Source of the DNA: Beijerinckiaceae bacterium
GTDB taxonomy: Bacteria; Pseudomonadota; Alphaproteobacteria; Rhizobiales; Beijerinckiaceae
Direction of reading: 5' to 3'
Length of the DNA stretch: 64,000 nucleotides
Assembly: GCA_037446355.1 (NCBI GenBank)
Contig: JBBIIT010000003.1
Coordinates: 22,751-86,750, forward strand
Part shown: positions 1 through 64,000 of the stretch, one piece after another
How positions within the stretch are numbered: position 1 is the stretch's first letter
How the letters are laid out: each line of letters opens with the position of its first letter
The notes under the pieces: model-generated
The model's database searches: none
The model's input: only the letters and a program-made list of their open reading frames with translations
What the model was told of the DNA's origin: nothing
Program-made: the position numbers and the translations under genes

Positions 1-621
1 GGCCAGAGCGAACTCGTGGAGGCGCTTTCCGGCCAACGGCCGATACGCCTCGGGCAAATCCTGGTCAGTGACAAGAATTTCGAACCGGTGCGTGCGGATT
101 TCGATCGCTTCAAGGTGTTCGGTTTGCCGGAAGAGCCGCTGAAAAACGCCACTGTGCCTACGATGACGGTGTCAGAGAACATGGCCTTCCGCAAATTCGA
201 CAAGGCGCCGATCTCGAAGTTCGGCTTCTGGTTGTCGCCGGGTCCGATGCGCGCCAAGGCGCGCGATCTCATCGGCCGCTACAACGTCAAGACTCCCTCT
301 ACCGATACGCCCATTCGCGATCTTTCGGGGGGCAACGTCCAGCGCGCGGTGCTGGCGCGCGAACTCTCCGAGGACGTCGACGTTCTCGTCGTCGCCAATC
401 CGTGTTTCGGCCTCGATTTCGCTTCGGTGGCCGACATTCGCGCCCAGATCGTCGAACAGCGCAATCGCGGCGCGGCGGTGTTGCTAGTTTCCGAGGATCT
501 CGACGAGATTCTCGAAATTTCCGATCGCATCGCCGTCATGAGCGAGGGCAAGGTGGTCTATACGATCGACGCGGCGGCCGCGGACCGCACTACCATAGGT
601 CGACACATGGCGGGCCATTGA
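1..621 (+). CDS. Sugar/nucleoside-type ABC transporter ATP-binding protein, C-terminal half (5' end outside the window)
   Basis: The frame is open from base 1 ([11 protein letters not shown]...). It has the signature [15 protein letters not shown], a degenerate Walker B region ([12 protein letters not shown]) and the H-loop region [10 protein letters not shown] typical of the second domain of tandem ABC ATPases. Confidence 0.9.
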
Positions 622-623
622 CG

Positions 624-1286
624 ATGATCGAAGTGCCCGCCGAGCCGTTCGCTTTCGAGTTCACGCCGGAGCGGGCGGCCCTTGTCGTCATCGACATGCA
701 GCGCGATTTTCTCGAGCCAGGCGGCTTCGGGGAGACGCTCGGCAACGATCTGGCGCCGGTGCGCGAAATCGTGCCGACCGTCGCTACGCTGATCCGGCTC
801 TTTCGCGCGCGCCATTGGCCGGTTTTTCATACCCGCGAGGATCACCTGCCCGATCTTTCGGACTGTCCGCCCGCCAAGCGCTTGCGCGGCAAGCCGTCGC
901 TGCGCATCGGCGATCCCGGCCCAATGGGGCGCGTTCTGATCCGTGGCGAGCCTGGGGCCGGCATCGTGTCCGAATGCGCGCCGATCGCGGGCGAGACCGT
1001 GATCGACAAGCCGGGCAAGGGAATGTTCTACGCGACCGACGTCGAAGCGAAACTGAAAGCCTTGGGCGTCGCGCAGCTCGTTTTCGCCGGCGTCACCACG
1101 GAAGTCTGTGTCCAGACCTCTATGCGGGAGGCTAACGATCGCGGTTATGAATGTTTGTTGATCGAGGACGCGACGGCGAGCTACTTTCCCGAGTTCAAGC
1201 AAGCGACGTTGCGGATGATCCGCGCCCAAGGCGCGATCGTCGGTTGGACGACGACGCTGGCCCGGTTCGAGGAGGCATTGGGATGA
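624..1286 (+). CDS. trtA: Cysteine hydrolase (isochorismatase family), triuret hydrolase TrtA-like
   Basis: Catalytic triad motifs IDMQRDF, DKPGKG and TTEVCV are present. [21 protein letters not shown] and GAIVGW match the residues I recall as distinguishing TrtA from biuret hydrolase BiuH. ATG at 624, 2 nt after the ABC stop. Confidence 0.8.
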
Positions 1287-1468
1287 GCGGGGAATTCGAC
1301 CCTTATGCGCTAATGGAGGCGATGGCGCCGCTGCTCGGCTTCGATCTCGGGCTCGCAACGCGCGAACAAATCGCCGTGCATCTGCGCATCGCCGCCGAGC
1401 AAGCCGCCAAGCTCCTCAAAGAACCGCTCGACGACGCTGACGAACCGGGCCCGGTTTTCACGGCATGA
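1283..1468 (+). CDS. atzG: AtzG-like (DUF4089) small amidase partner protein
   Basis: 61 aa ending in EPGPVFTA, with ATGA overlaps at both ends. It lies directly upstream of an AtzE-type amidase, the usual position for this family. Confidence 0.7.
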
Positions 1469-2868
1469 GTGCGGAGCTGCTCGATCTCAGCGCGGTCGAA
1501 ATCGCGGCGATGGTGATCCGCGGAGAAACCAGCGCGCGCGAGGTGACGCTGGCCGCGCTCGTTCGCATCGAAGCGCGCGACGGCAAGCTCGGCGCCTTCA
1601 CCGACGTCACCGCCGAGCGCGCGCTCGCCAAAGCCGATTCGATTGATGCGCTCCGTGCGCGCGGGGCGCCGCTCGGGCCGCTCGCGGGAGCGCCGTTCGC
1701 GGTCAAGAACCTCTTCGACGTCGCGGGACTGCCGACCCGCGCGGGTTCGAAGATCAATCGCGATCTGCCGGCGGCGCGCGCCGACGCGACGCTCGTGCGC
1801 CGACTGGAGTCCGGCGGCGCCGTCCTGCTCGGCGCGCTCAACATGGGCGAATACGCCTACGATTTCACTGGCGAGAACGCGCACGACGGCCCCTCGCGCA
1901 ATCCGCACGATCTCGCGCATATGTCGGGCGGATCGTCCGGCGGTTCGGGCGCCGCGGTCGCCGGCGGCCTGGTTCCTATCGCGCTCGGTTCGGACACCAA
2001 CGGCTCGATCCGCGTGCCGAGCTCGTTCTGCGGTCTCTTCGGCCTCAAACCGACCTACGGGCGACTTTCGCGCCATGGAACGTTTCCCTTCGTCTCGAGC
2101 TTCGATCACCTCGGCCCGCTCGCGCGCGGCGTCGTCGACCTCGCGCTGAGTTACGACGCGATGCAAGGACGCGACCCCGACGACCCCGCGCAAGCGGACG
2201 TTCCTCCAGCGCCCGCGACGCCGACGCTCGACGAAGGCGTCCGGGGACTGCGCGTCGCCCGACTCGGCGGCTATTTCGCCCGTGGCGGCGATCCCGCGGC
2301 GTTCGAAGCGACCGACCGGGTCGCCAGGGCGCTCGGCGCGGACCGCGTCGTCGAACTCGACGAGGCCGAGCGCGCCCGCGCCGCCGCCTATCTCGTCACC
2401 ATGAGCGAGGGCGCGGCGCTGCACTTCAAACGCCTGCGGACGCGCGCGGGCGATTACGATCCAGACGTGCGTGATCGGCTCATCGCCGGGGCGATGCTGC
2501 CGGGCGCCTGGATCGTGCAGGCACAAAAATTCCGCCGCCGCTTCCGCGAGCAGGCGCTGGCGCTGTTCCGCGACGTCGATCTCCTCATCGCGCCAGCGAC
2601 GCCCTGTCGCGCGCCCAGGATCGGCCAAAAGACTTTCGTGCTGGACGGCAAAGAGGCGCTGGTGCGGCCCAACATCGGCGTCTTCACGCAACCGATTTCG
2701 TTCATCGGCCTGCCCGTTGTCGCCGCGCCGATCTGGAGCGCGGGCGAAGCGCTGCCGATTGGCGTTCAGATCATAGCGGCGCCCTGGCGCGAAGACCTTG
2801 CGTTGCGCGCTGCGCGAGCGCTCGAGCGCGAGGGCGTCGCGAGGGCGCCGATCGCTCGGCTGTCGTGA
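1465..2868 (+). CDS. atzE: AtzE-family amidohydrolase (amidase signature family; 1-carboxybiuret hydrolase-like)
   Basis: AVKNLFDVAG (catalytic Lys), GGSSGGS and GSDTNGSIRVPSSFCG; also LNMGEYAYDFTGEN, characteristic of AtzE. Flanked by atzG-like and atzH-like genes. Confidence 0.85.
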   Translation: MSAELLDLSAVEIAAMVIRGETSAREVTLAALVRIEARDGKLGAFTDVTAERALAKADSIDALRARGAPLGPLAGAPFAVKNLFDVAGLPTRAGSKINRDLPAARADATLVRRLESGGAVLLGALNMGEYAYDFTGENAHDGPSRNPHDLAHMSGGSSGGSGAAVAGGLVPIALGSDTNGSIRVPSSFCGLFGLKPTYGRLSRHGTFPFVSSFDHLGPLARGVVDLALSYDAMQGRDPDDPAQADVPPAPATPTLDEGVRGLRVARLGGYFARGGDPAAFEATDRVARALGADRVVELDEAERARAAAYLVTMSEGAALHFKRLRTRAGDYDPDVRDRLIAGAMLPGAWIVQAQKFRRRFREQALALFRDVDLLIAPATPCRAPRIGQKTFVLDGKEALVRPNIGVFTQPISFIGLPVVAAPIWSAGEALPIGVQIIAAPWREDLALRAARALEREGVARAPIARLS

Positions 2869-2886
2869 GCGGGAGGATCGAGTCGC

Positions 2887-3276
2887 GTGACCATTGACGA
2901 TCCCGCCGTGCTTGCCGAGGTCGAGGCCGCTTTCATCGATTACGAGCGCGCGCTCGTCAGCAACGACGTGGAGGCGCTCGATCGGTTCTTTTTCGCGAGC
3001 GAAGGCGCGGTCCGCTATGGCGTCGGCGAGAACCTCCACGGCTTCTCCGAGATCAAGGCGTTCCGGGCCGCGCGCTTGCCCGTCGGGCTCGCGCGCAGGT
3101 TGGAGAAGACGCGCATCGTGACCTACGGTCGCGATTGCGCGATCGCCGCGACATTGTTCCGCCGCGATTCGGCGCCCGGCAAGATCGGACGGCAGATGCA
3201 GACCTGGGTGCGATTTCCCGAGGGCTGGCGCATCGTCGCCGCGCACGTCAGCCTCATCGACGAGCCGCCGGCATGA
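2887..3276 (+). CDS. atzH: AtzH/HpxZ-like protein (DUF3225, NTF2-like fold)
   Basis: YERALVSNDVEALD, RYGVGENLHG and GRQMQTWVRFPEGWRIVAAHVS motifs. Confidence 0.8.
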   Translation: MTIDDPAVLAEVEAAFIDYERALVSNDVEALDRFFFASEGAVRYGVGENLHGFSEIKAFRAARLPVGLARRLEKTRIVTYGRDCAIAATLFRRDSAPGKIGRQMQTWVRFPEGWRIVAAHVSLIDEPPA

Positions 3277-3404
3277 GCGGAATTCTTTCGGGCGTCATTC
3301 TGTTGCCGCTTGATGGAGCGCCCGCGGGAGATCCCGTCGATATTGTCATTGAAGGAGGCCGTATCGCCGCAATCCTGAGCGCGCGGGTTGCAGCGGCCGT
3401 ATAG
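3273..3404 (+). pseudogene. N-terminal stub (43 aa) of a metal-dependent amidohydrolase
   Basis: ATGA-coupled to atzH. DIVIEGGRIAAI is the typical first beta-segment of amidohydrolase/deaminase proteins. The similarity is lost at about 3390 and the frame stops at 3404. Confidence 0.6.
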
Positions 3405-4134
3405 GCTTTCTGCGTGAAGCGCTGGATCCCGCGCGGGCCGGATATGAAAGAATCGTTCAATGTTGGGCTAGAGCTTTCGCGGGACGATCCCGAAATTGTC
3501 GCCGGCGCGCCGTTCCGCGCGCTCAACGGCTGGCCGGAGCTTCCCGGCTTCCGCGCGACATTGCTCGCCTATTTCGAGGCCTGCTCGGCGCTCGGCGCGA
3601 ACCTTCATCGCGCGTTCGCTCGTGACCTCGCTTTGCCCCTGGACTTTTTCGCCGATAAGTTCGAACGGCCGATGGCGACGCTTGCACTTCCCGGCTCGGC
3701 TCGGGGGCGAAAGGCCGGCGAGCGGCGCCGGCGCACACGCCGATTACGAAAACCAGACCCTGCTCGCGGTCGACCGAGTCGGCGGCCTGGAGGTGCGCAC
3801 GCGATCGGGCGAGTGGATTTCGGCGCCCGTCGTGCAGGGCGCTTTCGTGGTCAATATCGGCGACTGTCTGATGCGCTGGACCAACGACGCTTATGTCTCC
3901 AGCCCGCATCGCGTCGTCAACGACACCTCTCAGGAACGCTATTCCGTCGCGTTTTTCTACGATCCGGACCCCGGGGCGCTGGTCGCCGCTATCCCGTCCT
4001 GCGTACCCAAGGGCGCGGCGCCGCTTTACGCCCCGGTGCTCGCGGCGGAGCATCTGCGGCTCCGGCCGCAAGCGAGCCAGCCATCGGCGGGGACCGGAGT
4101 AGTTCGGATCATTGCTGTCGCGCCCCGGCGATAG
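3395..4134 (+). pseudogene. Isopenicillin N synthase-family 2OG-Fe(II) oxygenase remnant (5'-truncated, frameshifted)
   Basis: Fragments EALDP / PDMKESFNVG / WPELPGFRATLLAYF / RPMATL / LHFP / HADY / GGLEV / VVNIGDCLMRWTN / SSPHRVVN / RYSVAFF fall in different frames. Shifts occur near 3430 and 3680, and the N-terminal domain is absent. Confidence 0.8.
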
Positions 4135-4436
4135 CGAAGTCGAGCGCGAAGCCGTCGTCAAATTGCGTGCGCGCCACCTTCTGCGGCTACCGCACGAACT
4201 GCGGGCAATTCCGGGGATCCAGGACTTTAGGGCGACGGCGAGGTCGTCCGCTTTCGTGCGAGGTCCGCCGCGAGTTCCGGCCGCTCTATAAGAACGCAAC
4301 AAATTCAATCTCATGAGACGGCATTACGAATTCGTTAACACTGATTTACATTGGCCAACTAAATATGCTAGCGATGAGCGACAATGCAAAATGCAAACAA
4401 ATGCCGCGATGGCCAAGGGTCATTTGGGGGCCAGGG

Positions 4437-5756
4437 ATGCGTCGTTCGTCTAGGATTTTGGAAATCGCGGTGCTGGCGAGCGTCAGTTTCGGCGGAACAG
4501 TCGCGGTTCGCGCGCAGAATGCGAGCAATGCCGCGCCGGCCTTTGACTGGACCGGATTTTATATCGGCGGCCACATCGCGGAGGATTTCACCAGCACGCT
4601 TTATAAGCGTCCTTTAGATCCGTCGCTCGCCGACACGACGATCGGCTCGATTGGCGACAAGGCGGGCGTCGGCGCCTCCGTCGGATTTAACTACCAGTTT
4701 TCGCGATGGGGGGTCGTCGGCCTCGAAGCGACGGAAACGTGGATGGACGCGCCAGTGCGCGAACTCGGTTCTTCCAACGATTTTCTTGAACATATCGATT
4801 CTGTCGCGGCCGTGAGCGCGCGCGCGGGCCTGCTCGTTCGGCCGGACACGATGGTGTTCGGTTCGGTCGGGCCGGCTTGGATGCGGGTCAATGGCTTCAA
4901 GGGATTTGGCCAATCGATGAACGCCATCGTGCCCGGCGTTCAGCTCGGCGCGGGCTTCGAGACGTTTATCACTCGCAACGTCTCCCTGCGCGTCGAGGGT
5001 TCATATACCGGCGCCACTCAAGCGCTGGTGTTGAATAATTCCTTCGATCACTACTTGCCGTCGATCCTTCAAGTCCAGTTCGGCGCCGAATATAAGTTCG
5101 ATGCGCCGGGCGGCTGGGGTTTCAAAGACGTCGCCGTATCGGATGCTGTCGGCGCGCCGCCGAAATGGACGGGGTTCGAAGTCGGCGGGTTTGCTTCGGT
5201 GAACGGCAATCAAATGGGGTATTCGGACCTCAACCAGGGTGATTCCGGTCCCTATACCCGGTTCGGGATCGGCGGCGGCGCATTCGTCGGCGCAAACTAC
5301 CAGCTCAACGACCGCTTTGTCGTCGGCGCCGAACTCAGCGGAAACTACAATCATGCGCGCCTAGTGAACGCCGCCGGCACGAACGGCTATCTCGGCCCCC
5401 TCTTCGATTTCGCGACGATCGAGAATTTCATGGCCCTGACCGGACGGGTCGGCGCGCTTCTTTCGCCCGGCACGCTCATCTACGTCAAAGCCGGCGGCGC
5501 CTGGGTCCAGACGACGACCGATTTCGGTTACTGGAACAATGTCGCTCCGAACTCGACAGGTTCGCGGACCATGGGCGGCTATCAGGTCGGTTTGGGCGAT
5601 GAGACTTTTATCACGTCGAACGTGAGCTTGCGGTTCGAGACAATTTACACGCACCCCAGCGGCACGATCAGTTTGAACGGTAGCGTCTTTCCGAACCAAT
5701 TCGCGCTGCGTCCGGCCGTTCTTTCCGCGACCAGCGGCGTAGCCTATCATTTTTGA
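4437..5756 (+). CDS. Outer-membrane protein with two tandem Omp25/RopB-like beta-barrel domains
   Basis: Signal peptide ending AVRA-Q. Two similar halves begin DWTGFYIGG and KWTGFEVGG, each with GxxxGxNYQ, xRxGxL...TxxY and LRxE motifs; terminal YHF. ATG 4437 chosen over upstream in-frame starts. Confidence 0.8.
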   Translation: MRRSSRILEIAVLASVSFGGTVAVRAQNASNAAPAFDWTGFYIGGHIAEDFTSTLYKRPLDPSLADTTIGSIGDKAGVGASVGFNYQFSRWGVVGLEATETWMDAPVRELGSSNDFLEHIDSVAAVSARAGLLVRPDTMVFGSVGPAWMRVNGFKGFGQSMNAIVPGVQLGAGFETFITRNVSLRVEGSYTGATQALVLNNSFDHYLPSILQVQFGAEYKFDAPGGWGFKDVAVSDAVGAPPKWTGFEVGGFASVNGNQMGYSDLNQGDSGPYTRFGIGGGAFVGANYQLNDRFVVGAELSGNYNHARLVNAAGTNGYLGPLFDFATIENFMALTGRVGALLSPGTLIYVKAGGAWVQTTTDFGYWNNVAPNSTGSRTMGGYQVGLGDETFITSNVSLRFETIYTHPSGTISLNGSVFPNQFALRPAVLSATSGVAYHF

Positions 5757-5763
5757 CGGGGTC

Positions 5764-5800
5764 GGCCGAAGTCTGCGCCCGGGCGCTCTGGACTTTGGCC
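5764..5800 (+). terminator. GC-rich stem-loop after the OMP gene (possible terminator or mRNA-stabilising hairpin)
   Basis: GGCCGAAGTC pairs with GACTTTGGCC (one G-U pair) around an inner palindrome GCGCCCGGGCGC; the U-tract is weak. Confidence 0.35.
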
Positions 5801-5880
5801 GTCTTGTGTGCGTTTTCGTGTCGTGACTTTGGTCAATGAGCCGCGCCGCCGCGCACGAAAACTCCGGAGCGAGACTGCCC

Positions 5881-6198
5881 ATGGATAAGACGCCTGCGCC
5901 TTCGGACAGTTCCGCCGTTTCGTCGGATTCGTCGCGGTCCGCCTCCGTGCGTTGGAACGATTCGACGATGGCCACTCACTTCGCAAACGTGGTGAATGTG
6001 CAGAGCACGCGCGAGCAAGTGGACTTGTTTTTTGGCTTGAACCGAACCTGGAACTCCGGTGGCGACGCGCAAGTGACGGTCGATCTGGCGAATCGCATTA
6101 TCCTGACGCCGTTCGCGGCGAAGCGGCTTCTCAGCGTTCTCGGCGGCGTCCTGCGCGAATACGAAGGCCGCTACGGAGCGCTCGATCTCGATCGGTAA
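5881..6198 (+). CDS. DUF3467-family protein
   Basis: STMATHFANVVNVQSTREQVDLFFG and RIILTPFAAKRLLSVL match this family as I recall it; GGAG upstream of ATG 5881. Confidence 0.7.
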   Translation: MDKTPAPSDSSAVSSDSSRSASVRWNDSTMATHFANVVNVQSTREQVDLFFGLNRTWNSGGDAQVTVDLANRIILTPFAAKRLLSVLGGVLREYEGRYGALDLDR

Positions 6199-6204
6199 GC
6201 AGCG

Positions 6205-8070
6205 TTGAACGGCCCTTCGCACAACTGGTCCGAACTGGCGCGGACCGAAGACGCCGGCTCGGCGGCGGGGCGGGACGCCGGATTGTGGAAGCGCCTTGGC
6301 GAGGAAGCCGAACTCGCCGATATCGTCCAAGTCTGGCTGACGTTGCAATGCCAAATGATCGCCGGCGCCGCGCGGGGCGTAGTCTTGCTGCCGGGCGCGG
6401 CCGCGAACAGTTTCGATGTCGCCGCCATATGGCCGGAGGGTTCGGCGCGGTCCTCGACGCTGGCGGAGATCGCGGAACTCGCGCTGCGTGAAAAACGTGG
6501 CGTCGCGGGCGGCGAAGGCGGATCCGGGAGCGGGCAAGTTGCGTTCCCGATTCTGCTCGAGGGGGAGTTGAAGGGCGCGGTCGCCGTGGCGCTGCAAAAC
6601 GCCCGAGGCGACGACCCCAAGAACGCTCTGCGCCAATTGCAGTGGGGGGTCGCTTGGATCCGCGAGAAGCTGGAGCGCCGGCGCGTCGCCGGGTTGGACC
6701 GCCTGCTCGGCAAATCGCGCGCGGCGCTGGACCTGCTGGGCGACGCGCTTGGCCGCGAGGGTTTTGAAGCCGCGGCGATGGCGACGGTCACAGGCCTGGC
6801 GGTCCGCTGCCAATGTTCCCGGGTGAGTCTGGGCGTGCGACGCGGGCATTCGGTCGTAGTGAAGGCCATCTCGCATAGCGCGCAGTTCGGGCGTCGGATG
6901 ATGCTGGTCAGCGGGCTCGCAGCGGCGATGGACGAAGCGCTCGATCAGCGTTGCTTGATCCTTTATCCTGCTCCGGATGAACAGATGCTGGCGACGGCCG
7001 CCCATGCCGAGCTTTCGCGCGCACAGAACGACGGGCATGTCCTGACGATCCCGATGCTCGCCGCGGACAGCTTCGTCGGCGCAATGTCGTTCGAACGCCC
7101 CGCCGACGCGCCCTTCGATCAGAATACGATCGATCTGCTCGAACTCGCGGTGTCGATCGTCGGACCGATTCTGGAGGAGAAGCGTCGCAACGATCGCTGG
7201 CTGATCGCGAAGGCTGGAGAGAGTTTGCGCGTTCAGCTCGCGCGCCTGTTCGGTCCGGGCCATCTCGCGCGCAAGTTGGTCGCGATCGCCTCGATCGCGG
7301 CGGCCCTGTTCCTCTCGCTGGCGCGGTCCGAATACAAGGTCAACGCGGAATCACAGATCGAGGGCCTGATCCGTCGCGCTGTCGTGGCCCCCTATGACGG
7401 CTACATCAAGGACGCGCTGGCGCGCGCCGGCGACAGCGCGAAAGAGGGCGAGGTGCTCGCCGTTCTCGAGGACCGCGACTTGTTGCTCGAACGCCTGAAA
7501 TGGGTGACGGAGCGGCAGCAGCGCCTCTATGAATACGACAAGGCGCTCGCGGCCAGACAACCCGCCGTGGTCAATGTCATTCGAGCGCAAATCGATCAGG
7601 CGGACGCGCAGATCAAGCTGATTGACGAGCAAATCGCGCGCGTCAAACTGCGTTCGCCGATCGACGGTCAGATCGTCTCCGGCGACCTGAGCCAACTGAT
7701 CGGCACGGCGGTTCAGCGCGGACAGACATTGTTCGAGATCGCGCCGTTGGAAGTGTATCGTATCATTCTCGACGTCGACGAACGCGAAGTCGCGGAAATC
7801 GAGCCGGGTCAGCGCGGCCATCTCGTTGTTTCCGCTTTGCCGACGCGCCAGATGCCGTTTGTCGTCGACAAGGTGACGCCGATCGCCGAGGTGCGCGGCG
7901 GCAGAAATGTGTTCCGCGTCGAAGGACGGCTGACCGAAAATCCCCCTGAACTGCGCCCGGGCATGGAAGGCGTCGGAAAGATCGAAATTGGCGAGCGAAA
8001 CATCGCCTGGATCTGGCTGCATCAGTTGATGGACGGGCTGCGTCTGTGGTCGTGGCGCTGGTCGACGTGA
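6205..8070 (+). CDS. GAF-domain-containing HlyD/membrane-fusion protein
   Basis: Two GAF-like segments (VAFPILLEGELKGAVAV; LTIPMLAADSFVGAMSFER), a TM helix (LVAIASIAAALFLSL), a lipoyl half-motif (VVAPYDGYI...GDSAKEGEVL), a coiled coil and LRSPIDGQIVSGDL. TTG start. Confidence 0.85.
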   Translation: MNGPSHNWSELARTEDAGSAAGRDAGLWKRLGEEAELADIVQVWLTLQCQMIAGAARGVVLLPGAAANSFDVAAIWPEGSARSSTLAEIAELALREKRGVAGGEGGSGSGQVAFPILLEGELKGAVAVALQNARGDDPKNALRQLQWGVAWIREKLERRRVAGLDRLLGKSRAALDLLGDALGREGFEAAAMATVTGLAVRCQCSRVSLGVRRGHSVVVKAISHSAQFGRRMMLVSGLAAAMDEALDQRCLILYPAPDEQMLATAAHAELSRAQNDGHVLTIPMLAADSFVGAMSFERPADAPFDQNTIDLLELAVSIVGPILEEKRRNDRWLIAKAGESLRVQLARLFGPGHLARKLVAIASIAAALFLSLARSEYKVNAESQIEGLIRRAVVAPYDGYIKDALARAGDSAKEGEVLAVLEDRDLLLERLKWVTERQQRLYEYDKALAARQPAVVNVIRAQIDQADAQIKLIDEQIARVKLRSPIDGQIVSGDLSQLIGTAVQRGQTLFEIAPLEVYRIILDVDEREVAEIEPGQRGHLVVSALPTRQMPFVVDKVTPIAEVRGGRNVFRVEGRLTENPPELRPGMEGVGKIEIGERNIAWIWLHQLMDGLRLWSWRWST

Positions 8071-8077
8071 GCCCACG

Positions 8078-10225
8078 ATGAGCCGCTCGCTGTTCAGCAG
8101 TTCATGGTATCGCGTTTCCGGTCTGAAGCCGCGCGTACGTTCGCACACGATCATTCATCGCCAAGTGTTCCGCGGCAAGGTCTGGTATGTGCTTCAGGAT
8201 CCGCAGTCCGGCCGATTTCACTCGCTGTCCGAGCTTGCCAACCTGATGGTCTGCCTGATGGACGGGCGGCGAACCGTTCAGGACATCTGGGATGCGGCGG
8301 GGCGCCAGTCCAGCGACGATCCGCCGACGCAGGATGAGACCATTCAGCTCCTCGCCCAGCTTCATAACTCCGACCTGTTGCAAGGCGAGTTTCCGCCGGA
8401 TTTCGACGAGATGGCCCATCGCGCAGAGACGGCCAATCAGCGCCGACTGGTCCAGCAGCTGCGTAACCCGATGGCGGTGCGAGTGCCGTTGTTCGACCCT
8501 AATCGCTTTCTCGACAAAACGCTTCCGCTTGTACGTCCATTGTTCACGACGGCAGGATTTATCGCTTGGCTCGCACTTGTGCTGACAGGGGTCGTGCTCG
8601 CCGCTTTGCACTGGCCTGAACTCACGAGCGACGTTTCCGATCGCGTGCTGACTGCGGAGAACGTGGCGGTCATCATGGCCGTCTATCCGATCGTGAAGAG
8701 CCTGCACGAACTCGGTCACGCCTACGCGACCAAGATTTGGGGCGGCGAGGTCCATGAAGTCGGCTTTATGCTGCTCGTGTTCATACCAGTGCTCTATGTC
8801 GACGCTTCGGCGTCCGCGGCGTTTCGACAAAAGTCGCGGCGCATTGTGGTCGGCGCCGCGGGCATTTTGGTGGAAATGGCGCTGGCGGCCCTCGCGACCC
8901 TAATTTGGCTACAGGGGAGCCCCGGATTGGGTCGAACGGTTGCGTTCAACGTGATGCTAATCGGCGGCGTTTCGACGCTGCTGTTCAATGGCAATCCGCT
9001 GCTGCGCTTCGACGGCTACTACATATTCTCGGATCTGATAGAAATTCCCAACCTTGCCGGCCGCGCCAACGCCTATGTTTTCTACCTCCTCCAGCGTCAT
9101 CTGTTCAGGGTTGACGACGTCGAGACCCCGATCGTGACGCCGAGCGAACGCAAGTGGCTACTGGGTTACGCAGTGCTTTCGTTTGCATATCGAATGCTGG
9201 TTTCGCTGGCGATCGCCCTGTTTCTGGCCACGAAGCTTCCGGCGATCGGGCTTGTCATGGCGTTTTGGTCCCTGACCGCCATCGCGGTTCTGCCGGTGTT
9301 CAAGGGTGTCAAGTATCTCGCCTCGAATCCTAAGTTGAACGGTCAGCGCCGCCGCGCCGTTGGCGTCGTCGCGGGCCTGTCGGCTCTCGTCGCGATTGTG
9401 TTCTTCCTGATTCCGCTGCCCTATTCTACGATAGCCGAGGGAGTCGTCATCGTCCCCGATCAGTCGGAGGTGCGTGCGAAAGCCGACGGATTCGTCGACA
9501 CGGTCGCGGCGGCTGACGGAGAACGCGTCGAGCCAGGCCGAACGCTCGTGGTGCTGGAAGATCCGATTCTGAAAGCCAAGGTCGCCGTGATCGAGGCGCA
9601 ACTGGAAGAGACCCGCCAGCGTTTGGAGGCGGTTCGCGTGCTCGACCGCGTGCAAACGGAAATGTTCCAGGAGCAGGCTGCGAATTTGGCCGAACGGCTT
9701 TCCGTCGCGCGTAAGCAATTGGCCAATCTGGACGTCACGTCGGATCAAGCCGGACGGTTCGTCCCCGCGCATTCGAACGATATGACCGGCAGGTTCGCGC
9801 GGCGCGGCGAATTGCTCGGCTACGTCGTGTCGGATGCGAACCCGGTGGTCCGCGTCTTGGCGCCGCAATCCGACGTTGAGTTGATTGAAAATCCCGACAC
9901 AACGGTGGAAGCGCGCCTGGTCGAGGACGTCGCCCGCGCGCGCGCGGCGAAAATCATCCGGTCCGCGCCCGGCGCGCAGGTCGAAGTGCCGAGCCTCGCG
10001 CTGACGACTCGAGGCGGCGGCGCCATCGCGCTCGATCCGTCCCGCACGCAACGGCCGCAATCGCTGTTCAGCTATTTCCAGCTCGACGTCGAGTTGCTCG
10101 AGCCCAGCGACTCCGGCCGGTTGGGATCGCGCGTCTACGTTCGTTTCAAGCACGGCGACGAGGCTTTGGCCTGGCGCATGTTGCGCTCGGCGCGACAGTT
10201 TTTCCTCGGCCAGTTCCATGTCTGA
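8078..10225 (+). CDS. PqqD-like domain / M50 (site-2) zinc metallopeptidase / HlyD-like fusion membrane protein
   Basis: N-terminal LMDGRRTVQDIW...LLAQLHNSDLL (PqqD-like winged helix). HELGH at 8704-8718 and NPLLRFDGYY at about 8993 supply the M50 zinc ligands. Several TM helices; C-terminal VRAKADGFV lipoyl/hairpin region. Confidence 0.85.
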   Translation: MSRSLFSSSWYRVSGLKPRVRSHTIIHRQVFRGKVWYVLQDPQSGRFHSLSELANLMVCLMDGRRTVQDIWDAAGRQSSDDPPTQDETIQLLAQLHNSDLLQGEFPPDFDEMAHRAETANQRRLVQQLRNPMAVRVPLFDPNRFLDKTLPLVRPLFTTAGFIAWLALVLTGVVLAALHWPELTSDVSDRVLTAENVAVIMAVYPIVKSLHELGHAYATKIWGGEVHEVGFMLLVFIPVLYVDASASAAFRQKSRRIVVGAAGILVEMALAALATLIWLQGSPGLGRTVAFNVMLIGGVSTLLFNGNPLLRFDGYYIFSDLIEIPNLAGRANAYVFYLLQRHLFRVDDVETPIVTPSERKWLLGYAVLSFAYRMLVSLAIALFLATKLPAIGLVMAFWSLTAIAVLPVFKGVKYLASNPKLNGQRRRAVGVVAGLSALVAIVFFLIPLPYSTIAEGVVIVPDQSEVRAKADGFVDTVAAADGERVEPGRTLVVLEDPILKAKVAVIEAQLEETRQRLEAVRVLDRVQTEMFQEQAANLAERLSVARKQLANLDVTSDQAGRFVPAHSNDMTGRFARRGELLGYVVSDANPVVRVLAPQSDVELIENPDTTVEARLVEDVARARAAKIIRSAPGAQVEVPSLALTTRGGGAIALDPSRTQRPQSLFSYFQLDVELLEPSDSGRLGSRVYVRFKHGDEALAWRMLRSARQFFLGQFHV

Positions 10226-12224
10226 CGTGGCGCTGTCCGTACCGGAGCGGTTGTTGAATTTGCCCGCACAGCGGCTTTGCCCGGAAGCGCCGGAACGGAA
10301 GGAAACCAATCTCGAGGGACTAGCGGCGTCGCTCCATTCGCGAGCGGTCGCAGCGATGTCGAGGCGGCGCGCACGATCGCTGCGCCGCATCCTCCCGCTT
10401 GTGAACGCTCATGAGGCCGAGTTCGCGGCCCTCTCCGACTTCGAATTGTTGCCGCGCGCTCGGGAGATAGCAATCGACCTCCGACGCGAGGCCGATTTCT
10501 CCGACGCATTAACGGGGCGCGCGTTTTGCCTGATCCGCGAATTGTCGGCGCGCATTCTCGGCAAGCGGCACTTCGACGTCCAGATCATCGGCGCTTTCGC
10601 TATGGTCAAGGGTATGCTCGCCGAAATGGCGACCGGGGAAGGCAAGACGCTGACCGCGACCCTGGTGGCGGGAACCGCGGGGCTCGCGGGCATTCCCATT
10701 CATGTGGTGACGGTGAACGACTATCTCGCTAGACGCGACGCGGAACTCATGCAGCCCCTCTATCGGGCCTTGGGTTTGAGCGTCGGGATCGTCGTCAGCG
10801 GCCAAAGCTTGCACGAGCGGCAAGCTGCGTATGCATGTGACATCACCTATTGCACCAATAAGGAATTAACCTTCGATTACTTGCGCGATCGCATGTTGCT
10901 CGGCCAAACGGTCGGCGATCTCAAGCTTAAGCTGGAGACGCTTCACAGCGATGCGCCTCGCGCGCGCGAACTGCGAATGCGCGGGCTTCATTTCGCGCTG
11001 GTCGACGAAGCCGACAGCGTGCTGGTCGACGAGGCGCGCACGCCGCTGATCATCTCCGGAGGCGCTGGCGCCGCTATTGGCGAAGAGACCGTCGGCAGCG
11101 CGCTGAAACTCGCATCCGCGATGGAGGCGGGCGTCGATTTCATCGTCTCCACCGAGGATCGAAGGATTTTCCTGACCGTGGCCGGCCAGTCGCGCGTCGA
11201 GCAGTTCGCGAAATCGCGCGCCGGACATTGGCGCAGCGTCGTCAGTCGAGAAGAGCTGGCGCGCCAAGCGCTTGCCGCCCTTCACCTGTTCCACAAGGGC
11301 GAGCAATATGTCGTCGCCGATGGCAAGGTGCAGATCGTCGATGAATATACCGGCCGCATCATGCCGGACCGGCTGTGGAGCGACGGGTTGCACCAGATGA
11401 TCGAACTCAAGGAAGGCTGCGCACTATCGGCGCGGCGCGAAACGCTCGCGCGCATAACCTATCAGCGCTTCTTCCGCCGCTATCGCCGACTGGCCGGCAT
11501 GAGCGGCACGATGCAGCCCGTGGCGGCGGAACTCTGGCGCGTTTATCGGCGTCGCGTAGTGACGATCCCGACCGCGAAGCCGGTGTTGCGTATCCATCGC
11601 CCCGATGTGGTGCTTGCGACCCAGGATGAAAAGTGGCGACGCATCGTCGAGCGCGTGGCGGCCCTCAATGCCGTCGGCGCTCCCGTGCTTATCGGTACGC
11701 GATCCGTCACCGCCTCCGAGCGCGCGAGCGAGATGCTAACCGCGGCGGGCTTTCGACACGAGGTTCTCAATGCGCTGCAAGACAAGCGCGAGGCGGAGAT
11801 CATTGCCGAAGCAGGGCGAAGCGGCCGGATAACGATCGCGACCAACCTCGCGGGACGCGGCACCGACATTCATCTGGGCGAGGGTGTGGCCGCGCTCGGC
11901 GGGCTGCACGTCATCATGACCGAACGCCACGACGCGCGCCGCATCGATCTTCAGCTTGCGGGCCGCGCCGGAAGGCAGGGCGAGCCGGGGTCGTTCGAGG
12001 CGATCCTATCGCTGGAGGATGACTTGATGAACAATGAGAATGGCGTCGCCTTGTCCGGGCTGGCCAAGTGGCTGGCGCGCTATGCGGGCGCCTGGGCGGG
12101 GCGGGGCGCCGCCGAATATGCGCAGAAGCGCGCCGAACGGCTGCACGCGCGGATGCGCGCCGACTTGCTCCGCTCTGATCGATGGCGAAAGCAGACGCTC
12201 GCCTTCACCGGACGGCCCGAGTGA
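10218..12224 (+). CDS. SecA-like DEAD-motor ATPase paralogue, C-terminally truncated (668 aa)
   Basis: MATGEGKT (10626), VTVNDYLARRD, DEADSVLVDEARTPLIISG, IVDEYTGRIMPDRLWSDGLHQ, ATNLAGRGTDI and QLAGRAGRQGEPG. The protein ends shortly after the start of the helical scaffold and overlaps the M50 gene by 8 nt. Confidence 0.9.
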   Translation: MSDVALSVPERLLNLPAQRLCPEAPERKETNLEGLAASLHSRAVAAMSRRRARSLRRILPLVNAHEAEFAALSDFELLPRAREIAIDLRREADFSDALTGRAFCLIRELSARILGKRHFDVQIIGAFAMVKGMLAEMATGEGKTLTATLVAGTAGLAGIPIHVVTVNDYLARRDAELMQPLYRALGLSVGIVVSGQSLHERQAAYACDITYCTNKELTFDYLRDRMLLGQTVGDLKLKLETLHSDAPRARELRMRGLHFALVDEADSVLVDEARTPLIISGGAGAAIGEETVGSALKLASAMEAGVDFIVSTEDRRIFLTVAGQSRVEQFAKSRAGHWRSVVSREELARQALAALHLFHKGEQYVVADGKVQIVDEYTGRIMPDRLWSDGLHQMIELKEGCALSARRETLARITYQRFFRRYRRLAGMSGTMQPVAAELWRVYRRRVVTIPTAKPVLRIHRPDVVLATQDEKWRRIVERVAALNAVGAPVLIGTRSVTASERASEMLTAAGFRHEVLNALQDKREAEIIAEAGRSGRITIATNLAGRGTDIHLGEGVAALGGLHVIMTERHDARRIDLQLAGRAGRQGEPGSFEAILSLEDDLMNNENGVALSGLAKWLARYAGAWAGRGAAEYAQKRAERLHARMRADLLRSDRWRKQTLAFTGRPE

Positions 12225-12232
12225 AGGCGTCA

Positions 12233-13051
12233 TCAGGTCTTGCTGAAAGCCGCGCAGAGATATGTCAAGTGGCCGTTGGCGTGCAGCCAGCGCAAGAGAT
12301 GGCCAGCCGACGGCCGGCGAGGAAACGTTCCCTCGTTTTGCGGCGCGGTGACACGATAGCTTGGCAGGGTCGCCCGCGTCGCGTCGAGCCGCCGCTCGAG
12401 TCGGAGGCCTGCTCGGGCCGCCGCCGAAATTAGCTCCTCCGGTTCGATCCACAATTGCGGCCAGGGTCCAAATTCGCTGCGCAAGATCGCCTCGATGTCG
12501 GGGACGGGCGTCGGAGCTTCGGCCCCGGGCGCGCGCAGCAGGATGTCGGACACCGCAAGCCGGCCGCCCGGACGCAGCACGCGCGCGACTTGATGGAGAA
12601 ACGCCTCGCGAGATCGAAAATGAAACATCGCCTCGATACAGATCGCGCGGTCGAAGCTCGCGGCTTGCAATGGCAACGCGCAGGCGTCGGCCTCGATCAG
12701 AGCGAGCGATCCGTCCCGCATCGGCAATGAACGGCAAATATCGAGTTGGCGCGGGTCGATATTGACCCCGGTGCGCCGCATTTCGCGCCATTGCCCGATC
12801 GCCTCCAGCGCACCGCCGAAGCCGCAACCGACGTCGAGGACATCCTGTTGGTCGCGAAGCGCCGCGAGCTCGATCAGCAAGTCCGTAAGTCGCGCCTGCG
12901 CGTCTTCGAATTCCTGCGCCGAGCAGGGCGTCGAAAGCGGCGGCGGGTCGTCCCAATATCCAAGATGCACGTCGCGCCCGGCATGGCCGCGCCGAAAACC
13001 TTCGATCAGGCCGTCGAAATAGGACGGAACGCGCGGCAATGTCAGCCCCAT
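12233..13051 (-). CDS. Class I SAM-dependent methyltransferase (VHLGYW type, RebM/sterol-MT-like)
   Basis: DVHLGYWD, motif I VLDVGCGFGG, ADACALP, FDRAICIEAMFHF and LRPGGRLAVSD. Start overlaps the stop of the upstream oxygenase gene. Confidence 0.85.
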   Translation of the reverse strand: MGLTLPRVPSYFDGLIEGFRRGHAGRDVHLGYWDDPPPLSTPCSAQEFEDAQARLTDLLIELAALRDQQDVLDVGCGFGGALEAIGQWREMRRTGVNIDPRQLDICRSLPMRDGSLALIEADACALPLQAASFDRAICIEAMFHFRSREAFLHQVARVLRPGGRLAVSDILLRAPGAEAPTPVPDIEAILRSEFGPWPQLWIEPEELISAAARAGLRLERRLDATRATLPSYRVTAPQNEGTFPRRPSAGHLLRWLHANGHLTYLCAAFSKT

Positions 13052-13860
13052 CCGTAAACGCCGAAACCGTCGCTTCGCTCCGCCATGAAACTGCAAGCGG
13101 TCCAGCGCGTCGTCGCGCCGATCACGGGCGTGACGCGGTGCAGGTGATGGCCGGAGTTGAATACGATGAGGTCGCCGGGATCGAGCGTGAACGCGACCTT
13201 CTCCGCGGCGTCAAGGTCCGCGCGGACCGCGTTGCGGTTACTGTCCACGATGCGTTGGCCCGGCGCTTCGGGGTGAATGTTGAAAACCTCCAGCGATCCG
13301 CCCGAGTCGGCCTTCGAAAAGGCGATCACGAACGAGAACAATCGTGGACGGATCATAGGCGTAAGCAGCCGATAGCTTGGCCGCGCCGCCTGCTCGTCGT
13401 CGAAATGGGCGGGAATGTATCCGCCCGGCAAATGGGCGCGGATCGTTGTGAACATATATTGGGATCCCGGCGTTGGCCCCGGCGGCGCGGAATAGGGACG
13501 CCCCTCGTCGAGCGAGGACAGCAGCGCGGTCACGCGCGGCTCCAGCGCGAGCCGCCCGCCCGCCAACCGCGCGAGGCCGTCGCGAAATCCCGGCGTCGCC
13601 GCGAAATAGTCGCGCAGGTCCGGATGGGCCAGATTGAGGTTCGCGCCATAGAAGAAGGCGGCGAACTTGGCGGGAAACTCGGTCTTGATAAGCCCGTGCC
13701 GCTCCGCCGCAAGTTCCGCGCAGATAGTGTCGCAAAGTTCGCGCTCGATCACCCGCTTGACCACGACGCCGTCGATCGCGCGCGCGCGCAAGCGCGACAG
13801 AACGTCCGCGTGCTGGGGCGCCTGACTAGCGTCGAAGGAGACCGTGCGAAAAAATGTCAT
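13042..13860 (-). CDS. 2OG-Fe(II) oxygenase
   Basis: HxD (IPAHFDDE), GGSLEVF, PGDLIVFNSG, HLHRVTPV and RWT: the facial triad plus the 2OG-binding Arg. Confidence 0.8.
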   Translation of the reverse strand: MTFFRTVSFDASQAPQHADVLSRLRARAIDGVVVKRVIERELCDTICAELAAERHGLIKTEFPAKFAAFFYGANLNLAHPDLRDYFAATPGFRDGLARLAGGRLALEPRVTALLSSLDEGRPYSAPPGPTPGSQYMFTTIRAHLPGGYIPAHFDDEQAARPSYRLLTPMIRPRLFSFVIAFSKADSGGSLEVFNIHPEAPGQRIVDSNRNAVRADLDAAEKVAFTLDPGDLIVFNSGHHLHRVTPVIGATTRWTACSFMAERSDGFGVYGWG

Positions 13861-13874
13861 GCGTTGCGTCCGCC

Positions 13875-15212
13875 CTACCTCGCCCCCGGCGGGGGAAACA
13901 CCCAGAAAAACTCGCCCGATCGTCCGCCGACTCGCGCCGCCTCGTCCGTGAGGAACGCGGCCTCTCGCTCGATCGCCCCGCGCGGCCAGCCGAGGCACGA
14001 GCGCATCTTGAGCGATGTCGGATCGTAGTCCAGCAGGTGCTGCGGCGGCGAGCGAACCATCAGCGCCGAGGGCAGTACGACGCAATGATAGACGCGCAGC
14101 GCACACGGCATGCGACGCGCGCGCTCGAAATTGCGACGAAAGCCTTCGGCGTTATCGCCGGGAAGCCCCATGATGATCTCGACCGCCAGCGTCGCGACCT
14201 CGCCGAGTTCGCGCACGTTGTTGTCGAATTTCGCTTCGTCGTATTTGCGGTCGACGTTGGCGAGAACGTCATTGTCGAAGGATTGCAGGCCGATGCCAAC
14301 ATAGGCGTTGCCGACGCTGGCGAGAAAGTCGATATGCTCGCGCCGCACTTTGGCGGGATAGACTTCGCAGATCAGACCACGATCGTTCAGAAATCCGGTT
14401 CGCTGTTGAGCCGCGCGCAGGTTCTGGAACGCGGCCTGATTGAGGTTGAGCCCGGCGTCCGCCAACAGCGCGCCTGTTAGGCCCATCCGTACCATGGAGT
14501 CGAATTCAACTTCCAGGCTCTCTCTCGTGCGCACGCGTTTGGGCGATTCCATCGTGCCCCATTCGCAAAACGAACAGGTGAACGGACAGCCGCGATAGGT
14601 CTGCAACACACCCAGCCCGCCGCGCGGCACCAGGTTCATTTCATAGGGCGACGCGAGAAGGTTGAGATCGCCGAGCGGACGGGCTCGTGTCTCTTTCCAT
14701 GCGCCGTCGACACGGAAGGCCACGCCGGAAATCTGCGCGAGTCCCGCCGGCGCGCGGTCCCGCAATTCGACGATCTCGACAAACGTGTCCTCCCCTTCGT
14801 TGATGACGAGGAGATCGACGGCGGCGCCCTTAGCCCTGTGCGGCTCGTGGTCGAGCATCACGGGGCGAGCAGAAGGCCCGCCAAATACAATCAGGCGCGA
14901 GGGATCGGCTTTCTTCAACAGACCGACCACGTCGAGGAAGAATGGAAACGACCAGAAGAAGGCTGAAATTCCAACAATGTCGGGGTCGAAACGGGCGACC
15001 TCGCCCGCGACCAGCTCGCTCGACTTGTCCCCTGGCGTCAGGTCCCACACCCGCACGTCGAGGCCGGGAAGGGCCGCGCGGCGGATCGCGGCTTCGACCA
15101 TGTAAAGACCAAGATTCGGGATGAACTGCGGCATCGCGGGGTCGCGGTCGGGATAGCGCGCTAGCAACGCGACCCGGCGCCCCGCGCGCGGCGTCTGGCG
15201 CGGAAGGCTCAC
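13875..15212 (-). CDS. Cobalamin-binding radical SAM protein (paralogue 1)
   Basis: B12-binding domain (FDPDIVGISAFFWS, LIVFGGPSAR, LLVINEGE), CPFTCSFC and IIMGLPGD. GTG start at 15212 forms a GTGA overlap with the upstream paralogue. Confidence 0.85.
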   Translation of the reverse strand: MSLPRQTPRAGRRVALLARYPDRDPAMPQFIPNLGLYMVEAAIRRAALPGLDVRVWDLTPGDKSSELVAGEVARFDPDIVGISAFFWSFPFFLDVVGLLKKADPSRLIVFGGPSARPVMLDHEPHRAKGAAVDLLVINEGEDTFVEIVELRDRAPAGLAQISGVAFRVDGAWKETRARPLGDLNLLASPYEMNLVPRGGLGVLQTYRGCPFTCSFCEWGTMESPKRVRTRESLEVEFDSMVRMGLTGALLADAGLNLNQAAFQNLRAAQQRTGFLNDRGLICEVYPAKVRREHIDFLASVGNAYVGIGLQSFDNDVLANVDRKYDEAKFDNNVRELGEVATLAVEIIMGLPGDNAEGFRRNFERARRMPCALRVYHCVVLPSALMVRSPPQHLLDYDPTSLKMRSCLGWPRGAIEREAAFLTDEAARVGGRSGEFFWVFPPPGAR

Positions 15213-16549
15213 GCCGGAACCGCCGTCACGCCCGGGCCGAGGCTGCGTGGAAACGACCACCAGAACCGACCGGAATTGCCGCCTGCTCGGCGTGCCGCGC
15301 GATCGAGTTCCTCGCGCATCGCGCCGATCGCGTCCGCGCTCCAGCCAAGGCACGATTTCATAGCGAGATCGACGGGATGAAATTCGACATTCCACTCCGG
15401 GAGCGCGCGCGTCATCAGCGCATCGGGCAGCACGAGGCAATGATAGACGCGCACGCTCGCGGGAAGGCTTAGCGCATAGCCAAGCGTGCGGCGAAATCCT
15501 TCGGGCGTGTCGCCGGGCAAGCCGAATATGATCTGCAATTCGATGTTGGTTATAGCGGCAAGCTCGCGCACGATGCGTTCGAATCGCGGCGAGTCCGAGG
15601 GCCGTTGATGCAGCCTCAGCACTTCCGGGTCCATCGACTGCATACCGACGCCGAGATAGGCGGGCCCGATCTCGCCGAGGAATTCGAAATGTTCGTCGCG
15701 CACGACGGAGGGATAGATTTCGGCCCAAAACAGCGCCTCACTCAGCGCGCCGGTGCGACGATTGGCTTCGCGCAAATTGCGGAAGGCCTGGAGATTGAGA
15801 TTGAGGCCGGCGTCGAGCAGGAATACCGCCGGCGGCCGCAAGGCTTGAAAGGCCTGCAATTCCCGGGTGAGGTAGTCGACGGAGAAAGTCGACTTGAACT
15901 TGTCGCTCGCGCCCCATTCGCAAAAGCGACACGATAGCGGACATCCGCGATAACTCTCGACGTAGGCGACCTCATTGGGCGCGCATAGACCTATCTGAAA
16001 CGGCGAGGGGATTTGGTTGAGGTCCGCGGCGGCGACGCGGTTGGGAATTTTTCGCCATCCGGCCGCGGCGCGCACGGTGGCGCCGGGCACAGTGGCGAGG
16101 GTTTCGCGCGTGAGTTCGGGCAGGTCCGCCATTTCGCGGAATATGGCTTCGCCGTCGCCCTCGACGATCGCATCGAGATAGCGCGCGGGGTCGCGATAGG
16201 CGTCCAGGTCGAACAGCGCGCGCCGTGCCGAAGGACCGCCGAAAACGATGAGGCAACCGGGTCGCCTGCGTCGTATCTCGCGCGCCACGTCGATGAGACA
16301 GGCGGTCGACCAGACATAAATGGAGAAGCCGACAATCTCGGGTTCGAAGGCCAGAATTTCGCGCGCGTAGCCCGCGACGTCATCTCGTCCGAGATCGATC
16401 AGCTCGACAATATGCGCCGGGCGTTCCGGGTCGCCGACAACGGCCGCCTGAATTCGGCGCACCCCGTAGCTCGGCAGTTCCAGGCGCCCAAGTTCTTCGC
16501 CATCGGGGCGCGGCGTCAGGCAGGCCAAGACTATCCGTCGCGACGCCAC
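15209..16549 (-). CDS. Cobalamin-binding radical SAM protein (paralogue 2)
   Basis: FEPEIVGFSIYVWS, LIVFGGPSAR, IVEGDGE, CPLSCRFC and IIFGLPGD; GGGAG RBS before the GTG. Confidence 0.85.
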   Translation of the reverse strand: MASRRIVLACLTPRPDGEELGRLELPSYGVRRIQAAVVGDPERPAHIVELIDLGRDDVAGYAREILAFEPEIVGFSIYVWSTACLIDVAREIRRRRPGCLIVFGGPSARRALFDLDAYRDPARYLDAIVEGDGEAIFREMADLPELTRETLATVPGATVRAAAGWRKIPNRVAAADLNQIPSPFQIGLCAPNEVAYVESYRGCPLSCRFCEWGASDKFKSTFSVDYLTRELQAFQALRPPAVFLLDAGLNLNLQAFRNLREANRRTGALSEALFWAEIYPSVVRDEHFEFLGEIGPAYLGVGMQSMDPEVLRLHQRPSDSPRFERIVRELAAITNIELQIIFGLPGDTPEGFRRTLGYALSLPASVRVYHCLVLPDALMTRALPEWNVEFHPVDLAMKSCLGWSADAIGAMREELDRAARRAGGNSGRFWWSFPRSLGPGVTAVPA

Positions 16550-16707
16550 TTAATCTCCCGATCCATGCGGATGCCGGCGAGGGTAAGGCGAAGGCTCGGC
16601 CCGCGCAAGGCGCCGACCGCCGCCATCGGGTTTTGCATCGCTCCAGGCCGTGCTAATCACAACCCAGTCGCCGCGGCGCGGCGGATGGACCCAACGAGAC
16701 CCAGCGA

Positions 16708-17571
16708 ATGCTCCCTATTTCGACGCCGCGAAGCCTGCGAGGCTTTTACGTCCTGTCGGCCCTGGCGGCGGCGCCGGGAATGGCGCTAGCCGCACCGGGA
16801 GCATTCGATTGCGTCATGGAGGCCTCGCTGATCGTGAAAGTCGGATCCCCAGTCGCAAGCATCGTCGACGATGTTCAAGTAGATCGCGGAGCGGTGGTCA
16901 AAAGAGGGGACGTGATCGCGCACATCGCCTCTAAGGTCGAGGAATCGGCGGTTGCATACAACAAATTGCGGTCCGAGAGCACGGCGGAAATCGAGGCCAA
17001 GGCGGCGATCCTCGTACAAAAATCCGGAGTGCTCCGCCGAAAGCTTGGTTTGGCCAAGGAGCATGTCGGCGCTTCGCAGGACGTCGAGAACGCGACAGCG
17101 GAGTTCAACGTCGCGAGTCAGGAGCTGGAACTCGCCAAGCTCAATCATCACATGGCCGAAATAGAGTACGAGCGGTCCAAAGCCGAGATGGAGCTGCGCA
17201 CCATCCGAAGCCCCATCGACGGCATCGTGACCCAGCGTTCGATCGGGCCGGGCGAATATTTCCATCAAGAATCGTCGATCGCCACCATCGCTAGGGTCGA
17301 TCCTCTTTACGTCGAAACCTTTCTGCCGGTCAGCCTCTACCAACAGGTGAAGATCGGCGACGTCGCGCTGGTCCATCCCGCCGAGCCGATCGGAGGCGAG
17401 CGCGAAGCGAAAGTCACGGTCGTCGACCAGGTGTTCGACGCGGCGAGCGGCACCTTCGGGGTGCGTTTGGCGCTGCCTAACGCGGACGACGGGCTTCCTG
17501 CGGGACTACGGTGCAAAGTGACTTTCGGCGAAACAAGTGCGGCGCAAGCCTCGACGACGCCGAAACCCTAA
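16708..17571 (+). CDS. Membrane-fusion (RND/HlyD periplasmic adaptor) protein
   Basis: Hydrophobic N-terminus, FDCVMEASLIVKVGSPVASIV, VDRGAVVKRGDVIA, coiled coil, IRSPIDGIVTQR and VFDAASGTFGVRL. Confidence 0.85.
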   Translation: MLPISTPRSLRGFYVLSALAAAPGMALAAPGAFDCVMEASLIVKVGSPVASIVDDVQVDRGAVVKRGDVIAHIASKVEESAVAYNKLRSESTAEIEAKAAILVQKSGVLRRKLGLAKEHVGASQDVENATAEFNVASQELELAKLNHHMAEIEYERSKAEMELRTIRSPIDGIVTQRSIGPGEYFHQESSIATIARVDPLYVETFLPVSLYQQVKIGDVALVHPAEPIGGEREAKVTVVDQVFDAASGTFGVRLALPNADDGLPAGLRCKVTFGETSAAQASTTPKP

Positions 17572-17577
17572 TTCGAG

Positions 17578-18606
17578 ATGAGCAGTCGCGACTATCTCCG
17601 CGTTAACGCCTACTTGACCACGGAGATGGACGCACGCGCGATCCGCAGCGCGCTCGATCTTGGAGTCATCGACACGCTCGCCGAACTTGGGCCCAGCGCG
17701 ATCGACGCGCTCGCGCGGTCGCATCGAATCCATCCGACGGGACTGAAGCTGCTCGCCCAGATGCTTGCGGCGAATGGGGTGGTCCGCTTCGAGGGCGGGA
17801 GCATGGAATTGACGCCGGCGTTCCTGAGCGCGCTGCGGTTTCGCGATCTCCTGGAGTCCCGAATCGCCTTTGCGGACCTAGTTTGGCCAGACATCCACAC
17901 GCTATTCACGCCGCTATTGAACGACTTGCCGCAATTCATGGCGCGCTCAAAAGTGTTCGACCTGTTTCGCTACGATCGCTGCTTCGATCTGACCCCGGAG
18001 AACATCGAGGCGACGCAGAGCTGGACGAAATTCACGACCTGCCTGACCAAGTACGAGGCGGGGCCCGCGTTGGACGAAGTGGGACTCGACGGCGTCGACG
18101 ATCTCATTGACATGGGCGGCAATACCGGCGAATTCGCGTTTCGCGCCTGCCAGCGCAGATCGACGCTGCAAGCGACCGTGGTCGATCTTCCCGTTGTTTG
18201 CGAACTGGGCCGTCGGCGCCTAGCGGGCAGCGACGAGGCGCGGCGCATCGGCTTCTTCCCGACCGACATGCGCGGCGGCGCATTGCCCGCGCCCGCGGAC
18301 CTCGTCTCCTTCAAGTCGGTGCTGCACGACTGGCCCGACGCCGAAGCGCGCCACTTGTTGACGCGCGCCGCGGATCTGGTGCGTCCGGGCGGGCGGCTGT
18401 TGATCTTCGAGCGGGCGCCGATTGACGTCAGCAAGGGTCGTATTCCCTATGCGATGGCGCCCGACCTGGTATTCCTGCATTTTCTGCGTCCTGCGGACCT
18501 CTACTTGCGGACATTGCGCGAGCTTGGGTTTGCGATCGTCACGCATAAGCGCATGGCGCTCGACATGGACTTTCACCTTATCGTCGCGGCGAGACCGCAG
18601 CGCTAG
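17578..18606 (+). CDS. O-methyltransferase family protein (dimerisation domain plus SAM domain)
   Basis: N-terminal AIRSALDLGVIDTL dimerisation helix-turn-helix; DMGGNTG, VVDLP, FKSVLHDWPD and PGGRLLIFE. Confidence 0.85.
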   Translation: MSSRDYLRVNAYLTTEMDARAIRSALDLGVIDTLAELGPSAIDALARSHRIHPTGLKLLAQMLAANGVVRFEGGSMELTPAFLSALRFRDLLESRIAFADLVWPDIHTLFTPLLNDLPQFMARSKVFDLFRYDRCFDLTPENIEATQSWTKFTTCLTKYEAGPALDEVGLDGVDDLIDMGGNTGEFAFRACQRRSTLQATVVDLPVVCELGRRRLAGSDEARRIGFFPTDMRGGALPAPADLVSFKSVLHDWPDAEARHLLTRAADLVRPGGRLLIFERAPIDVSKGRIPYAMAPDLVFLHFLRPADLYLRTLRELGFAIVTHKRMALDMDFHLIVAARPQR

Positions 18607-18639
18607 CGCGCGCGACGATCTCAATCAGAGGGCTGATCG

Positions 18640-20166
18640 ATGTCCGACTTCCGGGGGCAGGCACAAGCGATCGAGCGGGTCGTGATCGTCGGCGGCGGCA
18701 CGGCCGGATGGATGTCCGCGATCTATCTCAATCGCTTCCTGAAGCCGTTGAAGGTCAAAGTGACTTTGGTTGAGTCGCCGACCGTCGGTTCCATCGGCGT
18801 CGGCGAAGCGACGATTCCCTCGCTGGTTGAATTCGTGCGCACCCTCAATCTCGATGAAAAGGAATTCATGCGCCGCTGTTCGGCCACTTTCAAGCTGGCG
18901 ATCAAGTTCGAAGGTTGGGGCGGCGAAGGCTCGAGCTATTGGCACGCTTTCGGGCCTTGCGGCGGGCAATTAAACGGGCTGGACCTTTTTCATTTCTGGA
19001 ATCGGCGACGGATCGAGACGGCGAGCGAACTCAAATACGCGGACTATTCGTTGCAGGCCCTGCTCTGCGAACAATCGAAAGCGCCTTGGCCGATCGAAGG
19101 CGCTTCGCCAATTTCGCAAATGGGGACTTACGCCTACCATCTCGACGCCTCAGCGCTCGCCGAATATCTGCGCGAACGCGCGACCGCCGAAGGCGTGCAT
19201 CACCTGTTCGGCCATGTCCAGGAGGTCCAATTCGGGGCGCGCGGCGACATAGAGAGCCTTGATATCGGCGGCGACCGAACCTTGCAGGGCGATCTCTTCC
19301 TGGATGCGACGGGGTTCTCGGGACGCCTGATCGAGCAGGAGCTTGGCGATCCCTGGATCGATTGGTCGAAATATCTGCTTTGCGACGGCGCGATCGCGAT
19401 GCCGTTGCCGCGCAGCGCCGAATTCCCGCCTTACACGCTATCGAAGGCGGCGGATTCGGGCTGGATGTGGACGATTCCGCTCAACAATCGGGTGGGAAAT
19501 GGTTACGTCTTTTCCCGTGCGCATATTTCCGAGGACGAAGCGACCGCCGCGCTGATCGCCCGATCGGGTTTGCGCCGGGAGCGCGCCGCCGATCCGCGCT
19601 CACTGAAGATCAGGGTCGGGCGCCGCTCAAAATTCTGGGTGCGAAATTGCGTGTCGGTCGGCTTGGCGTCCGGATTCGTCGAACCGCTGGAGTCGACGGG
19701 AATTCACTTCATTTTCAAGACTGCGAAGCAGCTCGTCAAGTTTTGGCCCGACAGCCCGACGCCCGACGCGCTTCGTGACGCCTTCAACGAAGAAATGTCC
19801 GAGCTTTACGACGAGGTTCGTGACTTTATTGTTTTGCACTATTGGCTGGCGCGGCGCGAGGGACCGTTCTGGCGCGACGCGCGAAACGTTCCCCTTAGCT
19901 CCAGCCTCAAGGACCGCATCGCCCGGTTCGACGAGACAGGCCGGATCGAATCCAACCACAAAGCGTTGTTCGCCGACGCCAGTCACTTTTTCATTTATTC
20001 GGGCAACGGCCGCCAACCCCGGCGCATGATCGTCGAAGCGGAATTGGCCAATCGCAACGAAGTGTGGCACGTGCTCGATCGTATCCGCGCCGACAATAGA
20101 GAGTTCGCGCATCGGATGCCCGAGCATAAGGTCTATCTCGAACGGCTGCATCGGACGCCCGTTTGA
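18640..20166 (+). CDS. Flavin-dependent halogenase, tryptophan halogenase family
   Basis: GGGTAG (18691), IGVGEATIP, ATFKLAIKF (catalytic Lys), WMWTIP (WxWxIP at 19462) and GFVEPLESTG. Confidence 0.9.
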   Translation: MSDFRGQAQAIERVVIVGGGTAGWMSAIYLNRFLKPLKVKVTLVESPTVGSIGVGEATIPSLVEFVRTLNLDEKEFMRRCSATFKLAIKFEGWGGEGSSYWHAFGPCGGQLNGLDLFHFWNRRRIETASELKYADYSLQALLCEQSKAPWPIEGASPISQMGTYAYHLDASALAEYLRERATAEGVHHLFGHVQEVQFGARGDIESLDIGGDRTLQGDLFLDATGFSGRLIEQELGDPWIDWSKYLLCDGAIAMPLPRSAEFPPYTLSKAADSGWMWTIPLNNRVGNGYVFSRAHISEDEATAALIARSGLRRERAADPRSLKIRVGRRSKFWVRNCVSVGLASGFVEPLESTGIHFIFKTAKQLVKFWPDSPTPDALRDAFNEEMSELYDEVRDFIVLHYWLARREGPFWRDARNVPLSSSLKDRIARFDETGRIESNHKALFADASHFFIYSGNGRQPRRMIVEAELANRNEVWHVLDRIRADNREFAHRMPEHKVYLERLHRTPV

Positions 20167-20957
20167 TGTCCGGCGCCGATTTGATCGAACTGGTGAAGGC
20201 GCTCAGGGCGCCCTACGGCTTGGAGCGATCCGTCAAGATCGAGTCCGGCGTGTTGTTCGACGACCGTTTTCTGATCAGCGTCCATCGCGATGCGTTGGGC
20301 GTCGATCCTCTCGGAAAGCTCGGGGCGATCGTCGCCGCTCAGGGCGCCCCGCGAGCGGTTGTGCGCGCTTTGGCGCAAGCGCTGCAAGGCGCCGATGTCA
20401 TTCATTTCGGACACGAGACGGACGCCCTCGGCGCTGTCCGCAAGATTTATTTCGAATATGCGGCGGCGGCTCGGCGATCGATGGCGCAAGATCGGCCGGC
20501 GCTGGTTCATTTCGCCTACAAGTGGAAGCCCGGCCGCGAACATGGATTCGCGCAAACGCGATATACTTGGGCGCCGGCGCCGACGCGGCGGGAACTTGAG
20601 GGTCGCGTGAACGCCTTGCTGCCGGTCGGATCGGCGCCGAGGGGCCGCAAAACGGCGCTCGCTTTGCTGGAACTGGCTTGCCGCGCGGCGGAAGCTCGCG
20701 AAATATTGCTGATGGAGGTCGACGAGCCCGGCAATGCCAGGCGTTCTCTCGATATCAACCTGTATGAGGCCGAGCTGCGTCTGCGCGATGTCGGAGATCT
20801 CGTCGCGACGATAGCGAAAGATTTCGCAATTCCCGGAGAACGACGCCAGGCGGTGTTCGCCGATCGCGGCGATCTCCTGCTCGGCCATCTCTCGGCCGGC
20901 GTCGGGCGTGATGGACAGGAATTCGTGACACTATATTATGGAATTGAAGCGCATTGA
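20166..20957 (+). CDS. Hypothetical protein, possible cyanobactin F-family (PagF/LynF-like) prenyltransferase homologue
   Basis: GLERSVKIESGVLFDDRFL resembles the PagF segment I recall as SLEASCKIESDKLIASRFL; C-terminal VTLYY; five beta-hairpin-like segments separated by helices. TGATG coupling to the halogenase. Confidence 0.5.
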   Translation: MSGADLIELVKALRAPYGLERSVKIESGVLFDDRFLISVHRDALGVDPLGKLGAIVAAQGAPRAVVRALAQALQGADVIHFGHETDALGAVRKIYFEYAAAARRSMAQDRPALVHFAYKWKPGREHGFAQTRYTWAPAPTRRELEGRVNALLPVGSAPRGRKTALALLELACRAAEAREILLMEVDEPGNARRSLDINLYEAELRLRDVGDLVATIAKDFAIPGERRQAVFADRGDLLLGHLSAGVGRDGQEFVTLYYGIEAH

Positions 20958-20967
20958 CGAGGCCGCG

Positions 20968-21840
20968 ATGAACATTGAGTCGAGGCCGCTGGAGCGAACC
21001 GGCCCGCACGAGAAGTTCGCGGACTACTGTCTTTGGGACTATCCGCCGCCCTCGCCGCCGGCGGGAAAGCTGCGCTCGTCGAACTTGCTTTGGAGCGCCA
21101 TCGCCAGCATTGGAGGCGCGCCGCATCTGGTGGCCGCTTGCGAAGCCATCCGTGCCGGATTGGGGCCGTTTCGGACGGTCTACGGCGTCAAGCAGAAAGA
21201 TGGGCTGACCAGCTTCGAGTTCTATTTCTACGATTACGAACGACTCGAACGCCGCGTTTCGATTTCGCGCGTGCTCGAGATCCTGAAGCCGTGGGTCGCC
21301 TGCTCTTTGCCGCCGCTGGAAGGGCGACCATACTTCATGTTCTCGATTGATCTCGACGAAGCGACGTCGAGCGGACGTAAACCGCTCGATACGATTAATA
21401 TGTATATTGGCAATCCCGGCAGCTCAGTGTCGTCGGGCATTTGCTATGAGCAATCGGCCGCCGGCCTGCGTCTAGCGAATTTCTATTTCTTTTTCGATCG
21501 CCGGCGAGAAATGGACGACATCGTCGCCAAAGTCGCCTGTTCCGCGCACCATGATTTGCGCACGTTCGATCCCTCCTCGGTGCTGCGGCCGGAGTTGTTG
21601 AATTGCGAGGTCGTCGTCGTCGCCAACAAGAAGTTCAACGACGGCGTCTATTTCTCGCGATTGCCGATCGATCCCCTTATCGGCTTCCTGAAACGGGAAG
21701 CATTCCACCCCGATATCATCGCTTTCGCGGAGCGGCATCGCGACGAACTCGATCATATGCTATATGACGTCGGCGTCGACTATATTGTCGAGGGCCGATC
21801 CGTCAAAGTCACTAAGAGCGCCTTCTACGGCCTCCTCTAG
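20968..21840 (+). CDS. Hypothetical protein with alternating helices and aromatic beta-hairpins
   Basis: Clean ORF with host-like codon use inside the operon; ACGAGG RBS before ATG 20968 (alternative start 20938). No family recognised. Confidence 0.75.
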   Translation: MNIESRPLERTGPHEKFADYCLWDYPPPSPPAGKLRSSNLLWSAIASIGGAPHLVAACEAIRAGLGPFRTVYGVKQKDGLTSFEFYFYDYERLERRVSISRVLEILKPWVACSLPPLEGRPYFMFSIDLDEATSSGRKPLDTINMYIGNPGSSVSSGICYEQSAAGLRLANFYFFFDRRREMDDIVAKVACSAHHDLRTFDPSSVLRPELLNCEVVVVANKKFNDGVYFSRLPIDPLIGFLKREAFHPDIIAFAERHRDELDHMLYDVGVDYIVEGRSVKVTKSAFYGLL

Positions 21841-21867
21841 GCCGGGCGCAAACCATCGGAGTCATGC

Positions 21868-22836
21868 TTGTCGATCGCGGAGCGGACTTACGCATCGGAC
21901 TGGGCGGCGCTGCACCGATTCGATAATCGCGATTACGTCTCGATGACGATGGAGTTCCGCTGCAATTTGAAATGCGCTCACTGCATGATCGAAGGCACGA
22001 TGGACCGGTTGGAGCCGGAATCCTCGGACCGATTCGAAGAATTGCTGGCACAGAACCGAAGCGGTCGCCGCTGGAAGGGCCTCATCCTGACCGGGTCCGA
22101 AATTACTTTGCGCAAGGACTTGCCTGATCTGGCTCGCCGAGCGCGCGGCGCGGGCTTCGAACACGTCCGTATTCAGACCCACGGAATGCACCTGGCGCAG
22201 GCGGCCTATTGCGACACCCTCATTTCGGCGGGAGTCGACGAATATTTCGTCAGCGTGGCCGGATCCGACGCCGCCACGCACGACGCGATCACCACCGTAG
22301 CCGGCTCGTTCGAGAAAACCATGCGCGGAATGGATATTCTGGACGGTCGGGAGGGCGTCGCCCTTATGACCAATTCGGTCGTTACGCGCCGCAGCTATCG
22401 CCTGCTGCCTCAAATCGTCGAGCGGCTCGCGCATTTGCGGCGCCTAGTCCAAATGGAGTTCTGGGTCTATTGGCCGATGAGCGAGACGGACGAGAAAGAC
22501 CTCGTCGCCGCACATGCCGAGATCGCGCCATATCTACGCGAGGCCATCGTCAGGGCGCGGGCGCTGGGCCGGGGCGTAGAGGTCAAGAACTTTCCCGAAT
22601 GCCTTTTGGGGAGTGAACGCTCGGCGCTGGTGAATACGCAACCGCAACTTTTCATCGACCCGGCGTTTTGGCCCGAGTTCATGCGAAACGGGTTTTATCA
22701 ATGTGTTTACAGGGATCAGTGTGCATCGACCGAGTGTCTCGGTCTGAGCACGGCTTACATCTCGAAATTCGGCTACGACGAGAAAATCTTGCGTCCCTTG
22801 TCTCCTCCGGGAACCGGCTCGGAAATTCCGCGTTGA
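21868..22836 (+). CDS. Radical SAM protein with C-terminal Cys cluster (possible twitch/SPASM-like auxiliary cluster)
   Basis: CNLKCAHC at 21961-21984, ILTGSEIT, RIQTHG, KNFPECLL and QCVYRDQCASTECLGL; GGAG RBS with TTG start. Confidence 0.85.
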   Translation: MSIAERTYASDWAALHRFDNRDYVSMTMEFRCNLKCAHCMIEGTMDRLEPESSDRFEELLAQNRSGRRWKGLILTGSEITLRKDLPDLARRARGAGFEHVRIQTHGMHLAQAAYCDTLISAGVDEYFVSVAGSDAATHDAITTVAGSFEKTMRGMDILDGREGVALMTNSVVTRRSYRLLPQIVERLAHLRRLVQMEFWVYWPMSETDEKDLVAAHAEIAPYLREAIVRARALGRGVEVKNFPECLLGSERSALVNTQPQLFIDPAFWPEFMRNGFYQCVYRDQCASTECLGLSTAYISKFGYDEKILRPLSPPGTGSEIPR

Positions 22837-23055
22837 AGGTTTTTGAAAAGCGACCCCCTGCGGCTGTTGAAATATAGCGCGGCGAATCGACGTGAGTCGT
22901 CTTTATTCAAACTGCTGAATTAAGAAGACAATGGGTCAAGCGCGCCGGGAGTTATTATAGGACTGCGATAAGATTAGCTACAAATTGCTTTTCCATATCC
23001 GTGTTGCTTGTGCCGATGATCGCCGCGAAATTTCGATCCGATCAAATTCTGTCAA

Positions 23056-23070
23056 GGCAAATAAATTGCT
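23056..23070 (+). promoter_or_regulatory. Candidate sigma-54 (-24/-12) promoter upstream of sapC and the giant gene
   Basis: GGCAAATAAATTGCT has exact GG-N10-GC spacing with TTGC, inside an unusually AT-rich 380 bp intergenic region. Confidence 0.5.
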
Positions 23071-23217
23071 TATTCACCCCTTGAAGCTGTAAGCGGTCTC
23101 CGATAGCTTTGTCTAACAATTGTGATTGAGGGTTGATTTGGGGTTGCGCGGCGGCGTCGCCGTTGGGGTCACGCCGAAGCGAACGCGACCGGATTCTTAG
23201 GGCGGGAACAAGTGTAA

Positions 23218-23982
23218 ATGACAAAACAACTGCTGATTTACGAGCGCGCGACCGGGGTGAATGCGCGCGATCATAGAGACGTTTCGATAAAGACGAGCAA
23301 CGATTTCAGCTTCGCGAGGGACGTGAACTCGGTGCCGCTGATGGCGGTCGAATTCGAACTTGCGAGTTCGGAATATGCGATCGTGTTTTCGGGCGAATCG
23401 TCAGCGGTCATGCCCGCTGCGTTGCTCGGAATTCGCGACAACGAGAATCTATATGTCGACGAGCATGGGGTCTGGAACGCGAAATATGTTCCGGCCTTCG
23501 TTCGTCGCTACCCCTTTGTCTTCTCGTCGGCGGACGGAGCGACATTCACGCTTTGTCTGGACGAGGAGTTCCATGGCGTGAACCGTCGCGGTCTCGGCGA
23601 ACGGCTGTTCGACGCCGAGGGGCAGCGAACGCAATATCTGCAAAGCGTTCTGAACTTTCTCCAGGCGTATCAGGCTCAGTTCGAGGCGACCCGGGCGTTC
23701 ACCGCGCGATTGGTCGAACTCGATCTTCTCGAAGCGATGCAGGCTCAGTTCACACTGCGATCCGGCCAGAAAATCACGCTTGGCGGTTTCACGGCGGTCA
23801 GTCGGACCCGCCTCCGCGCGCTCTCGGGCGACGCCCTCGCGCGTCTAGCCGCCAACGGCGATCTCGATCTGATCTACGCGCACTTGCATTCGCTGCGCAA
23901 TTTCACGCCGACAGCGGAACGTGTGCTGCGGGTGCTCGAACCCACCGCCGCGACATCGTCGCCTGCGTTGTCGGACGCCTGA
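23218..23982 (+). CDS. sapC: SapC family protein
   Basis: FSFARDVNSVPLMAVEF, PAALLGIRDNENLYV, YVPAFVRRYPFVF and LDLIYAHLHSL. Confidence 0.85.
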   Translation: MTKQLLIYERATGVNARDHRDVSIKTSNDFSFARDVNSVPLMAVEFELASSEYAIVFSGESSAVMPAALLGIRDNENLYVDEHGVWNAKYVPAFVRRYPFVFSSADGATFTLCLDEEFHGVNRRGLGERLFDAEGQRTQYLQSVLNFLQAYQAQFEATRAFTARLVELDLLEAMQAQFTLRSGQKITLGGFTAVSRTRLRALSGDALARLAANGDLDLIYAHLHSLRNFTPTAERVLRVLEPTAATSSPALSDA

Positions 23983-24097
23983 GCCCGACGACAACAAGAA
24001 GAGGCTGGAAACGGCCCGGAAGCTGCATCCGAAAGAGTCGCTCATAAGACTTCTTGTGGGCGTTCAGACGTTTTGACGATCTGAAGAGGATTGATTC

Positions 24098-27000
24098 ATG
24101 GCTTTTCCGTTTCAGTCCGAGGGTTTGTTTGGACGCCCCAAGCGACCGACTCCAAGGAAGCCACGCAGCCGCTGGACGCCTCTGCACTGGTTCTGGCGCG
24201 ATGGACCGCGCGCCGCCCGCGCGCGCGCGAGTCGCGGCCGCCTAGCTTTCACGCCTCTCGAACCGCGTTTGCTGCTCAACGCGGACGTGCTCGCCATCAA
24301 TCTGACGCACGATCTAGGCGCGCCGCCGGTCGACCACTCGTTGATCGTTCAGTTGGTGCACGAGACCGAAAAGGTCAACAACCAAGCCGTCAACGTCCAG
24401 CGTGTCCAGATCGTCGACCAGAACAACGGCGCAGTGCTCGCCTTTGGCGATCTTGCCGCGATTTCCGCGGTTTCCATACACGACTCCGGCGCTGGCGCGG
24501 ATACGCTGACGATTGACGCGAATTCGTTCAAAGGTCTGGCGGCGCCGAAAATCTCGTTCGACGGCGGTTCGGGCCAAAGCCACATCGTCTTCGACAACTC
24601 GAGTCAAACGGATTGGACGCTGACCGGCGCCAATGCGGGCGTCGTCAGCGGCGACGGCGTGAGCCTGGCGTTCCAGGGCGCCGCCAATTTGACGGGCGGC
24701 GTCAACAACGCCGACATCCTGACCATAGACAAGGGCGGGACGTTGTCGGGGATCTTCGACGGCGGCGCGGGCGGCCACAATTCGCTCGTATTCGACAATG
24801 GGCCGCACACGACAGTCGCTTCGTCGGTCGGCCCGACCGGGCGGACGATCACGCTCGACGGTCAGTCACTCACTTATCTGAACGTCGATTCGACCAACGT
24901 TGGCGATCCCGCACTGCTCGACCTCAGCGCGAGCACGAATCTGAATCTCGAAGTGGCGCAGAGCGGCGCCAATCTGCATGTTTTCGGCGTCAATGGGTCC
25001 ACCTATGACATGACGCTGGCCCCCACGGCGGGTCAGGCGTTCGAGCTCAAGCTCGGTTCCGGCGATACGCTCAAGGTCGATGCGATCGATTTCGGCTCCA
25101 TCGCCTCAGGGACCGCGTTCAACATCGACGGCGCGGGCGCATCGATCGAGTTCGCGGGAAATTTGACCGACAATTCGGGCGTATCCGCTTCGGTCAGCGC
25201 TTCCGACACCAGCTCCATTACGACCGATATCGCCAGCGAAAGCCTGGCCCCTTCGGCCCAGAACGCTTCGATCACCCTCGATCAGGGCTACACGATCAGC
25301 GCCAGCACGATTTCGCTGAGCGCAAATTCGTCGGCGAGCGAGACGATTTCGAACATCAATTTGACGTCGCATCTCGTCACGAGCGCGACGATCAGCACGA
25401 CCAACAGCGCCCAGATCACTATCAACGGAACGTTGAGTTCAACGGGCGCCGTGTCTCTCGTCTCCAATGTCAATGTCAACGATTCCATAGCGAACAGCAG
25501 CGGCACGCTGATCCACTCGACGACGATCACGGCCAAAAACACTTCGTCGGTGACATTCGGATCCGCCTCCGTCGTGTCAGCGGGCACGCTCGATGCGGAA
25601 GCCAACACCAACGTGTCGGCGTCGATCAGCGTCCAGAGCATTGGCGCCGGGGTCATCCCCGGCTTCGTCCCCGCCTCGCTCCTCGGCGTCGCCGTTCAAG
25701 TCTCCATCGGCATCACCAATCAAACCACCGTCACGTTGGCCCCTGGCGGCGCCATCACGGTCGGTTCAGGGTCGATTTCGACCGCCAAACCGGTTGCAGC
25801 CTATATCGCCGCCACCGATGTCACCAACCTTTCGACCACGCTCTCTCTCGACGATCCCGCGTCGTTGCCGGTCGTCGGCAATGTCCTGGTGTTCAGCGCC
25901 CTCGATAGCGCGGACACGCTTTCGCGTACGACTGCGGTCGACGTCGGAAATCTGAGCGCCACCGCCGCGCCGTTATCGTCGGCGACTGCGGCGCTTTCGT
26001 CGTCCGGCGGCGATTTCTCGCTCGACACCACCAACAGCGGCGCGGTCGTGAATAATGAAACGTCCACGGGTCTGGGAACCGTGGAGATCAATGCGCCCGC
26101 GGACTCTGCGACAGTCGAAGTCTCCGGCGTCAATGTGAACGCCGGCGGTCTATCGGAGACGTCTCTCAGCAACACCAGCTACTCCGAGCTTGGCCATCTG
26201 GCGGCCATTTCGGTCGGCGGCCAAACGGAGGCGATCCTTCAATATGACGGCGTCACCGTCGGCGCCGACGGACTGGTCGTCTCCACCGAAGACGATTCCT
26301 CGATGACCGCGTCGTCGGTAGCGCCGAGTTTCGATCCGAACACGACGACCGAATCGGGCTCGTCGACCTCGGGCACGCAGATCGCGGTCAATCGAACCAC
26401 TTCCGTGATCTCCTACAATAAGGACACGGTCGCGATCATCCTGGGTTCCACGGTCAATTCGGGCGGCTCCGTTCGGGTTCAGGCCGTCGACAATGTCTCC
26501 ATTTCTTCGGACGCCGTGATGGCGGCGAACGCGACCTCGAGCGGCAGCGCGTCGGTCTCGGGAGGCGGCGCGCTTGCGGCCAATCTAATCAACGGGGCTA
26601 TCTCCGCCTCGATCGAGAGTTCCTCGGTCACGACGACTGGGACCGGCGACGTTCGGGTCTTGGCAGGCGATTCATCGACGATCGCGTCACGCGCGGAGAC
26701 GAGCGCGTCCGCGACCGGAACCTCGACCGCCGCGGGCGTCGCGGGAACCGTATCGCTTAACGCAGTCGGCTGGACCTTCGGGACCGGCGCCGCGGACCTG
26801 CTCGGCGCGGCTCTCGGCACAGTGCTCGGCACAAACAGTTTCTGGACCGACAACGCTCCGACCGACATCACCGCGGCGGGCAACAAGGCGAACGTTGTCG
26901 CCAAGATCACCGATTCGACCGTCGCCGCCGCCGGCGCTCTGCTCGTTCAGGCCGTGGCCGCGAGCGCGATCAACTCCACGATCACCAATGTTTCGCAGGC

Positions 27001-30000
27001 CACGGCTACCGCGAGCGGCAACGGCGTCGCCGTCGCGGTCGGCGGCGTCGCAGCGTCCAATCGGGTCAGTCGCGCCGCCACCGCGTTTCTCAAGAACGTA
27101 ACTCCGACATCCATCGGCGGCTCAATAGCAAGCGGCGCGATCTCGGTGTCCGCGCAGAACAATTCCTCGGTCACGTCGAATTCTTCGCTGGTTACCTCGG
27201 CGGTGGCGACGACCGCAGGCGCCAAGACCACATACGTATCCACGGACAAGCCAGGCAACGCCAGCAGTTCGACGACAGCGTTGCAGCCGACGACTACGCT
27301 CAATTTCGGGGACACCGTTCTTTACAAGGCGACTTATTCCACCGCAAATCTGTTCGGAACGAGCGTTCCGAAGAAGGAGACCGTCAATCCCGGGGACAGC
27401 GTCTTCATTGCGCCAGGCTATCCCAGCGCCAAAGGCGTGGCCGATCAAGTCTATGTGTATATCGGGTCGAAACCGGAAACCATCGATCTGGAACAAGAGG
27501 ACTACACCGTCACCACGAACTGGAAGCCGGTGTCCGTCGTCAATGGCGCGGTTTACAAGTTCATGGGGCCCGCCAACACCAACGTCGCCCTTTCGACCGG
27601 GGATCTGTTTGACAGTACCGGCAAAGCGATTTCGACGATCACGCCCGATTACTACGACCTCGGTTATTGGCAGAAAGTTCCAAAAGCCGAGCTGACACCG
27701 AGCACCGATGACAAAGGCCACACAACCAGCGGCTCGGCGAGTGGCGCGGCCGTCGGCGGTATCGTCGTACTCAATGAAGTTCATGGCGGCGCCTACGCGA
27801 TCGTGACAAATTCGACCGTCACCGGCGGCTCGCTCGCCGTTTCGGCGATCGACAACGAAACGATCAACGCGACGATCGACGCGACCGCCACCGCGAGCGG
27901 CGGCTCGTCTTTCAATAAGACCGGCGGCGGCAGCTCGGGAACCACGCTCGCCATTAACGGCTCGGTCGCGATCAACGAAATTCTCGGCAATGCCGACGCG
28001 CATGTTCTCGACAGCGCGGTTACGACGAATTCCGGCGACGACAGCATCACGGCGACCAACGAGTCCGACATCACGGCTTCGACCGCGAGCGCGGTGTCGG
28101 CAAGTTCCTCGGGCGGAACCACCGTGGCCGTCGGCGTGATCATGGCCGACAATACGATCGGTGCGGCGTTCCAGAACTTGCTGGCCTCGACGGTCGATAC
28201 GATCGCCGGCGGCGGCGTACTGGGGTCGCAGGCGCCGACCGTCACCACGGCCTATCTCCAGGACTCGTCGGTCTCCGCTACCCACGGCGGGCTGAACGTC
28301 GCCGCGAGTTCGACGGAAAACGTCAACGCGACAGTGACCAACGCGACGACCGCTGACGTGGAGCCGGCCGACGGCAGCAAGAGTTTCGGCGCCGCCGCGG
28401 TGTTCACCGACAACCAAATTCTGACGGGCGTCACCGCCTACATCGATCTGGCCGCGGCCGCGGTCGGCGCGCAGGTGGCGGTGGACGGGGCGCTGGCCGT
28501 CGGGGCGACGGACAACGCGACGATCACCACCGCGTCGACGATGACCGCGCTCGGAACTCAGGCCGCGAGCGGTCCCGCGAACGACTATGCCACCCTCGCC
28601 AAGAGCAGCTACAAGTTCACCAATCTTTCGGGCTCACAGACGCTTAATTTTGGCGATCAGGTCGCTGTCCAGCAGGCCGACGGAACGATCATCGTCTATC
28701 GCTATATGGGCGTCACCGCGACGGGCGTCGATCTTGGCAGCCTCACCACCGATACGACGGCCAAGCACTACACGGACCTTGAATACTGGAAGCCGCTTTC
28801 CGCCGATCAACTCAAGCAGGAGGCTGAAGCCAAGTCCGCCAATCCGACCACGGGAACCGCGCCAGGCGAGAGCGTCAGCCACGACAGCAACAATACCGAG
28901 TTCGGCTCCGCCAGTCTTTATGTGCTGTTCGATTACAACAACGTGGCAAGTTCGACGACCGCCTACATCAACAAGGCGACGGTGACAGGCGGTTCCGTGG
29001 CGGTGAACGCCAGCGACACGGCCACGATTTCAGCGACCGACGGCAGCGTGGTGACCACGGGCGCGGGCGGTTTTGGCGCCGGCGGCGTCGTCGCGACCAA
29101 CCATGTCACGGGTTCGTCGACGGCCTATATCGAAGCCTCCACTGTTGCGGCGACGGCGGGCGCGGTGGCGCTCGACGCCGAGAACACCTCGACCATCACC
29201 GCGACCGAAACGACCGCGCTCACCGCGGACGGCAGCGCCGTCACGGTGGAAGCCGCCTTCAACGTCATCGGATGGAGCGGCGACAATTTCGGCTCGCTCG
29301 CGCTGTCGACTTTGATCGGAACCGACAGCCTTCTCGGCACGGCGTCCCCCGACAACACGCAAGCCTATATCGACGGCGCTTCGGGCGTGACCGCTTCGGG
29401 CGACGTCACGGTCGTCGCCAACGGCAAGGCGACGATCAACTCCACCGTGGGCGACCAAGCCGCGGCGGGCAATGGCGACGCGACGTCCACGCTCAACGTC
29501 GGCGGCGTGCTGGCGACCAACAAGATCAATACGGCGACGCAGGCCTATATCGGCACGGCGCCGAGCGCGCTGGCGACGGCGACGACGCTCGATACGTCCT
29601 CGGCCACGGCGACCGGCGGAACCGTAAAGGTCGCTGCGACGGACAGCCCTACGCTCACCGCGACGTCCACCATCACCCTCAGTGCGACAGCCTCCACCGG
29701 CGGCGTCGCCGCCGCGCTGTCGGGCGATTACAAATATACCGACAAGTCGGGCACGCAGACCGTCAAGAAGGACGATCAGGTCTACACTTACGACTCGGCC
29801 ACGAGTACGGCGACGGTTTACACTTACGTCGGCAATTCAAGCACCCCGAGCGCGGGCGATTCCGTCGACCTGGGCGCGACAAGTTATACCAGCTCCCTGT
29901 GGAAGAAGTCGGGCTCCGGCGCGCCCGCGGCCGACGCCTCGAAGGCGGAAGCCAAGGCGGTCGGCGCGGTCTTCGTTCTCAACGACGTGCGCGGACTTGC

Positions 30001-33000
30001 GGACGCGACGATCGCGGTGGCGCCGGGCGCCGCCAGCGGTAGCGGCCTCGTCACCGGCGGGACTGGGATCAGCGTCACCGCCAACGAGGCGGCGTCGATC
30101 ACCGCCGACACCGAGAGCAACCTGACTTCAACGGGCGGCGGCAATGGGACCGCCACCACCACCGCCAATCAGACGACGCAACCGGCGGAGCCGACCGGCA
30201 ACCCGAGCACCACCACCCAGCCCGGGGGCGGTCTGGCGCTCGGCGGCGCGATCGACACTAATCTCGTGCTCGGGAACGCGCAGGCCTCGATCCAAGGCGC
30301 CACGCTGAGCGCGGGCGCGAGCGGAGTCATCGTCAACGCGCAGGACACCGCGCAACTCGACGCCACCACTCTCGTAGCTTCTTCCACTGGCGGCGCGGGC
30401 TCCCAGGGCGCCTACGATCTCTCGATCGCGTTCAACTCAATCGGTTACGCGCCCGAGAACTTCTTGTTCAACGCGGTCGATGCTCTGGTCGGCGGCGCCT
30501 ATCTGGCGTCCGCGACGCCCGACAACGCGACCGCCTATCTCAAGGGCGTGACCGTCACCAGTGACTCGGGCGCGCTCAGCGTGACCGCGCAGAGTAACGA
30601 ACAGGTCAACGCGACAGTCAGCAACGCCGCGGGCGCGACGACATCGGCCCTTTCCGAAGCCTCAAGCACCGGCTTTGGCGGAGTATTCGCGTCAAACAAA
30701 GTCGATGGCAGCGCGATCGCCTATATCGACGAAACCGGCGTCAGCAAGCCGATCGCGGCGACCGGCGCCCTCGTTGTATCGGCGACCGACGGCTCCGGCG
30801 TCTTTTCGAACGTCAAGCTGGTCTCCAGCGCCATCGTCACCCCGGACGGCGGCACGGGCGCGCTCGACGCCAAGCTGAACGGCTCGAATGGCGCCTCGTT
30901 CAACACCGCGCCGACCGGCGGCGGCGTCAATAACAACCAGAACCTCGTGTTCGGCGCGACGGTGCTGGTCGGGGCGGGTTACGACACGCCGGACTATACA
31001 ATCGGCGCGCCCGGCGTCGGCACGGTCACGCTGAAGACCGGCGACGTCGTCGCCGACGGAGCGGTGTTCTATCGCTACACCGGCACGGGCAAGTCCGAGA
31101 ATCTCGCCACCGATCCAGGCCTCGCGACCGATCCCGATTTTTCGGTGATCGGCGGGCAGGAAGGCGCGACCTACCAATACATGGGACCGCCGGCCTCGAC
31201 CGGCTACACCGGCAAGACCTACGATCTCAACAACACCGACTACACCGATCTTGCGTTCTGGAAGCTTGTGCCGCTGACGAACGTCGTGCCCAGCGGATTG
31301 AAGACCCCGGCCCCCGGCTCGACGACGACCGCCGCGACCGGCGGCGCCGAGAAGGACGGAACGGCCTCCAACGATTCCAGCGGCAACGCCAAGCCGTCGC
31401 AGGCGACGGCGGTCGGCGGAATCCTCGTCTTGAACGACGTTCGTTCCGCGACTCAGGCCTACATCCTGAACGCGACCATCAGCGCTGATTCCGCGACGGT
31501 GAGCGCGCTCGATCAGGCGACGATCACCGCGACCAACGACAGCACTGTCGTGGCGCAGACCAGCACGCTCGGAAGCGGGTCCAATCTCGCCCTCAACGGC
31601 ATCATCGCGACAAATCTGATCCAGAACTCCGCCGATGCGCATGTCGAGACCAGCAGTCTGACGGCGAGCAACCCGGCGACGCCCGTGGCGGGAAGCCCCA
31701 ATGCTCCGGTAGAGTTGACGATCAACGCGGAGAACGACGCCAGCATCAACGCGATCAACGACGCGCAGACTTCCGGCGGCGGCAAGGCGGCGGGCATCGT
31801 GCTCGCGTTCAACACCATCGGTTATCAGTCGAGCAATTTCCTGTTCAACGCGGTCGACGGGCTGCTGGGTAGCAACATCCTCGCGTTCGGCAAGAGCCCG
31901 CTTTCCAACGTGACGGCCTATGCCGACGCCTCGACCCTCGATGCGACCCATGGCGGCGTCTCGGTCACCGCGAGCCTGACCGCCAAGATCAATGCGTTGA
32001 CGACCAATCTGACATCGTCGCTCGGCGCCGCGCTCGAGAACGCCAGCAGCGTCGCGGTCGGCGGCATCATCGCCACCAACGAGACGAATACATCCGCCAA
32101 CGCCTACATTAGCGGGGGCTCGGCGACGGCGGGCGGCGATATCACGATCAACGGGTCGGATCGTTCGCGCATTATCGCCAACGACCAGCAGGTCGTCTCG
32201 TCGACGCTCCAGGATACGGGAACATCGAACAGCAATGTGCTCAGCAATTACGCGAGCCAGATCAAGCAGGGCTACCAGTACACCGCGCAGTCCGGGGTGC
32301 AGTCGATCGCCCCCGGCACGATCGTCTACGACAATCACAACCAGAAATATTATGTATTCCTGGGGTCGGTGACCAACACGACGCAGGCGCCGGAATCCGT
32401 CGATCTCGGGACCACCGACTACACGAACTCCAACCCGGCCGCGCACGGAAATGTGCCGCTGTGGGCCGAGTTCACCAATTCGGTGCTGCTCACCGCGCTG
32501 CCCGATTTCACGACCGTCAAACAGGCGGGCGATCAAGGCACTGGCTCCTCCTCGACCGCCGTCGGCGCGATCTTCGTGCTGAACGCGATCACCAGCGTGG
32601 TCAACGCCTACGAGGACAGCGCCGTTCTGACGAGTGGTTCGGGCGCAGCCGCCGGGGCTTTCGGCGGTCAGATCGCGATCGGGGCATCCAATTCCAGCGC
32701 CGTCAACGCGACCAATTCGAGCACGACGACCGCCTCGAATGGCAAGTCGGGCCCGACGACCACTTCGCCCGGTTCAGGGTTGGCGATCAACGGCATCATC
32801 GCGACCAACAATATCCTCGGCGGCACGGTCGCTTATGCGCACAAGGGATCCGTGACGGCGAGCGGCACGGGCGGATCGGTCAATGTCTCGGCGACCTCCA
32901 ACGCCGCGATCGACGCCGAGAACACAGCCTCCACTGACGCCAAGACCGATTCTGTCGGGGTCGTGCTCGCGTTCAACACCATCGGCATTGCGATGCCAGT

Positions 33001-36000
33001 GGCGGGCTTCCTCGAGAACACGGTCGACGCGTTGTTCGGAACCAGCCTCGCCGGCGAGCAGCCCGACCTGGTTCACGCCTATATCGACAGCGTCCCTGTC
33101 GTGGCCTCCGCGGGGGTCGCCGTTCAGTCGAACGAGACTTCGAGCATAACGGCGAAGATCAACAACGCCGAGACGGGCCTGTTCACCTCGGGGGTCAGCG
33201 TCGGCGCGACCGTCACGCTCAACCGCATCGCGAACGATGTCGGCGCGTGGATCACCGGCGGCAGCATTCACGCCAGCAAGGGCGACATCGACGTCGGGTC
33301 GCAGGACCAGGCTACGATCGCGTCGACGGTGCTGACGCCCATCGTCAAGCTCGCGGCGAGTTTCAGCAAAAGTTCGACAAACACGAATGCCACGACTGTC
33401 GGCGTCAGCATCGCGCGCAACATCATCGAAAACACGGTGTCCGCGGCAGCGGGCACAGCGGCCGGCGGCACGACCCTCACGGCCGACGACGGCAACATAG
33501 CGATCACCGCCAATCAGATGGCCTCGATCACAGCGACTTCCGCCTCCGCGGCGGTGAGCCTCGGCGTCACCACGAGCGGCAATTCGGGCGCCTTCGCAGG
33601 CGGCGGCGCCGTCGCCATAAATACGATACTCGGCGGCGTCACCGCGTCCTCCTTGAATTCCGCCCTCACCGCGACGACTGTCGATCCGAGCACGGGCGCG
33701 ATAACGGTTTCCGCGACCTATGGCGGGAGCATAACGTCGATCGTCGCCGCCTTGGCCGTCGCGCTCAGCGTTAGCGACGGCGCGGCCGATGCGGTCGCGA
33801 TCGGCGCCGCGGTTTCGCTTAATCTGATTGGTTGGCGCGGCACCGTTGCGGACGAAACGCAAGATTCTCATAACCCGATCACGCTCTCGGCCGACGTCAA
33901 TGGCGGCTCGCTGACATCTGGCGCCGCCGCCACCGTCGCCTCAACTTCCAGCGCCACCATTCAGGCCACGACTCTGGCCGCGGCGGTCGCGATCAGCGCC
34001 TCGACCAGCGGCGGCTCCAACAGTGGGCAGGAAAGCACCGCCGGCAATAGCCCGACCGACGCCAACACCGAAGGCAAGGGCTCGGTCACGAACGCTTCCG
34101 GCGGCAAGTCGGCGACGGATCTTGGCAGCGCCAACGGCACGACGGTCAACGAAGGTTCCGATGTCGCGGGCGGCGCCGAAACCAATCAGGGCGAAAAGGG
34201 CGGCGCCGCGGCGGGCCAGGCGGGGAACACTGCCAGTTCTGAGTCCGGCGCGAGCAAGGGCAGTTCCACCAGCCTCGCGACGGGCCTGGGCGCCGGCGGT
34301 GGCATTCTGGTGGGATTGGGAGGCGTCGTTTCTTCCGCCAAATCTGGCGGTTCCGCGCCCGGGCCGACCTTCACGACGACCGACGCGACTTTGCCGACCG
34401 ACGTGCAGTCCGTGAGCAACGGCAACACGGTCCAGCTATCTTCCAGTTACGATACCGCCAAGTTCAGCGTCGGCACGGATACCTCGCCGAAGAATGGCAG
34501 CGGCAACAGCACTGGCGGACAAGGCAGCAACACCAATTCGACCGTGAATCCCGGCGACGTGGTCGACGACAGCGGAACTTTATACCGCTACGTCGGTCCG
34601 ACAGCGTTGACGGGCGTCGATTTCGAAGTGGGCGCGACGCCGCCTGATTTCACTTCGACGACGAATGGCGTTGCGAATTGGGTCAAAATCGGCGGCACGA
34701 CCGGCCATACCTATCAATATATTGGCGCCACGAACGGCTCGCTCGACCTCAACAATCAGGATTACACCGACGCGACGCTCTGGAGCGACATCACCGGCGG
34801 CAACAGCGCGGGCGGCTCCGGCACGACCAGCGCGCCTTCGGGTGCGACGCCCTCACTCGGCTCGGGCCTCGGATTCCTCAGCGGCGGCTCGGGCGCCACC
34901 AGCACGCCGCAGACGCCGGCCGGAGCGACCAATCCCTCGTCGGAATCCAACCCGTCGGAACCGGCGACCAGCACGACCTCGACCGAAGATCAATCGACCC
35001 AAAGCAAGGAGAGCAAGAACTCCTCCTCGCTGAGCTTCACGGGCGCCGGCGTCTATACCGAGAACAAGATCGCCACGACGATTTCGTCGACGATCGAGAA
35101 CACGACCAAGATCACAACGGGCTCGGGCGCCAAAGCCGGTCTCAGCGTCACCGCGGCGGATAGTGCGCACATCACCTCGCTCGATGGAGCGGCGGCGATC
35201 TCCGCCAACTTCTCATCGAGTTCCAACAGCAACACGATTTCGATTGGCATCGGCATCGCGCGCAACACGATTCAGGACTCCGTCACCGCCAGCGTCACCA
35301 GCGCCGGGTCGATCGTCGCTCCGAATGCCCCGATCACGATTTCGGCGACGCAGAGCGCCGACATCGAGGCGACTTCGGTCGCCGCTTCGCTGGCGATCAG
35401 CGCCAGCACGAAGGACGCGACCTCCGTCGCCGGCGGCGGCTCGCTCGCGGACAATCTGATCGGCGTCAAGACCGACGCGAGCCTCGACAGCACCGCGGTC
35501 GGCGCCGCCGGAAATTCCACCGGGGCGCTCGACGTCACCGCAAGCGACACGTCGACGATCCACGCCATCGTCGCGGCCGCGTCGGCGGCGGTTTCATTCT
35601 CGAGCCAGAATGCGAACGCCGTCGGCATCGGCGCTTCGCTCGCACACAACCGCATCGGCGACGGCGCTGATACGGGTGGCGGCGAAGTCCTGGCCTCGAT
35701 CACGAATTCGCCCGTCCACAGCGGCGCGATCGATGTCAACGCGACTTCGCACCAGTCGATCGAAGCGCAGGTCATCGGCGCCGCGGTGGCGGTCTCCGGC
35801 GCCAGCGACGAGGCGACGGGTTTCACAGGCGCCGGCGCGTTCGCTTTCAACGAAATCGCCGTCACCGTCGGCGCCAAGATCGACGGCGGCGCCGCGAACA
35901 CGACCAACGTCGTCGATTCGGCGGGCGTGACGGTCGAGGCCTACGACACCTCCTCGATCAACGCGACCGTGTTCGCGGGCTCGGTCGCGGGCGCGTTCTC

Positions 36001-39000
36001 GAGTGAAAACGCGACCGCGGTCGCCATCGGCGTCTCGTTCGCGCGCAATTCCATCACCGATCCAGTCACGGCCGACATCGCCAATATTCCCGCGTTGACG
36101 ACCGGCGGCGGCGACGTGACCGTGACGGCCAAAGAGAACGCGACCATCGACGCCATCACGGCGGCGGTCGCCATCGGCGCGAGCATCAGCGGCCAGAATG
36201 GAACCGCGGTCGCGGGCGGCGGTTCGCTCGCCGCGAACATGATCGACGCGACGACGCAGGCCAATATCACCGCTTCGACGCTTGGCGACGCGACGCACAA
36301 TGTTGGCAAGGTGACAGTCACCGCGGAAGACAGCTCACAAATCAACGCCACTCTTGCCGCCATCGCCGTCGCCGCCGGCATCGGCGGCCAGGACGGCACC
36401 GCCGTCGCGATCGGTCTCGGTCTCGCTTACAACGAAATCGGCGATGCGACCGGCTTCGGCGCGGGCGCGGTCTCCGCTTACATATCGGGAACGACGACTT
36501 CGGCTTCCGGCCTCGTCGACGTTGAGGCGAAGAACGACGGTCTCATCCACGCCACCACTGTGGCGGTCAGCGCCGCGCTTTCGGGCGGCGGCACGACGGG
36601 CGTTGGCGTCGCCGCCGGGGGCGTCGCGGTGTTCAACACGGTCTCGGTGCCGGTCAGCGCCTATGTCGATGGTGGCGGAACCCATTCGCTCGCCTCCGGC
36701 GGCGTAACGGTGGCCGCGTCCGACACGGCGGACATCAAATCGCTCTCGGTCGGCGCGGCGGTCGCGCTCAGCCTCGCCGGCACGACCGGCGTCGCCGCGG
36801 CGATCGGCTTGTCCATCGCCGGCAACATCATCACGGACCCCGTCACCGCGTATATCTCCGGCGAGACTTCGCTCACGGCCTCGAATAATGCGGTCAGCGT
36901 AACCGCTAAGGAAAACGCCGCCATAAACGCCAAGTCCTACGCCGCCGCGATCGCAGGCTCGTTCGGCGGCACGACGGGAGTTTCGATCGCCGGAGGCGGC
37001 GCGACGGCGGAAAACCTGATCGACGCCACGACGACGGCCTATATCAGCAGCTCAACGCTTACGTCCGTCGGCGCGGTCAGCGTCGCCGCGACCGACAATT
37101 CGACGATCGACGCGGAAGTCGCGGCGGCAGCGGTCAGCCTTTCGGTCGGCGGCACCACGGGCGTCGCGGTCGGCATCGGCGTCGCCTATGCGCACAATCG
37201 CATCAGCGACGGCAGCGAATCGGGCGCCGGCGCGGTCAAGGCGTACGTCAGCGGTTCCTCGATCACCGGATCGGGCCTCCTCGACATCGAGGCCAACGCG
37301 AGCGAAACCATCACGGCCATGACGGACGCGGCTGCGGTTACGCTGGCCGGCGGTGGAACGACCGGCGTCGCGGTTTCCGGTGCGGGCGTCGGCGACGTCA
37401 ACCAAAGCAATGTCGCGATTTCGGCCTATGTCGATGGCGGTTCGATTAGCACGGGCTCGGTCAAGGTCTACGCGTCCGACGCCTCGCAGATCCTCGCTTT
37501 CGCGGGCGCTGCGGCGTTGTCGGGCGCTGTCGGCGGGACGGGCGGCGTCGCCGTATCCGTCGGCGTTTCGGTCGCGCTGAATTCGATAATGGACCCCGTT
37601 ACCGCTTATCTGAGCGGCCTTTCCTCGTTGACGACGGCCGTCAGTGGCGACATCAACGTCAACGCGTTCGAGGACGCGAAGATTCAGGCGATGTCGGTCG
37701 CGGCCTCCGCAGCGATTTCCGGCGGTGGTACGGCCGGGGTGTCCGTCGCCGCGGCCGGCGCGACAGCGCTCAACTTCATCGGGGCGCAAACGAAGGCGTA
37801 CATTACCGGTCTTACGACTTCCAACATCGGCGGCGGCGTCATCGTCACCGCGAAAGATAATTCCGAGATCGACGCCATCGTCGGCGCCGTCGCGGTCGCG
37901 GCGGCGGTCGGCGGCACCGCCGGCGTCGGCGTCGCGCTCGGCGTCGCGGTCGCCTTCAACGACATCACCGACGGCAATCCGGGCGGCGTCGGTTTCGTCG
38001 ACGCGCATATCGACACTTCGAGCGTCACCTCCACTGGCGTCGTCGACGTCGAAGCCACCGGACAGGAGACCATCAATGCGCTCACCGCCGCCGGATCGGC
38101 GGCGATCGGCGGTGGCGGCGCGGCGGGCGTCGGCGTCGCGGGAGCGGGCGCGGCGGGCGTCAACGCGATCACGGTCAACATCAAGGGATACGTCGGCGGC
38201 GGCTCTATCAGTTCGGGCGGCGTGACGGTTCTCGCCGAGGACACCTCGATTATTCGCTCCGAGGTCGACGCGGCCTCGCTGGCGGCGGGCGTCGGCGGCG
38301 CGGCGGGCGTCGCCGTCGCGGTCGGGATTTCCGTCGCGCTCAACAACATCAACGACAGCGTCGTCGCCGACGTCGCCGGAGTGGGTTCCCTCTCTACCGG
38401 CGGCGGGGCCGTCTCGGTCAACGCGCAAAACAGCGCGCAGATCACGACTCAGGCGGCCAGCGCGTCGGTGTCCCTGAGCGTCGGCGGCGCCGCGGGCGTC
38501 TCGGTCGCCGGCGGCGGCGCCGTCGCCAACAACGTGATCGGCATCGACACCGAAGCTTACATTTCCGGCTCGACGCTAACCTCAGTCAGCGCCGTCACGG
38601 TCGGAGCGACCGAAGGCGGAAAGATCGAGGCGCTCATCGTCGCCGTATCGGCGGCTGTCGCGGGCGGCGGCGCCGCGGGCGTCGGCGTCGCGATCGGCAT
38701 TTCGTTCGCGCACAACAACATTTCGTCGGGCGGCCTCGTGGGCGGCGGCGCCGGCAAAGTCGAAGCCTATGTGACGGGATCGTCGATCACCGGAACCGGC
38801 GCGGTCTCTGTTAACGCAACTTCGTCGGAAGCCATCGACGCGCTCGTCGCCGCCGGCGCCGCGGCTTTGACCGCCGGCGGCGCGGCCGGTGTCGGCGTAT
38901 CGTTCGCGGGCGCGTTCGGGTTCAACGAAATCTCGATTTCCACCCGCGCCTGGGTCGACGGCGGCGGGACGCAGACGATCTCGACAACCGGGCTGAATGT

Positions 39001-42000
39001 TTCGGCGACGGACACCGTCCACATCACGGCCGATGTCGGCGCGGCGTCGCTGGCGCTGTCCTTCGGCGGCGCGGCGGGCGTATCGGTCACAATCGGACTT
39101 TCGATCGCGCGTAACACGATCGCCAACGACGAGCAGGCCTACATCACTGGCGTCAATTCGCTGGCGGTCGGGACGGGCGCGCTCAGCGCCGAGGCGACCG
39201 AGAACGCGAAAATCCATGCCGGCGTGTTCGCAGCGTCCGTCGCCGTTGGCGGCGCTTTCGTGGGCGTAGCGGTCGCCGGCGCGGCGACCACCGCCGAAAA
39301 TCTGATCAAGGCCGACGTCGAAGGCTACATCGCCAACAGCACCATCGTCAGCGCGGGCGACGTGACCGTGTTCGCGAAGGACACTTCGGAGATTCTTGCT
39401 TACACCGACGCCGCCTCGGCGGCGTTCGGCGCCGGGTTCGTCGGCGTCGGCGCCGCGGTTGGCATTTCGCTCGCCCATAACGCCATCGGCGACGGCACGA
39501 CTGCCGAAACTTCGCCGGGCGTCGTCACCGCCTATATCAGCAATACCGGTGTAAGCGCTTCGGGCGCCCTTTCGGTGGAAGCCGACGCGAACGAACACAT
39601 CGAGGCGCAGATCGGCTCCGTCGCCGCCGCCGCTTCGGGCGGCTTCGTCGGCGTGTCCGCAGCCGGCGCCGCCGGTTCCGCGCTGAACGATATCAAGGTC
39701 GACACGTCGAGCTACATCAGCGGCGACTCGGCGGGCGGAACGGCGCCGAAGGGCGTTTCGGCCGCGAGCGTCAGCGTCACTGGAAACGACACATCGTCGA
39801 TTCTTGCTGACGTCGAGGCCGCCGCCATCACCGCCGCCGTCGGCGCGGTCGGCGTCGCGATTTCCGTCGCGGTTTCGCAAGGCACGAACCAGATCAACAA
39901 CGACCTGGAATCTTACATTCTCAACGCGGGCGTCACAGCGACGGGATCTTCGATCGCCGTTTCCTCGACCGACAATTCGACCATCACGGCTAACGCGGCG
40001 GCGGCGGCGGTCGCCTTCAGCGGCGGAGTGGTGGGCGTTTCCGCCTCGGGCGGCGGCGCCGAAGCGACCAACGTCATTCTCACCAAGTCGAATGCGTATT
40101 TCTCCGGCAGTTCGCTCACCGCAGCGCAGGACGTCACTGCCACCGCCAATTCGGCGCCCACCATAAACGCCAATGTCATCGCGGCCTCGGCGGCGGCGGT
40201 CGCGGCTTTTGCCGGCGGTTCGATTTCGCTCGGAGCCTCGGCGGCCTTCAATTACATCGGCTACACGCTCGGCGGTACGATTCAGCCGAATCAGGTTGAG
40301 GCCACCTCGACCGGATCGAGCGTCAAAGCCGGCGGCGCGTTCAACGAAACAGCGACCGACAATGCGACGATTGGCGCGAACGTCGCCGCGATTTCCGCAG
40401 CGGTCACGGCGGCGATCGGCGGCAGTCTCTCGGGCGCCGGCGCCGGCGTCAGCAACGATATTGCGGTTGACACCTACGCCACGGTTGACGGCAGCGGCGC
40501 CAACGGCATCCACGCGGCTTCGATTGATCTCAGCGCATCCGACACATCAACCATCACCGCGCTGGTGGCTTCCGCTTCGGTCGCCGCCACTCTGGTCGGC
40601 GATTCGTTCTCGATCGCGCAGTCGGTCGCCAGCAACACGATCTCGAACCAAACTGAAGCCTGGATCAACAATGCGCCCGACGTGCTTTCGACAGGGGCGA
40701 CCCAGATCGATGCGACCGAAAGCGCGAACATCACGTCCACCGCCTACGCGGCGGCGCTGGCCATCGCCGGCGGCGGGCTTTCGGTCAGCGGCGGCGCCGC
40801 GGTGGCGCTGAACACCATCGGCACGACGACGGAAGCCTTCGTTCAATCGAGCACGGTCAATTCCGGCAGCCTCGATGTCGAAGCGCTGGATACGTCCATC
40901 GCGAGCGCGACGACGGGTCAGATTTCGGTGGCGGGGGGCATCATCTCCATCGCCGGCGGCGGATCGGCGGCAACCGACACCGTCACCAACGGCGTTTCCG
41001 CTTATGTCGACAGTTCGGCCGTGACCGCGAGCGGCGCGGTCACCGTGCAGGCGACTGCGCGGCCCGAAGCCTACGCGGAGGCCGATGGCATCACCGGCGG
41101 CACGCTCGGCATCGGCGCCTCGGTGGCGCTGGCGACGGTCTCGCCGACCGTCAAAGCGACCCTCGGCGGCAACATCAACGCCGGCTCGGTATCGGTCATC
41201 GCCAACGCCAGCCTGCCGACGGACGGCAAGCAGTCGGCCTATGCGAAGGCGACCGGTTCGGTCGGCGGAACGCTTGCCGGCATCGTGGCCAGCGACGGCG
41301 AGGCCTACAACAACGCCAATGTGACGGCGAGCATCGGGCAATTTCTCAGCCCGGCCAACGCGGCGGGAACCGTGCTCGCCGTGTCCGGCGCTCTGCTCGT
41401 GGTCGCCAATAGCAATACGCAACAGTACGCCCTGGGTTCCAACCAAGCGTTCGGCCTGATCGCGGTGGGCATCGCGAAGTCGAAGGCCCAAGCGAACAAC
41501 ACGACGCTCGCCACCATTGGCGCGGGCGCTCAGATCACTGCGGCTACGGCCGCCGTCAATGCCGGCGGCAACGATGACAATCAGGCCCGAGCCGAAGCCG
41601 GCAGCGGCGGAGTCGTCGGCGTCGCGGCGGTCACGCCGACGACCGTGGACAACGCCACGACGACGGCGACAGTCGGACAAGGGGCGATCGTCGCGACGAC
41701 CGGCGGCAATTCCGGGTCAGCGTTCGAGATCTCGGCCAACCATGTCGCGACCGTCAACGCGACAGTCAGCGCCAGTTCCTATGGCGTTCTGTCGGGGGCG
41801 GGCGCCGTTGCCGAGAACGATATCAATTCGACCGTCACCGATTCCATCGACGGCATCATTTCCGGACTGGCGATCACCGGAACGGCGAACAACACATTCA
41901 ACAAGCCCATGCTCGGCGGGGTCGGCGACAACGTGACCGGCGACACCGGCGGCCTAGCGAGCGCCGCCGGCGGTTCGGATACAACCAACATCGCTTTCAC

Positions 42001-45000
42001 CACCCTGATCGACGTAGGCTCGCAAGCGGTTCTGACCGTGAATGGAAGCCAGGCGAACGCCGGCGCGCTGTCCCTCAAAGCCTACAACAGCTTCCAGGGC
42101 TATGATCAAATGACGTTCAAGACCGGCGGCGCCATTTCCGGCGCGGCCGCGACGTCGACGATTCAAACCACGACCGACATCGCCAAGGTCTATATCGAGA
42201 ATGGCGCGGCTTTGACCTCGGTCGGCCAGATTAATCTCGCCGCGCAAGGCGGCGGCAATGTCACGACCCAGGTCTATACCGACACCTACGGCGCGGTCAC
42301 GGCCGCGATCGCCAACAGCAACGTATATCTGACGCCGGACAACAGCATCGTTATCGGCTCCGCCAACGCCCCTGTCGGGACGACGCTCACCGCCGCGCGC
42401 GATATAAATATCACCGCTGGCGAAGATCCCAATTTCGCGGAGGACTTTTACACGGTCAACGCGTACACCGACGCTTACGCGGGAGCCCTGATCCCTCTTA
42501 GCTCGGTCGACGCGCACGCTTATGTCACTCAGACGAACGCGATCACCATCAACTCCCGTTCGACATTGTACAGCGGCGGCAGCGTCAGCCTGCTGACAAA
42601 CTATCATGTTCCTTCGCACGCCTTCGCGCAGGCGAAGTCATCGAGCTGGGCGACCGACGTCGCGAACGCTATCAATTCGCTGACGGGCGGCGATCCGTCG
42701 AAGGAATTCAACGGTACGGGAAGTTCAACCGAATCAGGCACGGTCGAAGTCGACGGCGCCGTGCACACCGGCATTTCGCGCAACATCACCATCAATTTCA
42801 CCTATTCCAGTTCGGCGACTTCGGCGAACCCGGTCATCGTCTCCAGCAATCCGAATATCTCTTTCACCAGTCCGGTCGAGACGGAATCGTCCGGTCTGGT
42901 GACCTCCTATAATGCCATTCGCAATCAACTGGCGGACTATCAGGCGCAGCAGAGTCAGCTGGCGAAAGCCGGCACGAGCGATGCGACGATTAATCAGCAG
43001 ATCGCTTTCGATCAGCAAGAGCTGTCGTCGATCCAGACGCAATTGATCGCGCAGGGGCTCGGACAATTCGACTCCAACGGCAGCTTTGTCGTCACAGAAC
43101 GCATCGTGCAGGTGATCGATCTGGCGGCGTTTACCGCGCAGGCCGGGCAGATCTATTTGTTCGGCAATCAGGTGCAGGGGTCTGGTGTGCTCGACGCTCC
43201 AATCGGCGTCAATGTCAACATCACCGACAACACCCGCGCCTCGTTGCAGATCGAGGGCATCACGGTTCCGCAGAATATCGGCGGCATCTATCTCGATGGC
43301 GCGTTGCTAACAGCCGCGAGCGTGGCCGCCGACAACACTTTGATCAACAACCAGAATGCGACGAGCTCCGGCGCCGCTTTCAGTAGCATCACGCTCGCGA
43401 AGCCCCCGGCGCCGCCCTCTCCCAATCAGGCGCCGAGCGCCTATGTCAACATCACCGCCCTTGCCCAACCTCTTTCGGCGAGCGACATCGCCGCTGGCGT
43501 CGTTCAACCCAGCATCATCATCAACGGCAAGATCGACGCTTTGTTCGCGGCGCTGAGCGTCATTTCTCCCAACGACATCAACGTGACTTCGACGGGCGGC
43601 TACGACGCATATTCTGTGAATTTCCTGTCGAAGAACAACATCACGATCAACGAAGTGCAGTTCTTCGCTTCGGGCGACCCCGCGGCGCAACTTCTGGGCA
43701 CCCCGGCTGTGGGCGAAAACGCCATTGCCGGCGGCGCGACCTATGTCAGCCAATATCAGAACACACCGCAATCGACGCAATTCAATTCGCAGACGCTCGA
43801 GATTCAATCCGAATACATCGATCTCAACGGCAACATCACCGCCGGCCAGGCCAGTCAGACGTTGACCATCAACCCGAGCGACGTCGCCGCGCAAATTCAG
43901 ACGATCATCGCGGAGAAGGCCGGTTCTCCTCAGCTACTCACGCTGCCCGCGGCCGATAATCCGAACGGCGACTTCACGGTCTTCTTCGACCCGTCAAACA
44001 ATAGCCTGCTGGTTGAGCCGGTCTCGGCGGCGGGCGGCCTAATCATCGTCAAAGGCCACGTCGCCAGCACTTCGACCGCCACGCTATATTCGTTCGGCTA
44101 TTACGGAAACGTCACGATCAATAACAACACCGGGTACACGCTTGCCGTGAACTCGATTGACGTGTCGCAACACGGCGCGGGAATCGTCGACATCACCGAC
44201 CTCAATCAAGTTCAATCGGGCACGAACAACGTGCTCGAAATGAAGTACCTGTCGACGCAAGGCGGCGGCATGACGGTGTCCTCGAATTACGTCGATCCCG
44301 TCACCGGCGTGCCGGCCGGCGCCGGCAGCGTGTCGTCGAGCGCGTCGAACAGTACACAGTTCCAACCGGAGGTGGGGCTGCGGTATAATTTCGCGGTCGT
44401 TTACGGCACCGAGACGGTGACGAGTTCCACCTATTACGAGAGCGACTGGATCGGCGTCTTCAATCTCGGTAGCGGCACTCTGACCGCTCCGCCCGTGACG
44501 ACGGTCATCCAGCAGCCGCAAGTGCTGGCGTCGAGCCTGTACTTCTATGTCGATACGGCGAGCGTCAACAAGTCGTACATATTCACTTCGACGTCGCACA
44601 CGCTGACCGATTCGGGCCAGGTGGCCGGCGCCAACTGGTCCACCAGCACCTGGTATGGCAAGAAGACCTATTACCAGTCGTACACGGATACCGTTAAGAC
44701 GGAGACTATCGCCGACCATTCGATCAAGGCGGACTTGCCGATCAACATCGTGTTCACCGGCAGCGCCACGTCCGGCATAGCGATCAATTCACCGAACAGC
44801 AGCGTCATCCTTTACGGCAATCTCGCCAATCTTACGGGCGCCACGTCGATAAGCGCAGGGGGGTCGATCACCGCGCCGAGGCCAAATACGACCATTGAAG
44901 GCGTTCAAGTCTCCCTGTCAGCGGGCGGCGCCATTGGCGTAAATGGGCAACCGATAAATGTCATCTTCGCGGGAACGTCGGGCCAGAGCCTGACGGCTTC

Positions 45001-48000
45001 GACAACGAACGGCGCGATCTATATCGCGACGCCGTCGGGGTCGATGCCTATCAACTCGGTGTCCGCCGGCGGCGATCAGGCGGTCAGCCTGAATTCGCAC
45101 GGTGACATTCTGGTGGCGAGCGGCGGCGCCGGATCGGTCGCGGGCGGCAACGTGACGATCATCTCGGGCGGTGCCGTCGGCGCGCTCGGCGCTCCGATTA
45201 AGCTGATGGTCGGCCAGCAGGCGGCCGATCAACTGAACCTTAGCGCGCTCAACGACGTTTATGTCGAACAAACGTCGGGCAATCTCGCGCTGTTCGCTCT
45301 GACGTCGACCAACGGCAACGCGTATGTCACGGTCGACAATGGCAATCTCATCAACGTCAATACGAATGTGCAGGTCGATCCGCGTACGACTGCCGAATTG
45401 CTGGCCGGTTCGTGGACCGCCCTGCAACTGACGGCCGGCACCGGCGCCGCCGACAAGATCAACTCGACCCTCACCGAATACCAAGTCGCCCAGGACGCGC
45501 AGTATAAGACTTACTGGCAGGATCGGAACGCGCTGGTCGGCGGCCAAGTTCAGCTCTCGACCCAACAGATCAGCGATTACACTGCGGCCTATACGGCGCA
45601 GGGTCAGGCCAAGGGACTTTCGGGGGCCTCGCTGACGAGTTTCGTCGCCAATGCGATCGCCACGATCCAACTGTCGATGACGCAGCAATACTATAATCTG
45701 GCGACGATCTTTGGTCCGGGCGGTTCCTACAGCCCCGGCGTCAACAATGTCTACGACGCCAACACCAAGACGACCTATTCGTCGCCTGTGGCCTACGATC
45801 CGAACACTTACGACGAGAACTTCCAATATCTGCTCACGCAGAATGAAGTGAAGTCGTTGACCGGCAGCATAAAGGTCTGGACTCAATCCGAATTGCTGGC
45901 GGGGATCAGCGCCGGCCTCCTGCAGACCTCGCCGACGACGCTAACCGACAAGTCGGACCCGAACATCGCCGCGAAAAACATCGTCATTCGCGCCAATAAC
46001 GGGAATATCGGATCGCTCGTCAATCCAGTCACGAATTTCAACGCCTCCGCGGACGTGGTGGGCTTCGTCACGGGCACGTCCATCGACGGCACGCCCGTTC
46101 AACTCGCTTTCGCCGCGGCGCAGCTCTCCGACCTAAATTTCCTCGCCGCGACGCCGTTGGCGGAGAACGTCAATTTCGTCGGCAACACGATGACGCTGAC
46201 GAACGGCGCTACATGGGCGAGCCTTGGATTGAATATCCAGGACGGAAGCTCGATTTACATTGGCGGCAGCACGCTGAACGCGACGCGGAACGGTTCCTAT
46301 CTCACCGTCGCAGCCGGCGGCGTCAACGGTTCGACGATCACCTTCACGAACTCTGTCTTTACGCAGAACAGCCAGAATATTCTGGTCGCGCCTGTTGTGA
46401 CCAATATGCAGACGACCGATCAGAGCACCGCCGGCGCTCTCACTAACGCGACCGTGAATTTCGGCAATGACGGCAACAGCGGCACGATCACGCTGACCTC
46501 GGGAACATGGGGGCCGAGCTACACGAAGGGCGGCGGAATCTACATCCAGTCGGCGACTGATCAGAACGCCAACGGCGCCGGCGCTTTTGTGCCAACCGGG
46601 TCGAACCCCTATTACACGATTTCGGCGATCAGCGCGGACGACAAGACGCTCACCCTGAACTGGGGCCAGACCCTGGTTGCTGAGGGCGCCGTGAGCGTTG
46701 GTGTCGCGCCCGTGGCGATCAACGTCGTCAGCGGCGCCCTGAACGTGAAATACGTACTCGTGTCGCAAAGCCGCGATGTCGCGATCGCCCCGGACCCCTT
46801 GAGCGGCACGATCAACGCGTCCGCGCAAGGGTTCATTTACCTGGCCTCGCAGGCCAATCTCAACCTAGGAAATGTTGTATCGACGGGCGGCGGCGACGTG
46901 CGCGTGCGCACGCAAGGCTTCCTACAAAACGACGCATCGAGCGGCGTCAACGTTCAAGGCGCGAACCTCGTCCTGGAAGCGGGCGCGAGCTATATCGGCA
47001 CGAGCGCGACGCCGGTGACCATCCAGGTCGACACAAACGGCAGCCTGACGGCGCGCGCGCAAAACGACATATACATCGACGCGCCGAATGGCGACATTCC
47101 GGTTGGCGCCATCTTCGCCGATGGCGGCGTTTCGCTCGACGCCAGCGGCTCCATCTACGATGCGATCGCGTCGAACTTCGACAAGTTACAGGCGAGCTGG
47201 CTTGAGTTGCAGGCAGGCGGGTCTATCGGCAAAGGCGCTTTCGGGACTGGCGACTTCTCCCTCGCCCAGTCGATCGCACTCGGTGCGCTGCATGTGGACA
47301 TCGTCAGCTCGGCGCCCTTCGACGGCTCCAGCACGGCGGGCGCTTTGCGCGCATGGGCGCAGGGCTCGATCGACGTTATGCAGACCACGGGCGATCTCAA
47401 CGTGCTCGACGCTTATGCGGCGACCGGAGACGTCATGCTCGAGGCGCAAGGGAATATTTATGGCGGCAGCCTCGTCGATCCCACCAATTTGAATTCGGCC
47501 CCCTCGGGCAACGATCTCAACGCGTCTGTATTCGGCAACAATGTGTTCCTATACGCCGGCATTACCGCGAACGGCGTCAACGGCTTTGGCGCGATCGGCA
47601 GTGGACAGGCCGCTTTCAATATCGTCAGTTCATTCAGCGGCGGCGCCGACAGCGGCGCCGTGTCGGCGCTCTCGGGCGGCAATTACGTCTATCTCGATGA
47701 GGTTCTGACGACGCTCGCAACCACCAGCAATGGCGATCTGCGCCTGGAATCCGTGAGCGCGGGTTCGGCGGCGACCGCATTCGTCACTGACCCGGTCGGC
47801 AATATCCTCAACGCGCGCGGCGACAACGGCGCGATCGTCGTTTCCGGCAAGGCCGATCTCATCGCGTCGGGCAACGTCGGCGACGGCGCGCTGCGGACCA
47901 ACGGGTTCACCGGCCGAATCGTCAGCACGGCCGGGAATATCGAAGCGATCTCCGACACCGGGAACATCTATCTGTGGAACATCGGCGCGCTGATTGTCGG

Positions 48001-51000
48001 CGGGGTCGTCAGTCCGGCCGTGGATCCCTATGCGCTCTATGCGCCCAAAGGATCGATCGATATCCAGACTTCGAGCCCGCTCGAAATCAGCCAGGATGTG
48101 CTGGCGTACGGGTCGATCATCAAAGCGGCCGGCAACGCGACCGATACCGGATCCAGCGTAACCGACTCGAACCTGACGGTCGACGCGGGCGTGACCGTTA
48201 GCTCGCAGACATCTTCCGTGGAGCTTGATGCGCGCAACAACATCACTTTGGCCGGCAGCATGTTGGTCAATGGCGTCCTGATCGCCGGCGCCCAAATCGT
48301 GGCGGCGACCGGCGTTACGCTCGATGCCGGCTATCTGAACACCACGGCGGCGCCTACCGGCGATCAGTACGACAGCGTTTTCATCCGCGCCGGCGCAAAA
48401 GTGCGTGCAGGCGCTGCGATCCGCATCGAAGCTGGCAACAACATAACGATCGACGGGGCCTCGGCGGTTGACGGGCCCCCGCAGCTGATCGCCGCGACCA
48501 CGATCGATCTTATGGGCGGCTATCTTTCGGCGTTGTCGGGATATGACGGCAATGCGTCGACATTGAAGTTGAGCGGATCTTTCCAGGCGCAAACTTTCAA
48601 CATTACAACCGGTTCGGGCAACGACGACATCGAGTTCAGCCCTACGGCTATGGCGATCGCGGGGGCCACCAATATCTCCTCGGGCGGCGGAGACGACCTC
48701 ATCCACGTATTCAATTTACCGAACATGACGACGAACGCACAGATCGCGGCTAACGCGGGCCAGATCAACGACGTCATCAATCTCGATGGCCAGAACGGCG
48801 CCGACACCTATGTTGTCGATGCGACCGCGAGCACCGATTACGTCATCAACGTCAACGACACCGGGGCGCTCGACAGTGGCCTCAACACTCTGATAATCAA
48901 CGGCGCGACGACGACTTCGGGCCAGACATTCCTATTGCGCGACACGTTCGTCGCCATCCTCAAATCCGACGGACAACAAGTCTATCAAAGGATCAACTAC
49001 AACAATTCGATCACTAATCGCCTCGAAATCAACGGCGGCGCGGTCACCGGCGCCCTGGTCGACGCGAACAATCTTCCGAACAGCACCGGCGACAGCTATT
49101 ATCTGGACGGCAATTCCGCGCTGACGACCATCAACGCCGGCAACGGCAACGACTTCTTCCAGGTCGGCCAGGTTTACGATCCTGCCGGTTTCGGATCGTC
49201 CGCGGGCCAGGTCGGCGCCGGCATCGGCGATGGCCTGTCGTTCACGGGCATCACCCTCGGCGGCAAGAACGAGAATCTGTCCTACGGCGTCGAGCGTTCG
49301 ACGGTGCTTTACGGCGGTTCGGGAACCGATACGTTCGAAGTCTATTCGAACAAGGCCGATCTTTCGATGATTGGCGGCAGCGGCAATGATACGTTCATCG
49401 TCCGCGCGTTCCTGGTCGCGGCCGGAACGCATCTGAACGTCAAGGGCGGCACTGGTAACGATACGATCGAATACAACATCAACGCGCCGCTCGACATCGA
49501 GGGCGGCACGGGCTTCAACACGCTAGTGCTTCTGGGCACCGAAGCGAACGATACCTTCGTCGTCACCAAGGACGGCGTGTACGGCGCCGGGCTCAACGTC
49601 GCCTACACCAACATACAGGCGGTCACGATCGACACGCTCGAAGGCAACGACACAATCTACGTCGAAAGCACGCCGCAGAATGTCGTGACCACGATCAACG
49701 GCGGCGCGGGCGGCGACACGTTCATCGTTGGCGGCGACGTGACGAACGCTGTCGTCTCGGCCAGCACAAAGGGAGCGTCAAGCGTGACCGACAATTCGGT
49801 CGTCAGCAACGATCCCGCCTATAACAAGATCTTCGTCCCCGGGCTCAGCGTTACGGTCGCCGGCGCCGGCGGCGCGATCATCACACCGCCGAGCCAGGCG
49901 GTCGTCCACGTCAACGATCCCGCCTCGATCACGAGCTTCACGGTTTCCGCGCCGTCCGCGCTTTTGGCGGGCAATGTCGCCTATGTGAATATTTCACCCT
50001 CGCTCCCCTCCGCCGAATGGGCCGCGATGGGCGCGGCGGTGCTACAGGTGTCGGTCGACGGCGGAACGACCTGGAATTCGACCGGACAGGTCAAGTTTGT
50101 CGGCGGCGTGACCGGACCGCAAACGGTCCTGCTGCGCGCGGCGCCGATTCCGGCAAATGACACTTACTATCGAGACGAAACCATCGTCGTGGCGGCCAAT
50201 GTCGTCAGCACGGATCAGCCAACGCTGGACTCCCTGGTGACGCCAAGCGTCAAGGTCACCGTCAAGGCGAGCGCGACCGGGTTGATCATCGACCAAAGCC
50301 TGGCGTCAACCACGATCACCGCCGGCCCCAGCGCTGCGAATCAGACCAGCTACACCTATAATCTGTCGCTAAATCAACAACTGACCGGCAGCCAGACCGT
50401 AACCGTAAATCTGGTCGATCCCACAGCCGCCACTGACGGCGTCGTGCTCACGCAAAACGGCGCCCCGGTGACGTCGGTCACCTTCAACGCCACAAATTGG
50501 AACACGCCGCAGCAGATCACGGTGATGTCGACGCTATCAGGCCTGCATGGCGAGACGCCGGTCACCATCCAGAACGTCATCAACAATGTCGACGCCGGCG
50601 ACGTGAACCTCAAGATCGCCGCGACCAACACTCCTGGCGTGTTGTTGTTGACGCCGCAGGGCGCCGCCGTCACTTCCAACGCCCCCAACGGCGCCTACAG
50701 TTATCAGATGGTTCTCACCCAGGCGCCGACGGCCGACGTCACGGTCAATCTGCTGGGCGACGGCCAGACCGTCGCCAGCAGCGCCGCAACCGGATTCAAC
50801 GCGAACAATCAAACGCTGACGTTCACCTCGGCGAACTGGAATGTGCCGGTCACGATCACGCTGACGCCGAACGCGAACTACACGCCGCCCGCGTCCAGCG
50901 GTTCGGGTAACGCCGCGAACACGTTGCTGCCATTCCCGAATGGTCCGCACACGCTCGCGCAAATCAATGGGCCCCTGATCATCGACGGCGGCACGCAGCC

Positions 51001-54000
51001 GGGGCAGCCGACGCTGATCTCAGCCGTGACGCTACCCTACGAGACTCAAAATATTCCGGTAGTCGAACCTGCGAATGTCGTGGGCCAGGGAGTCGGCGCT
51101 CACGTGGCCGACGTGTTGCAGGTCTATGCGGACGGCAATACGGCGAACCTCACGGGCGCGCTGACGACCATCACGGCCGGCAGTCTGTTCGGCGGCGTCG
51201 GCGACAATATCAGCGGTCTGGGAATGCCGACCAGCAACCAGACAATTACGTTCCACAACCCGACGACAGGGGTGACGACGCAATACGAAGGCGGAATCAA
51301 TTTCGTCAACCTCGACGCGATCCAGATTCTCATGGGCACGGGGAACGACACTTTCACGATCGACACCACCGCGCCGACGATCAATGTCGACAACAACAAC
51401 ATCCAGACGATGATGGTCATCGAAGGCGGCGGCGGCTCGAACACGATCAACGTCGTGGCGAGCAGCGACCCGCTGGTGCTCTACGGCAACGAGTCCGCGA
51501 CTGGTTACGAGTTCAATTCCGCGCCCGGAGCGATCACCGGCAACGGCTATCAGTTCACCAACTTCGGCTCCGACACCATCAACGCCTCGGGCGCGACAGG
51601 AACGGTCGTGATCGTCGGCGGGCCCAACAACGATGTGCTGACAGGCGGAACGGGCGTCAATTGGATCTTCGGCGGTCTGGGCAGCGACACCATTTCGGCG
51701 GCGGGTGCGCAAAACTACATATTTGGCGACTCCAGCGCGACCGTCGGCGAATTCGACCCGGCGCCGATCCAGCCGGCGCTGAATCCCAACGCGATGACCA
51801 ACAATCTGTGGAGTCGCTTGCTGACTATCGACAATACGGGAACGACGGCGGGCGACAACACCATCACCGTGACGGGGTCTGGAAGCAGCGACGTCATCGG
51901 CGCTTACGGCGTTATCGATATCGTTGGCCAGTCTGCCGGCGTGGTCGACCCGTTCGCGAGCCTTGGCGCCGAATCGATCACAAAGATCGCCTCGGTCAAC
52001 ACCGCGATCGGCGGCGACAATATAATTACGGTCGCAAATAATGACGTGGTCATCGGCGGGGCGGGGAACAACCAAATTGTGGTCGGCGCGGTCGGCGCCG
52101 ACGTCATTTTCGGCGCCAACGGTGAGGCCGACTATTCCAATGGCGTTCTGGTGAGCGTCAGGAGCCTCGATCCGCTCCATGGCGGCAACGATACGATTTC
52201 CGGTCCCGTGGTGAATGGCGCTCTTACCGCGGGCGGCTCTGGCGGGAGCGTCGTGATCGGCGGCGTCGGCAGCGACACCATCTACATGGGCGGCTCCGGC
52301 AATACGATTGTCGGCCATGACGGGTGGGCGACGTTCACCTCGATCGGCGCGATCTCGACGATCACGACGCTCGATCCGAGCTATGGTGCGCCCAACTCGA
52401 TCACGGTCTCTGGCGGCGGCAATACCGTCTTCGGCGGCACGGGCTCCTCGCTCATCACCTTGGGCGGCGGCGGCAACGTCGTCGTCGGCGACAACGGCAA
52501 CGCCAACTTCCAGGCGGGCATTCTCACCTTCATCATGACGACCGATCAAACGGTCCGCGGCAACAATACGATCCTCGTGAATGGCAGCGGCGGCAACGTC
52601 ATCTTTGGCGGCTCGGGCGCGGATGCGATCACGGTCAACGGCAGCGGCGCCAATGTGATCTTTGGCGACAACGGCGCCGCGACGTTCGTCAATGGCGTGC
52701 TGACGCACATCGAGTCGATAGCGCAGACCGCGGCGGCCACCGGAGGGTTGCCGAGTACGCAATCGAATTCGTCGGGGACCGTCTACGGCGGAGACGACAC
52801 GATCAAGGTCGGCGACGGCGCCAACGTGATCGTCGGGGGGCTGGGGGCGAACAACATCTCCACCGGCAATGGCGCCAATATCGTATTGGGCGATAGCGGC
52901 GCGGCCATATTCACCCTCGCGGGCGTGCTGACCGCGATCTATTCGACCTTCGGCGGCGCCGCCGCGGGAGGCACTGTCAGCACCGGCACGTCCAATAACG
53001 ACACGATCACGCTCGGCAACGGCAACAACGTCGTGATCGGCGGCGCGGGGTCGGACAGCATCGTGCTGGGGACAGGTTCGGATGTGGTGATCGGCAACGA
53101 TGGCGAGGCGCTATTCACGAATGGCGCGCTCACCTACATCACGTCCACCGATGGGCTTCTCGGCTACGGCGGCGCCGACACGATAACGGGCCCCAACGGA
53201 ACGCCCGGCGGTTCGGGTGGCAGCACGATTATCGGCGGCATCGGCGACAATACGATATCGATCGGCGGCAATCACAACACGATCATCGGCCACGACGGAA
53301 AAGTGCTGTTCAACGCCGCCGGGCAGTTGTTGTGGGCGATGACGTCGGATCCAAGCGTCGGCGGCGATGATTCCATCAACGTCGTCGGCGACGGCAACGT
53401 GATATTCGGAGGCACGGGGAACGATACGATCACGGTTTCGTCGATTCCCGGCTCCATTCCCAACGGCAACATCATTGTCGGCGACAACGGCGCCGCGTAC
53501 TTCGTCAACGCCATCCTTACGCAGATATTCTCGACCGATCCGACCTACGGCGGCAACAACACCATCACCGCGGGCGATGGTAATAACATCGTCATCGGCG
53601 GCTCCGGCTCGGACCGCATCACGCTCGGCAATGGCTCTAATATTGTCCTTGGCGACAATGGCGAGATCGACTTCACCAACGCCGGAGTGATCACCGCGAT
53701 AAAGACCACCTACGCCGCCATCGGCGGCCAGGACACCATCTTCATCGGCGCCGCGAATACGGTCACGAAAGGCCAGAATGTCGTCATGGGCGGCGCCGGC
53801 GCCGATACCATCACGATCAACGGCTCGGGCGCCAATATCGTGCTCGGGGACAATGGCGAGGCGGACTTCGCGAACGGCTTCCTCACTTCGGTTTACAGCA
53901 CGTTCGTCACCATCGGCGGCGACGACACGATCGCGATCAACGGCGACGGCGCGAACATCGTCATCGGCGGGATCGGCGCCGACAACATCGCGATTTCGGG

Positions 54001-57000
54001 CGTTGGCGCGAATTTCGTGATCGGCGATAGTGGCCACGTCGACTTCAGCGCGGGATTCGTGACGCAAGTCTACACGATCGCGGCGACAGCCATCGGCGGC
54101 GGAACCGTCGGGACGGGAACCAGCAGCGACGACACGATCAAAGTCGGCGACGGCGCCAACTTGATCTTCGGCGGCTCCGGCGCCGACACAATCACCGCCG
54201 GAAACGGCAACAATGTCATCGTCGGCGACAACGGTGAGGCGATCTATGCGCTCGGCGTGCTCGCGAGCGTCACCTCCACGGACACCTCCGTCGGCGGCGA
54301 CGACGTGATCAGGGCCGGCAACGGCAATAACATCGTGTTCGGCGGCGCCGGCGCCAACAACATCACCCTCGGCGACGGGCAAAACGCCGTGGCCGGCGGC
54401 AACGGCTTCGCGCAATTCTCGAGCGCGGGCGTCCTGCAGGCGATCTATTCCATCGCGCCGGATGCGACGTTCGGCGGCACGCCCGACAGTGGGTCGTCCA
54501 ACAACAACACCATTTCCGTCGGCAACGGCAATGACGTCGTCATCGGCGGGTCCGGCTCCAATCGGATCACGGCGGGCAATGGCAACAACTACATCCTCGG
54601 CGCGAACGGGGAAGTTCAGTATGTCGTCGTCGGCGGCGTGAACCTGGTCAGTCGTGCGCAGTCGACCTGGCAGCTCTGGGCCGGATCGAACACGATCGTC
54701 GCAGGCGACGGCAGCAACTCGATCATCGGCGGCAGTTTCTCCAACACGATCACCTCGGGTAATGGCGTCGGCAATATCATCCTCGGCCACAATGGCGAGA
54801 TCGTGCAGGCGTTCGGCGCGAGCGGCGCTCCCGTCAAGAATTCGGATGGCGCGTTCCACCGCGACATCGTGCTCGAAGAGATTGCGACGATCACCGGCGT
54901 GGTTGCTCTAGATAGCGCCGGCGCGGCGTCCGTGGCGGAATCGGCCGCGCTGACCAGCGCCGATCTCGTGTTGCTCGCCGGCGCGTTCAACGCCGACGGT
55001 TCGCGCGCGATGCTGCCGGTCTCCGCGAACAGGCCGGTCAGCGCCTGGGAGGTGCAGGCGCTCCTGCTCACCCTGATGGCCGCCGCCAACGACACGATCA
55101 CCACCGGCAGCGGCAATGACGCCGTCGTCATAGGCCAGGGTGGGAACAATACGATCACGGCCAAGGGCGGCAACGACTTCCTGTTCGGCAATTGGGCGTC
55201 GAACACGCTTCCGTTCGCCACCGACTTGCCCTCGATCGTCAACGCGATTGTCATCGTGGCCGCTCCCGGGGACGCGGCCATCGCCGCGCAACTGCCGGTC
55301 GGCGGCGCGATCGTCGTTCCGAACGTAAACTTGCAGCCGTCGGCGCTCACGAACATGGCGCCTCAACTCGAGACGCCGCCGAGCGGATTCGGGACGCTGA
55401 ACTCCCTCGCGGAGGGCGGACCGCTCTCGCTCGGCGGCGGGCAGAGCCTGCAGATTTACGCCTCCGTCGTGCCGTCGGCGCTCCACGGCTCGCCGGCCCT
55501 GCCGGGGTCGAACACCATCAACGGCGGGTCCGGCAATGATGTGATCTTCGGAAACTTCGGCCAGCTCGGCGCGCTTACCAGCACCGGTGTCGCCGCGATC
55601 GACGCGCAACTTCAGGGTCTGTCGGTTTCCATGCTTGGGATGCTGAAGGAATATTCGGCGTTGTCCGTGGCGCAGTACACGTTGGACGCGGCGAATTCCC
55701 AGGCCGCTCCGGCCGCGATCATCGCCACTGAAAACAATACGATCAACGTCGGCGCCGGCAACAATTTGGTGTTCGGCAATGCCGGCTATTACCTGATGCC
55801 GGGGATTTCCGTCGGGGGTAGCGCCTCTGGTTCGCTGGCGGCCGACGCGTTGGCGTTCGACACTTATCTCCTGAACATGCAGGAGGTGATGGCCGACATG
55901 TCGTTCGTCGCGCACGAGGCGGGCCAGAGCGTCATCGCCAGTTTCGCGACCAGCCCCGCCGCCGCAGCGGCGGGCTTCACCGGTGTGTTCAATCCGGCCG
56001 CGCCGCTTCGGCCCTCCCTCGCCAAGTTGGAGCTAGGCAACGACACGATCACCGTCAACGGCGGCGGTCGCAATGTCATCATAGGCGACAGCGGTTTCGT
56101 CATCATGCCGAGCGTCAACGTGACGATCTCGAACTGGGCGGCCGGTCAGACCCAGGCCACGCTCACGTCCGTGGCGACGAGCCTCGCGGCGCTGGAATCC
56201 TCGTACGGCGCATCGCTGAAATCGCAATTCGCCGCGGATCATCCTTTTGCGGCTGACAACAGCGCGGCTTCGCAGTTCCTCTTCGCCGGCGGCTTTGGCA
56301 TCCAGATCGACATCGGCAACGACACGATTTCGGGCGGCGGCGGCAACAGCGTCCTCATCGGTGATAACGCGCTCATGCTCGATCCAATCATCGGGCCCGG
56401 CGCGACAGGGCAGGCCAATTCGCCGGCGATGCAAGCGATCATGGACACGGCCGTGGACCGACTTTTCCTCGGCCCGGTTTCGGTCGGGCCGGCCACCGCG
56501 GAATCGTGGGGCGTCACGGCGCTTCTCTCGGTCAGCGGCGCGGCGGACTGGTCGTCTTCGGGCGGCTATGTCTTCAATGGGGCGAAGAACAGCGTGACAC
56601 TCGGCAGCGATACGATCAGCACCGGCGCCGGGTCGGATCTGGTCTATGGCGATCTCGGAGTCATTCTGCCGAATCTCGGAGCGAATTCGGGGCTCGCGTC
56701 GAGCTTCTTTGTCTATGCTTCCGGCGAACCCGGCGGCACCTCGACTGCGAACTTCAACTATGTCTACGGCTTCGGCGTGTTCGGTTCACTGCACCATTGG
56801 CAGAGCGCCCCGGGAACGCCTTCGACGTTCAACGTCGACGCCGACTTCATAACCGGCGGATCGGGCAATAGCGTTATTTTCGGCCAGCTCGGCGACGACA
56901 CGATTATCGGCGGTTCAGGCAACCAGCAGATCTCAGGGGGCTGGGGCTTCAACACCATCACGGTCGGCACGGGCGTCAATTATATCGCGTTCAACCGCGC

Positions 57001-57796
57001 GACGGACACGGTGATCATGACCCCCGGCGGCACGGACATTGCGCGCTCTTCTCTTAATATCGGCGCAGGCAGCTCGATCGTGGCTTATCCCTGGATTCAA
57101 TCGAACTCCCCAGAGCTTCGCGACATGATCGCCGCCGGCATGATCGCGTCGCCGCCCGCAGTAAATTCGCAAGTGGCGACGCTCGTCGCCCAATTGCCGC
57201 CGATACTGGAATATCTGCCGCCGGCCCCGCCGAGCGCGACGGGCGCGCAGAGTTCGTATTATCAATCCGGCCTGTTCCCGCCGCTCGATCCGGTCGCGCC
57301 GATCGTCGTGGCGGGCCCCACGATCGTGAATGTCGGCGGCGCGACTGCGCTGCTCACTGTGGCGGGTTCGGGCGTCGCCGTTCGGCTGGCGTCGCTGGAC
57401 GACGAAGACACGGCGGCGCAAACGACGAGCGCAGACGCCCCTGCAAGTCAGTCGTCGTTCGACTCGTCCGACATTATCGCGACTCAAGCCGGAGTTGGGG
57501 TGTCGAGCGCTGACGAAATCATTCGCGCATTCCGCGACAGCGAGATCATCGTCAAGGTCGAGGCGCCTGACGGCGCTGCGGCGGACGACCCACTGACCTG
57601 GGTGTTTGACGACGCCCGGGGAGAGTTTGTCGGCCGCAAAGCCGAGCGTTGGACCTTGACGCTTGACGAATCGCTCGACGCCACGGCGGTTGCGGCGACG
57701 CTCGCAGCCGAGCCCGCGCCGCTCGTCGACGATGTTTCATGGCTGGATACGCTGAAGCACGTCGGTCGCGCCGCGGCGCGCTGGTTCGACGCTTGA
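24098..57796 (+). CDS. Giant (11,232 aa) LEPRxLL-leader surface/secreted protein with beta-helix-like repeats, Ig-like domains and RTX Ca-binding repeats
   Basis: Uninterrupted 33,699 nt ORF with GAGGA RBS; FTPLEPRLLL at aa 51-60; G/A/S/T/V/N-rich repeats; many GGxGxDT nonapeptides from about 48600 onward. Confidence 0.95.
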   Translation: MAFPFQSEGLFGRPKRPTPRKPRSRWTPLHWFWRDGPRAARARASRGRLAFTPLEPRLLLNADVLAINLTHDLGAPPVDHSLIVQLVHETEKVNNQAVNVQRVQIVDQNNGAVLAFGDLAAISAVSIHDSGAGADTLTIDANSFKGLAAPKISFDGGSGQSHIVFDNSSQTDWTLTGANAGVVSGDGVSLAFQGAANLTGGVNNADILTIDKGGTLSGIFDGGAGGHNSLVFDNGPHTTVASSVGPTGRTITLDGQSLTYLNVDSTNVGDPALLDLSASTNLNLEVAQSGANLHVFGVNGSTYDMTLAPTAGQAFELKLGSGDTLKVDAIDFGSIASGTAFNIDGAGASIEFAGNLTDNSGVSASVSASDTSSITTDIASESLAPSAQNASITLDQGYTISASTISLSANSSASETISNINLTSHLVTSATISTTNSAQITINGTLSSTGAVSLVSNVNVNDSIANSSGTLIHSTTITAKNTSSVTFGSASVVSAGTLDAEANTNVSASISVQSIGAGVIPGFVPASLLGVAVQVSIGITNQTTVTLAPGGAITVGSGSISTAKPVAAYIAATDVTNLSTTLSLDDPASLPVVGNVLVFSALDSADTLSRTTAVDVGNLSATAAPLSSATAALSSSGGDFSLDTTNSGAVVNNETSTGLGTVEINAPADSATVEVSGVNVNAGGLSETSLSNTSYSELGHLAAISVGGQTEAILQYDGVTVGADGLVVSTEDDSSMTASSVAPSFDPNTTTESGSSTSGTQIAVNRTTSVISYNKDTVAIILGSTVNSGGSVRVQAVDNVSISSDAVMAANATSSGSASVSGGGALAANLINGAISASIESSSVTTTGTGDVRVLAGDSSTIASRAETSASATGTSTAAGVAGTVSLNAVGWTFGTGAADLLGAALGTVLGTNSFWTDNAPTDITAAGNKANVVAKITDSTVAAAGALLVQAVAASAINSTITNVSQATATASGNGVAVAVGGVAASNRVSRAATAFLKNVTPTSIGGSIASGAISVSAQNNSSVTSNSSLVTSAVATTAGAKTTYVSTDKPGNASSSTTALQPTTTLNFGDTVLYKATYSTANLFGTSVPKKETVNPGDSVFIAPGYPSAKGVADQVYVYIGSKPETIDLEQEDYTVTTNWKPVSVVNGAVYKFMGPANTNVALSTGDLFDSTGKAISTITPDYYDLGYWQKVPKAELTPSTDDKGHTTSGSASGAAVGGIVVLNEVHGGAYAIVTNSTVTGGSLAVSAIDNETINATIDATATASGGSSFNKTGGGSSGTTLAINGSVAINEILGNADAHVLDSAVTTNSGDDSITATNESDITASTASAVSASSSGGTTVAVGVIMADNTIGAAFQNLLASTVDTIAGGGVLGSQAPTVTTAYLQDSSVSATHGGLNVAASSTENVNATVTNATTADVEPADGSKSFGAAAVFTDNQILTGVTAYIDLAAAAVGAQVAVDGALAVGATDNATITTASTMTALGTQAASGPANDYATLAKSSYKFTNLSGSQTLNFGDQVAVQQADGTIIVYRYMGVTATGVDLGSLTTDTTAKHYTDLEYWKPLSADQLKQEAEAKSANPTTGTAPGESVSHDSNNTEFGSASLYVLFDYNNVASSTTAYINKATVTGGSVAVNASDTATISATDGSVVTTGAGGFGAGGVVATNHVTGSSTAYIEASTVAATAGAVALDAENTSTITATETTALTADGSAVTVEAAFNVIGWSGDNFGSLALSTLIGTDSLLGTASPDNTQAYIDGASGVTASGDVTVVANGKATINSTVGDQAAAGNGDATSTLNVGGVLATNKINTATQAYIGTAPSALATATTLDTSSATATGGTVKVAATDSPTLTATSTITLSATASTGGVAAALSGDYKYTDKSGTQTVKKDDQVYTYDSATSTATVYTYVGNSSTPSAGDSVDLGATSYTSSLWKKSGSGAPAADASKAEAKAVGAVFVLNDVRGLADATIAVAPGAASGSGLVTGGTGISVTANEAASITADTESNLTSTGGGNGTATTTANQTTQPAEPTGNPSTTTQPGGGLALGGAIDTNLVLGNAQASIQGATLSAGASGVIVNAQDTAQLDATTLVASSTGGAGSQGAYDLSIAFNSIGYAPENFLFNAVDALVGGAYLASATPDNATAYLKGVTVTSDSGALSVTAQSNEQVNATVSNAAGATTSALSEASSTGFGGVFASNKVDGSAIAYIDETGVSKPIAATGALVVSATDGSGVFSNVKLVSSAIVTPDGGTGALDAKLNGSNGASFNTAPTGGGVNNNQNLVFGATVLVGAGYDTPDYTIGAPGVGTVTLKTGDVVADGAVFYRYTGTGKSENLATDPGLATDPDFSVIGGQEGATYQYMGPPASTGYTGKTYDLNNTDYTDLAFWKLVPLTNVVPSGLKTPAPGSTTTAATGGAEKDGTASNDSSGNAKPSQATAVGGILVLNDVRSATQAYILNATISADSATVSALDQATITATNDSTVVAQTSTLGSGSNLALNGIIATNLIQNSADAHVETSSLTASNPATPVAGSPNAPVELTINAENDASINAINDAQTSGGGKAAGIVLAFNTIGYQSSNFLFNAVDGLLGSNILAFGKSPLSNVTAYADASTLDATHGGVSVTASLTAKINALTTNLTSSLGAALENASSVAVGGIIATNETNTSANAYISGGSATAGGDITINGSDRSRIIANDQQVVSSTLQDTGTSNSNVLSNYASQIKQGYQYTAQSGVQSIAPGTIVYDNHNQKYYVFLGSVTNTTQAPESVDLGTTDYTNSNPAAHGNVPLWAEFTNSVLLTALPDFTTVKQAGDQGTGSSSTAVGAIFVLNAITSVVNAYEDSAVLTSGSGAAAGAFGGQIAIGASNSSAVNATNSSTTTASNGKSGPTTTSPGSGLAINGIIATNNILGGTVAYAHKGSVTASGTGGSVNVSATSNAAIDAENTASTDAKTDSVGVVLAFNTIGIAMPVAGFLENTVDALFGTSLAGEQPDLVHAYIDSVPVVASAGVAVQSNETSSITAKINNAETGLFTSGVSVGATVTLNRIANDVGAWITGGSIHASKGDIDVGSQDQATIASTVLTPIVKLAASFSKSSTNTNATTVGVSIARNIIENTVSAAAGTAAGGTTLTADDGNIAITANQMASITATSASAAVSLGVTTSGNSGAFAGGGAVAINTILGGVTASSLNSALTATTVDPSTGAITVSATYGGSITSIVAALAVALSVSDGAADAVAIGAAVSLNLIGWRGTVADETQDSHNPITLSADVNGGSLTSGAAATVASTSSATIQATTLAAAVAISASTSGGSNSGQESTAGNSPTDANTEGKGSVTNASGGKSATDLGSANGTTVNEGSDVAGGAETNQGEKGGAAAGQAGNTASSESGASKGSSTSLATGLGAGGGILVGLGGVVSSAKSGGSAPGPTFTTTDATLPTDVQSVSNGNTVQLSSSYDTAKFSVGTDTSPKNGSGNSTGGQGSNTNSTVNPGDVVDDSGTLYRYVGPTALTGVDFEVGATPPDFTSTTNGVANWVKIGGTTGHTYQYIGATNGSLDLNNQDYTDATLWSDITGGNSAGGSGTTSAPSGATPSLGSGLGFLSGGSGATSTPQTPAGATNPSSESNPSEPATSTTSTEDQSTQSKESKNSSSLSFTGAGVYTENKIATTISSTIENTTKITTGSGAKAGLSVTAADSAHITSLDGAAAISANFSSSSNSNTISIGIGIARNTIQDSVTASVTSAGSIVAPNAPITISATQSADIEATSVAASLAISASTKDATSVAGGGSLADNLIGVKTDASLDSTAVGAAGNSTGALDVTASDTSTIHAIVAAASAAVSFSSQNANAVGIGASLAHNRIGDGADTGGGEVLASITNSPVHSGAIDVNATSHQSIEAQVIGAAVAVSGASDEATGFTGAGAFAFNEIAVTVGAKIDGGAANTTNVVDSAGVTVEAYDTSSINATVFAGSVAGAFSSENATAVAIGVSFARNSITDPVTADIANIPALTTGGGDVTVTAKENATIDAITAAVAIGASISGQNGTAVAGGGSLAANMIDATTQANITASTLGDATHNVGKVTVTAEDSSQINATLAAIAVAAGIGGQDGTAVAIGLGLAYNEIGDATGFGAGAVSAYISGTTTSASGLVDVEAKNDGLIHATTVAVSAALSGGGTTGVGVAAGGVAVFNTVSVPVSAYVDGGGTHSLASGGVTVAASDTADIKSLSVGAAVALSLAGTTGVAAAIGLSIAGNIITDPVTAYISGETSLTASNNAVSVTAKENAAINAKSYAAAIAGSFGGTTGVSIAGGGATAENLIDATTTAYISSSTLTSVGAVSVAATDNSTIDAEVAAAAVSLSVGGTTGVAVGIGVAYAHNRISDGSESGAGAVKAYVSGSSITGSGLLDIEANASETITAMTDAAAVTLAGGGTTGVAVSGAGVGDVNQSNVAISAYVDGGSISTGSVKVYASDASQILAFAGAAALSGAVGGTGGVAVSVGVSVALNSIMDPVTAYLSGLSSLTTAVSGDINVNAFEDAKIQAMSVAASAAISGGGTAGVSVAAAGATALNFIGAQTKAYITGLTTSNIGGGVIVTAKDNSEIDAIVGAVAVAAAVGGTAGVGVALGVAVAFNDITDGNPGGVGFVDAHIDTSSVTSTGVVDVEATGQETINALTAAGSAAIGGGGAAGVGVAGAGAAGVNAITVNIKGYVGGGSISSGGVTVLAEDTSIIRSEVDAASLAAGVGGAAGVAVAVGISVALNNINDSVVADVAGVGSLSTGGGAVSVNAQNSAQITTQAASASVSLSVGGAAGVSVAGGGAVANNVIGIDTEAYISGSTLTSVSAVTVGATEGGKIEALIVAVSAAVAGGGAAGVGVAIGISFAHNNISSGGLVGGGAGKVEAYVTGSSITGTGAVSVNATSSEAIDALVAAGAAALTAGGAAGVGVSFAGAFGFNEISISTRAWVDGGGTQTISTTGLNVSATDTVHITADVGAASLALSFGGAAGVSVTIGLSIARNTIANDEQAYITGVNSLAVGTGALSAEATENAKIHAGVFAASVAVGGAFVGVAVAGAATTAENLIKADVEGYIANSTIVSAGDVTVFAKDTSEILAYTDAASAAFGAGFVGVGAAVGISLAHNAIGDGTTAETSPGVVTAYISNTGVSASGALSVEADANEHIEAQIGSVAAAASGGFVGVSAAGAAGSALNDIKVDTSSYISGDSAGGTAPKGVSAASVSVTGNDTSSILADVEAAAITAAVGAVGVAISVAVSQGTNQINNDLESYILNAGVTATGSSIAVSSTDNSTITANAAAAAVAFSGGVVGVSASGGGAEATNVILTKSNAYFSGSSLTAAQDVTATANSAPTINANVIAASAAAVAAFAGGSISLGASAAFNYIGYTLGGTIQPNQVEATSTGSSVKAGGAFNETATDNATIGANVAAISAAVTAAIGGSLSGAGAGVSNDIAVDTYATVDGSGANGIHAASIDLSASDTSTITALVASASVAATLVGDSFSIAQSVASNTISNQTEAWINNAPDVLSTGATQIDATESANITSTAYAAALAIAGGGLSVSGGAAVALNTIGTTTEAFVQSSTVNSGSLDVEALDTSIASATTGQISVAGGIISIAGGGSAATDTVTNGVSAYVDSSAVTASGAVTVQATARPEAYAEADGITGGTLGIGASVALATVSPTVKATLGGNINAGSVSVIANASLPTDGKQSAYAKATGSVGGTLAGIVASDGEAYNNANVTASIGQFLSPANAAGTVLAVSGALLVVANSNTQQYALGSNQAFGLIAVGIAKSKAQANNTTLATIGAGAQITAATAAVNAGGNDDNQARAEAGSGGVVGVAAVTPTTVDNATTTATVGQGAIVATTGGNSGSAFEISANHVATVNATVSASSYGVLSGAGAVAENDINSTVTDSIDGIISGLAITGTANNTFNKPMLGGVGDNVTGDTGGLASAAGGSDTTNIAFTTLIDVGSQAVLTVNGSQANAGALSLKAYNSFQGYDQMTFKTGGAISGAAATSTIQTTTDIAKVYIENGAALTSVGQINLAAQGGGNVTTQVYTDTYGAVTAAIANSNVYLTPDNSIVIGSANAPVGTTLTAARDINITAGEDPNFAEDFYTVNAYTDAYAGALIPLSSVDAHAYVTQTNAITINSRSTLYSGGSVSLLTNYHVPSHAFAQAKSSSWATDVANAINSLTGGDPSKEFNGTGSSTESGTVEVDGAVHTGISRNITINFTYSSSATSANPVIVSSNPNISFTSPVETESSGLVTSYNAIRNQLADYQAQQSQLAKAGTSDATINQQIAFDQQELSSIQTQLIAQGLGQFDSNGSFVVTERIVQVIDLAAFTAQAGQIYLFGNQVQGSGVLDAPIGVNVNITDNTRASLQIEGITVPQNIGGIYLDGALLTAASVAADNTLINNQNATSSGAAFSSITLAKPPAPPSPNQAPSAYVNITALAQPLSASDIAAGVVQPSIIINGKIDALFAALSVISPNDINVTSTGGYDAYSVNFLSKNNITINEVQFFASGDPAAQLLGTPAVGENAIAGGATYVSQYQNTPQSTQFNSQTLEIQSEYIDLNGNITAGQASQTLTINPSDVAAQIQTIIAEKAGSPQLLTLPAADNPNGDFTVFFDPSNNSLLVEPVSAAGGLIIVKGHVASTSTATLYSFGYYGNVTINNNTGYTLAVNSIDVSQHGAGIVDITDLNQVQSGTNNVLEMKYLSTQGGGMTVSSNYVDPVTGVPAGAGSVSSSASNSTQFQPEVGLRYNFAVVYGTETVTSSTYYESDWIGVFNLGSGTLTAPPVTTVIQQPQVLASSLYFYVDTASVNKSYIFTSTSHTLTDSGQVAGANWSTSTWYGKKTYYQSYTDTVKTETIADHSIKADLPINIVFTGSATSGIAINSPNSSVILYGNLANLTGATSISAGGSITAPRPNTTIEGVQVSLSAGGAIGVNGQPINVIFAGTSGQSLTASTTNGAIYIATPSGSMPINSVSAGGDQAVSLNSHGDILVASGGAGSVAGGNVTIISGGAVGALGAPIKLMVGQQAADQLNLSALNDVYVEQTSGNLALFALTSTNGNAYVTVDNGNLINVNTNVQVDPRTTAELLAGSWTALQLTAGTGAADKINSTLTEYQVAQDAQYKTYWQDRNALVGGQVQLSTQQISDYTAAYTAQGQAKGLSGASLTSFVANAIATIQLSMTQQYYNLATIFGPGGSYSPGVNNVYDANTKTTYSSPVAYDPNTYDENFQYLLTQNEVKSLTGSIKVWTQSELLAGISAGLLQTSPTTLTDKSDPNIAAKNIVIRANNGNIGSLVNPVTNFNASADVVGFVTGTSIDGTPVQLAFAAAQLSDLNFLAATPLAENVNFVGNTMTLTNGATWASLGLNIQDGSSIYIGGSTLNATRNGSYLTVAAGGVNGSTITFTNSVFTQNSQNILVAPVVTNMQTTDQSTAGALTNATVNFGNDGNSGTITLTSGTWGPSYTKGGGIYIQSATDQNANGAGAFVPTGSNPYYTISAISADDKTLTLNWGQTLVAEGAVSVGVAPVAINVVSGALNVKYVLVSQSRDVAIAPDPLSGTINASAQGFIYLASQANLNLGNVVSTGGGDVRVRTQGFLQNDASSGVNVQGANLVLEAGASYIGTSATPVTIQVDTNGSLTARAQNDIYIDAPNGDIPVGAIFADGGVSLDASGSIYDAIASNFDKLQASWLELQAGGSIGKGAFGTGDFSLAQSIALGALHVDIVSSAPFDGSSTAGALRAWAQGSIDVMQTTGDLNVLDAYAATGDVMLEAQGNIYGGSLVDPTNLNSAPSGNDLNASVFGNNVFLYAGITANGVNGFGAIGSGQAAFNIVSSFSGGADSGAVSALSGGNYVYLDEVLTTLATTSNGDLRLESVSAGSAATAFVTDPVGNILNARGDNGAIVVSGKADLIASGNVGDGALRTNGFTGRIVSTAGNIEAISDTGNIYLWNIGALIVGGVVSPAVDPYALYAPKGSIDIQTSSPLEISQDVLAYGSIIKAAGNATDTGSSVTDSNLTVDAGVTVSSQTSSVELDARNNITLAGSMLVNGVLIAGAQIVAATGVTLDAGYLNTTAAPTGDQYDSVFIRAGAKVRAGAAIRIEAGNNITIDGASAVDGPPQLIAATTIDLMGGYLSALSGYDGNASTLKLSGSFQAQTFNITTGSGNDDIEFSPTAMAIAGATNISSGGGDDLIHVFNLPNMTTNAQIAANAGQINDVINLDGQNGADTYVVDATASTDYVINVNDTGALDSGLNTLIINGATTTSGQTFLLRDTFVAILKSDGQQVYQRINYNNSITNRLEINGGAVTGALVDANNLPNSTGDSYYLDGNSALTTINAGNGNDFFQVGQVYDPAGFGSSAGQVGAGIGDGLSFTGITLGGKNENLSYGVERSTVLYGGSGTDTFEVYSNKADLSMIGGSGNDTFIVRAFLVAAGTHLNVKGGTGNDTIEYNINAPLDIEGGTGFNTLVLLGTEANDTFVVTKDGVYGAGLNVAYTNIQAVTIDTLEGNDTIYVESTPQNVVTTINGGAGGDTFIVGGDVTNAVVSASTKGASSVTDNSVVSNDPAYNKIFVPGLSVTVAGAGGAIITPPSQAVVHVNDPASITSFTVSAPSALLAGNVAYVNISPSLPSAEWAAMGAAVLQVSVDGGTTWNSTGQVKFVGGVTGPQTVLLRAAPIPANDTYYRDETIVVAANVVSTDQPTLDSLVTPSVKVTVKASATGLIIDQSLASTTITAGPSAANQTSYTYNLSLNQQLTGSQTVTVNLVDPTAATDGVVLTQNGAPVTSVTFNATNWNTPQQITVMSTLSGLHGETPVTIQNVINNVDAGDVNLKIAATNTPGVLLLTPQGAAVTSNAPNGAYSYQMVLTQAPTADVTVNLLGDGQTVASSAATGFNANNQTLTFTSANWNVPVTITLTPNANYTPPASSGSGNAANTLLPFPNGPHTLAQINGPLIIDGGTQPGQPTLISAVTLPYETQNIPVVEPANVVGQGVGAHVADVLQVYADGNTANLTGALTTITAGSLFGGVGDNISGLGMPTSNQTITFHNPTTGVTTQYEGGINFVNLDAIQILMGTGNDTFTIDTTAPTINVDNNNIQTMMVIEGGGGSNTINVVASSDPLVLYGNESATGYEFNSAPGAITGNGYQFTNFGSDTINASGATGTVVIVGGPNNDVLTGGTGVNWIFGGLGSDTISAAGAQNYIFGDSSATVGEFDPAPIQPALNPNAMTNNLWSRLLTIDNTGTTAGDNTITVTGSGSSDVIGAYGVIDIVGQSAGVVDPFASLGAESITKIASVNTAIGGDNIITVANNDVVIGGAGNNQIVVGAVGADVIFGANGEADYSNGVLVSVRSLDPLHGGNDTISGPVVNGALTAGGSGGSVVIGGVGSDTIYMGGSGNTIVGHDGWATFTSIGAISTITTLDPSYGAPNSITVSGGGNTVFGGTGSSLITLGGGGNVVVGDNGNANFQAGILTFIMTTDQTVRGNNTILVNGSGGNVIFGGSGADAITVNGSGANVIFGDNGAATFVNGVLTHIESIAQTAAATGGLPSTQSNSSGTVYGGDDTIKVGDGANVIVGGLGANNISTGNGANIVLGDSGAAIFTLAGVLTAIYSTFGGAAAGGTVSTGTSNNDTITLGNGNNVVIGGAGSDSIVLGTGSDVVIGNDGEALFTNGALTYITSTDGLLGYGGADTITGPNGTPGGSGGSTIIGGIGDNTISIGGNHNTIIGHDGKVLFNAAGQLLWAMTSDPSVGGDDSINVVGDGNVIFGGTGNDTITVSSIPGSIPNGNIIVGDNGAAYFVNAILTQIFSTDPTYGGNNTITAGDGNNIVIGGSGSDRITLGNGSNIVLGDNGEIDFTNAGVITAIKTTYAAIGGQDTIFIGAANTVTKGQNVVMGGAGADTITINGSGANIVLGDNGEADFANGFLTSVYSTFVTIGGDDTIAINGDGANIVIGGIGADNIAISGVGANFVIGDSGHVDFSAGFVTQVYTIAATAIGGGTVGTGTSSDDTIKVGDGANLIFGGSGADTITAGNGNNVIVGDNGEAIYALGVLASVTSTDTSVGGDDVIRAGNGNNIVFGGAGANNITLGDGQNAVAGGNGFAQFSSAGVLQAIYSIAPDATFGGTPDSGSSNNNTISVGNGNDVVIGGSGSNRITAGNGNNYILGANGEVQYVVVGGVNLVSRAQSTWQLWAGSNTIVAGDGSNSIIGGSFSNTITSGNGVGNIILGHNGEIVQAFGASGAPVKNSDGAFHRDIVLEEIATITGVVALDSAGAASVAESAALTSADLVLLAGAFNADGSRAMLPVSANRPVSAWEVQALLLTLMAAANDTITTGSGNDAVVIGQGGNNTITAKGGNDFLFGNWASNTLPFATDLPSIVNAIVIVAAPGDAAIAAQLPVGGAIVVPNVNLQPSALTNMAPQLETPPSGFGTLNSLAEGGPLSLGGGQSLQIYASVVPSALHGSPALPGSNTINGGSGNDVIFGNFGQLGALTSTGVAAIDAQLQGLSVSMLGMLKEYSALSVAQYTLDAANSQAAPAAIIATENNTINVGAGNNLVFGNAGYYLMPGISVGGSASGSLAADALAFDTYLLNMQEVMADMSFVAHEAGQSVIASFATSPAAAAAGFTGVFNPAAPLRPSLAKLELGNDTITVNGGGRNVIIGDSGFVIMPSVNVTISNWAAGQTQATLTSVATSLAALESSYGASLKSQFAADHPFAADNSAASQFLFAGGFGIQIDIGNDTISGGGGNSVLIGDNALMLDPIIGPGATGQANSPAMQAIMDTAVDRLFLGPVSVGPATAESWGVTALLSVSGAADWSSSGGYVFNGAKNSVTLGSDTISTGAGSDLVYGDLGVILPNLGANSGLASSFFVYASGEPGGTSTANFNYVYGFGVFGSLHHWQSAPGTPSTFNVDADFITGGSGNSVIFGQLGDDTIIGGSGNQQISGGWGFNTITVGTGVNYIAFNRATDTVIMTPGGTDIARSSLNIGAGSSIVAYPWIQSNSPELRDMIAAGMIASPPAVNSQVATLVAQLPPILEYLPPAPPSATGAQSSYYQSGLFPPLDPVAPIVVAGPTIVNVGGATALLTVAGSGVAVRLASLDDEDTAAQTTSADAPASQSSFDSSDIIATQAGVGVSSADEIIRAFRDSEIIVKVEAPDGAAADDPLTWVFDDARGEFVGRKAERWTLTLDESLDATAVAATLAAEPAPLVDDVSWLDTLKHVGRAAARWFDA
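26750..34800 (+). repeat. About 370-460 aa super-repeat in the giant protein, with alternating helical and aromatic inserts
   Basis: The motif (A/S)(F/L/D)N.IG recurs at about 26755, 28142, 29255, 30428, 31805, 32969 and 33815, alternating with YxYxG...DL...DY...W modules. Confidence 0.75.
35640..40420 (+). repeat. About 255 aa (about 765 nt) higher-order repeat made of four roughly 63 aa units
   Basis: A(H/Y/F)NxI landmarks at about 35641, 36425, 37190, 37952, 38707, 39472 and 40243. Confidence 0.8.
48600..49740 (+). repeat. First RTX-like nonapeptide block
   Basis: TGSGNDDI, SGGGDDLI, AGNGNDFF, GGSGTDTF, GGSGNDTF, GGTGNDTI and GGAGGDTF. Confidence 0.8.
49860..50880 (+). other. Three Ig/Calx-beta/cadherin-like domains in the giant protein
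   Basis: YNLSLNQQLTGSQTVTVNL...VTFNATNWNTPQQITV and YQMVLTQAPTADVTVNL...LTFTSANWNVPVTITL, plus a divergent copy upstream. Confidence 0.65.
51300..56980 (+). repeat. Long RTX-like block with GDNG-containing units
   Basis: Recurring NxxxGGxGxDxIxxGxGxNxxxGDNGxAxF...GGDDTI units. Confidence 0.85.
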
Positions 57797-57814
57797 TCCC
57801 GCGAGCGACGAACG

Positions 57815-57845
57815 CGTCGTCGCCGGAACGGCGACGACGTTATTT
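57815..57845 (+). terminator. Intrinsic terminator-like hairpin after the giant gene
   Basis: Perfect 11 bp stem CGTCGTCGCCG-GAA-CGGCGACGACG followed by TTATTT. Confidence 0.65.
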
Positions 57846-57857
57846 CGGGCCTGGTTG

Positions 57858-58508
57858 ATGGGCGACGCGAAGACGCGCTCCCTGCGCAAATACGAGGCGC
57901 CCGCGACGTTTGTGAGCGCCGATGCGGATCTGGGGCTGATGTCGCCGTTCGGCCCCTACATCGGCAAGGCCTCGCTGGAGGCGGAACTGGTCGCGCGGCT
58001 CAATCGATATTGTGACCGCCAGATTCGCCCCGGCGCCGGAGCTGAATTCCTGCTGCCCAGAGAGGTCGTGTTCGAACCGGGCGAAGCTTCGCTCGGTCAT
58101 CGGCTGGAAGCCCTGATCCGCAGCTATGTTCTAGGCGTCGACGGGGTTCCGGCCGGTAAGATCAGCATCGACGTCGTCTGGGTCGTCAGCCAGTACCAAG
58201 GCTCGTCGAGCCCCGTGCATTTTCACACCGGCGACATATCCGGGGTGCTTTATCTCAAGACGCCGAGCATCGCCAGCGAGCAGGACGAGGAGCGCAAGAC
58301 CTATATTTCGGGCCGGCAGGCGGGCTATATCAATTTCTTGATTGGCGGCAAGCAGAGGTTCTCCAAAAGCCTCATCAGCTTCAGGCCGAAGGTTGGCGAC
58401 TTCTATGTATTTCCGGGATGGTTGTTGCATGGCGCCGAACCCTTTCGCGGCGAGGGCGAGCGCCGGTCGCTCGCTTTCAATGCGTTCGTCGAAGCCGGCG
58501 AGGCCTGA
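57858..58508 (+). CDS. Putative 2OG-Fe(II) oxygenase (TIGR02466/PF13759-like)
   Basis: HFHTGDISGVLYLK, PKVGDFYVFPGWLLH and RRSLAFN. Confidence 0.8.
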   Translation: MGDAKTRSLRKYEAPATFVSADADLGLMSPFGPYIGKASLEAELVARLNRYCDRQIRPGAGAEFLLPREVVFEPGEASLGHRLEALIRSYVLGVDGVPAGKISIDVVWVVSQYQGSSSPVHFHTGDISGVLYLKTPSIASEQDEERKTYISGRQAGYINFLIGGKQRFSKSLISFRPKVGDFYVFPGWLLHGAEPFRGEGERRSLAFNAFVEAGEA

Positions 58509-58541
58509 CTTGTCGGCTTCACACCGCATTGGGGCCGGGCG

Positions 58542-59132
58542 ATGAGCGCGGGAGCGTTGGTGCTGGCCCTGGCCGGACCGCCCGGCGCGGGCAAGTCGAC
58601 GCTGATGGATGAAATGCAAAGGCGTCACGCCGGTTCGCGTCTGGTGCATTACGACAAGCACCAGCCGCTGACGAAGCTCGACCCGAAGGAGGTGCAAGCC
58701 TGGTTCGCGCGCGGGGGCGATCCCAACGAGGTCGATCACGGCGAACTTGTCGTGGATCTTCGTCGCGAGATTTCGCGCGCAGCTAACGAATCGCTCGTGC
58801 TGTTCGAAACGCCGTTCGGCCGGCTTCATCGCGATTCCGGCGCTTTCATCGATTTTCTGGTTTGGATCGACACGCCGCTCGACGTCGCGCTTTCGCGCGC
58901 GATGCTAGCCTCCACCAAGACCGCACTAAGCGAGAACGGATCCCAGGCCCTGCGCGGATTCGTCGAATGGCAGTCGCAGTATCTTGCTCACTATCCCGCC
59001 GCGCGCCGAATGTATCAGGCGCAGCGTGAGCGGATCGCGCCCGGCGCCGATCTCGTTCTCGACGGGGCGGATTCGCCATCGGCTTGGGCGACGGCGATCG
59101 AGGACGCGCTCGGCGCGCAAAAGGCGAGGTGA
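58542..59132 (+). CDS. P-loop kinase (uridine/adenylate kinase-like fold)
   Basis: LAGPPGAGKST, VLFETPFG and WIDTPLDVALSR. Confidence 0.75.
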   Translation: MSAGALVLALAGPPGAGKSTLMDEMQRRHAGSRLVHYDKHQPLTKLDPKEVQAWFARGGDPNEVDHGELVVDLRREISRAANESLVLFETPFGRLHRDSGAFIDFLVWIDTPLDVALSRAMLASTKTALSENGSQALRGFVEWQSQYLAHYPAARRMYQAQRERIAPGADLVLDGADSPSAWATAIEDALGAQKAR

Positions 59133-59157
59133 TCCGCGCTCGCAAGGCCGATCTGGG

Positions 59158-59187
59158 CTTGACGCTCCGATGCCATAACAACTACGT
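59158..59187 (+). promoter_or_regulatory. Possible sigma-70 promoter of the beta-helix gene
   Basis: CTTGAC-N18-CTACGT resembles the alphaproteobacterial CTTGAC...CTATAT consensus; imperfect match. Confidence 0.3.
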
Positions 59188-59266
59188 TTGTTCTGTTCCC
59201 TTCGTACGTTTCCGCGACATTCGTTTCGAATAGCCAAGAAGAGTCGTCGACCCTCTGGAGATCGCC

Positions 59267-60241
59267 ATGCGCAAGAAGCCGTTTTTGATGTTGTCGATAC
59301 TGACGGTCGCGCTGGCGGGAGTATCCGCGTCGGCGAGCGCAACCGGTCTCACCAAAGCTTGGGTGTCGAGCGCCGGCGCCAACGGTTCCGGCTGCGGACC
59401 GATCGCGACGCCCTGCCGAACGATCGCCGGCGCGCTCGCCATCCTCGCGCCGGGAGGAGAGATCGACATCCACGATCCTGGCGCCTATGGTCCCGGTCCG
59501 ATCGTCATCAATCAGGCGGTCAGCATCGTCAACGATGGAGTCGGCGTCGCCGGCGTGCAGGCGGGGTCCGGCAACAACGCCTTCACGATCAGCGTCGGCG
59601 CGGCGGACACGGTCGTGATCCGCGGCCTCACAATCGATGGCGGCGGCGTCGGCAGCAACGGCATCGAGTTTGACGGCGGCGGCGGGCTTACCGTCGCCAA
59701 TTGCGTGATCCGACATTTCGCCAATACCGGTTCGAACAACGGCAACGGCATATTGTTGGCGCCGACGGTCGGGACAACCTCGGTGCTGGTGTCGAATGCG
59801 ATGATCGCCGATAATGGGCTCGCGGGCGTATATTATGATGCGCCCTCGGGGAGCAACACCTTGAACGCCGCGTTCGATCGCGTGATCGTTCAGAACAACA
59901 ACAACGGATTGGCGTTCGAGACGGCGGGCGGCGTCGCCGCGTTCAACGCGTCCGTTTCCGAAAGCATCGTGCGAAACAACAGCGGCTTCGGTCTGTTTCA
60001 GGACACCAACCCAAGCGCGATTTCGCAGGTCGTCGTGGACAGTTCTTATTTCCTGGGCAACCAGACCGCGGGCATTCAGGTGCAGGGGCAGACTTTGTGG
60101 CTGGGCCGATCTGTTGTGCAGCAAAACGGGATCGTCGGCGTTCGCAATCTGGGCGGCACGATAAATTCCTACCAAGACAACAAGATCAACGGCAACGGCA
60201 CGGACACCGTCGGAACGATCAGCACGGCGAGCAATCACTAG
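59267..60241 (+). CDS. Secreted right-handed parallel beta-helix protein
   Basis: Signal peptide; WVSSAG...GCGPIATPCRTIAGA, VVIRGLTIDG and repeated NNxxG turns; GGAG RBS. Confidence 0.8.
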   Translation: MRKKPFLMLSILTVALAGVSASASATGLTKAWVSSAGANGSGCGPIATPCRTIAGALAILAPGGEIDIHDPGAYGPGPIVINQAVSIVNDGVGVAGVQAGSGNNAFTISVGAADTVVIRGLTIDGGGVGSNGIEFDGGGGLTVANCVIRHFANTGSNNGNGILLAPTVGTTSVLVSNAMIADNGLAGVYYDAPSGSNTLNAAFDRVIVQNNNNGLAFETAGGVAAFNASVSESIVRNNSGFGLFQDTNPSAISQVVVDSSYFLGNQTAGIQVQGQTLWLGRSVVQQNGIVGVRNLGGTINSYQDNKINGNGTDTVGTISTASNH

Positions 60242-60315
60242 TCCCCGGAATTCGCTACCGATCCGCAGGCCCGCGGCTTGGCGGCGCGATCGCGGGGATG
60301 GGACGCTCGGGCACG

Positions 60316-61443
60316 CTATTGTCGTTTGGCCATAACGGTAGAGCAGAAATCGTCGAAATCCGCGGAGATCCGGCTGATATCGAATCGGTCGCGAACGCGC
60401 GCGGCCCCCTTGAACGCGAGCCGGCGGCGCAAAGTCTCTTCGCTGATCAATACTTGTAGCGATTCGGCGATCGCGGCCGCGGATACTTCGGGCAGGAACA
60501 GCGCCGCCTCACCGCTGATTTCGCGCAATCCGCCGGACCCGGACGAAATGACCGCGGCGCCGCCCGCGTGCGCTTCGAGGCAAGTGCGGCCAAAGGGTTC
60601 GCGCCATTTCGACGGCACGAGAGCGATCGCGGCCCGTTCGTTCAACAATTTGACGTCCGCGAAGGGGCGATTGACGAGCAGTCGCGCGCGATCGCCGAGC
60701 GGCGAAAGCGCGGCTCGCAGCGCGGCGAAATAGCGGGGATCGCGATCGGGCTCCGAAACAACCAAGGTCGCGGACCAGTCTGGTGACCTCGGCAAGACTG
60801 CGTTCAAAGCCTGGGCGGCGTCAACCAAGCCCTTTTCCTCGGTTGCGCGCCCGACTATCAGAATGAGATTCGCCCGCTGGGCCGCGGGCGTCCATTCGCG
60901 AAAGTCGACGCCGTTGGGCACAATGCGACGCGCGATTTCGACGTCCGGCCAGTCGCGCTCGAACTGGGTCATCACCGCGGAACTCACGAAGGTCATGCCG
61001 GCGAGCGTATTCATTTGCCGCTCGCGCCGGGCGGCCGAGATCGCCCCGAGCCAATTCGAGCGATTCGGGGTTCGCATGTAATTGTGCCGCTGGAGAACGA
61101 CGGGGCATCCCAGACGGCGAGCCACATCAGCGGCGGATGGCAAATGCTGTTGCACGACGACGAGAGCGGGCGATCGGCTCCGGGCCAAATCGGCGATCCA
61201 GCGTGAACGGCGCAAGGAATTGGCGATCCCATAGCGCGGCAATTGGTGGATATGTTCGGCAGCCAACGGCGACGCGCTCGCCTCCGCGACGACTTCGACC
61301 CTGAACCGGCTATGCGCGGCCACTTCGCTGACGAACAGATCGATCGAGGTCGCGGAGGCGACGTCATATCGCATCCCGCGCGGCAGAACGTGAAAAACGG
61401 TCGGTCGTTCGGTCCGCGTTTTTGCGGTTTGGGGATCGTTCAC
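60316..61443 (-). CDS. Glycosyltransferase family 4
   Basis: VPNGVD, ILIVGRATEEKG and EPFGRTCLEAHAGGAAVISSGSGGLRE (ExFGxxxLEA). Start uncertain (GTG 61443 or TTG 61488). Confidence 0.85.
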   Translation of the reverse strand: MNDPQTAKTRTERPTVFHVLPRGMRYDVASATSIDLFVSEVAAHSRFRVEVVAEASASPLAAEHIHQLPRYGIANSLRRSRWIADLARSRSPALVVVQQHLPSAADVARRLGCPVVLQRHNYMRTPNRSNWLGAISAARRERQMNTLAGMTFVSSAVMTQFERDWPDVEIARRIVPNGVDFREWTPAAQRANLILIVGRATEEKGLVDAAQALNAVLPRSPDWSATLVVSEPDRDPRYFAALRAALSPLGDRARLLVNRPFADVKLLNERAAIALVPSKWREPFGRTCLEAHAGGAAVISSGSGGLREISGEAALFLPEVSAAAIAESLQVLISEETLRRRLAFKGAARVRDRFDISRISADFDDFCSTVMAKRQ

Positions 61444-61737
61444 GCTTCGACCTGGTTTCGCGGAAGGTTCTGGGTTATTGAATTGCAAGACGCGGCGATT
61501 GCGGCAACAAGAAACTATCTGGCGCGGCGTGAACCGCGGCGCAACGGCAAATCGCCAGGGGGGCGCTCGCCCACCTCTCCGACGTGATTCGGTAGGGTTG
61601 GGTCTATTCCCTTCGCGCGGCGCCCGCGCGATATTCGACGAAATTCAACCCGGACCTTGGTTGCGCCGCGGTCGCAACGAGTCCTTTCCGCATCGCGAGC
61701 GATTCGACAAAATGGAACCGGCTCCTTGACCGATCCG

Positions 61738-62562
61738 ATGGCCCGAAAGGCGAAGCGGCTTTACGTCGGCCGATCGCTGCTGGCGCCGTTGGTGTCGTGG
61801 CGTTGGAATCGGTACGTTCGCGATTTCCATCGAGGGTGTCACGCCAGCGAACCCGTCGCGCGGGTTCTGCTGAAGCCGTTGCGAAGCTACGTTGATCGCC
61901 AATACCGACCACGACGACGTCTCGCATTGCTGCTGGAACATTACGATTGGTTCAAGCGAACTTTCTCCCCGAGTTTCCTCAAGTCGTTTTGCTCCAACGA
62001 AGAACTGGAAATCGTCGAGTTCGTCGGTCGAAAGGGCGCCACCTATAAATTATATCTCGCGGCCTCGGTTGTAGCGACGATGCAGCGCGAAGGCGAGATC
62101 TCCATTTACCTGGCCAAATCGCCACACGACACGAAGCTTTGTCGCTCCTCGGTGTGCTATTCGCGCGTACAGGGACGCGATGCGTTGGTTCTCGGCGGTC
62201 TCCAAGGGCCGCTCACGGCATACAAGCGCGAAGTTATCGACGCCACGCGCGATTTGAACGGCCTCAGGCCCAAAGATGCGGTGCTGCTGGCGGTTCGCGC
62301 TTTCGGTCAAGCGCTTGGCGTCGAAAGCCTGCACGCAGTCTGCGACGCTCATCACGTTCTCAACCGGCTACAGGACAAGAGCAAGCACGCGAATTACGAT
62401 TCCTACTGGCTCGAGCGCGGAGGCAAGCCGTGCGGGCCGTTCGGATTCGAGTTCGGGTCGCTCGCGCCGCTCGCATCGACTCTCGACAAGCGCGAAGCCC
62501 GCAAGATCGCTCTCATCAAAGGCGTCAACGCGTTCGTGAACAAATGGCGGCGCGTTGGCTGA
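61738..62562 (+). CDS. VirK/YbjX (DUF535) family protein
   Basis: LVLGGLQGP, ATRDLNGLRPK and NYDSYWLERGG. Confidence 0.75.
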   Translation: MARKAKRLYVGRSLLAPLVSWRWNRYVRDFHRGCHASEPVARVLLKPLRSYVDRQYRPRRRLALLLEHYDWFKRTFSPSFLKSFCSNEELEIVEFVGRKGATYKLYLAASVVATMQREGEISIYLAKSPHDTKLCRSSVCYSRVQGRDALVLGGLQGPLTAYKREVIDATRDLNGLRPKDAVLLAVRAFGQALGVESLHAVCDAHHVLNRLQDKSKHANYDSYWLERGGKPCGPFGFEFGSLAPLASTLDKREARKIALIKGVNAFVNKWRRVG

Positions 62563-62595
62563 ACCGCGCGCGCCGGTCGCGTGGTGCCGCCGCTC

Positions 62596-64000
62596 TTACA
62601 CGCCTCTGTCCTTCAGGGCCGACGCGATGTCGTCGAGCGCCGCGGGATCGTCGATCGTCGCCGGCATCGCCCAAGCGTCGTGATCTGCGATTTTTTTCAT
62701 CGTTCCGCGCAGGATCTTGCCCGAACGAGTCTTGGGGAGCCGCGGCACTACGAGCGCGAGTTTGAAGGCGGCGACGGGGCCGATTTTTTCGCGAACCAGC
62801 GCCACCACTTCCTTCTCGATCTCGGCGTGCGGACGATTGACGCCCGCCTTGAGAACAATAAATCCGCAAGGCTGCTCGCCCTTGATCTCGTCTTTCACGC
62901 CAAGCACCGCGCATTCGGCCACGTCGGGGTGACCCGCGACCACTTCCTCCATCCCGCCCGTTGACAGCCGATGCCCCGCGACATTGATGATGTCGTCGGT
63001 GCGGCCGAGGATAGTCAGATAACCGTCCTCGTCCTTGAAACCGGCGTCGGCGGTTTTGTAGTAGCCGGGAAATTCCTTGAGATAGCTCTCGCGCATACGC
63101 TCGTCCTGCCGATAGAGCGTCGGCAGGCAGCCCGGCGGCAACGGCAGTTTCACGACGATGGAGCCCATCGTTCCCGTGGGAACGGGATGGCAGGCCTCGT
63201 CGACGATGTCGACGATATAGCCCGGCATCGGCACGGTGGGCGAACCCCGTTTGATCGGCAGGAGCCCGAGGCCGACCGGATTGGCGACAATCGCCCAACC
63301 GGTCTCCGTCTGCCACCAATGATCGACGACGGGCAGTTTGAGCACGTCTTCCGCCCAGGCGACGGTATCGGGATCGGCGCGCTCGCCGGCCAGAAAAAGC
63401 GTCCGCAGACTGGCGAGGGAATAGGCTTTCAGCAGCGACGCCTGCGGGTCCTCCTTGCGAACGGCGCGCAGCGCAGTCGGCGCGGTAAAAAACGCCGCGA
63501 CTTTATATTCCTCGATCACCCGCCAGAAGGCGCCGGCGTCCGGCGTGCCGATCGGCTTGCCCTCGTAGAGGACGGTCGCGCAGCCGTGCAACAAGGGGCC
63601 ATAGACGATGTAGGAATGGCCGACGACCCAGCCGATGTCGGAGGCCGCCCAATAGGTCTCGCCCGGTCGAACTCCATAGAGGTTGGACATCGACCATTTC
63701 AACGCGACCAGATAGCCGCCGATGTCGCGCACCACGCCTTTGGGCACGCCGGTGGTACCGGAAGTGTAAAGAATATAGAGCGGATCGGTCGCCGCGAGTT
63801 CGCGGCAAGCGGATTGTTTGCCGGCGGTTTTCGCGGCGGCTGTCAATGTCGACCAATCGTAGTCACGTCCCGCGACCAGGCGGGCTTGAACCTGCGGTCG
63901 TTGTAGAACAAGACAGGCCTGCGGTTTGTGTTTGGAAAGCCCGATCGCCAGATCGAGCAGGGGCTTGTATTCGACGATCCGGCCGGGCTCGATGCCGCAG
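62596..64000 (-). CDS. prpE: Propionyl-CoA synthetase (5' end outside the window)
   Basis: CGIEPGRIVEYKPLLD, YILYTSGTTGVPKGVVRD, WAASDIGWVVGHSYIVYGPL, DHWWQTETGW, GRTDDIINVAGHRLS and PKTRSGKILR. Confidence 0.9.
   Translation of the reverse strand, partial: CGIEPGRIVEYKPLLDLAIGLSKHKPQACLVLQRPQVQARLVAGRDYDWSTLTAAAKTAGKQSACRELAATDPLYILYTSGTTGVPKGVVRDIGGYLVALKWSMSNLYGVRPGETYWAASDIGWVVGHSYIVYGPLLHGCATVLYEGKPIGTPDAGAFWRVIEEYKVAAFFTAPTALRAVRKEDPQASLLKAYSLASLRTLFLAGERADPDTVAWAEDVLKLPVVDHWWQTETGWAIVANPVGLGLLPIKRGSPTVPMPGYIVDIVDEACHPVPTGTMGSIVVKLPLPPGCLPTLYRQDERMRESYLKEFPGYYKTADAGFKDEDGYLTILGRTDDIINVAGHRLSTGGMEEVVAGHPDVAECAVLGVKDEIKGEQPCGFIVLKAGVNRPHAEIEKEVVALVREKIGPVAAFKLALVVPRLPKTRSGKILRGTMKKIADHDAWAMPATIDDPAALDDIASALKDRGV

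Follow-up and report, generated by a model that had tools for sequence, protein, structure and literature searches.

A "secondary SecA_DEAD" cassette without an ABC transporter next to a giant LEPR-XLL protein: a candidate export or leader-processing machinery

How might a giant protein leave a Gram-negative cell when the locus that encodes it provides three adaptor (MFP) proteins, and neither an ABC exporter nor TolC? The question is raised by a stretch of 64,000 nucleotides from a Beijerinckiaceae bacterium, analysed here as a whole (hereafter the window), for which a first-pass annotation had put forward a distinct secretion architecture, driven by a SecA-like motor and borrowing TolC from elsewhere in the genome. 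The answer that we consider reasonably probable is that this locus is a cassette of the "secondary SecA_DEAD" type, which most likely acts on the neighbouring LEPR-XLL giant by exporting it and/or processing its leader. If the cassette does export proteins, its route would rely on a SecA paralogue, three adaptors and a site-2-type protease rather than on an ABC pump. We know of no export route for LEPR-XLL proteins, giants of 2,000 to over 10,000 residues that begin with an orphan motif, and this cassette is the most concrete candidate for one. The locus is probably one more example of an undescribed export route for giant proteins. A literature search found no functional study of DUF3467, of LEPR-XLL, of SecA/HlyD/M50 sets associated with giant proteins, or of a PqqD-site-2 protease.

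The core of the cassette is tightly packed from 5836 to 12224, with gaps of 6-7 nt and one overlap of 8 nt. The MFP domains that the first-pass annotation had assigned to three proteins are borne out in all of them by profile matches (with the hairpin fold modelled for the second), but the first two turn out to be fusion proteins. Adaptor 1 (GAF-MFP; 6205-8070, forward strand) matches HlyD_3 (56 bits), HlyD_D23 (50 bits) and, weakly, GAF at its N-terminus, and by its hydropathy profile a GAF-like N-terminal stretch of ~350 aa lies in the cytoplasm, ahead of a single transmembrane helix (354-372), with the MFP domain in the periplasm. Adaptor 2 (M50-MFP; 8078-10225, forward strand), with matches to PqqD and Peptidase_M50 and weak ones to HlyD, consists of a PqqD-like domain of the leader-binding type, a polytopic metalloprotease of the M50 (site-2 protease) family and a periplasmic MFP domain. 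Its protease motifs are intact (HELGH at residue 210, NPLLRFDG at residue 306), and its AlphaFold model ends in a C-terminal adaptor with an alpha-hairpin of 24+26 residues, whose MFP part resembles MexA, AcrA and MacA (Foldseek E ~1e-12, TM ~0.6 on target), i.e. adaptors that dock on OprM/TolC. Adaptor 3 (short MFP, 287 aa; 16708-17571, forward strand) has an N-terminal signal-like segment and scores 105.7 bits with TIGR01730 RND_mfp, above the cut-off of 94.9 that GAF-MFP does not reach (78.5 bits). None passes the T1SS HlyD model TIGR01843 (46.6, 25.1 and 20.1 bits for a cut-off of 208.65). Orthologues across genomes (43-126 bits) outscore paralogues within a genome (25 bits at most), so that each adaptor represents a lineage of its own, and an old one.

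Membership in the M50/S2P family, with active-site motifs intact, and a partner protein carrying a GAF domain would also fit a signalling device, in which GAF-sensed regulated intramembrane proteolysis by a site-2 protease controls expression of the giant gene while the adaptors anchor the complex. We find this barely credible: there are no genes for sigma or anti-sigma factors among the locus proteins scanned, and the three conserved adaptors, the OMF found in relatives and the SecA paralogue would be hard to account for by signalling alone.

That SecA paralogue (668 aa; 10218-12224, forward strand), whose gene start is the one overlapping the M50-MFP gene by 8 nt, matches SecA_DEAD (328 bits), SecA_PP_bind (87 bits) and P-loop_SecA (182 bits). 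It retains NBD1, the preprotein cross-linking domain and NBD2, and in its alignment with residues 19-553 of Bacillus subtilis SecA the Walker A motif, the DEAD box and motifs V and VI are all conserved. The alignment ends around B. subtilis residue 553-611, and the C-terminal third is missing; neither a wing domain nor a two-helix finger nor a C-terminal tail is present. The canonical SecA of the same genome is encoded on another contig (C13). In SecA, the two-helix finger and the scaffold drive translocation through SecY, and the lack of both in the paralogue is an argument against export by the cassette, as is the lack of an obvious protein-conducting channel among its products. Like the accessory SecA2 of Gram-positives and mycobacteria, this is a second SecA paralogue apparently reserved for special cargo, but here the host is a Gram-negative alphaproteobacterium, the C-terminal third is gone and every SecA2 model stays under its cut-off (TIGR04221, 437 versus 725; TIGR03714, 493 versus 930; TIGR04397; NF012136). 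Neither SecY2 nor Asp genes were found among the locus proteins scanned. The SecA-like motor invoked by the first-pass annotation does have its ATPase motifs, but it is not a universal motor since SecA-less cassettes exist: about 20 loci have an OMF and three adaptors (one of them M50-fused) without a SecA-like gene.

The absence of an ABC exporter and of TolC from the locus is genuine. In the whole genome, OEP and ABC_membrane matches occur only on other contigs, the part of contig C3 that the window covers has no match to the ABC_membrane profile, and a tblastn search of the 64-kb window with the T1SS ABC and TolC proteins of the genome and with cassette OMFs returned just a weak P-loop match (58371-58709). 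The ABC gene at 1-621 is indeed of the importer type, matching positions 306-510 of the profile NF047930, where sugar/B6-type importer ATPases have their second ATP-binding domain. The same picture emerges from 47 related loci, each 18 kb or longer, which come from kindred genomes so that the counts are not independent: GAF-MFP and M50-MFP are found in all 47, the SecA-like protein and the short MFP in 44 each, DUF3467 in 36, and a full-length ABC exporter in none. An OMF gene occurs in three of the 47; as the queries were alphaproteobacterial, beta- and gammaproteobacterial loci may be undercounted.

This architecture is already in print, as a gene row with a proposed role in secretion. Kamneva, Poudel and Ward (2015, PLoS One; PMC4452313) described computationally a "secondary SecA_DEAD" locus (META1p2402-2399 in M. 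extorquens AM1, for example), in which GAF/HlyD, M50/HlyD, truncated SecA_DEAD and HlyD/biotin-lipoyl proteins are encoded in a row, with no ABC transporter and sometimes with an OEP gene. In their proposal the SecA-like protein acts as the ATPase while the M50 protein makes up the membrane part; they named no cargo and considered the role "completely unknown" (PMC4452313). The window has the corresponding set, namely a second SecA_DEAD protein without wing/scaffold besides the canonical SecA, and three HlyD-domain proteins (one with GAF, one with Peptidase_M50) with no ABC transporter. The first-pass annotation was therefore right to see a distinct architecture, in that the ABC-less set is conserved and its three adaptor lineages are non-redundant, but that architecture had been proposed before (PMC4452313). 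Unlike the published row, the cassette in the window is tied to a LEPR-XLL giant, includes DUF3467, SapC and a tandem barrel, and is split by tailoring genes. What is added here is (i) this tie, which makes the giant the most likely cargo, (ii) the ABC and OMF counts over 47 loci, (iii) the displacement of adaptor 3, (iv) the tandem barrel of this clade and (v) the SecA-less versions adjoining LEPR-XLL proteins. The window itself contributes a clean genome with one cassette and one giant, an outer-membrane barrel in the place of a TolC gene, and tailoring enzymes interleaved with secretion genes.

This interleaving had gone unnoticed in the first-pass annotation, where adaptor 3 was not seen to be parted from the other cassette genes by a four-gene insertion on the reverse strand (12233-16549; a methyltransferase, a WelO5-like 2OG enzyme and two B12-radical SAM enzymes, from Pfam matches). 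In three related loci (L001, L002 and L073) the SecA-like gene is followed by the short adaptor with no gene in the gap, in L074 a single B12-rSAM gene lies between them, and three others (L082, L083 and L138) have the same four genes inserted at the equivalent position. Adaptor 3 is the cassette's own gene, displaced by the insertion. Downstream of it lies a tailoring operon (17578-22836, forward strand; an O-methyltransferase, a tryptophan-halogenase family enzyme, a prenyltransferase-like protein, a hypothetical protein and a radical SAM enzyme, from Pfam matches), whose gene set adjoins the cassette in ~22 of the 47 related loci.

With radical SAM enzymes, halogenases, methyltransferases and a prenyltransferase-like gene beside it, the cassette could be imagined to mature and export a small ribosomal peptide modified by these enzymes, the giant being an unrelated neighbour. 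The PqqD-like and M50 part of adaptor 2 does resemble RiPP leader peptidases: residues 19-407 align end to end with NF041824, the daptide intramembrane metalloprotease (daptide_HExxH), at 152 bits, below the cut-off of 300, while a YydH/LiaK-type model gives 43 bits, well under its cut-off. By its sequence, adaptor 2 is homologous in its domains to the daptide protease, yet outside the NF041824 family. A small-peptide role is very improbable, given that both RiPP models fall well short of their cut-offs, that SecA-less cassettes (in G185, G327 and others) match none of the tailoring genes of the window and still adjoin LEPR-XLL proteins, and that gamma- and betaproteobacterial cassettes occur without matches to the tailoring set; nor did a gene for a precursor peptide come to notice incidentally. 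The wider kinship is with leader-dependent exporters and leader peptidases (peptidase-containing ABC transporters; daptide and YydH/LiaK-type M50 proteases), which likewise place a leader-binding-type domain and a protease within a membrane machine, except that the protease is here fused to an adaptor instead of an ABC protein and that the presumed substrate is thousands of residues long.

That presumed substrate, the likely cargo, is a protein of 11,232 aa (24098-57796, forward strand), the gene of which is 12 kb away from the SecA-like gene, with the tailoring genes between them. As the first-pass annotation had noted, it carries RTX repeats in its C-terminal region (98.5 bits to HemolysinCabind); they span residues ~9600-11000, with 15 RTX nonapeptides, and are followed by a C-terminal region without a Pfam match. 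At the other end, a basic stretch (residues 1-54) precedes LEPRLLL (residues 55-61; 24260-24280), within a match to the LEPR-XLL model NF012209 (residues 53-69; 21.6 bits, cut-off 17). It is the sole LEPR-XLL giant of its genome, in which the M50-MFP cassette is likewise present exactly once. Near SecA-less cassettes, 13 of 26 large ORFs have a LEPR-type motif, versus one of 29 in the window's own genome, which is the giant. In the SecA-less loci, a TolC-family OMF, a short MFP, a second MFP and M50-MFP are encoded consecutively, and the large ORFs that adjoin them have a basic start followed by LE(P)Rxx(F/L). Complete LEPR-XLL proteins in G185, G045, G327 and G034 lack RTX nonapeptides and are on that account not classical T1SS cargo. 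It is the N-terminal LEPR-XLL leader that goes along with the cassette, and not the RTX repeats from which the first-pass annotation had reasoned.

The parallel with T1SS (HlyB-HlyD-TolC; LapB-LapC-LapE) is real nonetheless: the adaptors have alpha-hairpins, relatives of the locus possess a TolC-family exit, and the cargo in the window is giant, repetitive and fitted with C-terminal RTX repeats. The differences are that the locus has no ABC transporter and three different adaptors instead of one, that the shared cargo trait is an N-terminal leader, and that the set includes a membrane protease and a SecA paralogue. A search for HlyB and TolC, the check that the first-pass annotation called for, does find three canonical T1SS ABC/HlyD pairs on other contigs (C59, C46 and C34), one of whose ABC proteins has a long N-terminal extension, together with three TolC paralogues, all outside the window. 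The HlyD proteins of these pairs score 294-380 bits, above the TIGR01843 cut-off, and because of these pairs and paralogues classical T1SS export has to be weighed. One of the pairs and a TolC paralogue could export the giant C-terminus first via its RTX/C-terminal signal, leaving the cassette only to hold, trim or release the leader as a device for inner-membrane retention, release or quality control, by a logic that might resemble, by analogy, the control of LapA by LapG/LapD. The RTX nonapeptides and the C-terminal region after them fit this reading, as do the lack of an evident channel in the cassette, the loss from the SecA-like protein of the parts that push substrate through SecY, and the GAF domain, which suggests regulation. 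We nevertheless regard it as rather unlikely, since the complete LEPR-XLL proteins next to SecA-less cassettes are devoid of RTX repeats, those cassettes own a TolC-family OMF that pure processing at the inner membrane would not need, and none of the 47 related loci has an ABC exporter within 10 kb.

The preferred reading, in which the cassette acts on the giant, builds on what the sequences show: the gene content and its tight packing, the intact catalytic motifs, the adaptor fold, the conserved synteny and the association with LEPR-XLL giants. The transport steps and the outer-membrane partner are our inference. The basic LEPRLLL leader would first bind, on the cytoplasmic side, to both the PqqD-like domain and the SecA-like protein's preprotein-binding domain, ATP hydrolysis would feed the chain into a membrane complex of M50-MFP and GAF-MFP, the M50 site would cut off the leader, and the three adaptors would span the periplasm up to a TolC-family channel. 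The strongest form of this scheme is a self-sufficient, ABC-less export machinery, in which the SecA paralogue and the protease-adaptor recognise the leader and thread giants N-terminus first along a conduit of three adaptors into a TolC-type channel, clipping the leader on the way. We put this form forward only tentatively, as somewhat doubtful; if true, it would add a new class to the secretion systems of Gram-negatives. Arguments against the preferred reading are the missing channel, the truncated SecA and the SecA-less cassettes, the RTX repeats of the giant together with the three T1SS pairs, the 12 kb between the giant gene and the SecA-like gene, and the kinship of the genomes behind the locus counts.

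The outer channel would have to come from elsewhere in the genome because the window has no TolC-family gene. Borrowing of TolC, as the first-pass annotation had supposed, is a reasonable idea in light of the TolC-family gene inside the cassette of some relatives, the TolC/OprM-docking adaptor fold and the three TolC paralogues available. Our best guess for the partner is the orphan TolC copy on contig C72. The genome's TolC paralogues are only weakly similar to cassette OMFs, and orthology between them was rejected, the best pair (25% identity, E ~1e-5) being too weak.

Another outer-membrane protein is encoded by the first cassette gene in this clade, which should be counted into the cassette although the first-pass annotation had left it out. 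This tandem barrel (4365-5756, forward strand; PF01389, 40 bits) has two OmpA-like (OMP_b-brl) halves, each running from a WTGF..GG motif to a terminal Phe; the called gene encodes 439 aa and probably starts at 4437. It occupies the same position in L002, L073 and L074, and is found in 10 of the 47 related loci. Its AlphaFold model, built on just nine sequences (pLDDT 72), is all-beta with ~17 strands, from which it may form one 16-strand barrel or two 8-strand barrels. As a substitute for TolC it was discarded, because Foldseek retrieves generic barrels of 14-18 strands (TM ~0.3) and TolC-like helices are absent. It may still play an outer-membrane role in export.

Two smaller genes complete the locus. 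The DUF3467 protein (120 aa; 5836-6198, forward strand; PF11950, 59.5 bits) is encoded immediately upstream of GAF-MFP, an arrangement shared by the 36 related loci that have it. Kinship of DUF3467 with SecB was considered and dropped, as a PDB sequence search came back empty even at E <=10. A SapC-family protein (23218-23982, forward strand; PF07277, 244.8 bits) is encoded directly 5' of the giant gene. The SapC gene is upstream of the giant gene in L002 too, and it adjoins the SecA-like gene in both loci of G212.

The cassette recurs in Alpha-, Beta- and Gammaproteobacteria, Nitrospirales and Magnetococcales. One carrier, a complete genome of 2.1 Mb (G231), has no T1SS ABC protein above the TIGR01842/TIGR01846 cut-offs and no giant ORF near its cassette. 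Methylobacterium and Methylorubrum also carry the cassette and, as these methylotrophs are culturable, they make it directly testable.

The plus-strand row to which the adaptor genes belong lies in DNA with a G+C content of ~63%, on a contig (C3) of a 3.6-Mb alphaproteobacterial assembly that is 98% complete. As assigned by domain matches, it starts with an OmpA-like outer-membrane protein (4365-5756), followed by a DUF3467 protein (5836-6198), an HlyD-type adaptor with a GAF-like domain (6205-8070), a fusion of a PqqD-like domain, Peptidase_M50 and an HlyD-type adaptor (8078-10225), and a SecA-like protein with SecA_DEAD, SecA_PP_bind and P-loop_SecA domains only (10218-12224). The genes between 5836 and 12224 are tightly packed, with a spacing of 6-7 nt and the last two sharing 8 nt. 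Four minus-strand tailoring genes (12233-16549), assigned in the same way to a methyltransferase, a WelO5-like 2OG enzyme and two B12-radical SAM enzymes, separate these from a short adaptor (16708-17571, plus strand; TIGR01730 at 105.7 bits, above cut-off). Further 3', and again on the plus strand, are genes for an O-methyltransferase, a tryptophan-halogenase family enzyme, two proteins without a family match and a radical SAM enzyme (17578-22836), SapC (23218-23982), and a giant 11,232-aa protein encoded by a single ORF (24098-57796). Just 5' of the cassette, a 300-aa ORF (3414-4316) without a match in Pfam or NCBIfam profile searches may be an unknown gene or, in DNA this rich in G+C, a spurious frame.

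Such a gene set has a precedent. Kamneva, Poudel and Ward (2015, PMC4452313) described loci, exemplified by the META1p2402-2399 operon of M. extorquens AM1, in which a secondary SecA_DEAD protein without the wing/scaffold domain is encoded next to three proteins with HlyD domains, of which one also has GAF and another M50. An OEP gene is present in some of these loci, and an ABC transporter is absent. They suggested that the SecA-like protein is the ATPase and the M50 protein a possible membrane pore, named no cargo and described the biological role as "completely unknown". Our literature searches yielded no functional study of such cassettes. The reading of the first-pass annotation, an exporter devoid of ABC transporter and energised by a SecA-like motor, is partly supported and largely rediscovers this 2015 proposal. 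We think it reasonably probable that the locus belongs to that cassette type, with the giant, a LEPR-XLL protein, as its cargo or substrate; transport itself, leader cleavage, the outer-membrane partner used here and the energy source of SecA-less versions are all inferred.

Profile searches of the genome's contigs and tblastn confirmed that the window contains neither an ABC exporter nor a TolC-family gene. The ABC fragment at 1-621 is of importer type: it corresponds to the second of the ATP-binding domains in a sugar/B6-type importer ATPase. The search of homologous loci proposed in the first-pass annotation gave the same picture. Scanning a genome collection with the M50-adaptor protein yielded 80 loci from Alpha-, Beta- and Gammaproteobacteria, Nitrospirales, Magnetococcales and one MAG labelled Flavobacteriales. 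Among the 47 loci that span 18 kb or more, the GAF and M50 adaptors are found in all 47, the SecA-like protein and the short adaptor in 44 each, DUF3467 in 36, a tandem-barrel outer-membrane protein in 10, a TolC-family outer-membrane factor (OMF) in three (possibly too low a count, the queries being alphaproteobacterial) and a full-length ABC exporter in none. The absence of ABC exporter and TolC genes from the locus is therefore normal for the clade, not peculiar to the window.

The M50-adaptor fusion is present in 30 of 401 sampled alphaproteobacterial genomes, most of which lack the SecA-like gene and have a different fixed row, made up of a TolC-family OMF, a short adaptor (~260 aa), an adaptor of ~465 aa and the M50 adaptor (~710 aa). 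One genome (G212) has two SecA-type cassettes (contigs C30 and C8; L033-L036), each with SapC genes; the C30 cassette includes a TolC-family gene of its own as well as two SapC paralogues and adjoins large ORFs, one of ~1,850 aa that begins with LEDRILL and one of ~2,500 aa. Gene order is flexible, the SecA-like gene remaining in the neighbourhood. In Devosia and relatives (L093, L094, L104, L105), the short adaptor is directly 3' of the M50-adaptor gene, and the SecA-like gene of L094 and L104 is instead at the distant end of the tailoring operon.

The SecA-like protein aligns with residues 19-553 of B. subtilis SecA and conserves Walker A (MATGEGKTL), the DEAD box (VDEADSVLVDEARTPLIISG), motif V (TNLAGRGTDI) and motif VI (RRIDLQLAGRAGRQGEPG). 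It stops ~60 residues into the helical scaffold, and therefore has no wing domain, two-helix finger or C-terminal tail. Canonical SecA is encoded elsewhere in the genome, on contig C13.

All three adaptors proved to be real, by family matches and, for the M50 fusion, which is the weakest by sequence, by an AlphaFold model (pLDDT 75) and Foldseek. In this model, a domain of beta-strands and helices (residues 25-97) is followed by ~8 membrane helices (residues 141-444) and a C-terminal adaptor with a lipoyl-like part, a beta-barrel and a two-helix hairpin (residues 496-519 and 524-549, pLDDT ~90), which is matched by MexA, AcrA and MacA (E ~1e-12, TM ~0.6 on the target). The M50 motifs HELGH (residue 210) and NPLLRFDG (residue 306) are intact, also in distant relatives from three genomes (G185, G327, G212). 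A daptide intramembrane metalloprotease model aligns end to end with residues 19-407 at 152 bits (cut-off 300), which provides a mechanistic analogy, leader binding and intramembrane cleavage, but not family membership. Adaptor orthologues score 43-126 bits between genomes and the three adaptors of one genome at most 25 bits against each other; judged from these scores, they are separate lineages, which fits non-redundant roles, for instance in the predicted hetero-oligomer.

A very large ORF is recurrent beside the cassettes, its N-terminus consisting of a basic stretch, 20-60 residues long, and then LE(P)Rxx(F/L)(D/N)A. Of the 26 ORFs that reach 1,200 aa or more in 22 cassette neighbourhoods, 13 have LE.R..[LMFI] within their first 300 residues, as against 1/29 in the window's own genome, the sole match being the giant; the genomes compared are kin, and these counts are a pattern and no statistical proof. 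Two further neighbourhoods (G228, G075) have giant ORFs whose starts are outside the DNA examined. In the window's genome, the cassette and the LEPR-XLL giant each occur exactly once; NF012209 matches the giant at residues 53-69 with 21.6 bits (cut-off 17). Apart from this N-terminal part and the RTX region, the giant is free of Pfam matches over more than 9,000 residues; it is devoid of cysteine, with Ala, Gly, Thr, Ser, Val and Asn making up ~66% of residues and Arg 0.85%.

The RTX repeats noticed earlier are genuine (PF00353, 98.5 bits, around residues 9600-11000), and the genome encodes three ABC/HlyD pairs (contigs C59, C46 and C34) with adaptors above the T1SS HlyD cut-off. Classical T1SS export of the giant, C-terminus-first, with the cassette working on the N-terminal leader only, could therefore occur. 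A 2026 Chlorochromatium preprint reads export as T1SS-like for the giants Cag_663 and Cag_665, which have LEPRxLL N-termini and adjacent sapC and tolC genes. As a general rule, although not for this genome, T1SS export is argued against by cassettes with their own OMF and by RTX-free LEPR-XLL proteins: the complete ones (~2,200-3,260 aa, stop to stop) of G185, G045_C6, G327 and G034 contain no RTX nonapeptides. The leader, not the RTX repeats, is the feature common to cassette neighbours.

That TolC would be borrowed from elsewhere is compatible with the genome search, which found three TolC-family genes (C72, C1, C15); the search also found the three T1SS-type pairs, all outside the window. 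An adaptor match lies ~1 kb from the C15 copy and another ~8 kb from the C1 copy; since the genome profile search listed none on C72, the C72 copy would be the likeliest shared channel for the cassette. No clear orthology was found between these three genes and cassette-linked OMFs. The locus does include an outer-membrane component, the OmpA-like protein, a tandem barrel that heads the cassette in the window's clade in lieu of a TolC gene, at a position conserved in at least four loci. Its AlphaFold model is all-beta, and neither the model nor Foldseek revealed TolC-like helices. Among the ABC/HlyD pairs, that on C46 adjoins a small RTX protein gene and the ABC protein on C59 has a long N-terminal extension. 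C34 displays an unusual row (4483-11209) in which two genes encode ABC exporters of 768 and 560 aa and two others HlyD-type adaptors of 516 and 403 aa; some of the sequence there is withheld or reads as N.

The third adaptor is no outlier, being directly 3' of the SecA-like gene in three loci (L001, L002, L073), with one B12-radical SAM gene in between in L074. The four-gene insert occupies the same place in L082, L083 and L138; in L087 and L107 it lies 3' of the short adaptor, and in L077 it is represented by WelO5-like and methyltransferase matches only, beyond the tailoring operon; it behaves as a movable sub-module. The set at 17578-22836 (O-methyltransferase, tryptophan-halogenase family, prenyltransferase-like, hypothetical and radical SAM) adjoins the cassette in ~22 of the 47 loci, mostly of Hyphomicrobiales type, and often separates the cassette from the SapC and giant genes, an arrangement that suggests enzymatic decoration of the giant or its leader. 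Immediately 3' of the giant, a 2OG-Fe(II) oxygenase (57855-58508; PF13759, TIGR02466-like but under cut-off) joins the association of halogenase, SapC and dioxygenase reported by Iyer et al. 2010 (PMC2938197).

Follow-up and report, generated by a model that had tools for sequence, protein, structure and literature searches.

A single protein chain encoded in a 64,000-nt stretch of Beijerinckiaceae DNA (the window) combines, from the N to the C terminus, a PqqD/RRE fold, a seven-helix M50 core and a MacA/MexA-like adaptor. On the basis of sequence comparison, gene neighbourhood and predicted structure, we regard this protein, hereafter the target, as the best candidate for reading, and probably removing, the LEPR-XLL tag of giant proteins during export. 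Some of the largest bacterial proteins known carry LEPR-XLL, and our literature searches turned up no paper connecting the protease with this tag.

The 715 residues of the target are encoded by an uninterrupted open reading frame (ORF; 8078–10225, + strand), the GC3 of which (0.75) is level with that of the neighbouring genes. A preliminary description had read the chain as a PqqD-like N-terminal segment, an M50 protease with intact HELGH and NPLLRFDG zinc ligands, and a HlyD part with a C-terminal adaptor hairpin. Pfam and NCBIfam matches, motifs and two AlphaFold2 models of the protein (pLDDT 84.5 and 83.5) agree on this three-domain architecture, and each of its parts is borne out below (Table 1). 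A sequence search of the PDB with the whole protein returned a marginal LipC adaptor as its sole match.

The N-terminal domain passes the Pfam cut-off for PqqD (PF05402, residues 37–101, 27.1 bits against 23.4) and is modelled by AlphaFold2 as an RRE winged-helix fold, with strands at residues 25–31, 34–40/41 and 46/47–50 and helices at 52–60, 67–77 and 85–97. Its best structural match in Foldseek is the leader-bound lasso RRE TbiB1 (5v1u and 5v1v, TM 0.70–0.74); PqqD (5sxy, TM 0.68, rmsd 2.9) and the lasso B1 protein 6jx3 are also matched. Column identity is higher in the RRE (0.54) than in the adaptor domain (0.47). Lasso B1 and PqqD take leaders as an added beta-strand, and to our knowledge RRE-type leader recognition has so far been described for small RiPP peptides only. 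Some relatives seem to lack the domain (matches spanning 117–713), but in these a separate 143-aa ORF just upstream encodes it. They are split genes with their own RRE ORF, and were therefore rejected as RRE-less paralogues that could serve as a test of the link between RRE and tag. The RRE is kept in every relative examined, either fused or as a separate small gene.

In the models, HELGH sits in helix 193–220 of the membrane core and NPLLRFDG comes after helix 284–304. Residues H210, E211, H214, N304, N306, P307, L308 and D312 do not vary among 40 homologues at 36–63% identity, and these conserved catalytic residues predict that the M50 domain is a protease. The Pfam model Peptidase_M50 (PF02163) scores 23.2 bits on the target, below its cut-off of 27.2. 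With residues 1–445 as the query, the top Foldseek match is the site-2 protease of M. jannaschii (3b4r_A, probability 1.00, E 4.8e-3), a modest yet specific match at a TM of 0.49 normalised to the target. The NCBIfam daptide model daptide_HExxH (NF041824) matches residues 19–407 (2.3e-44) with 152.1 bits against an equivalog cut-off of 300, which by score makes the target a relative of the daptide protease outside that family.

The adaptor is modelled as an anchor helix (424–443), a lipoyl/beta-barrel body and an alpha-hairpin (496–519/524–549), and its Foldseek matches are headed by MacA (3fpp, 1.5e-11), followed by MexA and AcrA (E 1e-11 to 1e-9). HlyD-type sequence scores all fall below their cut-offs (HlyD_3, 18.0 against 22.2; HlyD_D23, 15.9 against 30; TIGR01843, 25.1 against 208). 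Helix order and charged loop residues suggest that the chain runs N-in, C-out through its seven helices, which would place the RRE and the active site in the cytoplasm and the adaptor domain in the periplasm.

Table 1. Features of the target, its gene row and the giant protein, in window coordinates
Feature	Position	Strand	Basis
OmpA-like outer-membrane beta-barrel protein, upstream of the row	4365..5756	+	OmpA_membrane matched over two segments
Small DUF3467 protein, which opens the row	5836..6198	+	Pfam PF11950, 3.3e-16; upstream in many loci
GAF-HlyD adaptor; stop 7 nt before the target ATG	6205..8070	+	Pfam/NCBIfam; syntenic in nearly all loci
Target gene, RRE(PqqD-like)-M50/S2P-MFP(HlyD-like) fusion, 715 aa	8078..10225	+	Pfam, NCBIfam, conservation, AlphaFold2, Foldseek
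RRE/PqqD-fold domain, predicted cytoplasmic, aa 20–105	8135..8392	+	Pfam, Foldseek, column identity
Seven-helix M50/site-2-protease core, aa 151–445; beta-hairpin 228–241 after the HExxH helix	8528..9412	+	AlphaFold2 model; Foldseek top match 3b4r
HELGH zinc-binding/catalytic motif, aa 210–214	8705..8719	+	Invariant in alignments of 40 and 33 sequences
NPLLRFDG motif, aa 306–313; third zinc ligand D312	8993..9016	+	N306, P307, L308 and D312 invariant in alignments of 40 and 33
Membrane-fusion (HlyD/MacA-like) domain, predicted periplasmic, aa 446–715; alpha-hairpin aa 496–549 (nt 9563–9724)	9413..10222	+	AlphaFold2, Foldseek
Truncated SecA paralogue, 668 aa	10218..12224	+	Pfam/NCBIfam; 8-nt overlap with target
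Short HlyD/RND-type adaptor, 287 aa	16708..17571	+	Domain matches, synteny
Giant protein, 11,232 aa, putative cargo; weak RTX-like repeats near C terminus	24098..57796	+	
Leader of the giant: aa 1–49 basic, without hydrophobic core, then tag	24098..24286	+	NF012209
Tag AFTPLEPRLLLNAD, giant aa 50–63	24245–24286	+	NF012209 LEPR-8K

The target TGA (10223–10225) overlaps the ATG of the SecA-like gene (10218) by 8 nt (ATGTCTGA), an arrangement also present in Methylobacterium and Terrihabitans. This overlap is seen directly, and the translational coupling to the SecA paralogue that had been claimed at the outset is what it would suggest. The SecA paralogue comprises a DEAD motor, a preprotein cross-linking domain and a second nucleotide-binding domain, and its matches stop near position 550 of SecA models of about 800 positions. 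In most other loci the short HlyD gene directly adjoins the SecA-like gene; here tailoring genes intervene, and RiPP-type tailoring genes (radical SAM enzymes, a halogenase and methyltransferases) lie between the exporter row and the giant. A sequence search of the PDB with the DUF3467 protein gave no match. In this lineage the OmpA-like protein may serve as the outer-membrane partner. Its place in a Terrihabitans locus (L002) is taken by a protein that has two OMP_b-brl matches, and tblastn also matched the OmpA-like protein to another locus (L009). TolC (OEP) genes of this genome are found on other contigs only. Among the scanned ORFs of the window, ABC domains are matched once, by a 5'-cut ABC ATPase (1–621) that an amidase gene and others separate from the exporter row.

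A row of this kind was described by Kamneva, Poudel and Ward in 2015 as the 'secondary SecA_DEAD' locus, for example META1p2402-2399 of Methylobacterium extorquens AM1 (PMC4452313). It contains the same genes, namely those for GAF-HlyD, Peptidase_M50-HlyD, a SecA_DEAD protein without the C-terminal part of SecA, and a HlyD/biotin-lipoyl protein, and was reported from Proteobacteria, Nitrospirae, Chlorobi and PVC phyla, including Planctomycetes and Verrucomicrobia (PMC4452313). All four genes are present in the window, in an order identical to that of a Methylobacterium locus (L001). That in silico study suggested the SecA_DEAD protein as the ATPase and the M50 protein as a possible pore, and termed the biological role of the locus 'completely unknown' (PMC4452313). 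A possible role for the target as an inner-membrane channel, which the preliminary description had put forward, goes back to this 2015 publication (PMC4452313). The text of that paper does not contain PqqD, leader, cargo or LEPR, and 'substrate' and 'cleav' occur there only in type I background and a reference title (PMC4452313). New relative to it are the RRE fold, the pairing with the tag, the SecA-less variants and a second subfamily.

The family is large and widespread. A library clustered at 50% contains 12,393 representatives related to the target at E<=1e-3, and a threshold of E<=1e-30 leaves 4,438; among the best 150 relatives, nearly all are about 715 aa long and align end to end. In a collection with one genome per species, at least 563 stretches from many phyla encode a relative, and the order GAF-HlyD, M50-HlyD, SecA-like and short HlyD is found in nearly all of 80 loci, again across many phyla. 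The GAF-HlyD protein is as universal as the M50-HlyD protein, and in each variant the partner adaptor carries a fused GAF domain.

At most loci with full flanks, an ORF longer than 1,500 aa adjoins the row. The readable N termini of adjacent giants all consist of a basic leader without a hydrophobic core, followed by [hydrophobic]-E-x-LEPRxLLSAD, and in the nine loci checked by coordinates the flanking giant begins with the tag (9/9). Across 28 cargo N termini, the leaders are 9–91 aa long, basic and devoid of a hydrophobic core, and the 12-residue tag block mostly carries 3.4–4.3 bits at each position, with a drop to about 1.5 bits immediately beyond the Asp. The giant of the window follows this pattern, with 13 K/R against 2 D/E in residues 1–53 and an NF012209 (LEPR-8K) score of 21.9–25.2 bits against a cut-off of 17, although its tag (LEPRLLLNAD) departs from the consensus by T for E at -2 and N for S. 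The weak RTX-like repeats near its C terminus count against export by way of an N-terminal tag; where classical type I systems secrete RTX proteins, the signal lies at the C terminus and that end leaves first.

Tag and protease also occur together at the level of genomes. LEPR-8K matches were found in 20 of 20 genomes tested, nearly all in frames of 4,000–14,500 aa, and in none of 14 control genomes. In a sample of 301 genomes of the phylum, the architecture is present in 49 of the 50 LEPR-positive genomes and in 39 of the 251 LEPR-negative ones (Fisher p = 8.6e-31). Those 39 genomes speak against the pairing, a reading that does not hold for the four that were examined (4/39), all of which have a variant tag that escapes the 24-position LEPR hidden Markov model. 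The preliminary description had claimed that the target recognises and removes the leader of the giant. A functional tie to the giant and its N-terminal leader is supported by synteny, tag adjacency and the 49/50 co-occurrence, by the predicted topology and by the variants described next; leader binding and cleavage are what we infer.

Departures from the standard row narrow down which component could read the tag. Seven loci lack the SecA paralogue, in genomes that carry the housekeeping SecA only, and the SecA-less loci that were read keep both the tag and the RRE-M50-HlyD protein, which argues that the SecA paralogue is not the reader. DUF3467, too, is absent from variants that retain the tag. 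A distant subfamily (subfamily B, 26–28% identity) has TolC in the locus and no SecA paralogue, and with scores of 39.8 and 34.0 bits relatives from this subfamily pass the Pfam M50 cut-off. The adjacent proteins start with LE(P/Q/R)Rx(M/L/A)FD(G/A)A(A/G) in four of four loci, a tag of another form (LExRxMFDGAA). Judging from these four N termini, tag form appears to track protease subfamily, with two forms for two subfamilies.

We hypothesize that the target is the central inner-membrane subunit of an ABC-less, type-I-like envelope machine that reads and cuts the tag, a reading that we consider on balance probable, if not by much. The Pfam scores under the M50 and HlyD cut-offs and the divergent tag of the giant in the window weigh against it. 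Other parts of the machine would be the DUF3467 protein, the GAF-HlyD adaptor, usually the truncated SecA motor, and the short HlyD adaptor, with TolC or an OmpA-like protein as the partner in the outer membrane. Its cargo would mostly be giant proteins that bear an N-terminal LEPR-XLL tag, here the 11,232-aa protein. The RRE would dock [hydrophobic]-E-x-LEPRxLLSAD as an added beta-strand in the manner of lasso B1 and PqqD, the putative ligand in the window being the tag peptide RGRLAFTPLEPRLLLNADVL. Docking would bring the neighbouring stretch of cargo within reach of the M50 site, at the inner leaflet, where the basic leader may be cut off during or after engagement. The adaptor domain of the target and the two other HlyD proteins would together form a periplasmic conduit, and the SecA paralogue, where present, would give ATP-driven pushing. 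Extended to the family, the reading is that RRE-M50-HlyD proteins read and cut the LEPR-XLL tag as the core of a distinct ABC-less secretion system in Proteobacteria, Nitrospirota, Desulfobacterota and Myxococcota and, going by the 2015 study, in Planctomycetes, Verrucomicrobia and Chlorobi, in which RRE recognition was recruited for the largest bacterial proteins and at least two tag forms are matched to two protease subfamilies. We put this wider claim forward tentatively, as somewhat short of probable.

Much of the same evidence could be accommodated by a tether. Cargo might exit C-first or stall while the RRE holds the tag at the inner membrane, making the giant an anchored surface fibre, and the M50 site might later cut the tether, for fibre release or for clearance of the spent leader, under the gating of the partner's GAF domain. 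The RRE and the protease fit this scheme equally well, the GAF sensor present on the partner adaptor of each variant and a motor that is dispensable in some lineages speak for it, as do the RTX-like repeats of the giant, and clearance of remnant signal peptides has been reported for site-2 proteases of the RseP type. Against it, the conserved N-terminal tag and the SecA-derived motor suggest N-first engagement, and no LapA-like retention module was recognised; we consider it unlikely, but a reading to be taken seriously. A further alternative leaves the RRE out of tag recognition. The GAF-HlyD protein matches the target in universality and likewise carries a cytoplasmic domain; that it could be the reader instead counts against the RRE in that role. 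More generally, the partner's GAF domain, DUF3467 or the SecA paralogue, which retains its preprotein cross-linking domain, might read the tag, with the PqqD-like domain serving autoinhibition or assembly and the M50 protein acting mainly as a membrane platform or pore, as which Kamneva et al. put it forward (PMC4452313), and proteolysis confined to quality control. Variants without the SecA paralogue and DUF3467 nevertheless keep the tag, the catalytic residues do not vary, and the RRE is retained even when split into its own gene. As far as we know, RRE folds serve exclusively to bind peptides, and here it is leader-bound RREs that head the structural matches; recognition by another component accordingly seems to us rather improbable.

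Two readings would detach the target from the giant's leader altogether. The many RiPP-type tailoring genes between exporter and giant, together with the daptide protease as the best sequence-family match, could indicate that the target matures and exports a small RiPP peptide modified by those enzymes, the giant being an unrelated neighbour. Across phyla, the exporter row recurs with a large tagged protein, but such tailoring genes are limited to a handful of alphaproteobacterial loci; the daptide model, moreover, stays at 152 bits against its cut-off of 300, so that we hold this to be very unlikely. Bacterial site-2 proteases act canonically in regulatory intramembrane proteolysis, and a GAF sensor is encoded next door; the M50 site could in principle cut a membrane regulator and so switch on the giant gene, as RseP or SpoIVFB would. 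No anti-sigma or ECF sigma gene was found among the Pfam matches in the window and the annotated loci, and regulation of this type leaves the fusion to RRE and adaptor and the strict pairing with the cargo tag unexplained, making it the least credible of the alternatives.

The machine that we favour, with the target reading and cutting the tag, shares single elements with several known systems. In lasso-peptide B proteins (RRE-type B1 plus leader protease B2, as for TbiB1) an RRE is likewise coupled to a protease, fused or split. In lasso systems a soluble cysteine protease cuts peptides of about 40 aa; the target instead joins an intramembrane zinc enzyme to an adaptor, and its presumed substrate is a protein of up to about 15,000 aa. 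The membrane M50 proteases of RiPP pathways (NF041824, YydH/LiaK-EpeP NF058609, TglG and TmoG) have the HExxH intramembrane core in common with the target, and the NF041824 alignment takes in its N-terminal domain as well as its core. Such proteases take part in RiPP maturation, and EpeP is thought both to cleave and to export (PMC10885120). The scores against these families (152 against 300 and 43 against 225) lie far under the equivalog cut-offs, the 379-position daptide model ends at target residue 407 and thus has no counterpart of the HlyD domain, and the substrates of these families are small peptides, unlike the presumed giant cargo of the target. With site-2 proteases (MjS2P 3b4r, RseP and SpoIVFB) the target shares HExxH and NxxPxxxxDG in membrane helices, a beta-hairpin after HExxH and, according to the model, an active site near the cytoplasmic leaflet; unlike them it has no PDZ or CBS domains and no evident regulatory substrate, and it has gained additional helices, an RRE and an adaptor.

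The preliminary description had also likened the target to peptidase-containing transporters (PCATs). The likeness stands as a functional analogy, in that a leader-specific peptidase would be part of the exporter polypeptide on its cytoplasmic side. It does not extend to parts: by Pfam and NCBIfam, the target has no C39 peptidase, ABC nucleotide-binding domain or ABC membrane domain, a double-glycine leader is missing as well, and ATP use in the system, if any, would fall to the separate SecA-derived protein, which some variants lack. Giant adhesins are secreted by the type I system LapB-LapC-LapE with the LapG/LapD release switch. Systems of this type resemble the present one in their HlyD-type adaptors, in a giant repeat-rich cargo with RTX-like repeats, in a protease that acts on the cargo N terminus (as we infer here) and in TolC-family genes, which one subfamily has within its locus and this genome has elsewhere. 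They differ in that the target's system has no ABC transporter, three adaptors instead of one and an N-terminal signal, and in that its protease is an inner-membrane M50 enzyme and theirs a periplasmic cysteine protease. The combination that defines classical type I secretion (ABC transporter, membrane-fusion protein and TolC) is not found at the target row.

If the target reads and cuts the tag as proposed, the orphan N-terminal LEPR-XLL motif would acquire a function, and an export route without an ABC transporter would be defined. RRE-guided proteolysis would then extend from small natural-product peptides to megadalton proteins. The giants of Chlorochromatium have been described as lacking known transport signals; its LEPRxLL giants migrated at their predicted sizes, which counts against removal of the leader, though by a method blind to the loss of about 60 residues (bioRxiv 10.64898/2026.03.19.712371). 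On the wider reading, this system would supply LEPR-tagged giants with the export route that has been missing for them, perhaps also the Chlorochromatium proteins of 20,000–36,000 aa.

The reading frame at 8078-10225 (+) encodes a protein of 715 amino acids that joins a PqqD-like RRE, an M50 (site-2) protease and an HlyD-like adaptor in one chain, and its third-position GC bias is the same as that of its neighbours. Every element listed for this M50-HlyD protein in the preliminary description was recovered in its place by ORF, Pfam, NCBIfam, motif and overlap checks. PqqD is matched at residues 37-101 (27.1 bits; Pfam cut-off 23.4), and the Pfam matches to Peptidase_M50 (208-390) and HlyD (462-557) are both sub-threshold; the best NCBIfam model, the daptide intramembrane metalloprotease, covers residues 19-407 (2.3e-44, 152 bits; cut-off 300). 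The zinc motifs are HELGH (210-214) and NPLLRFDG (306-313). Present in a single copy in its genome, the gene starts 7 nt after the end of the upstream GAF-HlyD gene, and its 3' end, with the stop codon, runs over the start codon (ATG) of the SecA-like gene in the sequence ATGTCTGA.

Two AlphaFold2 models, one of the whole protein based on 40 homologues (mean pLDDT 84.5) and one of residues 1-445 (pLDDT 83.5, pTM 0.78), have an identical order of elements (Table). Using Foldseek, the full model matched MacA (3fpp, 1.5e-11), and also MexA and AcrA. Residues 1-445 matched first the M. jannaschii site-2 protease 3b4r and then the leader-bound lasso RRE TbiB1 (5v1u/5v1v, TM 0.70-0.74), with further matches to PqqD (5sxy, TM 0.68), lasso B1 (6jx3) and the CteB RRE. 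Seven predicted membrane helices and, in the sequence, positive charge in the loops 247-255 and 409-426 argue for an N-in, C-out topology, which would place the RRE and zinc site in the cytoplasm and the adaptor in the periplasm.

The sequence family is already known and is annotated without function, under the names ‘PqqD family peptide modification chaperone’, ‘site-2 protease family protein’, ‘HlyD family efflux transporter periplasmic adaptor subunit’ and ‘putative peptide zinc metalloprotease’. An exhaustive search returned 12,393 representatives at E<=1e-3 and 4,438 at E<=1e-30; nearly all of the best 150 relatives are about 715 amino acids long and align end to end. Because the zinc-site residues are invariant in an alignment of 40 homologues with 36-63% identity (H210, E211, H214, N304, N306, P307, L308 and D312), catalysis is probably under selection. 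Column identity is higher in the first 19 residues (0.63) and the RRE (0.54) than in the adaptor domain (0.47), a pattern that fits a reader of a conserved ligand.

When one genome per species was scanned, at least 563 stretches proved to encode a relative; the hosts belong to the Alpha-, Beta- and Gammaproteobacteria, Desulfobacterota, Myxococcota, Nitrospirota, Flavobacteriales and Sulfurovum. Gene order is nearly always GAF-HlyD, M50-HlyD, SecA-like, short HlyD in the 80 retained loci, and DUF3467 is frequent. Most loci with full flanks have an adjacent ORF of >1,500 amino acids, and wherever the N-terminus of such an ORF lies inside the locus, it shows a basic leader and a motif of the LEPR type. 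Where the giant extended past the fetched DNA (20 loci), the genomes all contained LEPR-8K matches (20/20, almost all of them in frames of 4,000-14,500 amino acids; 0/14 in control genomes), and the flanking giant was the tag carrier in all 9 loci compared by coordinates. Among 301 genomes drawn evenly from the phylum, the architecture occurs in 88 and a LEPR hit in 50, of which 49 have both (Fisher p = 8.6e-31). Several LEPR-tagged giants can occur in one genome (six hits in G019, three each in G017 and G009; frames of up to 14,524 amino acids), and a single machine may serve several cargoes there.

The N-terminus of the giant in the window, the only strong LEPR-XLL protein of its genome, is a basic stretch without a hydrophobic core followed by AFTPLEPRLLLNAD, a region that matches NCBIfam LEPR-8K (NF012209) above cut-off. 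Aligned on the motif, 28 cargo N-termini share a sharply bounded block, hydrophobic-E-x-L-E-P-R-x-L-L-S-A-D, in which most positions carry 3.4-4.3 bits, with about 1.5 bits immediately past the Asp. The leaders ahead of it span 9-91 residues (median 40), have on average 8.75 K/R and 3.1 D/E, and contain no 12-residue window that reaches the hydrophobicity of a Sec signal core. In anatomy, judged from these sequences, the tag resembles a recognition element adjoining a site of processing or hand-over and is unlike a Sec or Tat signal. Some tagged giants from Alpha- and Gammaproteobacteria also carry a second conserved element, M-A-F-P-F, at the extreme N-terminus (window 24098-24112, L002:16898, L042, L099 and L105; MSYPF in L093), 40-60 residues ahead of the LEPR block. 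Elsewhere in the genome, a second, weak LEPR-8K match (G000:C29:36714-36773; 16.4 bits, 18.1 with neighbours) sits in a 398-amino-acid open frame that could encode a small tagged protein or be a chance match.

Seven loci lack the SecA paralogue (Table), and their genomes hold only housekeeping SecA (frames of 880-980 amino acids). In L079, L080 and L082, the adjoining proteins of 1,500-2,200 amino acids still open with ...EELEPRLLLSAD, and the RRE is retained in the M50-HlyD protein; no ATPase gene was found among the flanking ORFs scanned in L079 and L082. The short HlyD of L082 has a weak SPOR match, below threshold per stretch. In a distant subfamily (26-28% identity) the row consists of just GAF-HlyD (~450 amino acids), M50-HlyD (~705-760 amino acids) and TolC, with no SecA-like gene (loci L108-L113 of genomes G044, G179, G107 and G120). 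Its N-terminal domain aligns to target residues 31-150, and Pfam detects no PqqD there in L108-L113. In 4/4 loci this subfamily adjoins large proteins opening with LE(P/Q/R)Rx(M/L/A)FD(G/A)A(A/G), a form missed by the short LEPR HMM, which explains at least some of the 39 architecture-positive, LEPR-negative genomes. Copies that seemed to lack the RRE did so in appearance only: in two genomes of one genus, a separate 143-amino-acid RRE ORF directly upstream overlaps the start of a 589-amino-acid M50-HlyD ORF, within a different gene order (short HlyD, RRE, M50-HlyD, SecA-like, GAF-HlyD). This natural separation resembles that of the split lasso B1/B2 enzymes. Among cytoplasm-facing parts, only the GAF domain and the RRE-M50 unit occur in every variant; of these, the RRE alone has a fold known for leader-peptide binding.

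Table. Positions of genes in the window, of elements of the M50-HlyD protein (residues) and of variant loci
Feature	Position	Remark
OmpA-like outer-membrane barrel protein	4365-5756	directly upstream of the gene row; first in the listed order
DUF3467 protein	5836-6198	
GAF-HlyD	6205-8070	directly before the M50-HlyD gene
Truncated SecA paralogue	10218-12224	directly after the M50-HlyD gene
Tailoring-type genes	12233-23982 and 57855-58508	12233-23982 between exporter and giant
Short HlyD	16708-17571	inside tailoring block
Giant 11,232-amino-acid ORF	24098-57796	
N-terminal three-strand, three-helix domain	25-97	both models
Linker helix	109-129	both models
Membrane helices	158-177, 193-220 (with HELGH), 252-279, 284-304 (just ahead of NPLLRFDG), 357-386, 388-416, 424-443	both models
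Beta-hairpin within membrane part	228-241	both models
Alpha-hairpin of the beta-rich periplasmic body	496-519/524-549	model
SecA-less minimal variant loci	L079, L080, L082, L075, L056, L062, L077	
Split RRE and M50-HlyD	L106:10793-11224(-) with 9069-10838(-)	
Split RRE and M50-HlyD	L107:4148-4579(+) with 4534-6303(+)	

The tailoring block holds genes for a methyltransferase, a WelO5-like 2OG oxygenase and two B12-radical SAM enzymes before the short HlyD gene, and for an O-methyltransferase, a Trp halogenase, two unknown proteins, a radical SAM enzyme and SapC after it; a 2OG-Fe(II) oxygenase gene is also among the tailoring-type genes of the window. The O-methyltransferase, halogenase, unknown proteins and radical SAM enzyme are found again in L009, alongside B12-radical SAM, WelO5-like and methyltransferase genes, and in Methylobacterium loci L001 and L006, alongside SapC. 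Membrane M50 proteases of RiPP maturation (EpeP, TglG and TmoG) have been reviewed (PMC10885120). It is unlikely that the target serves a RiPP peptide, because only a few alphaproteobacterial loci have the tailoring genes, whereas the row is found together with a tagged large protein in many different phyla. The giant itself may be a substrate of the tailoring enzymes.

All three TolC genes of the genome lie on contigs other than that of the window. A barrel protein occupies the same upstream position in Terrihabitans (L002:6413-7681, two OMP_b-brl hits recorded), and TolC appears in its role in other lineages. The DUF3467 protein, whose gene heads the row in many loci, has no sequence relatives in the PDB by our search; a role as cargo chaperone is conceivable.

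Directly observed are the architecture, the invariance of the zinc site, the synteny and, for tagged proteins, both adjacency and co-occurrence. That the target belongs to a LEPR-cargo export machine is very probable, and much firmer than any mechanism. We propose that the cytoplasmic RRE would bind the tag and the M50 site would cut the leader at the inner leaflet; the adaptor domain and two other HlyD proteins would build a passage across the periplasm that leads to TolC or perhaps, in this lineage, to the OmpA-like barrel, and the SecA paralogue, where present, would push the chain. Taken as a whole, from RRE binding and M50 cutting to the HlyD conduit and SecA pushing, this scheme is somewhat favoured; that the M50 helices form the pore is weaker and seems doubtful. 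The preliminary description had the protein act on the giant’s leader in the manner of a PCAT. That reading is supported in part. Its protease-leader link is strongly backed by comparative genomics, sharpened by a tag that survives without the SecA paralogue, a tag form that tracks the protease subfamily and an RRE that is never lost, but the PCAT resemblance is analogy only. The main rival suggested would retain the contact between RRE and tag and change its timing, with the giant tethered and then released or cleared; the GAF sensor and the weak RTX-like repeats near the giant’s C-terminus would favour it.

The row appears in a 2015 study by Kamneva, Poudel and Ward (PMC4452313), centred on ‘secondary SecA_DEAD’ proteins. 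Its authors recognised similarity to HlyD and, weakly, to M50; they put forward the SecA_DEAD protein for the ATPase function, saw a possible pore in the M50 protein and described the biological role as completely unknown. Their text contains none of the words PqqD, leader, cargo or LEPR and uses ‘substrate’ and ‘cleav’ only in a reference title and in background on type I systems in general. We found no later literature on the row. A 2026 preprint reports Chlorochromatium proteins of 36,806 and 20,647 amino acids that bear N-terminal LEPRxLL domains without known transport signals, neighbour SapC and TolC genes, and have a horizontally acquired secA (Cag_1676) in their co-expression cluster. 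Since the gene row is already in print, the system is not categorically new. The unpublished element is an RRE-guided intramembrane protease as the putative tag reader for giant proteins, which would constitute a directly testable variant of type-I-like secretion.

Follow-up and report, generated by a model that had tools for sequence, protein, structure and literature searches.

A shortened SecA paralog encoded in an M50/HlyD operon near a giant LEPR-XLL protein of a Beijerinckiaceae bacterium

A gene at positions 10218 to 12224 (+ strand) of a 64,000-nucleotide stretch from a Beijerinckiaceae bacterium (GCA_037446355.1, JBBIIT010000003.1:22751-86750; hereafter "the window") encodes a 668-aa SecA paralog. 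The gene is intact and belongs to a conserved family of short SecAs. Textbooks describe SecA as the motor of the general secretory pathway; for this paralog, we think the chances slightly favor a different setting, in which it would supply the ATPase, on the cytoplasmic side, of a type-I-like envelope machine that works independently of Sec and exports a giant protein with an LEPR-XLL leader. The family was already published in silico in 2015, with the same ATPase idea (PMC4452313). To that description we add the LEPR-XLL cargo link, SecA-less systems with smaller neighboring cargo, ATPase-dead copies, DUF3467, and family signatures.

Results

The open reading frame runs from ATG to TGA. Its product comprises NBD1, the preprotein-binding domain, NBD2, a linker, and the initial ~40 residues of the scaffold helix; it has no wing domain, two-helix finger, or C-terminal tail. 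Pfam matches were obtained for SecA_DEAD (aa 44 to 440; E = 5.6e-98), for SecA_PP_bind, the preprotein cross-linking (clamp) domain (aa 294 to 396, nt 11097 to 11405, + strand; E = 1.3e-24), and for P-loop_SecA; SecA_SW gave no Pfam match in the 668 residues. NCBIfam SecA models are matched over only the first ~490 to 550 of their 790 to 814 positions, and every score lies below its cutoff, including those for housekeeping SecA (TIGR00963, 590 bits versus 800; NF009538, 611 bits versus 814).

The catalytic motifs are intact and, in the family alignment, invariant in 41 of 41 members. On the + strand, they include Walker A (TGEGKT, aa 139 to 144, nt 10632 to 10649), with T139, G140, G142, and K143 invariant; Walker B (D-E-A-D, aa 263 to 266, nt 11004 to 11015), which reads DEVD in canonical SecA; the stretch T542..G546-R-G-x-D550; and motif VI with the arginine finger (GRAGRQG, aa 582 to 588, nt 11961 to 11981), with G582, R583, R586, and G588 invariant. 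The Walker A lysine (K143), the DEAD glutamate (E264), and the motif V/VI arginines (R547, R583, and R586) are thus kept throughout, and judged by these residues the short SecA is a catalytically competent family member. The Pfam matches and this invariance bear out the initial annotation, which had described all NBD1, preprotein-binding-domain, and NBD2 motifs as intact. Family signatures include the replacement of DEVD by DEAD and a 19-aa insertion just 5' of it (aa 230 to 248, nt 10905 to 10961, + strand). Of 84 short SecAs, at least 80% carry this insertion, whereas at least 80% of the 13 canonical SecAs have a gap there.

In a confident AlphaFold model (pLDDT 87), a single long terminal helix spans aa 625 to 664, so the chain ends ~40 residues into the scaffold helix; the initial annotation had correctly placed the stop inside this helix, but slightly too early, at ~30 residues. 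The truncated helix and the conserved end ..LAFxG..E occupy nt 12090 to 12221 (+ strand). The scaffold motif that had been quoted at about 12120 is indeed there: QKRAERLHARMRADLLRSD (aa 636 to 654, at ~nt 12123) aligns with the canonical scaffold-helix sequence AQxKVExxNFDIRKxLLxYD. The C-terminal consensus of the short SecAs is aQ..aEr.ha..Rr.ll..d..l...LaFsG..e, in which Q636, R647, and G665 are invariant.

This end point is shared. Of 96 aligned relatives, which represent six lineages at phylum or class level, 94 terminate at a common residue; this excludes a frameshift. More than 120 database clusters are 650 to 670 aa long. The canonical SecAs compared, some of them cut by the locus end, continue for at least 180 to 246 residues past it. 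The stop is clean, the end of a convergent gene lies 8 nt beyond it, and tblastn detected no trace of a SecA C-terminal third in any frame of the window. The truncation is supported as a conserved and selected architecture, and the gene looks functional rather than pseudogenic, as had been proposed from its clean stop and catalytic residues. Short length, and nothing further, would suit a decaying secA duplicate cut by a recent frameshift or nonsense mutation; the shared end residue, the clusters of similar length, the invariant catalytic residues, and the lack of a C-terminal remnant leave that reading next to no likelihood, and it is ruled out by the conserved end point.

The genome also encodes a canonical full-length SecA, a 1001-aa open frame on another contig (C13) that is its second SecA_DEAD match, and it has a single SecY match (contig C60) with no second SecY. 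In a phylogenetic tree, one branch (length 1.0, support 100) splits the 84 short SecAs from the 13 canonical SecAs of the same genomes, and the short SecAs form a separate clade; the short SecA tree does not follow the species phylogeny. Scores for SecA2 models are also below cutoff (TIGR04397, 540 versus 1085; TIGR03714, 493 versus 930; TIGR04221, 437 versus 725; NF012136, 415 versus 1100), the lowest being those of the mycobacterial and Listeria types, and the Mycobacterium tuberculosis SecA2 structure is the weakest full-length SecA match. When superposed on known structures, the AlphaFold model comes closest to SecA with a closed clamp and engaged substrate (TMq 0.79 to 5eul and 6itc), whereas free SecA gives 0.59 to 0.68.

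The start of the short SecA gene overlaps by 8 nt the stop of a gene (8078 to 10225, + strand) whose single chain combines an RRE (PqqD-like) domain, an M50 intramembrane metalloprotease (HELGH, NPLLRFDG), and an HlyD adaptor. Upstream on the same strand lie genes for a GAF-domain and HlyD-type adaptor (6205 to 8070) and a DUF3467 protein (5881 to 6198; Pfam E = 3.3e-16; likely start M16 of the open reading frame 5836 to 6198). The latter gene is 5' of GAF-HlyD in 32 of 56 evaluable loci, which makes it a frequent first gene and fifth component of the module; no relation of DUF3467 to SecB was detectable. Further 5', an OmpA-like outer-membrane beta-barrel protein (4365 to 5756, + strand) is kept at the same position in the closest relatives only (loci L006, L008, and L009), and its membership in the module is uncertain. 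A third, small HlyD/biotin-lipoyl adaptor (16708 to 17571, + strand) directly follows the short SecA gene in most relatives; here it is displaced by a 4.5-kb insert (12233 to 16549, - strand) encoding a methyltransferase, a WelO5-like 2OG oxygenase/halogenase, and two B12-radical-SAM enzymes. One related locus (L007) has a similar insert of methyltransferase and WelO5-like genes.

The gene order GAF-HlyD, M50-HlyD, short SecA, small HlyD is fixed in 80 loci from Alpha-, Beta-, and Gammaproteobacteria, Nitrospirota, Thermodesulfobacteriota, and Fibrobacterota, and in these loci the short SecA gene is always inside the M50/HlyD/GAF operon and never beside sec genes. None of the module genes was found to encode an ABC, RND, or MFS pump. 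An ABC-like fragment at positions 1 to 621, the only one in the window, is unrelated to the module. Three OEP (TolC-family) genes are present in the genome, none of them on the contig of this module, and at several related loci a TolC gene is linked.

An open reading frame of 11,232 aa (24098 to 57796, + strand), 12 kb 3' of the short SecA gene on the same strand, gives the genome's sole strong LEPR-XLL match. It has an N-terminal basic leader with the LEPR-XLL motif (aa 53 to 69, nt 24254 to 24304) and is the presumed, and likely, cargo. The leader lacks the hydrophobic core typical of Sec signals. Among 401 Pseudomonadota genomes, 35 have a close M50-HlyD relative, and each of these has an LEPR-XLL match; in 39 the LEPR-XLL match is strong, and each of these has an M50-HlyD (Fisher p 1e-28 to 1e-44, from counts that ignore shared ancestry), and the two genes are often adjacent. 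Cargo size differs with the motor: the neighboring LEPR frame has a median length of 8,858 aa at SecA-class M50-HlyD loci versus 3,129 aa at SecA-less loci (p 5e-5), the former class having a short SecA within 3 kb in at least 30 of 45 loci among the matches listed.

M50-HlyD/TolC/LEPR loci without SecA (L086 to L093 and L123) have no other ATPase nearby. In three relatives (L124, L126, and L127), the usual operon position is occupied by an ATPase-dead SecA-like gene whose Walker A lysine and DEAD glutamate are lost, as are motifs V and VI; these genes are full length and lie beside LEPR frames of 13,412 and 8,407 aa. With the Magnetococcus dead copy as the query, only three relatives besides its own record were found. 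Among the matches listed, one dead copy is in a genome that also has live copies, and the dead copies look sporadic and fast-evolving. It follows from the SecA-less and ATPase-dead systems that hydrolysis by the SecA subunit is not a universal requirement of the machine. A motor role for the short SecA is likely in the present system and not universal across related ones.

Discussion

The machine that we propose would consist of the short SecA, the GAF-HlyD adaptor, the RRE-M50-HlyD protease-adaptor, and the small third adaptor, together with a TolC whose gene lies at another site in the genome. We infer every step of its action, ATP-driven pushing included. The PqqD-like domain of the M50 fusion would bind the basic LEPR-XLL leader of the 11,232-aa protein; the short SecA would then clamp the unfolded chain and, by cycles of ATP hydrolysis, feed it N-terminus first, possibly during translation, into the inner-membrane assembly; the leader would be removed by M50, and the chain would be carried out by the adaptors and TolC. 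Such pushing cannot be canonical, because the protein has no two-helix finger, the element presumed to engage the substrate in SecA. That the export motor has been repurposed from SecYEG to the M50/HlyD complex, as the initial annotation suggested, is plausible.

The short SecA could instead be mainly a cytoplasmic receptor, holdase, or gate, its clamp holding the unfolded giant chain or plugging the inner-membrane assembly while ATP hydrolysis only times release, with the driving force coming from elsewhere, e.g., translation, proton-motive force, or extracellular folding and calcium binding. We rate this as rather unlikely, although several findings suit it: ATPase-dead genes are kept at full length in the same operon position beside LEPR frames, fully SecA-less sister systems still adjoin LEPR proteins, the whole family is without the two-helix finger, and engineered E. 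coli SecA-N68 binds signal peptides and hydrolyzes ATP but cannot translocate (PMC5603524). Set against these, the catalytic residues, invariant in all 41 sampled members, argue that hydrolysis matters in the main clade, to which this gene belongs; the dead copies are of the scattered, rapidly changing kind described above, one of them coexisting with live copies; and cargo is larger where SecA is present, as it should be if SecA supplies the power. A further possibility, short of probable, is that M50-HlyD, GAF-HlyD, and TolC form the core of an undescribed secretion route for the N-terminal LEPR-XLL leader, to which the SecA-derived ATPase would be an optional booster for the largest cargo (~5,000 to 16,000 residues). 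If so, motor presence would scale with cargo length, and the chain might thread N-terminus first during translation.

The short SecA might also be an SecA2-like accessory factor that works with housekeeping SecA and SecYEG in giant-protein export or in membrane insertion of the module's proteins. SecA2 proteins keep the scaffold and the two-helix finger and act with SecYEG or SecY2; the short SecA lacks that finger. The high-affinity binding of SecYEG by SecA-N68, which is without the same domains (PMC5603524), the precedent of Gram-positive and mycobacterial SecA2 for a second SecA on the canonical channel, and the placement of the clade beside actinobacterial SecA2 by Kamneva et al. (PMC4452313) would agree with this. 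It is nevertheless improbable, given the leader without a Sec-type hydrophobic core, the constant location in an adaptor/protease operon away from sec genes, the SecA2 model scores and structure match reported above, and the inability of N68 to translocate through SecY (PMC5603524). Alternatively, the machine at this locus might export not the giant protein but a small modified peptide (RiPP) of the neighboring radical-SAM, halogenase, and methyltransferase genes. The M50 domain is similar to the leader protease of daptides (NF041824; E = 2.3e-44) and is fused to a PqqD-like leader-binding domain, tailoring genes interrupt and follow the module, and O-methyltransferase and tryptophan-halogenase genes recur near it in other alphaproteobacterial loci. 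Yet no small precursor gene was identified, short of a systematic search, most of the 80 loci are without such tailoring enzymes, and across genomes the module is paired with the LEPR-XLL protein, so we hold a RiPP to be a quite improbable cargo. The tailoring genes may modify the giant protein itself, since the co-directional gene row that contains them runs into the giant gene.

If a widespread natural SecA without the channel-inserting parts serves a protease-adaptor-TolC assembly, then this motor would be reusable outside SecYEG, and if LEPR-XLL giants, which are among the largest bacterial proteins, are the cargo, then the system fills a real gap. The value of the present analysis is limited by the fact that the gene family and the idea have been in print, in silico, since 2015.

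Compared with housekeeping SecA (TIGR00963/PRK12904), the short SecA has the same NBD1, preprotein-binding domain, NBD2, and ATPase motifs, its scaffold helix begins likewise, with Q, E, and R conserved at their positions, and it is 42% identical to Bacillus subtilis SecA over residues 17 to 553. It differs in lacking the rest of the scaffold and all that follows (wing domain, two-helix finger, and C-terminal tail), in the insertion before DEAD and in DEAD itself, in the absence of the NBD2 variable insert, and in its N-terminus. SecA2 of Gram-positive bacteria and mycobacteria is likewise a second, non-essential paralog for special substrates, but it is ~760 to 790 aa long (NCBIfam model and PDB chain lengths).

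The closest known counterparts are the "secondary SecA_DEAD" proteins that Kamneva, Poudel, and Ward described in silico in the same M50/HlyD/GAF locus, e.g., META1p2399-2402 of Methylobacterium extorquens AM1 (PLoS One 2015; PMC4452313). Shared features are a SecA_DEAD domain with SecA_SW absent or only a fragment, GAF/HlyD, Peptidase_M50/HlyD, and HlyD/biotin-lipoyl neighbors, coexistence with canonical SecA, and a separate clade spread by horizontal transfer. Those authors independently proposed that the protein was co-opted as the ATPase of an ABC-less type-I-like system, in place of the ABC transporter and with M50 as the membrane part. We found no architectural difference, and the present gene is a member; its locus differs in the displaced small adaptor and in having no linked TolC. 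Their paper names no cargo, and a term search of its text gave no hit for DUF3467, a PqqD-like domain, or halogenases.

SecA-N68 (PDB 5k9t; PMC5603524) has almost the same domain set and a constitutive, unregulated ATPase activity. The initial annotation had spoken of the loss of a "SecY-engaging C-terminal third"; the C-terminal domains are indeed absent, but the label is imprecise, as N68 without them still binds SecYEG. N68 is a laboratory fragment, whereas the natural short SecA keeps ~60 further residues (the linker and part of the scaffold helix with the conserved terminal motif) and evolved within a different membrane complex.

Type I secretion of giant adhesins and RTX proteins (HlyB-HlyD-TolC; LapB-LapC-LapE) resembles the module in its HlyD-type adaptors and would share with the proposed machine a TolC-family channel, very large repetitive cargo, and, as a likely logic, one-step export. 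Unlike type I systems, the module has no ABC transporter, its ATPase, where present, is derived from SecA, the cargo signal is N-terminal (LEPR-XLL) instead of C-terminal, and one of its three adaptors is joined in a single chain to an M50 protease and a leader-binding domain. In Omnitrophota and Actinobacteria, giant proteins with embedded SecA_DEAD domains (bioRxiv 10.1101/2023.11.21.568195) similarly combine motor and preprotein-binding domains without scaffold and wing, and help in export has been suggested for them; there the domain is part of the giant polypeptide, whereas here the 668-aa protein stands alone, encoded by a gene of its own in the operon.

A SecA paralogue that ends inside the scaffold helix

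The short SecA, a SecA paralogue of 668 aa, is encoded at 10218..12224 on the plus strand of the window by an ORF running from ATG to TGA. Pfam places SecA_DEAD at aa 44-440 (E 5.6e-98) and SecA_PP_bind at aa 294-396 and also detects the SecA P-loop domain; the same search returned no SecA_SW. Its relation to SecA2 was assessed by model and PDB scores: the NCBIfam SecA and SecA2 models match the N-terminal two thirds alone, with all scores below cut-off, and among solved structures, residues 17-553 of Bacillus subtilis SecA align at ~42% identity, while the alignment with Clostridioides difficile SecA2 reaches chain residue 611. Residues 636-654 (~nt 12123), the motif quoted in the initial annotation, align with the scaffold-helix consensus AQxKVExxNFDIRKxLLxYD. 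In an AlphaFold model built with 41 family members as input (pLDDT 87, pTM 0.85), the terminal aa 625-664 form a single long helix. The initial observation is confirmed: the chain stops inside the scaffold helix, at roughly 40 residues into it rather than the ~30 first estimated.

The gene is intact. The best 120 database clusters are 59 to 79% identical to the short SecA, and nearly all are 650 to 670 aa long. When 96 short-type sequences (80 genome loci plus paralogues) were compared, 94 had their exact C-terminal end at the aligned position of residue 668; the C-terminal stretch shows the conserved pattern aQ..aEr.ha..Rr.ll..d..l...LaFsG..e, in which Q636, R647, and G665 are invariant. The family alignment likewise shows no variation at K143 of Walker A, at D263-E-A-D266, in motif V, or at the arginines of motif VI, in line with what the initial annotation stated for the catalytic residues. 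A convergent gene ends 8 nt past the stop codon. The source genome also encodes a canonical SecA, in an open frame of 1001 aa on a different contig, and a single SecY; tblastn with the C-terminal third of that SecA found no C-terminal remnant in the window. Because the end point is conserved and no remnant was detected, a frameshift is ruled out and a pseudogene has practically no probability; the clean stop and functional appearance noted at the outset thus hold. Elsewhere in the family, one copy is split across two frames (L128:10857-12852) and another is interrupted by an in-frame TAA (G006:C1:2799526-2801430), both being either decaying copies or sequencing errors.

The initial annotation had also called for a phylogeny against SecA. 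In a maximum-likelihood tree built on the motor region, a single branch (length 1.0, support 100) parts all canonical from all short SecAs. The order within the short clade departs from species relationships (for example, Oceanospirillaceae cluster with Desulfuromonadales), which fits horizontal spread.

The gene module and its surroundings

The short SecA closes a co-directional plus-strand row composed of DUF3467 (5881..6198), GAF-HlyD (6205..8070), and a PqqD-like/M50/HlyD protein (8078..10225), here called M50-HlyD, which retains intact HELGH and NPLLRFDG motifs and matches the NCBIfam daptide protease model (E 2.3e-44). The M50-HlyD stop and the short SecA ATG overlap (ATGTCTGA). The small HlyD adaptor (16708..17571, plus strand) is set apart from the short SecA by a minus-strand block encoding a methyltransferase, a WelO5-like oxygenase, and two B12-radical-SAM proteins. 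The order GAF-HlyD, M50-HlyD, short SecA, small HlyD is kept at 80 loci from Alpha-, Beta-, and Gammaproteobacteria, Nitrospirota, Thermodesulfobacteriota, and Fibrobacterota, and DUF3467 precedes GAF-HlyD in 32 of 56 evaluable loci. Cultivable, non-pathogenic carriers of a short secA include Methylorubrum extorquens AM1 (META1p2399-2402), Salipiger bermudensis HTCC2601, and Yoonia vestfoldensis DSM 16212. Three TolC-family genes are present in the genome, none of them on the window's contig. Directly upstream of the module, 4365-5756 encodes an outer-membrane protein of 463 aa that gives two OmpA-like beta-barrel matches; its position is kept in the closest relatives (L006, L008, L009) and not further out.

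DUF3467 was considered as a SecB-like chaperone. Its AlphaFold model reaches only moderate confidence (pLDDT 64) and shows four strands and then a helix, and Foldseek returned no PDB match for it; nor did its profile match any PDB sequence, and an hhalign comparison with the SecB of this genome reached a probability of 0.4%. With no relation detectable by these three routes, the SecB-like assignment is not supported. Conservation is strong across the DUF3467 core (FANVVNVQSTxEQVDLFFG ... AAKRL ... YExRxG in the family alignment), and the N-terminal ~25 aa are variable and probably disordered.

Tailoring-type genes span 12233-23982, between the export genes and a giant gene: a methyltransferase, a WelO5-like 2OG oxygenase/halogenase, two B12-radical-SAM enzymes, an O-methyltransferase, a tryptophan halogenase, a radical-SAM/SPASM enzyme, and three unknowns. 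Other alphaproteobacterial loci also carry the O-methyltransferase and the tryptophan halogenase close to the module: L004, L006, and L008 have both, and the halogenase is there in L039-L044, L061, L062, and L066 as well. These enzymes may act on the giant protein; that a small modified peptide is what this locus exports seems to us quite improbable.

A giant LEPR-XLL protein as candidate cargo

The giant ORF (24098..57796, plus strand) encodes 11,232 aa, and its N-terminus scores above the cut-off for the NCBIfam LEPR-XLL domain, an N-terminal leader motif. It is the sole strong LEPR-XLL match in the genome; a weak second one lies in a 398-aa frame (G000:C29:36714-36773; 16.4 bits, 18.1 with neighbouring frame matches). 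In a sample of 401 genomes of Pseudomonadota, each of the 35 that encode a close M50-HlyD relative (E <= 1e-80) also gives a LEPR-XLL match, and each of the 39 in which LEPR-XLL matches strongly encodes an M50-HlyD (Fisher p 1e-28 to 1e-44; the counts carry no correction for shared ancestry). At 24 of 45 such M50-HlyD loci the LEPR gene lies on the same contig at <=30 kb, mostly within about 3 kb. This link is not stated in the literature searched.

Relatives without SecA or with an ATPase-dead copy

A more distant M50-HlyD class (E 1e-37 to 1e-57) likewise adjoins LEPR proteins. Its eight loci (L086-L093) contain (GAF-)HlyD, M50-HlyD, sometimes an extra small HlyD adaptor, TolC (confirmed in four), and cargo. 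A SecA-like gene is absent, and none of the flanking ORFs scanned encodes an ATPase; their genomes have one SecA match each, among the matches listed. The closer locus L123 has GAF-HlyD, M50-HlyD, the small adaptor, and after them a LEPR protein of 2,850 aa; the usual SecA position has no SecA gene, and its examined flanks showed no ATPase gene.

The SecA search threshold (E <= 1e-30) misses divergent SecA-like genes that occupy the usual operon position at three loci (L124:10667-12694, L126:10786-12369, L127:6972-8891). Because each lacks both the Walker A lysine and the DEAD glutamate, as well as motifs V and VI, these copies are predicted to be ATPase-dead. Two of the three loci adjoin LEPR frames, of 13,412 and 8,407 aa. 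The L127 copy belongs to Magnetococcus sp. PR-3, which has live copies in the same genome; since it retrieves only three database relatives, its own record aside, dead copies look sporadic.

Open frames carrying the LEPR motif have a median length of 8,858 aa beside the M50-HlyD class with a SecA-like gene versus 3,129 aa beside SecA-less loci (Mann-Whitney p 5e-5). In the genome sample, those beside the SecA-less class are mostly 2,000 to 4,500 aa long. In our reading, the protease-adaptor-TolC set is the core, and the SecA derivative is an add-on mattering most for very long cargo.

Probable role and comparison with known SecA proteins

We lean, without great confidence, toward the short SecA serving as ATPase subunit in a Sec-independent, type-I-like exporter whose cargo would be the neighbouring LEPR-XLL giant. 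Judged by its motifs, the main-clade SecA derivative, short SecA included, is in our reading probably an active ATPase. The main rival, that the short SecA is a non-motor receptor or holdase, is less likely; the ATPase-dead copies speak for it. The proposal that the motor was repurposed for M50/HlyD export is partly supported, and the SecA-less and ATPase-dead relatives limit it.

The best Foldseek matches of the short SecA model are SecY-bound, substrate-engaged SecAs (5eul and 6itc; TMq 0.79, rmsd 3.0 to 3.4 Å). TMq is 0.75 to 0.79 for SecY-engaged, closed-clamp SecA versus 0.59 to 0.68 for free SecA, which suggests, at the level of a model, a closed clamp as the predicted state. The match list also includes SecA-N68 (5k9t), an engineered E. 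coli SecA truncation missing the same domains. SecA-N68 retains high-affinity SecYEG binding, hydrolyses ATP constitutively, and can bind signal peptides, but is unable to translocate (PMC5603524). By analogy, the short SecA would have lost the translocation apparatus and ATPase regulation and not necessarily the capacity to touch SecY; the domain loss originally described stands, and the implied loss of SecY contact does not follow from it. Actual cooperation of the short SecA with SecYEG is improbable in our estimate.

The motor idea is a rediscovery, since it was proposed in 2015. Kamneva, Poudel and Ward (PMC4452313) described "secondary SecA_DEAD domain proteins" without SecA_SW as a clade separate from canonical SecA, with a conserved locus of Peptidase_M50/HlyD, GAF/HlyD, HlyD/biotin-lipoyl, and sometimes OEP. 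They suggested that the SecA_DEAD protein was co-opted as the ATPase where an ABC transporter would otherwise act and that the M50 protein might form the membrane pore, and stated that the biological role was unknown. The literature searched contained no experimental follow-up, and where a review of tripartite pumps (PMC8277102) mentions M50 and SecA, this has no bearing on the system. The short SecA belongs to a family already described and experimentally untouched. When 84 short SecAs were set against 13 canonical ones encoded by the same genomes, the short proteins differed in carrying a 19-aa insertion (aa 230-248) right upstream of the Walker B motif, in reading DEAD there instead of DEVD, in missing the NBD2 variable insert, and in ending at residue 668 with nothing beyond, unlike canonical SecA.

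Follow-up and report, generated by a model that had tools for sequence, protein, structure and literature searches.

In a window of 64 kb (the whole stretch of DNA that was analysed), the 33.7-kb open reading frame examined here proves to be a genuine, unbroken gene, whose product is a Ca2+-binding fibre protein of 1.1 MDa that contains no cysteine. The most informative hint at how this giant works, which the sequence-only reading missed, is its tie to SapC and to a cassette of SecA-like, M50 and HlyD genes that lacks an ABC transporter. Nor is the giant an orphan, a further point missed earlier: its sequence places it among the LEPR-XLL giants of alphaproteobacteria, proteins 10-15 thousand residues long that form a conserved family, are covered by NCBIfam models and include orthologues from cultured genera. 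On balance we lean towards a secreted surface fibre folded by Ca2+, which would be the cargo of the ABC-less cassette and probably serves as an adhesin.

Integrity of the gene and its family

The giant gene lies at 24098..57796 on the + strand as a single unbroken frame of 11,232 codons, which starts with an ATG placed 7-8 nt downstream of AAGAGGA and is followed, immediately past the stop codon, by a terminator-like hairpin (57815..57836, + strand). An intact protein of 11,232 aa and roughly 1.1 MDa had been proposed, and both points hold: the computed mass is 1,100,739 Da (1.10 MDa), the frame is open, GC3 stays at 0.78-0.85 across its entire length, a coding composition throughout, and the protein is collinear with its orthologues. 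The pI is 4.05 and the net charge -538. The impression that cysteine is missing from the translation is confirmed by the residue count, which gave 0 Cys where about 95 would be expected from the genome-wide content of 0.85% (P(0) ~1e-42).

It is extremely improbable that the frame arose through misassembly or is a relic in decay that is not expressed. The 3.6-Mb source genome is in 134 contigs and several relatives from nanopore MAGs carry frameshifted copies, both of which would suit such a view; set against them are the 11,232 stop-free codons with uniform GC3, the maintained selection against Cys, and collinearity with intact orthologues of 10-15 thousand residues from isolate genomes. DNA-level repeats within the gene are just 60-80% identical to each other, and no long near-identical tandem DNA copies were found in it. 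A collapsed or chimeric assembly is unlikely because the repeats have diverged to this extent and because full-length collinearity is seen with independently assembled orthologues.

The N-terminal module of the family is found in 54 species genomes (54 family loci), and about 35 of these loci have an uninterrupted frame of 3,560 aa or more that encodes no more than one Cys. Full-length orthologues measure 9,874-15,161 aa, again with 0-1 Cys each, and giants that are collinear from end to end occur in Terrihabitans, Mesorhizobium, Aquamicrobium, Methylobacterium/Methylorubrum and Xanthobacteraceae MAGs. LEPR-XLL giants rank among the largest bacterial proteins known, and the present locus is a clean example: its 3.6-Mb genome has a single cargo and a single cassette, and all catalytic motifs are intact. 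The giant is the only LEPRxLL ORF in its genome.

Architecture of the giant protein

The ordered zones that the sequence-only reading described along the ORF are largely borne out, zone by zone. The protein begins with a two-part leader (aa 1-61; 24098..24280, + strand), delimited by NF012209, family alignments and AF2, which runs from MAFPFQSEG..GRP through a basic stretch to FTPLEPRLLLNAD and carries the LEPRLLL motif at aa 54-60 (nt 24257-24277). The NCBIfam LEPR-XLL model NF012209 matches at aa 53-69 with 17.9 bits (cut-off 17), in agreement with the earlier description of a basic leader with LEPRxLL. The leader has no hydrophobic core and is predicted to be disordered (AF2 pLDDT ~33); it stops at the invariant terminal motif FDPLEPRLLLNAD, and its end coincides with the start of the first folded domain. 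All family N-termini that were examined contain PLEPR[LV]LL, and an alignment of 33 sequences shows no variation at the motif residues.

The leader is followed by one or more family-conserved, short-strand beta domains (aa 62-360; 24281..25177, + strand), modelled by AF2 at pLDDT 80-95, which supports the small beta domains previously noted at this position. A profile of this region recovers 933 clusters at 50% identity, and a word-indexed homology search with the N-terminus gave a single match, the 6,493-aa fragment P0001. The AF2 model of the N-terminal 1,100 aa is all-beta (pLDDT 78, pTM 0.76); a Foldseek search of PDB with this model returned no match at E < 0.001, and its nearest neighbours, none of them significant, are beta-helical adhesins.

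The shaft (25178..35032, + strand) is a long-strand beta structure with about 26 degenerate LktA_tand_53-type units and aromatic insert modules between them, the 26 insert-bearing units lying at aa 706-3298. It leads into a regular array of 32 LktA_tand_53 units spaced 55-70 aa apart (aa 3646-5663; 35033..41086, + strand). NF012206 (LktA_tand_53) matches the giant with 387.9 bits against a 50-bit cut-off, in 24+10 stretches, and an HMM of our own counts 59 units in total, including the 32 of the regular array. This array is built of 4-unit super-repeats of ~254 aa each, and along it the turn motif shifts from polar through GGTTGV and GGAAGV to GFVGV. What had been described as two zones, a shaft with inserts (about 26-35 kb) and regular hairpin repeats (35.6-40.4 kb), is by its profile matches one repeat family, NF012206; the shaft was recovered as the degenerate units, and the hairpin repeats stand, with an extent slightly wider than first given.

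The middle of the protein is a non-repetitive 'dark' zone (aa 5664-8195; 41087..48682, + strand) that is mostly unmodelled. Within it, a helical hairpin is modelled at aa 6266-6318 (nt ~42.9 kb, pLDDT ~77), a beta-solenoid lies at aa ~6894-7084, and aa 7098-7206 (45.4-45.7 kb) look helix-like. Helical segments had been placed at 42.9-45.7 kb, and of these the hairpin is backed by the model while the second stretch is read from the sequence only. The AF2 model of aa 5950-7100, built from only 4 sequences, is poor (pLDDT 41), and a profile search of the middle zone against PDB found nothing.

The C-terminal part opens with a GGxGxD-type, RTX-like block (aa 8196-8546; 48683..49735, + strand), recognised from motif counts and reading, which is the best-conserved tile among distant orthologues (45-47% identity). 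About three Ig-like beta-sandwich domains follow at aa ~8590-8960 (49865..50977, + strand), with a period of ~113 aa and a weak profile match to NBR1/FW beta-sandwich domains (E 0.0045), consistent with the Ig-like domains recognised earlier. The long RTX zone (aa ~9000-10200; 51095..54697, + strand) has periodicities of 60/125/186 aa, and PF00353 matches at aa ~9,600-10,100 with 132.2 bits against a cut-off of 23. Of the two RTX blocks described earlier, the long one is accordingly secured by profile, while the first is read from its motifs. A terminal RTX block that resembles CyaA block V and its cap (aa ~10905-10987; 56810..57060, + strand) matches the profile of 7usl_C (CyaA RTX block V) at E 2.7e-18 and includes a stretch of the RTX-toxin-type model NF033943 at aa ~10,914-10,974. 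Near the end, all family members examined share a conserved C-terminal element (..EIIRAFRDSEIIVK...WVFDDARGEF; aa 11137-11177; 57506..57628, + strand). The aromatic tail noted before does have W and F residues at its end, and the conserved part is this element.

Whole-protein sequence searches of PDB gave weak RTX matches alone. No toxin or enzyme domain was detected by Pfam, NCBIfam, and PDB sequence and profile searches of the giant, of which ~2,400 aa have no confident model, and the initial failure to recognise such a domain is in line with this. Taken together, the Cys-free and very acidic composition, with nearly all of the chain in beta repeats and RTX Ca2+-binding blocks, gives the giant the look of a secreted fibre.

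The linked SapC gene and ABC-less cassette

The genes upstream of the giant, all on the + strand, begin with an OmpA-like outer-membrane beta-barrel protein (4365..5756), the first gene of the cassette, and a 120-aa small ORF (5836..6198) at the DUF3467 position of syntenic loci; in loci L017 and L018 an OMP_b-brl gene and a PF11950 gene, respectively, occupy these two places. They are followed by a 621-aa GAF-HlyD adaptor (6205..8070), a 715-aa PqqD(RRE)-M50(HELGH)-HlyD fusion (8078..10225), a truncated 668-aa SecA-like ATPase with intact GEGKT, DEAD and TPL motifs (10218..12224) and a short HlyD/MFP adaptor (16708..17571). The protease motif is intact as well. Between the cassette and SapC lie tailoring-type genes (17578..22836) for an O-methyltransferase, a Trp-halogenase-like protein, two unknowns and a radical SAM protein, which are conserved in most family loci, the halogenase excepted. 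SapC itself (23218..23982; PF07277, E 1e-72) is directly 5' of the giant, with no terminator-like site between the two, and is directly upstream in 49 of the 54 family loci. Neither SapC nor the small ORF has relatives in PDB by sequence.

In all 10 genomes checked, the PqqD-M50-HlyD fusion, the truncated SecA-like ATPase, and the GAF-HlyD and further HlyD adaptors are found 5-14 kb from the giant. The synteny of giant and cassette is kept in genomes G002 and G009 and in Terrihabitans, where a minimal cassette without tailoring genes adjoins a 10,071-aa giant. Within the genus, the giant is carried by 3 of 37 genomes, and the same three hold a close M50 fusion (64-100% identity), while two further genomes have an M50-fusion paralogue of 43-47% identity and no LktA repeats. 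A 2,871-aa ORF beside the paralogous cassette of G030 was considered as its cargo and rejected, as it resembles a cyclic-glucan-synthase-type enzyme.

Among ATPases, the SecA-like protein alone accompanies the giant from genome to genome. ABC exporters and TolC are absent from the 64-kb window, and in the other family genomes that were searched the vicinity of the giant gave no match to PrtD-type ABC proteins or TolC. None of the genome matches scores as high as the PrtD-type cut-off. Unlinked to the giant, the source genome encodes ABC exporters on contigs C59, C34 and C46, three in all and 760-900 aa long, and a TolC-type protein on contig C72 (317 bits).

The cassette corresponds to the 'secondary SecA_DEAD' locus, a module described computationally without a named cargo (Kamneva, Poudel & Ward 2015, PLoS One 10:e0129066, PMC4452313). 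Both have the same four core genes, encoding the GAF-HlyD, Peptidase_M50-HlyD, truncated SecA_DEAD and HlyD/biotin-lipoyl proteins, to which the present locus adds SapC, the giant, the OMP barrel and the ORF at the DUF3467 position; the 2015 account includes no cargo, SapC or LEPR-XLL giants (PMC4452313). Its examples include META1p2402-2399 of M. extorquens AM1, where most cassette genes are barely expressed in exponential growth, and its authors noted that the module has no evident inner-membrane pore (PMC4452313). A literature search on LEPR-XLL, on SapC with a giant, on the PqqD/M50/HlyD/SecA set and on the M. extorquens locus found no functional study.

Export, role and rival readings

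The linked, pump-less gene set probably exports the giant. In such a route the low-Ca2+ cytoplasm would keep the chain unfolded, the PqqD (RRE) domain of the membrane-bound M50 protease-adaptor fusion would recognise the leader, and the SecA-like ATPase would supply the energy. Three HlyD-type adaptors and an outer-membrane protein could provide the path through the envelope, and the M50 protease may remove or release the leader near LEPRLLL. Outside the cell, Ca2+ would then make the RTX blocks and beta repeats fold, giving a stiff fibre on the order of 0.1 um, which might function in attachment, aggregation or as a surface coat. The leader or the fibre may also be modified by the products of the conserved methyltransferase/radical-SAM and variable halogenase/oxygenase genes. 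By analogy, the protein is probably an adhesin, though the computed features suit a sheath as well.

A more specific proposal, which we advance tentatively and hold at a little under even chances, is that a secretion system of its own kind, independent of ABC transporters, has the giant as its natural cargo. A PqqD/RRE domain fused to an M50 intramembrane protease would read the RiPP-style leader (aa 1-61), a truncated SecA motor would provide the energy, and three HlyD-type adaptors would lead on to an outer-membrane barrel, with SapC and the conserved methyltransferase and radical-SAM enzymes acting on a 1.1-MDa 'core'. If this is true, no larger product that is guided by a leader and tailored after translation would be known. 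Export by the cassette is supported by the conserved linkage, the disordered and conserved leader, the intact ATPase and protease motifs and the uniqueness of the LEPRxLL ORF in the genome, although the linkage, as read from the sequences, counts as linkage and not as mechanism. RTX blocks with a C-terminal cap are a hallmark of C-terminus-first type I secretion via an ABC transporter and fit awkwardly with an N-terminal leader. Also counting against the cassette are the lack of an evident inner-membrane pore among its products, the unlinked ABC exporters and TolC that could serve the giant in trans, the size of the M50-fusion family (at least 7,413 proteins, far bigger than the giant family) and the low exponential-phase expression in M. 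extorquens AM1.

Several of these points favour a classical type I substrate, exported C-terminus first through unlinked ABC/MFP/TolC proteins, with SapC as an accessory and the M50/SecA-like/GAF cassette handling the leader, for example in envelope retention and regulated proteolytic release by analogy with LapA, LapG and LapD. The RTX repeats, the CyaA-like terminal block, the acidic, Cys-free composition, the poreless cassette, the exporters available in the genome and the naming of SapC after the T1SS S-layer operon sapCDEF of Campylobacter fetus would all suit this route. We nevertheless consider it rather unlikely: no dedicated ABC/MFP/TolC set is encoded with the giant in the 64-kb window, matches to PrtD-type ABC proteins and TolC are likewise missing beside the giant in the other family genomes searched, PrtD-type matches fall short of the cut-off, the SecA-like protein is the sole accompanying ATPase, and the C-terminal element is conserved, unlike the poorly conserved T1SS signals. 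For such signals no reliable sequence model exists. Another reading, in which a small RiPP is the product and export substrate of the PqqD-M50, radical-SAM, methyltransferase and halogenase genes and the giant is just a neighbour with a separate export route, is quite improbable. These genes, which comprise two B12-radical SAM genes, one radical SAM gene, an O-methyltransferase and a halogenase, are also compatible with a small-peptide pathway, and the M50 part has a match of 152 bits, short of the cut-off, to the daptide HExxH intramembrane protease and also resembles YydH/LiaK; yet the linkage holds in 10/10 genomes, Terrihabitans and M. liriopis have cassette, SapC and giant with hardly any tailoring genes, the giant's own N-terminus is conserved, disordered and leader-like, and no conserved small precursor ORF was noticed, short of a systematic search.

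The sequence-only reading had offered an adhesin, a sheath or a contact-dependent apparatus, and while the secreted fibre fits the composition and the repeats, a contact-dependent (CDI/TPS-like) apparatus is unsupported because there is no TPS domain, TpsB partner, recognisable C-terminal toxin or conserved downstream immunity gene. Neither a TPS domain (Pfam, N-terminus) nor a ShlB/FhaC-type neighbour was found, which speaks against two-partner secretion, and Pfam detected no autotransporter beta-barrel translocator domain at either end of the giant, as types Va/Ve would have, nor does the leader show the hydrophobic core of the Sec signal peptide that they also carry. A toxin-delivery or needle-like protein, of the CdiA/FhaB kind or the 'type 6-like auto-injection needle' proposed for the Chlorochromatium giants, has the filamentous beta-repeat architecture in its favour, as well as the LEPRxLL, LktA-like repeats and upstream sapC shared with Cag_663/665, which are reportedly transferred into the partner cell (bioRxiv 10.64898/2026.03.19.712371). 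It is highly improbable here, as the C-terminus is conserved and not polymorphic, in addition to the missing parts listed above. A Leptothrix-type sheath protein was also considered and dropped, as nothing spoke for it and the host is an alphaproteobacterium.

Compared by shared modules, the preferred cassette-exported fibre has close counterparts in Chlorobium chlorochromatii, whose giants Cag_663 (36,806 aa) and Cag_665 (20,647 aa) belong to the LEPRxLL giants preceded by sapC that in Chlorochromatium are expressed and exit the producer cell (bioRxiv 10.64898/2026.03.19.712371). They have in common with the present giant an N-terminal 24-aa LEPRxLL domain, LktA-like tandem repeats, a Ca2+-binding filamentous beta structure and sapC directly upstream, without a classical export signal. 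The present giant is 2-3x shorter and from another phylum, has true RTX blocks and a CyaA-like cap, shows no detected HK97 or MtxA-like domains, and is accompanied by an OmpA-like barrel instead of a TolC-like gene. Fusobacterium necrophorum LktA and FhaB/CdiA-type filaments share with it the filamentous beta architecture and the 53-aa tandem repeat family from which NF012206 takes its name; a TPS domain and TpsB transporter were not found for the giant, nor evidence of toxicity. Adhesins of the LapA, MpIBP, SiiE and FrhA type have BIg repeats, ABC/MFP/TolC genes alongside and a folded N-terminal retention module cut by LapG. Their great size, acidity, repetitiveness, C-terminal RTX and Ca2+-dependent folding recur in the giant, as does an N-terminal element, which in the adhesins functions in retention; the giant instead has LktA_tand_53 units, a disordered basic leader and no linked ABC transporter. 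The C. fetus sapCDEF/SapA locus also encodes a SapC-family protein with a secreted, Cys-poor surface protein; unlike the present locus, it includes the T1SS genes for ABC (SapD), MFP (SapE) and OMP (SapF) proteins and a cargo of ~100 kDa.

Methylorubrum/Methylobacterium, Mesorhizobium, Aminobacter and Devosia, all easily grown and genetically tractable, contain near relatives of the giant that measure 10-15 thousand residues and come with the same cassette. Direct tests are therefore within reach for what the 'secondary SecA' module of the 2015 prediction carries and how it works, and for the role of the LEPRxLL leader. Structural work can start from the family-wide avoidance of Cys, the element conserved at the C-terminus and the graded 4-unit super-repeat.

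An intact, cysteine-free open frame

The giant gene forms a single open frame of 11,232 codons at window positions 24098-57796 (+), with AAGAGGA 7-8 nt before its ATG and a terminator-like hairpin 3′ of its stop codon, and no terminator-like site was found between the SapC gene and the giant gene. Its product has a mass of 1,100,739 Da, a pI of 4.05, and 811 Asp and Glu residues against 273 Lys and Arg. The residue count gives no cysteine; as cysteine makes up 0.85% of long ORFs in the same genome, about 95 would be expected (P(0) ~1e-42). Counted per 1,000 codons, GC3 remains at 0.78-0.85 along the whole gene and resembles that of its neighbours. Internal repeats share a DNA identity of only 60-80%, and Tandem Repeats Finder detected no long near-identical array in the gene. 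Collapse of the assembly at this site is unlikely. The sequence-only reading, which had described an intact 11,232-aa ORF and noticed no cysteine, was thus correct on both points, and the giant gene is real and its product avoids cysteine.

Domain architecture from leader to C-terminus

The giant belongs to the LEPR-XLL family and is the only LEPRxLL ORF in its genome. Its leader (aa 1-61) is basic, predicted to be disordered (pLDDT ~33) and ends in FTPLEPRLLLNAD, with the NCBIfam LEPR-XLL model NF012209 matching aa 53-69 slightly over cut-off. The leader sequence is conserved in the family, with the consensus MAFPF[KQ]SEG..G[RP]P, 30-45 basic residues and RL[IV]FDPLEPR[LV]LLN[AS]D. An AlphaFold2 model of the N-terminal region from a 33-sequence alignment (mean pLDDT 78.4, pTM 0.76) places the first beta strand from residue 64, and short-strand beta domains (aa 62-360) are followed by a region of long strands of 14-22 residues (aa 360-1040). 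Foldseek found no significant match to this model in the PDB; the best neighbours, all non-significant, are beta-helical adhesins or passengers (CyaA RTX, EtpA, EspC, SepA, Fap2 and Hap).

The repeat region scores 388 bits against NF012206 (LktA_tand_53), a name taken from the Fusobacterium leukotoxin, and an HMM of the giant's own units marks 59 units across aa 706-5663. These include 26 degenerate units interrupted by inserts, some with an aromatic GDxV..YxYxG..DY..W signature, and a regular array of 32 unbroken units at aa 3646-5663 (nt 35033-41086, +). A beta-helix-like shaft and a separate zone of hairpin repeats had been proposed earlier; both zones exist, but as the same HMM units occur in each they are two states of a single LktA_tand_53-type family. 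Within the regular array, every four units make up a super-repeat of ~254 aa, and unit similarity is maximal at offsets 4 and 8 (1.24 at offset 4 vs 0.2-0.4 at other offsets). Between units, the turn shifts step by step along the array from polar (SSQNAN, SGQNGT) to GGTTGV, then GGAAGV and then GFVGV, giving a hydrophobicity gradient along the fibre.

The mid-zone (aa 5664-8195) lacks repeats and is richer in aromatic residues. Its AlphaFold model, built on four sequences only, is poor (pLDDT 41), with a helical hairpin (aa 6266-6318) and a beta-solenoid (aa ~6894-7084) as the confident parts; a further helix-like stretch lies at aa 7098-7206, and the two helical stretches match the two ends of the helical zone previously placed at 42.9-45.7 kb. 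The C-terminal third comprises a GGxGxD-type block (aa 8196-8546), about three Ig-like domains (aa ~8590-8960), a long RTX zone (aa ~9000-10200) and a terminal RTX block; the family profile of this last block matches the CyaA block V/cap (E 2.7e-18). An element of ~40 aa (aa 11137-11177; window 57506-57628, +) with the pattern ..[DE][VIL]I[RS]..[SG][ED]I[VI][LV][KR]...W.FD[ED]..G[ST][FL] is kept from Xanthobacteraceae to Methylorubrum within an otherwise variable tail, and may act in recognition or anchoring, with SapC as a possible partner.

Family distribution and linkage to SapC and the cassette

A scan with the N-terminal alignment in one genome per species yields 54 loci, in Mesorhizobium (including M. 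loti CJ3sym, M. neociceri and M. liriopis), Aminobacter, Aquamicrobium, Terrihabitans, Devosia and at least 15 species of Methylobacterium/Methylorubrum, in MAGs of Paracoccus, Roseovarius, Xanthobacteraceae, Stellaceae and Ancalomicrobiaceae, and in one Chromatiales and one Sphingomonadales MAG. At ~35 of the 54 the frame meets no stop before the 10-kb flank ends, giving at least 3,560 aa with 0-1 Cys; complete open frames span 9,874-15,161 aa, and four full-length orthologues are collinear with the giant from leader to C-terminus, again with 0-1 Cys. With a profile built on the first 300 aa, 933 clusters (50% identity) are retrieved, including 89 at E <1e-30; most are contig-truncated fragments. 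Among 60 related genomes searched, the repeat array is confined to two congeneric species, one with a 10,901-codon open frame and one broken by frameshifts. Frame-broken copies come mostly from MFD MAGs (contig G009:C17 with loci L010-L013, and loci L019, L024-L027, L030, L049 and L056), where many frame changes, due to either sequencing error or decay, interrupt the gene, unlike isolate genomes, in which the frames are intact. Horizontal movement of the whole locus is suggested by its patchy occurrence, with a copy on the 697-kb plasmid NZ_CP171995.1 of Aminobacter sp. UC22_36 (L032), another in M. loti CJ3sym (L039), and presence in 3 of 37 species of the genus.

The giant is linked to SapC and to the cassette. 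In 49 of the 54 loci the gene immediately before the giant encodes SapC (PF07277), and most loci also carry upstream homologues of an O-methyltransferase, a radical-SAM gene and two unknown genes. In the window the unknown genes lie at 20163-20957 and 20938-21840 within the block 17578-22836, the former being kept even in the minimal Terrihabitans cassette; a Trp-halogenase-like gene is found upstream in some lineages only. Farther upstream in the window lies the cassette, in the order OmpA-like barrel, 120-aa ORF, GAF-HlyD, PqqD-M50(HELGH)-HlyD, SecA paralogue (668 aa; GEGKT, DEAD and TPL motifs) and short HlyD. The 120-aa ORF (5836-6198) has no PDB relative detectable by sequence, and the syntenic loci L017 and L018 have DUF3467 (PF11950) in its place; a spurious 476-aa minus-strand ORF overlaps it. 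Terrihabitans rhizophilus presents OMP, DUF3467, GAF-MFP, PqqD-M50-MFP, SecA-like, MFP, one unknown gene, SapC and a 10,071-aa giant, and ten family genomes each have one close M50-fusion orthologue, 5-14 kb from the giant start.

Two other congeners (G032 and G030) carry paralogues (43-47%) of the cassette's GAF-HlyD, M50 and SecA-like genes and no LktA repeats. Each paralogous cassette lies just 3′ of a different Ala/Thr/Val-rich open frame that runs off the contig at its 5′ end (at least 3,138 aa on G032:C260, L014; ~580 aa visible on G030:C32, L015-L016). The cassette may serve more than one cargo family.

One methyltransferase gene and two radical-SAM genes of the B12-binding type (12233-16549, -) sit within the cassette both here and in the compared genome G009, are absent at the G002 locus and have homologues downstream of the giant in Methylorubrum rhodesianum; they look like a mobile accessory block. 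No conserved genes were found downstream of the giant across the family. A 2OG-Fe(II) oxygenase (PF13759, TIGR02466-like) and a P-loop kinase-like gene follow it at 57855-59132, the oxygenase doing so elsewhere only in a close Xanthobacteraceae relative. SapC, a halogenase and a TIGR02466-like oxygenase form a trio beside TonB receptors in other bacteria.

Proposed export route and function

No functional work on the alphaproteobacterial LEPR-XLL giants emerged from a literature search. In the route proposed here, the PqqD domain would recognise the leader, the SecA-like motor would provide the energy for export, the M50 protease would cut near LEPRLLL, and the giant would cross the envelope via an adaptor conduit, to be folded by Ca2+ binding outside the cell, where it would act at the surface as a fibre. 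For the 'secondary SecA_DEAD' module, Kamneva et al. (2015; PMC4452313) proposed a role in secretion, SecA being the ATPase; they noted that a membrane pore was missing, named no cargo and reported little expression in exponential growth. As a putative pair of cargo and machine, the giant and its cassette are clean and open to testing, and tractable bacteria carry orthologues.

The strongest alternative is that an unlinked ABC exporter and TolC secrete the giant C-terminus first, as in classical type I secretion, in which case the cassette would retain and release the N-terminus. The RTX cap favours such a route and unlinked ABC and TolC proteins exist in the genome. Against it, no linked ABC gene occurs across the family genomes searched, and the giant locus itself contains neither an ABC exporter nor TolC. 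Compared with these two routes, a separate RiPP pathway is less likely, as is an artefactual frame. A contact-dependent toxin system is also less likely: searches of Pfam, NCBIfam and the PDB by sequence and profile found no toxin, enzyme, TPS or autotransporter domain in the giant, in agreement with the sequence-only reading, which had recognised no toxin or enzymatic domain. Its contact-dependent proposal is accordingly not supported, and its fibre proposal is supported in part.

A 2026 preprint on Chlorochromatium (bioRxiv 10.64898/2026.03.19.712371) describes giants of 20,647 and 36,806 aa with a LEPRxLL domain, LktA-like repeats in one of the two and sapC just upstream, and reports their expression and their arrival in the partner cell. 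Scaled from the 240-400 nm modelled for these 20-37k-aa proteins, the fibre would measure ~0.1 µm.
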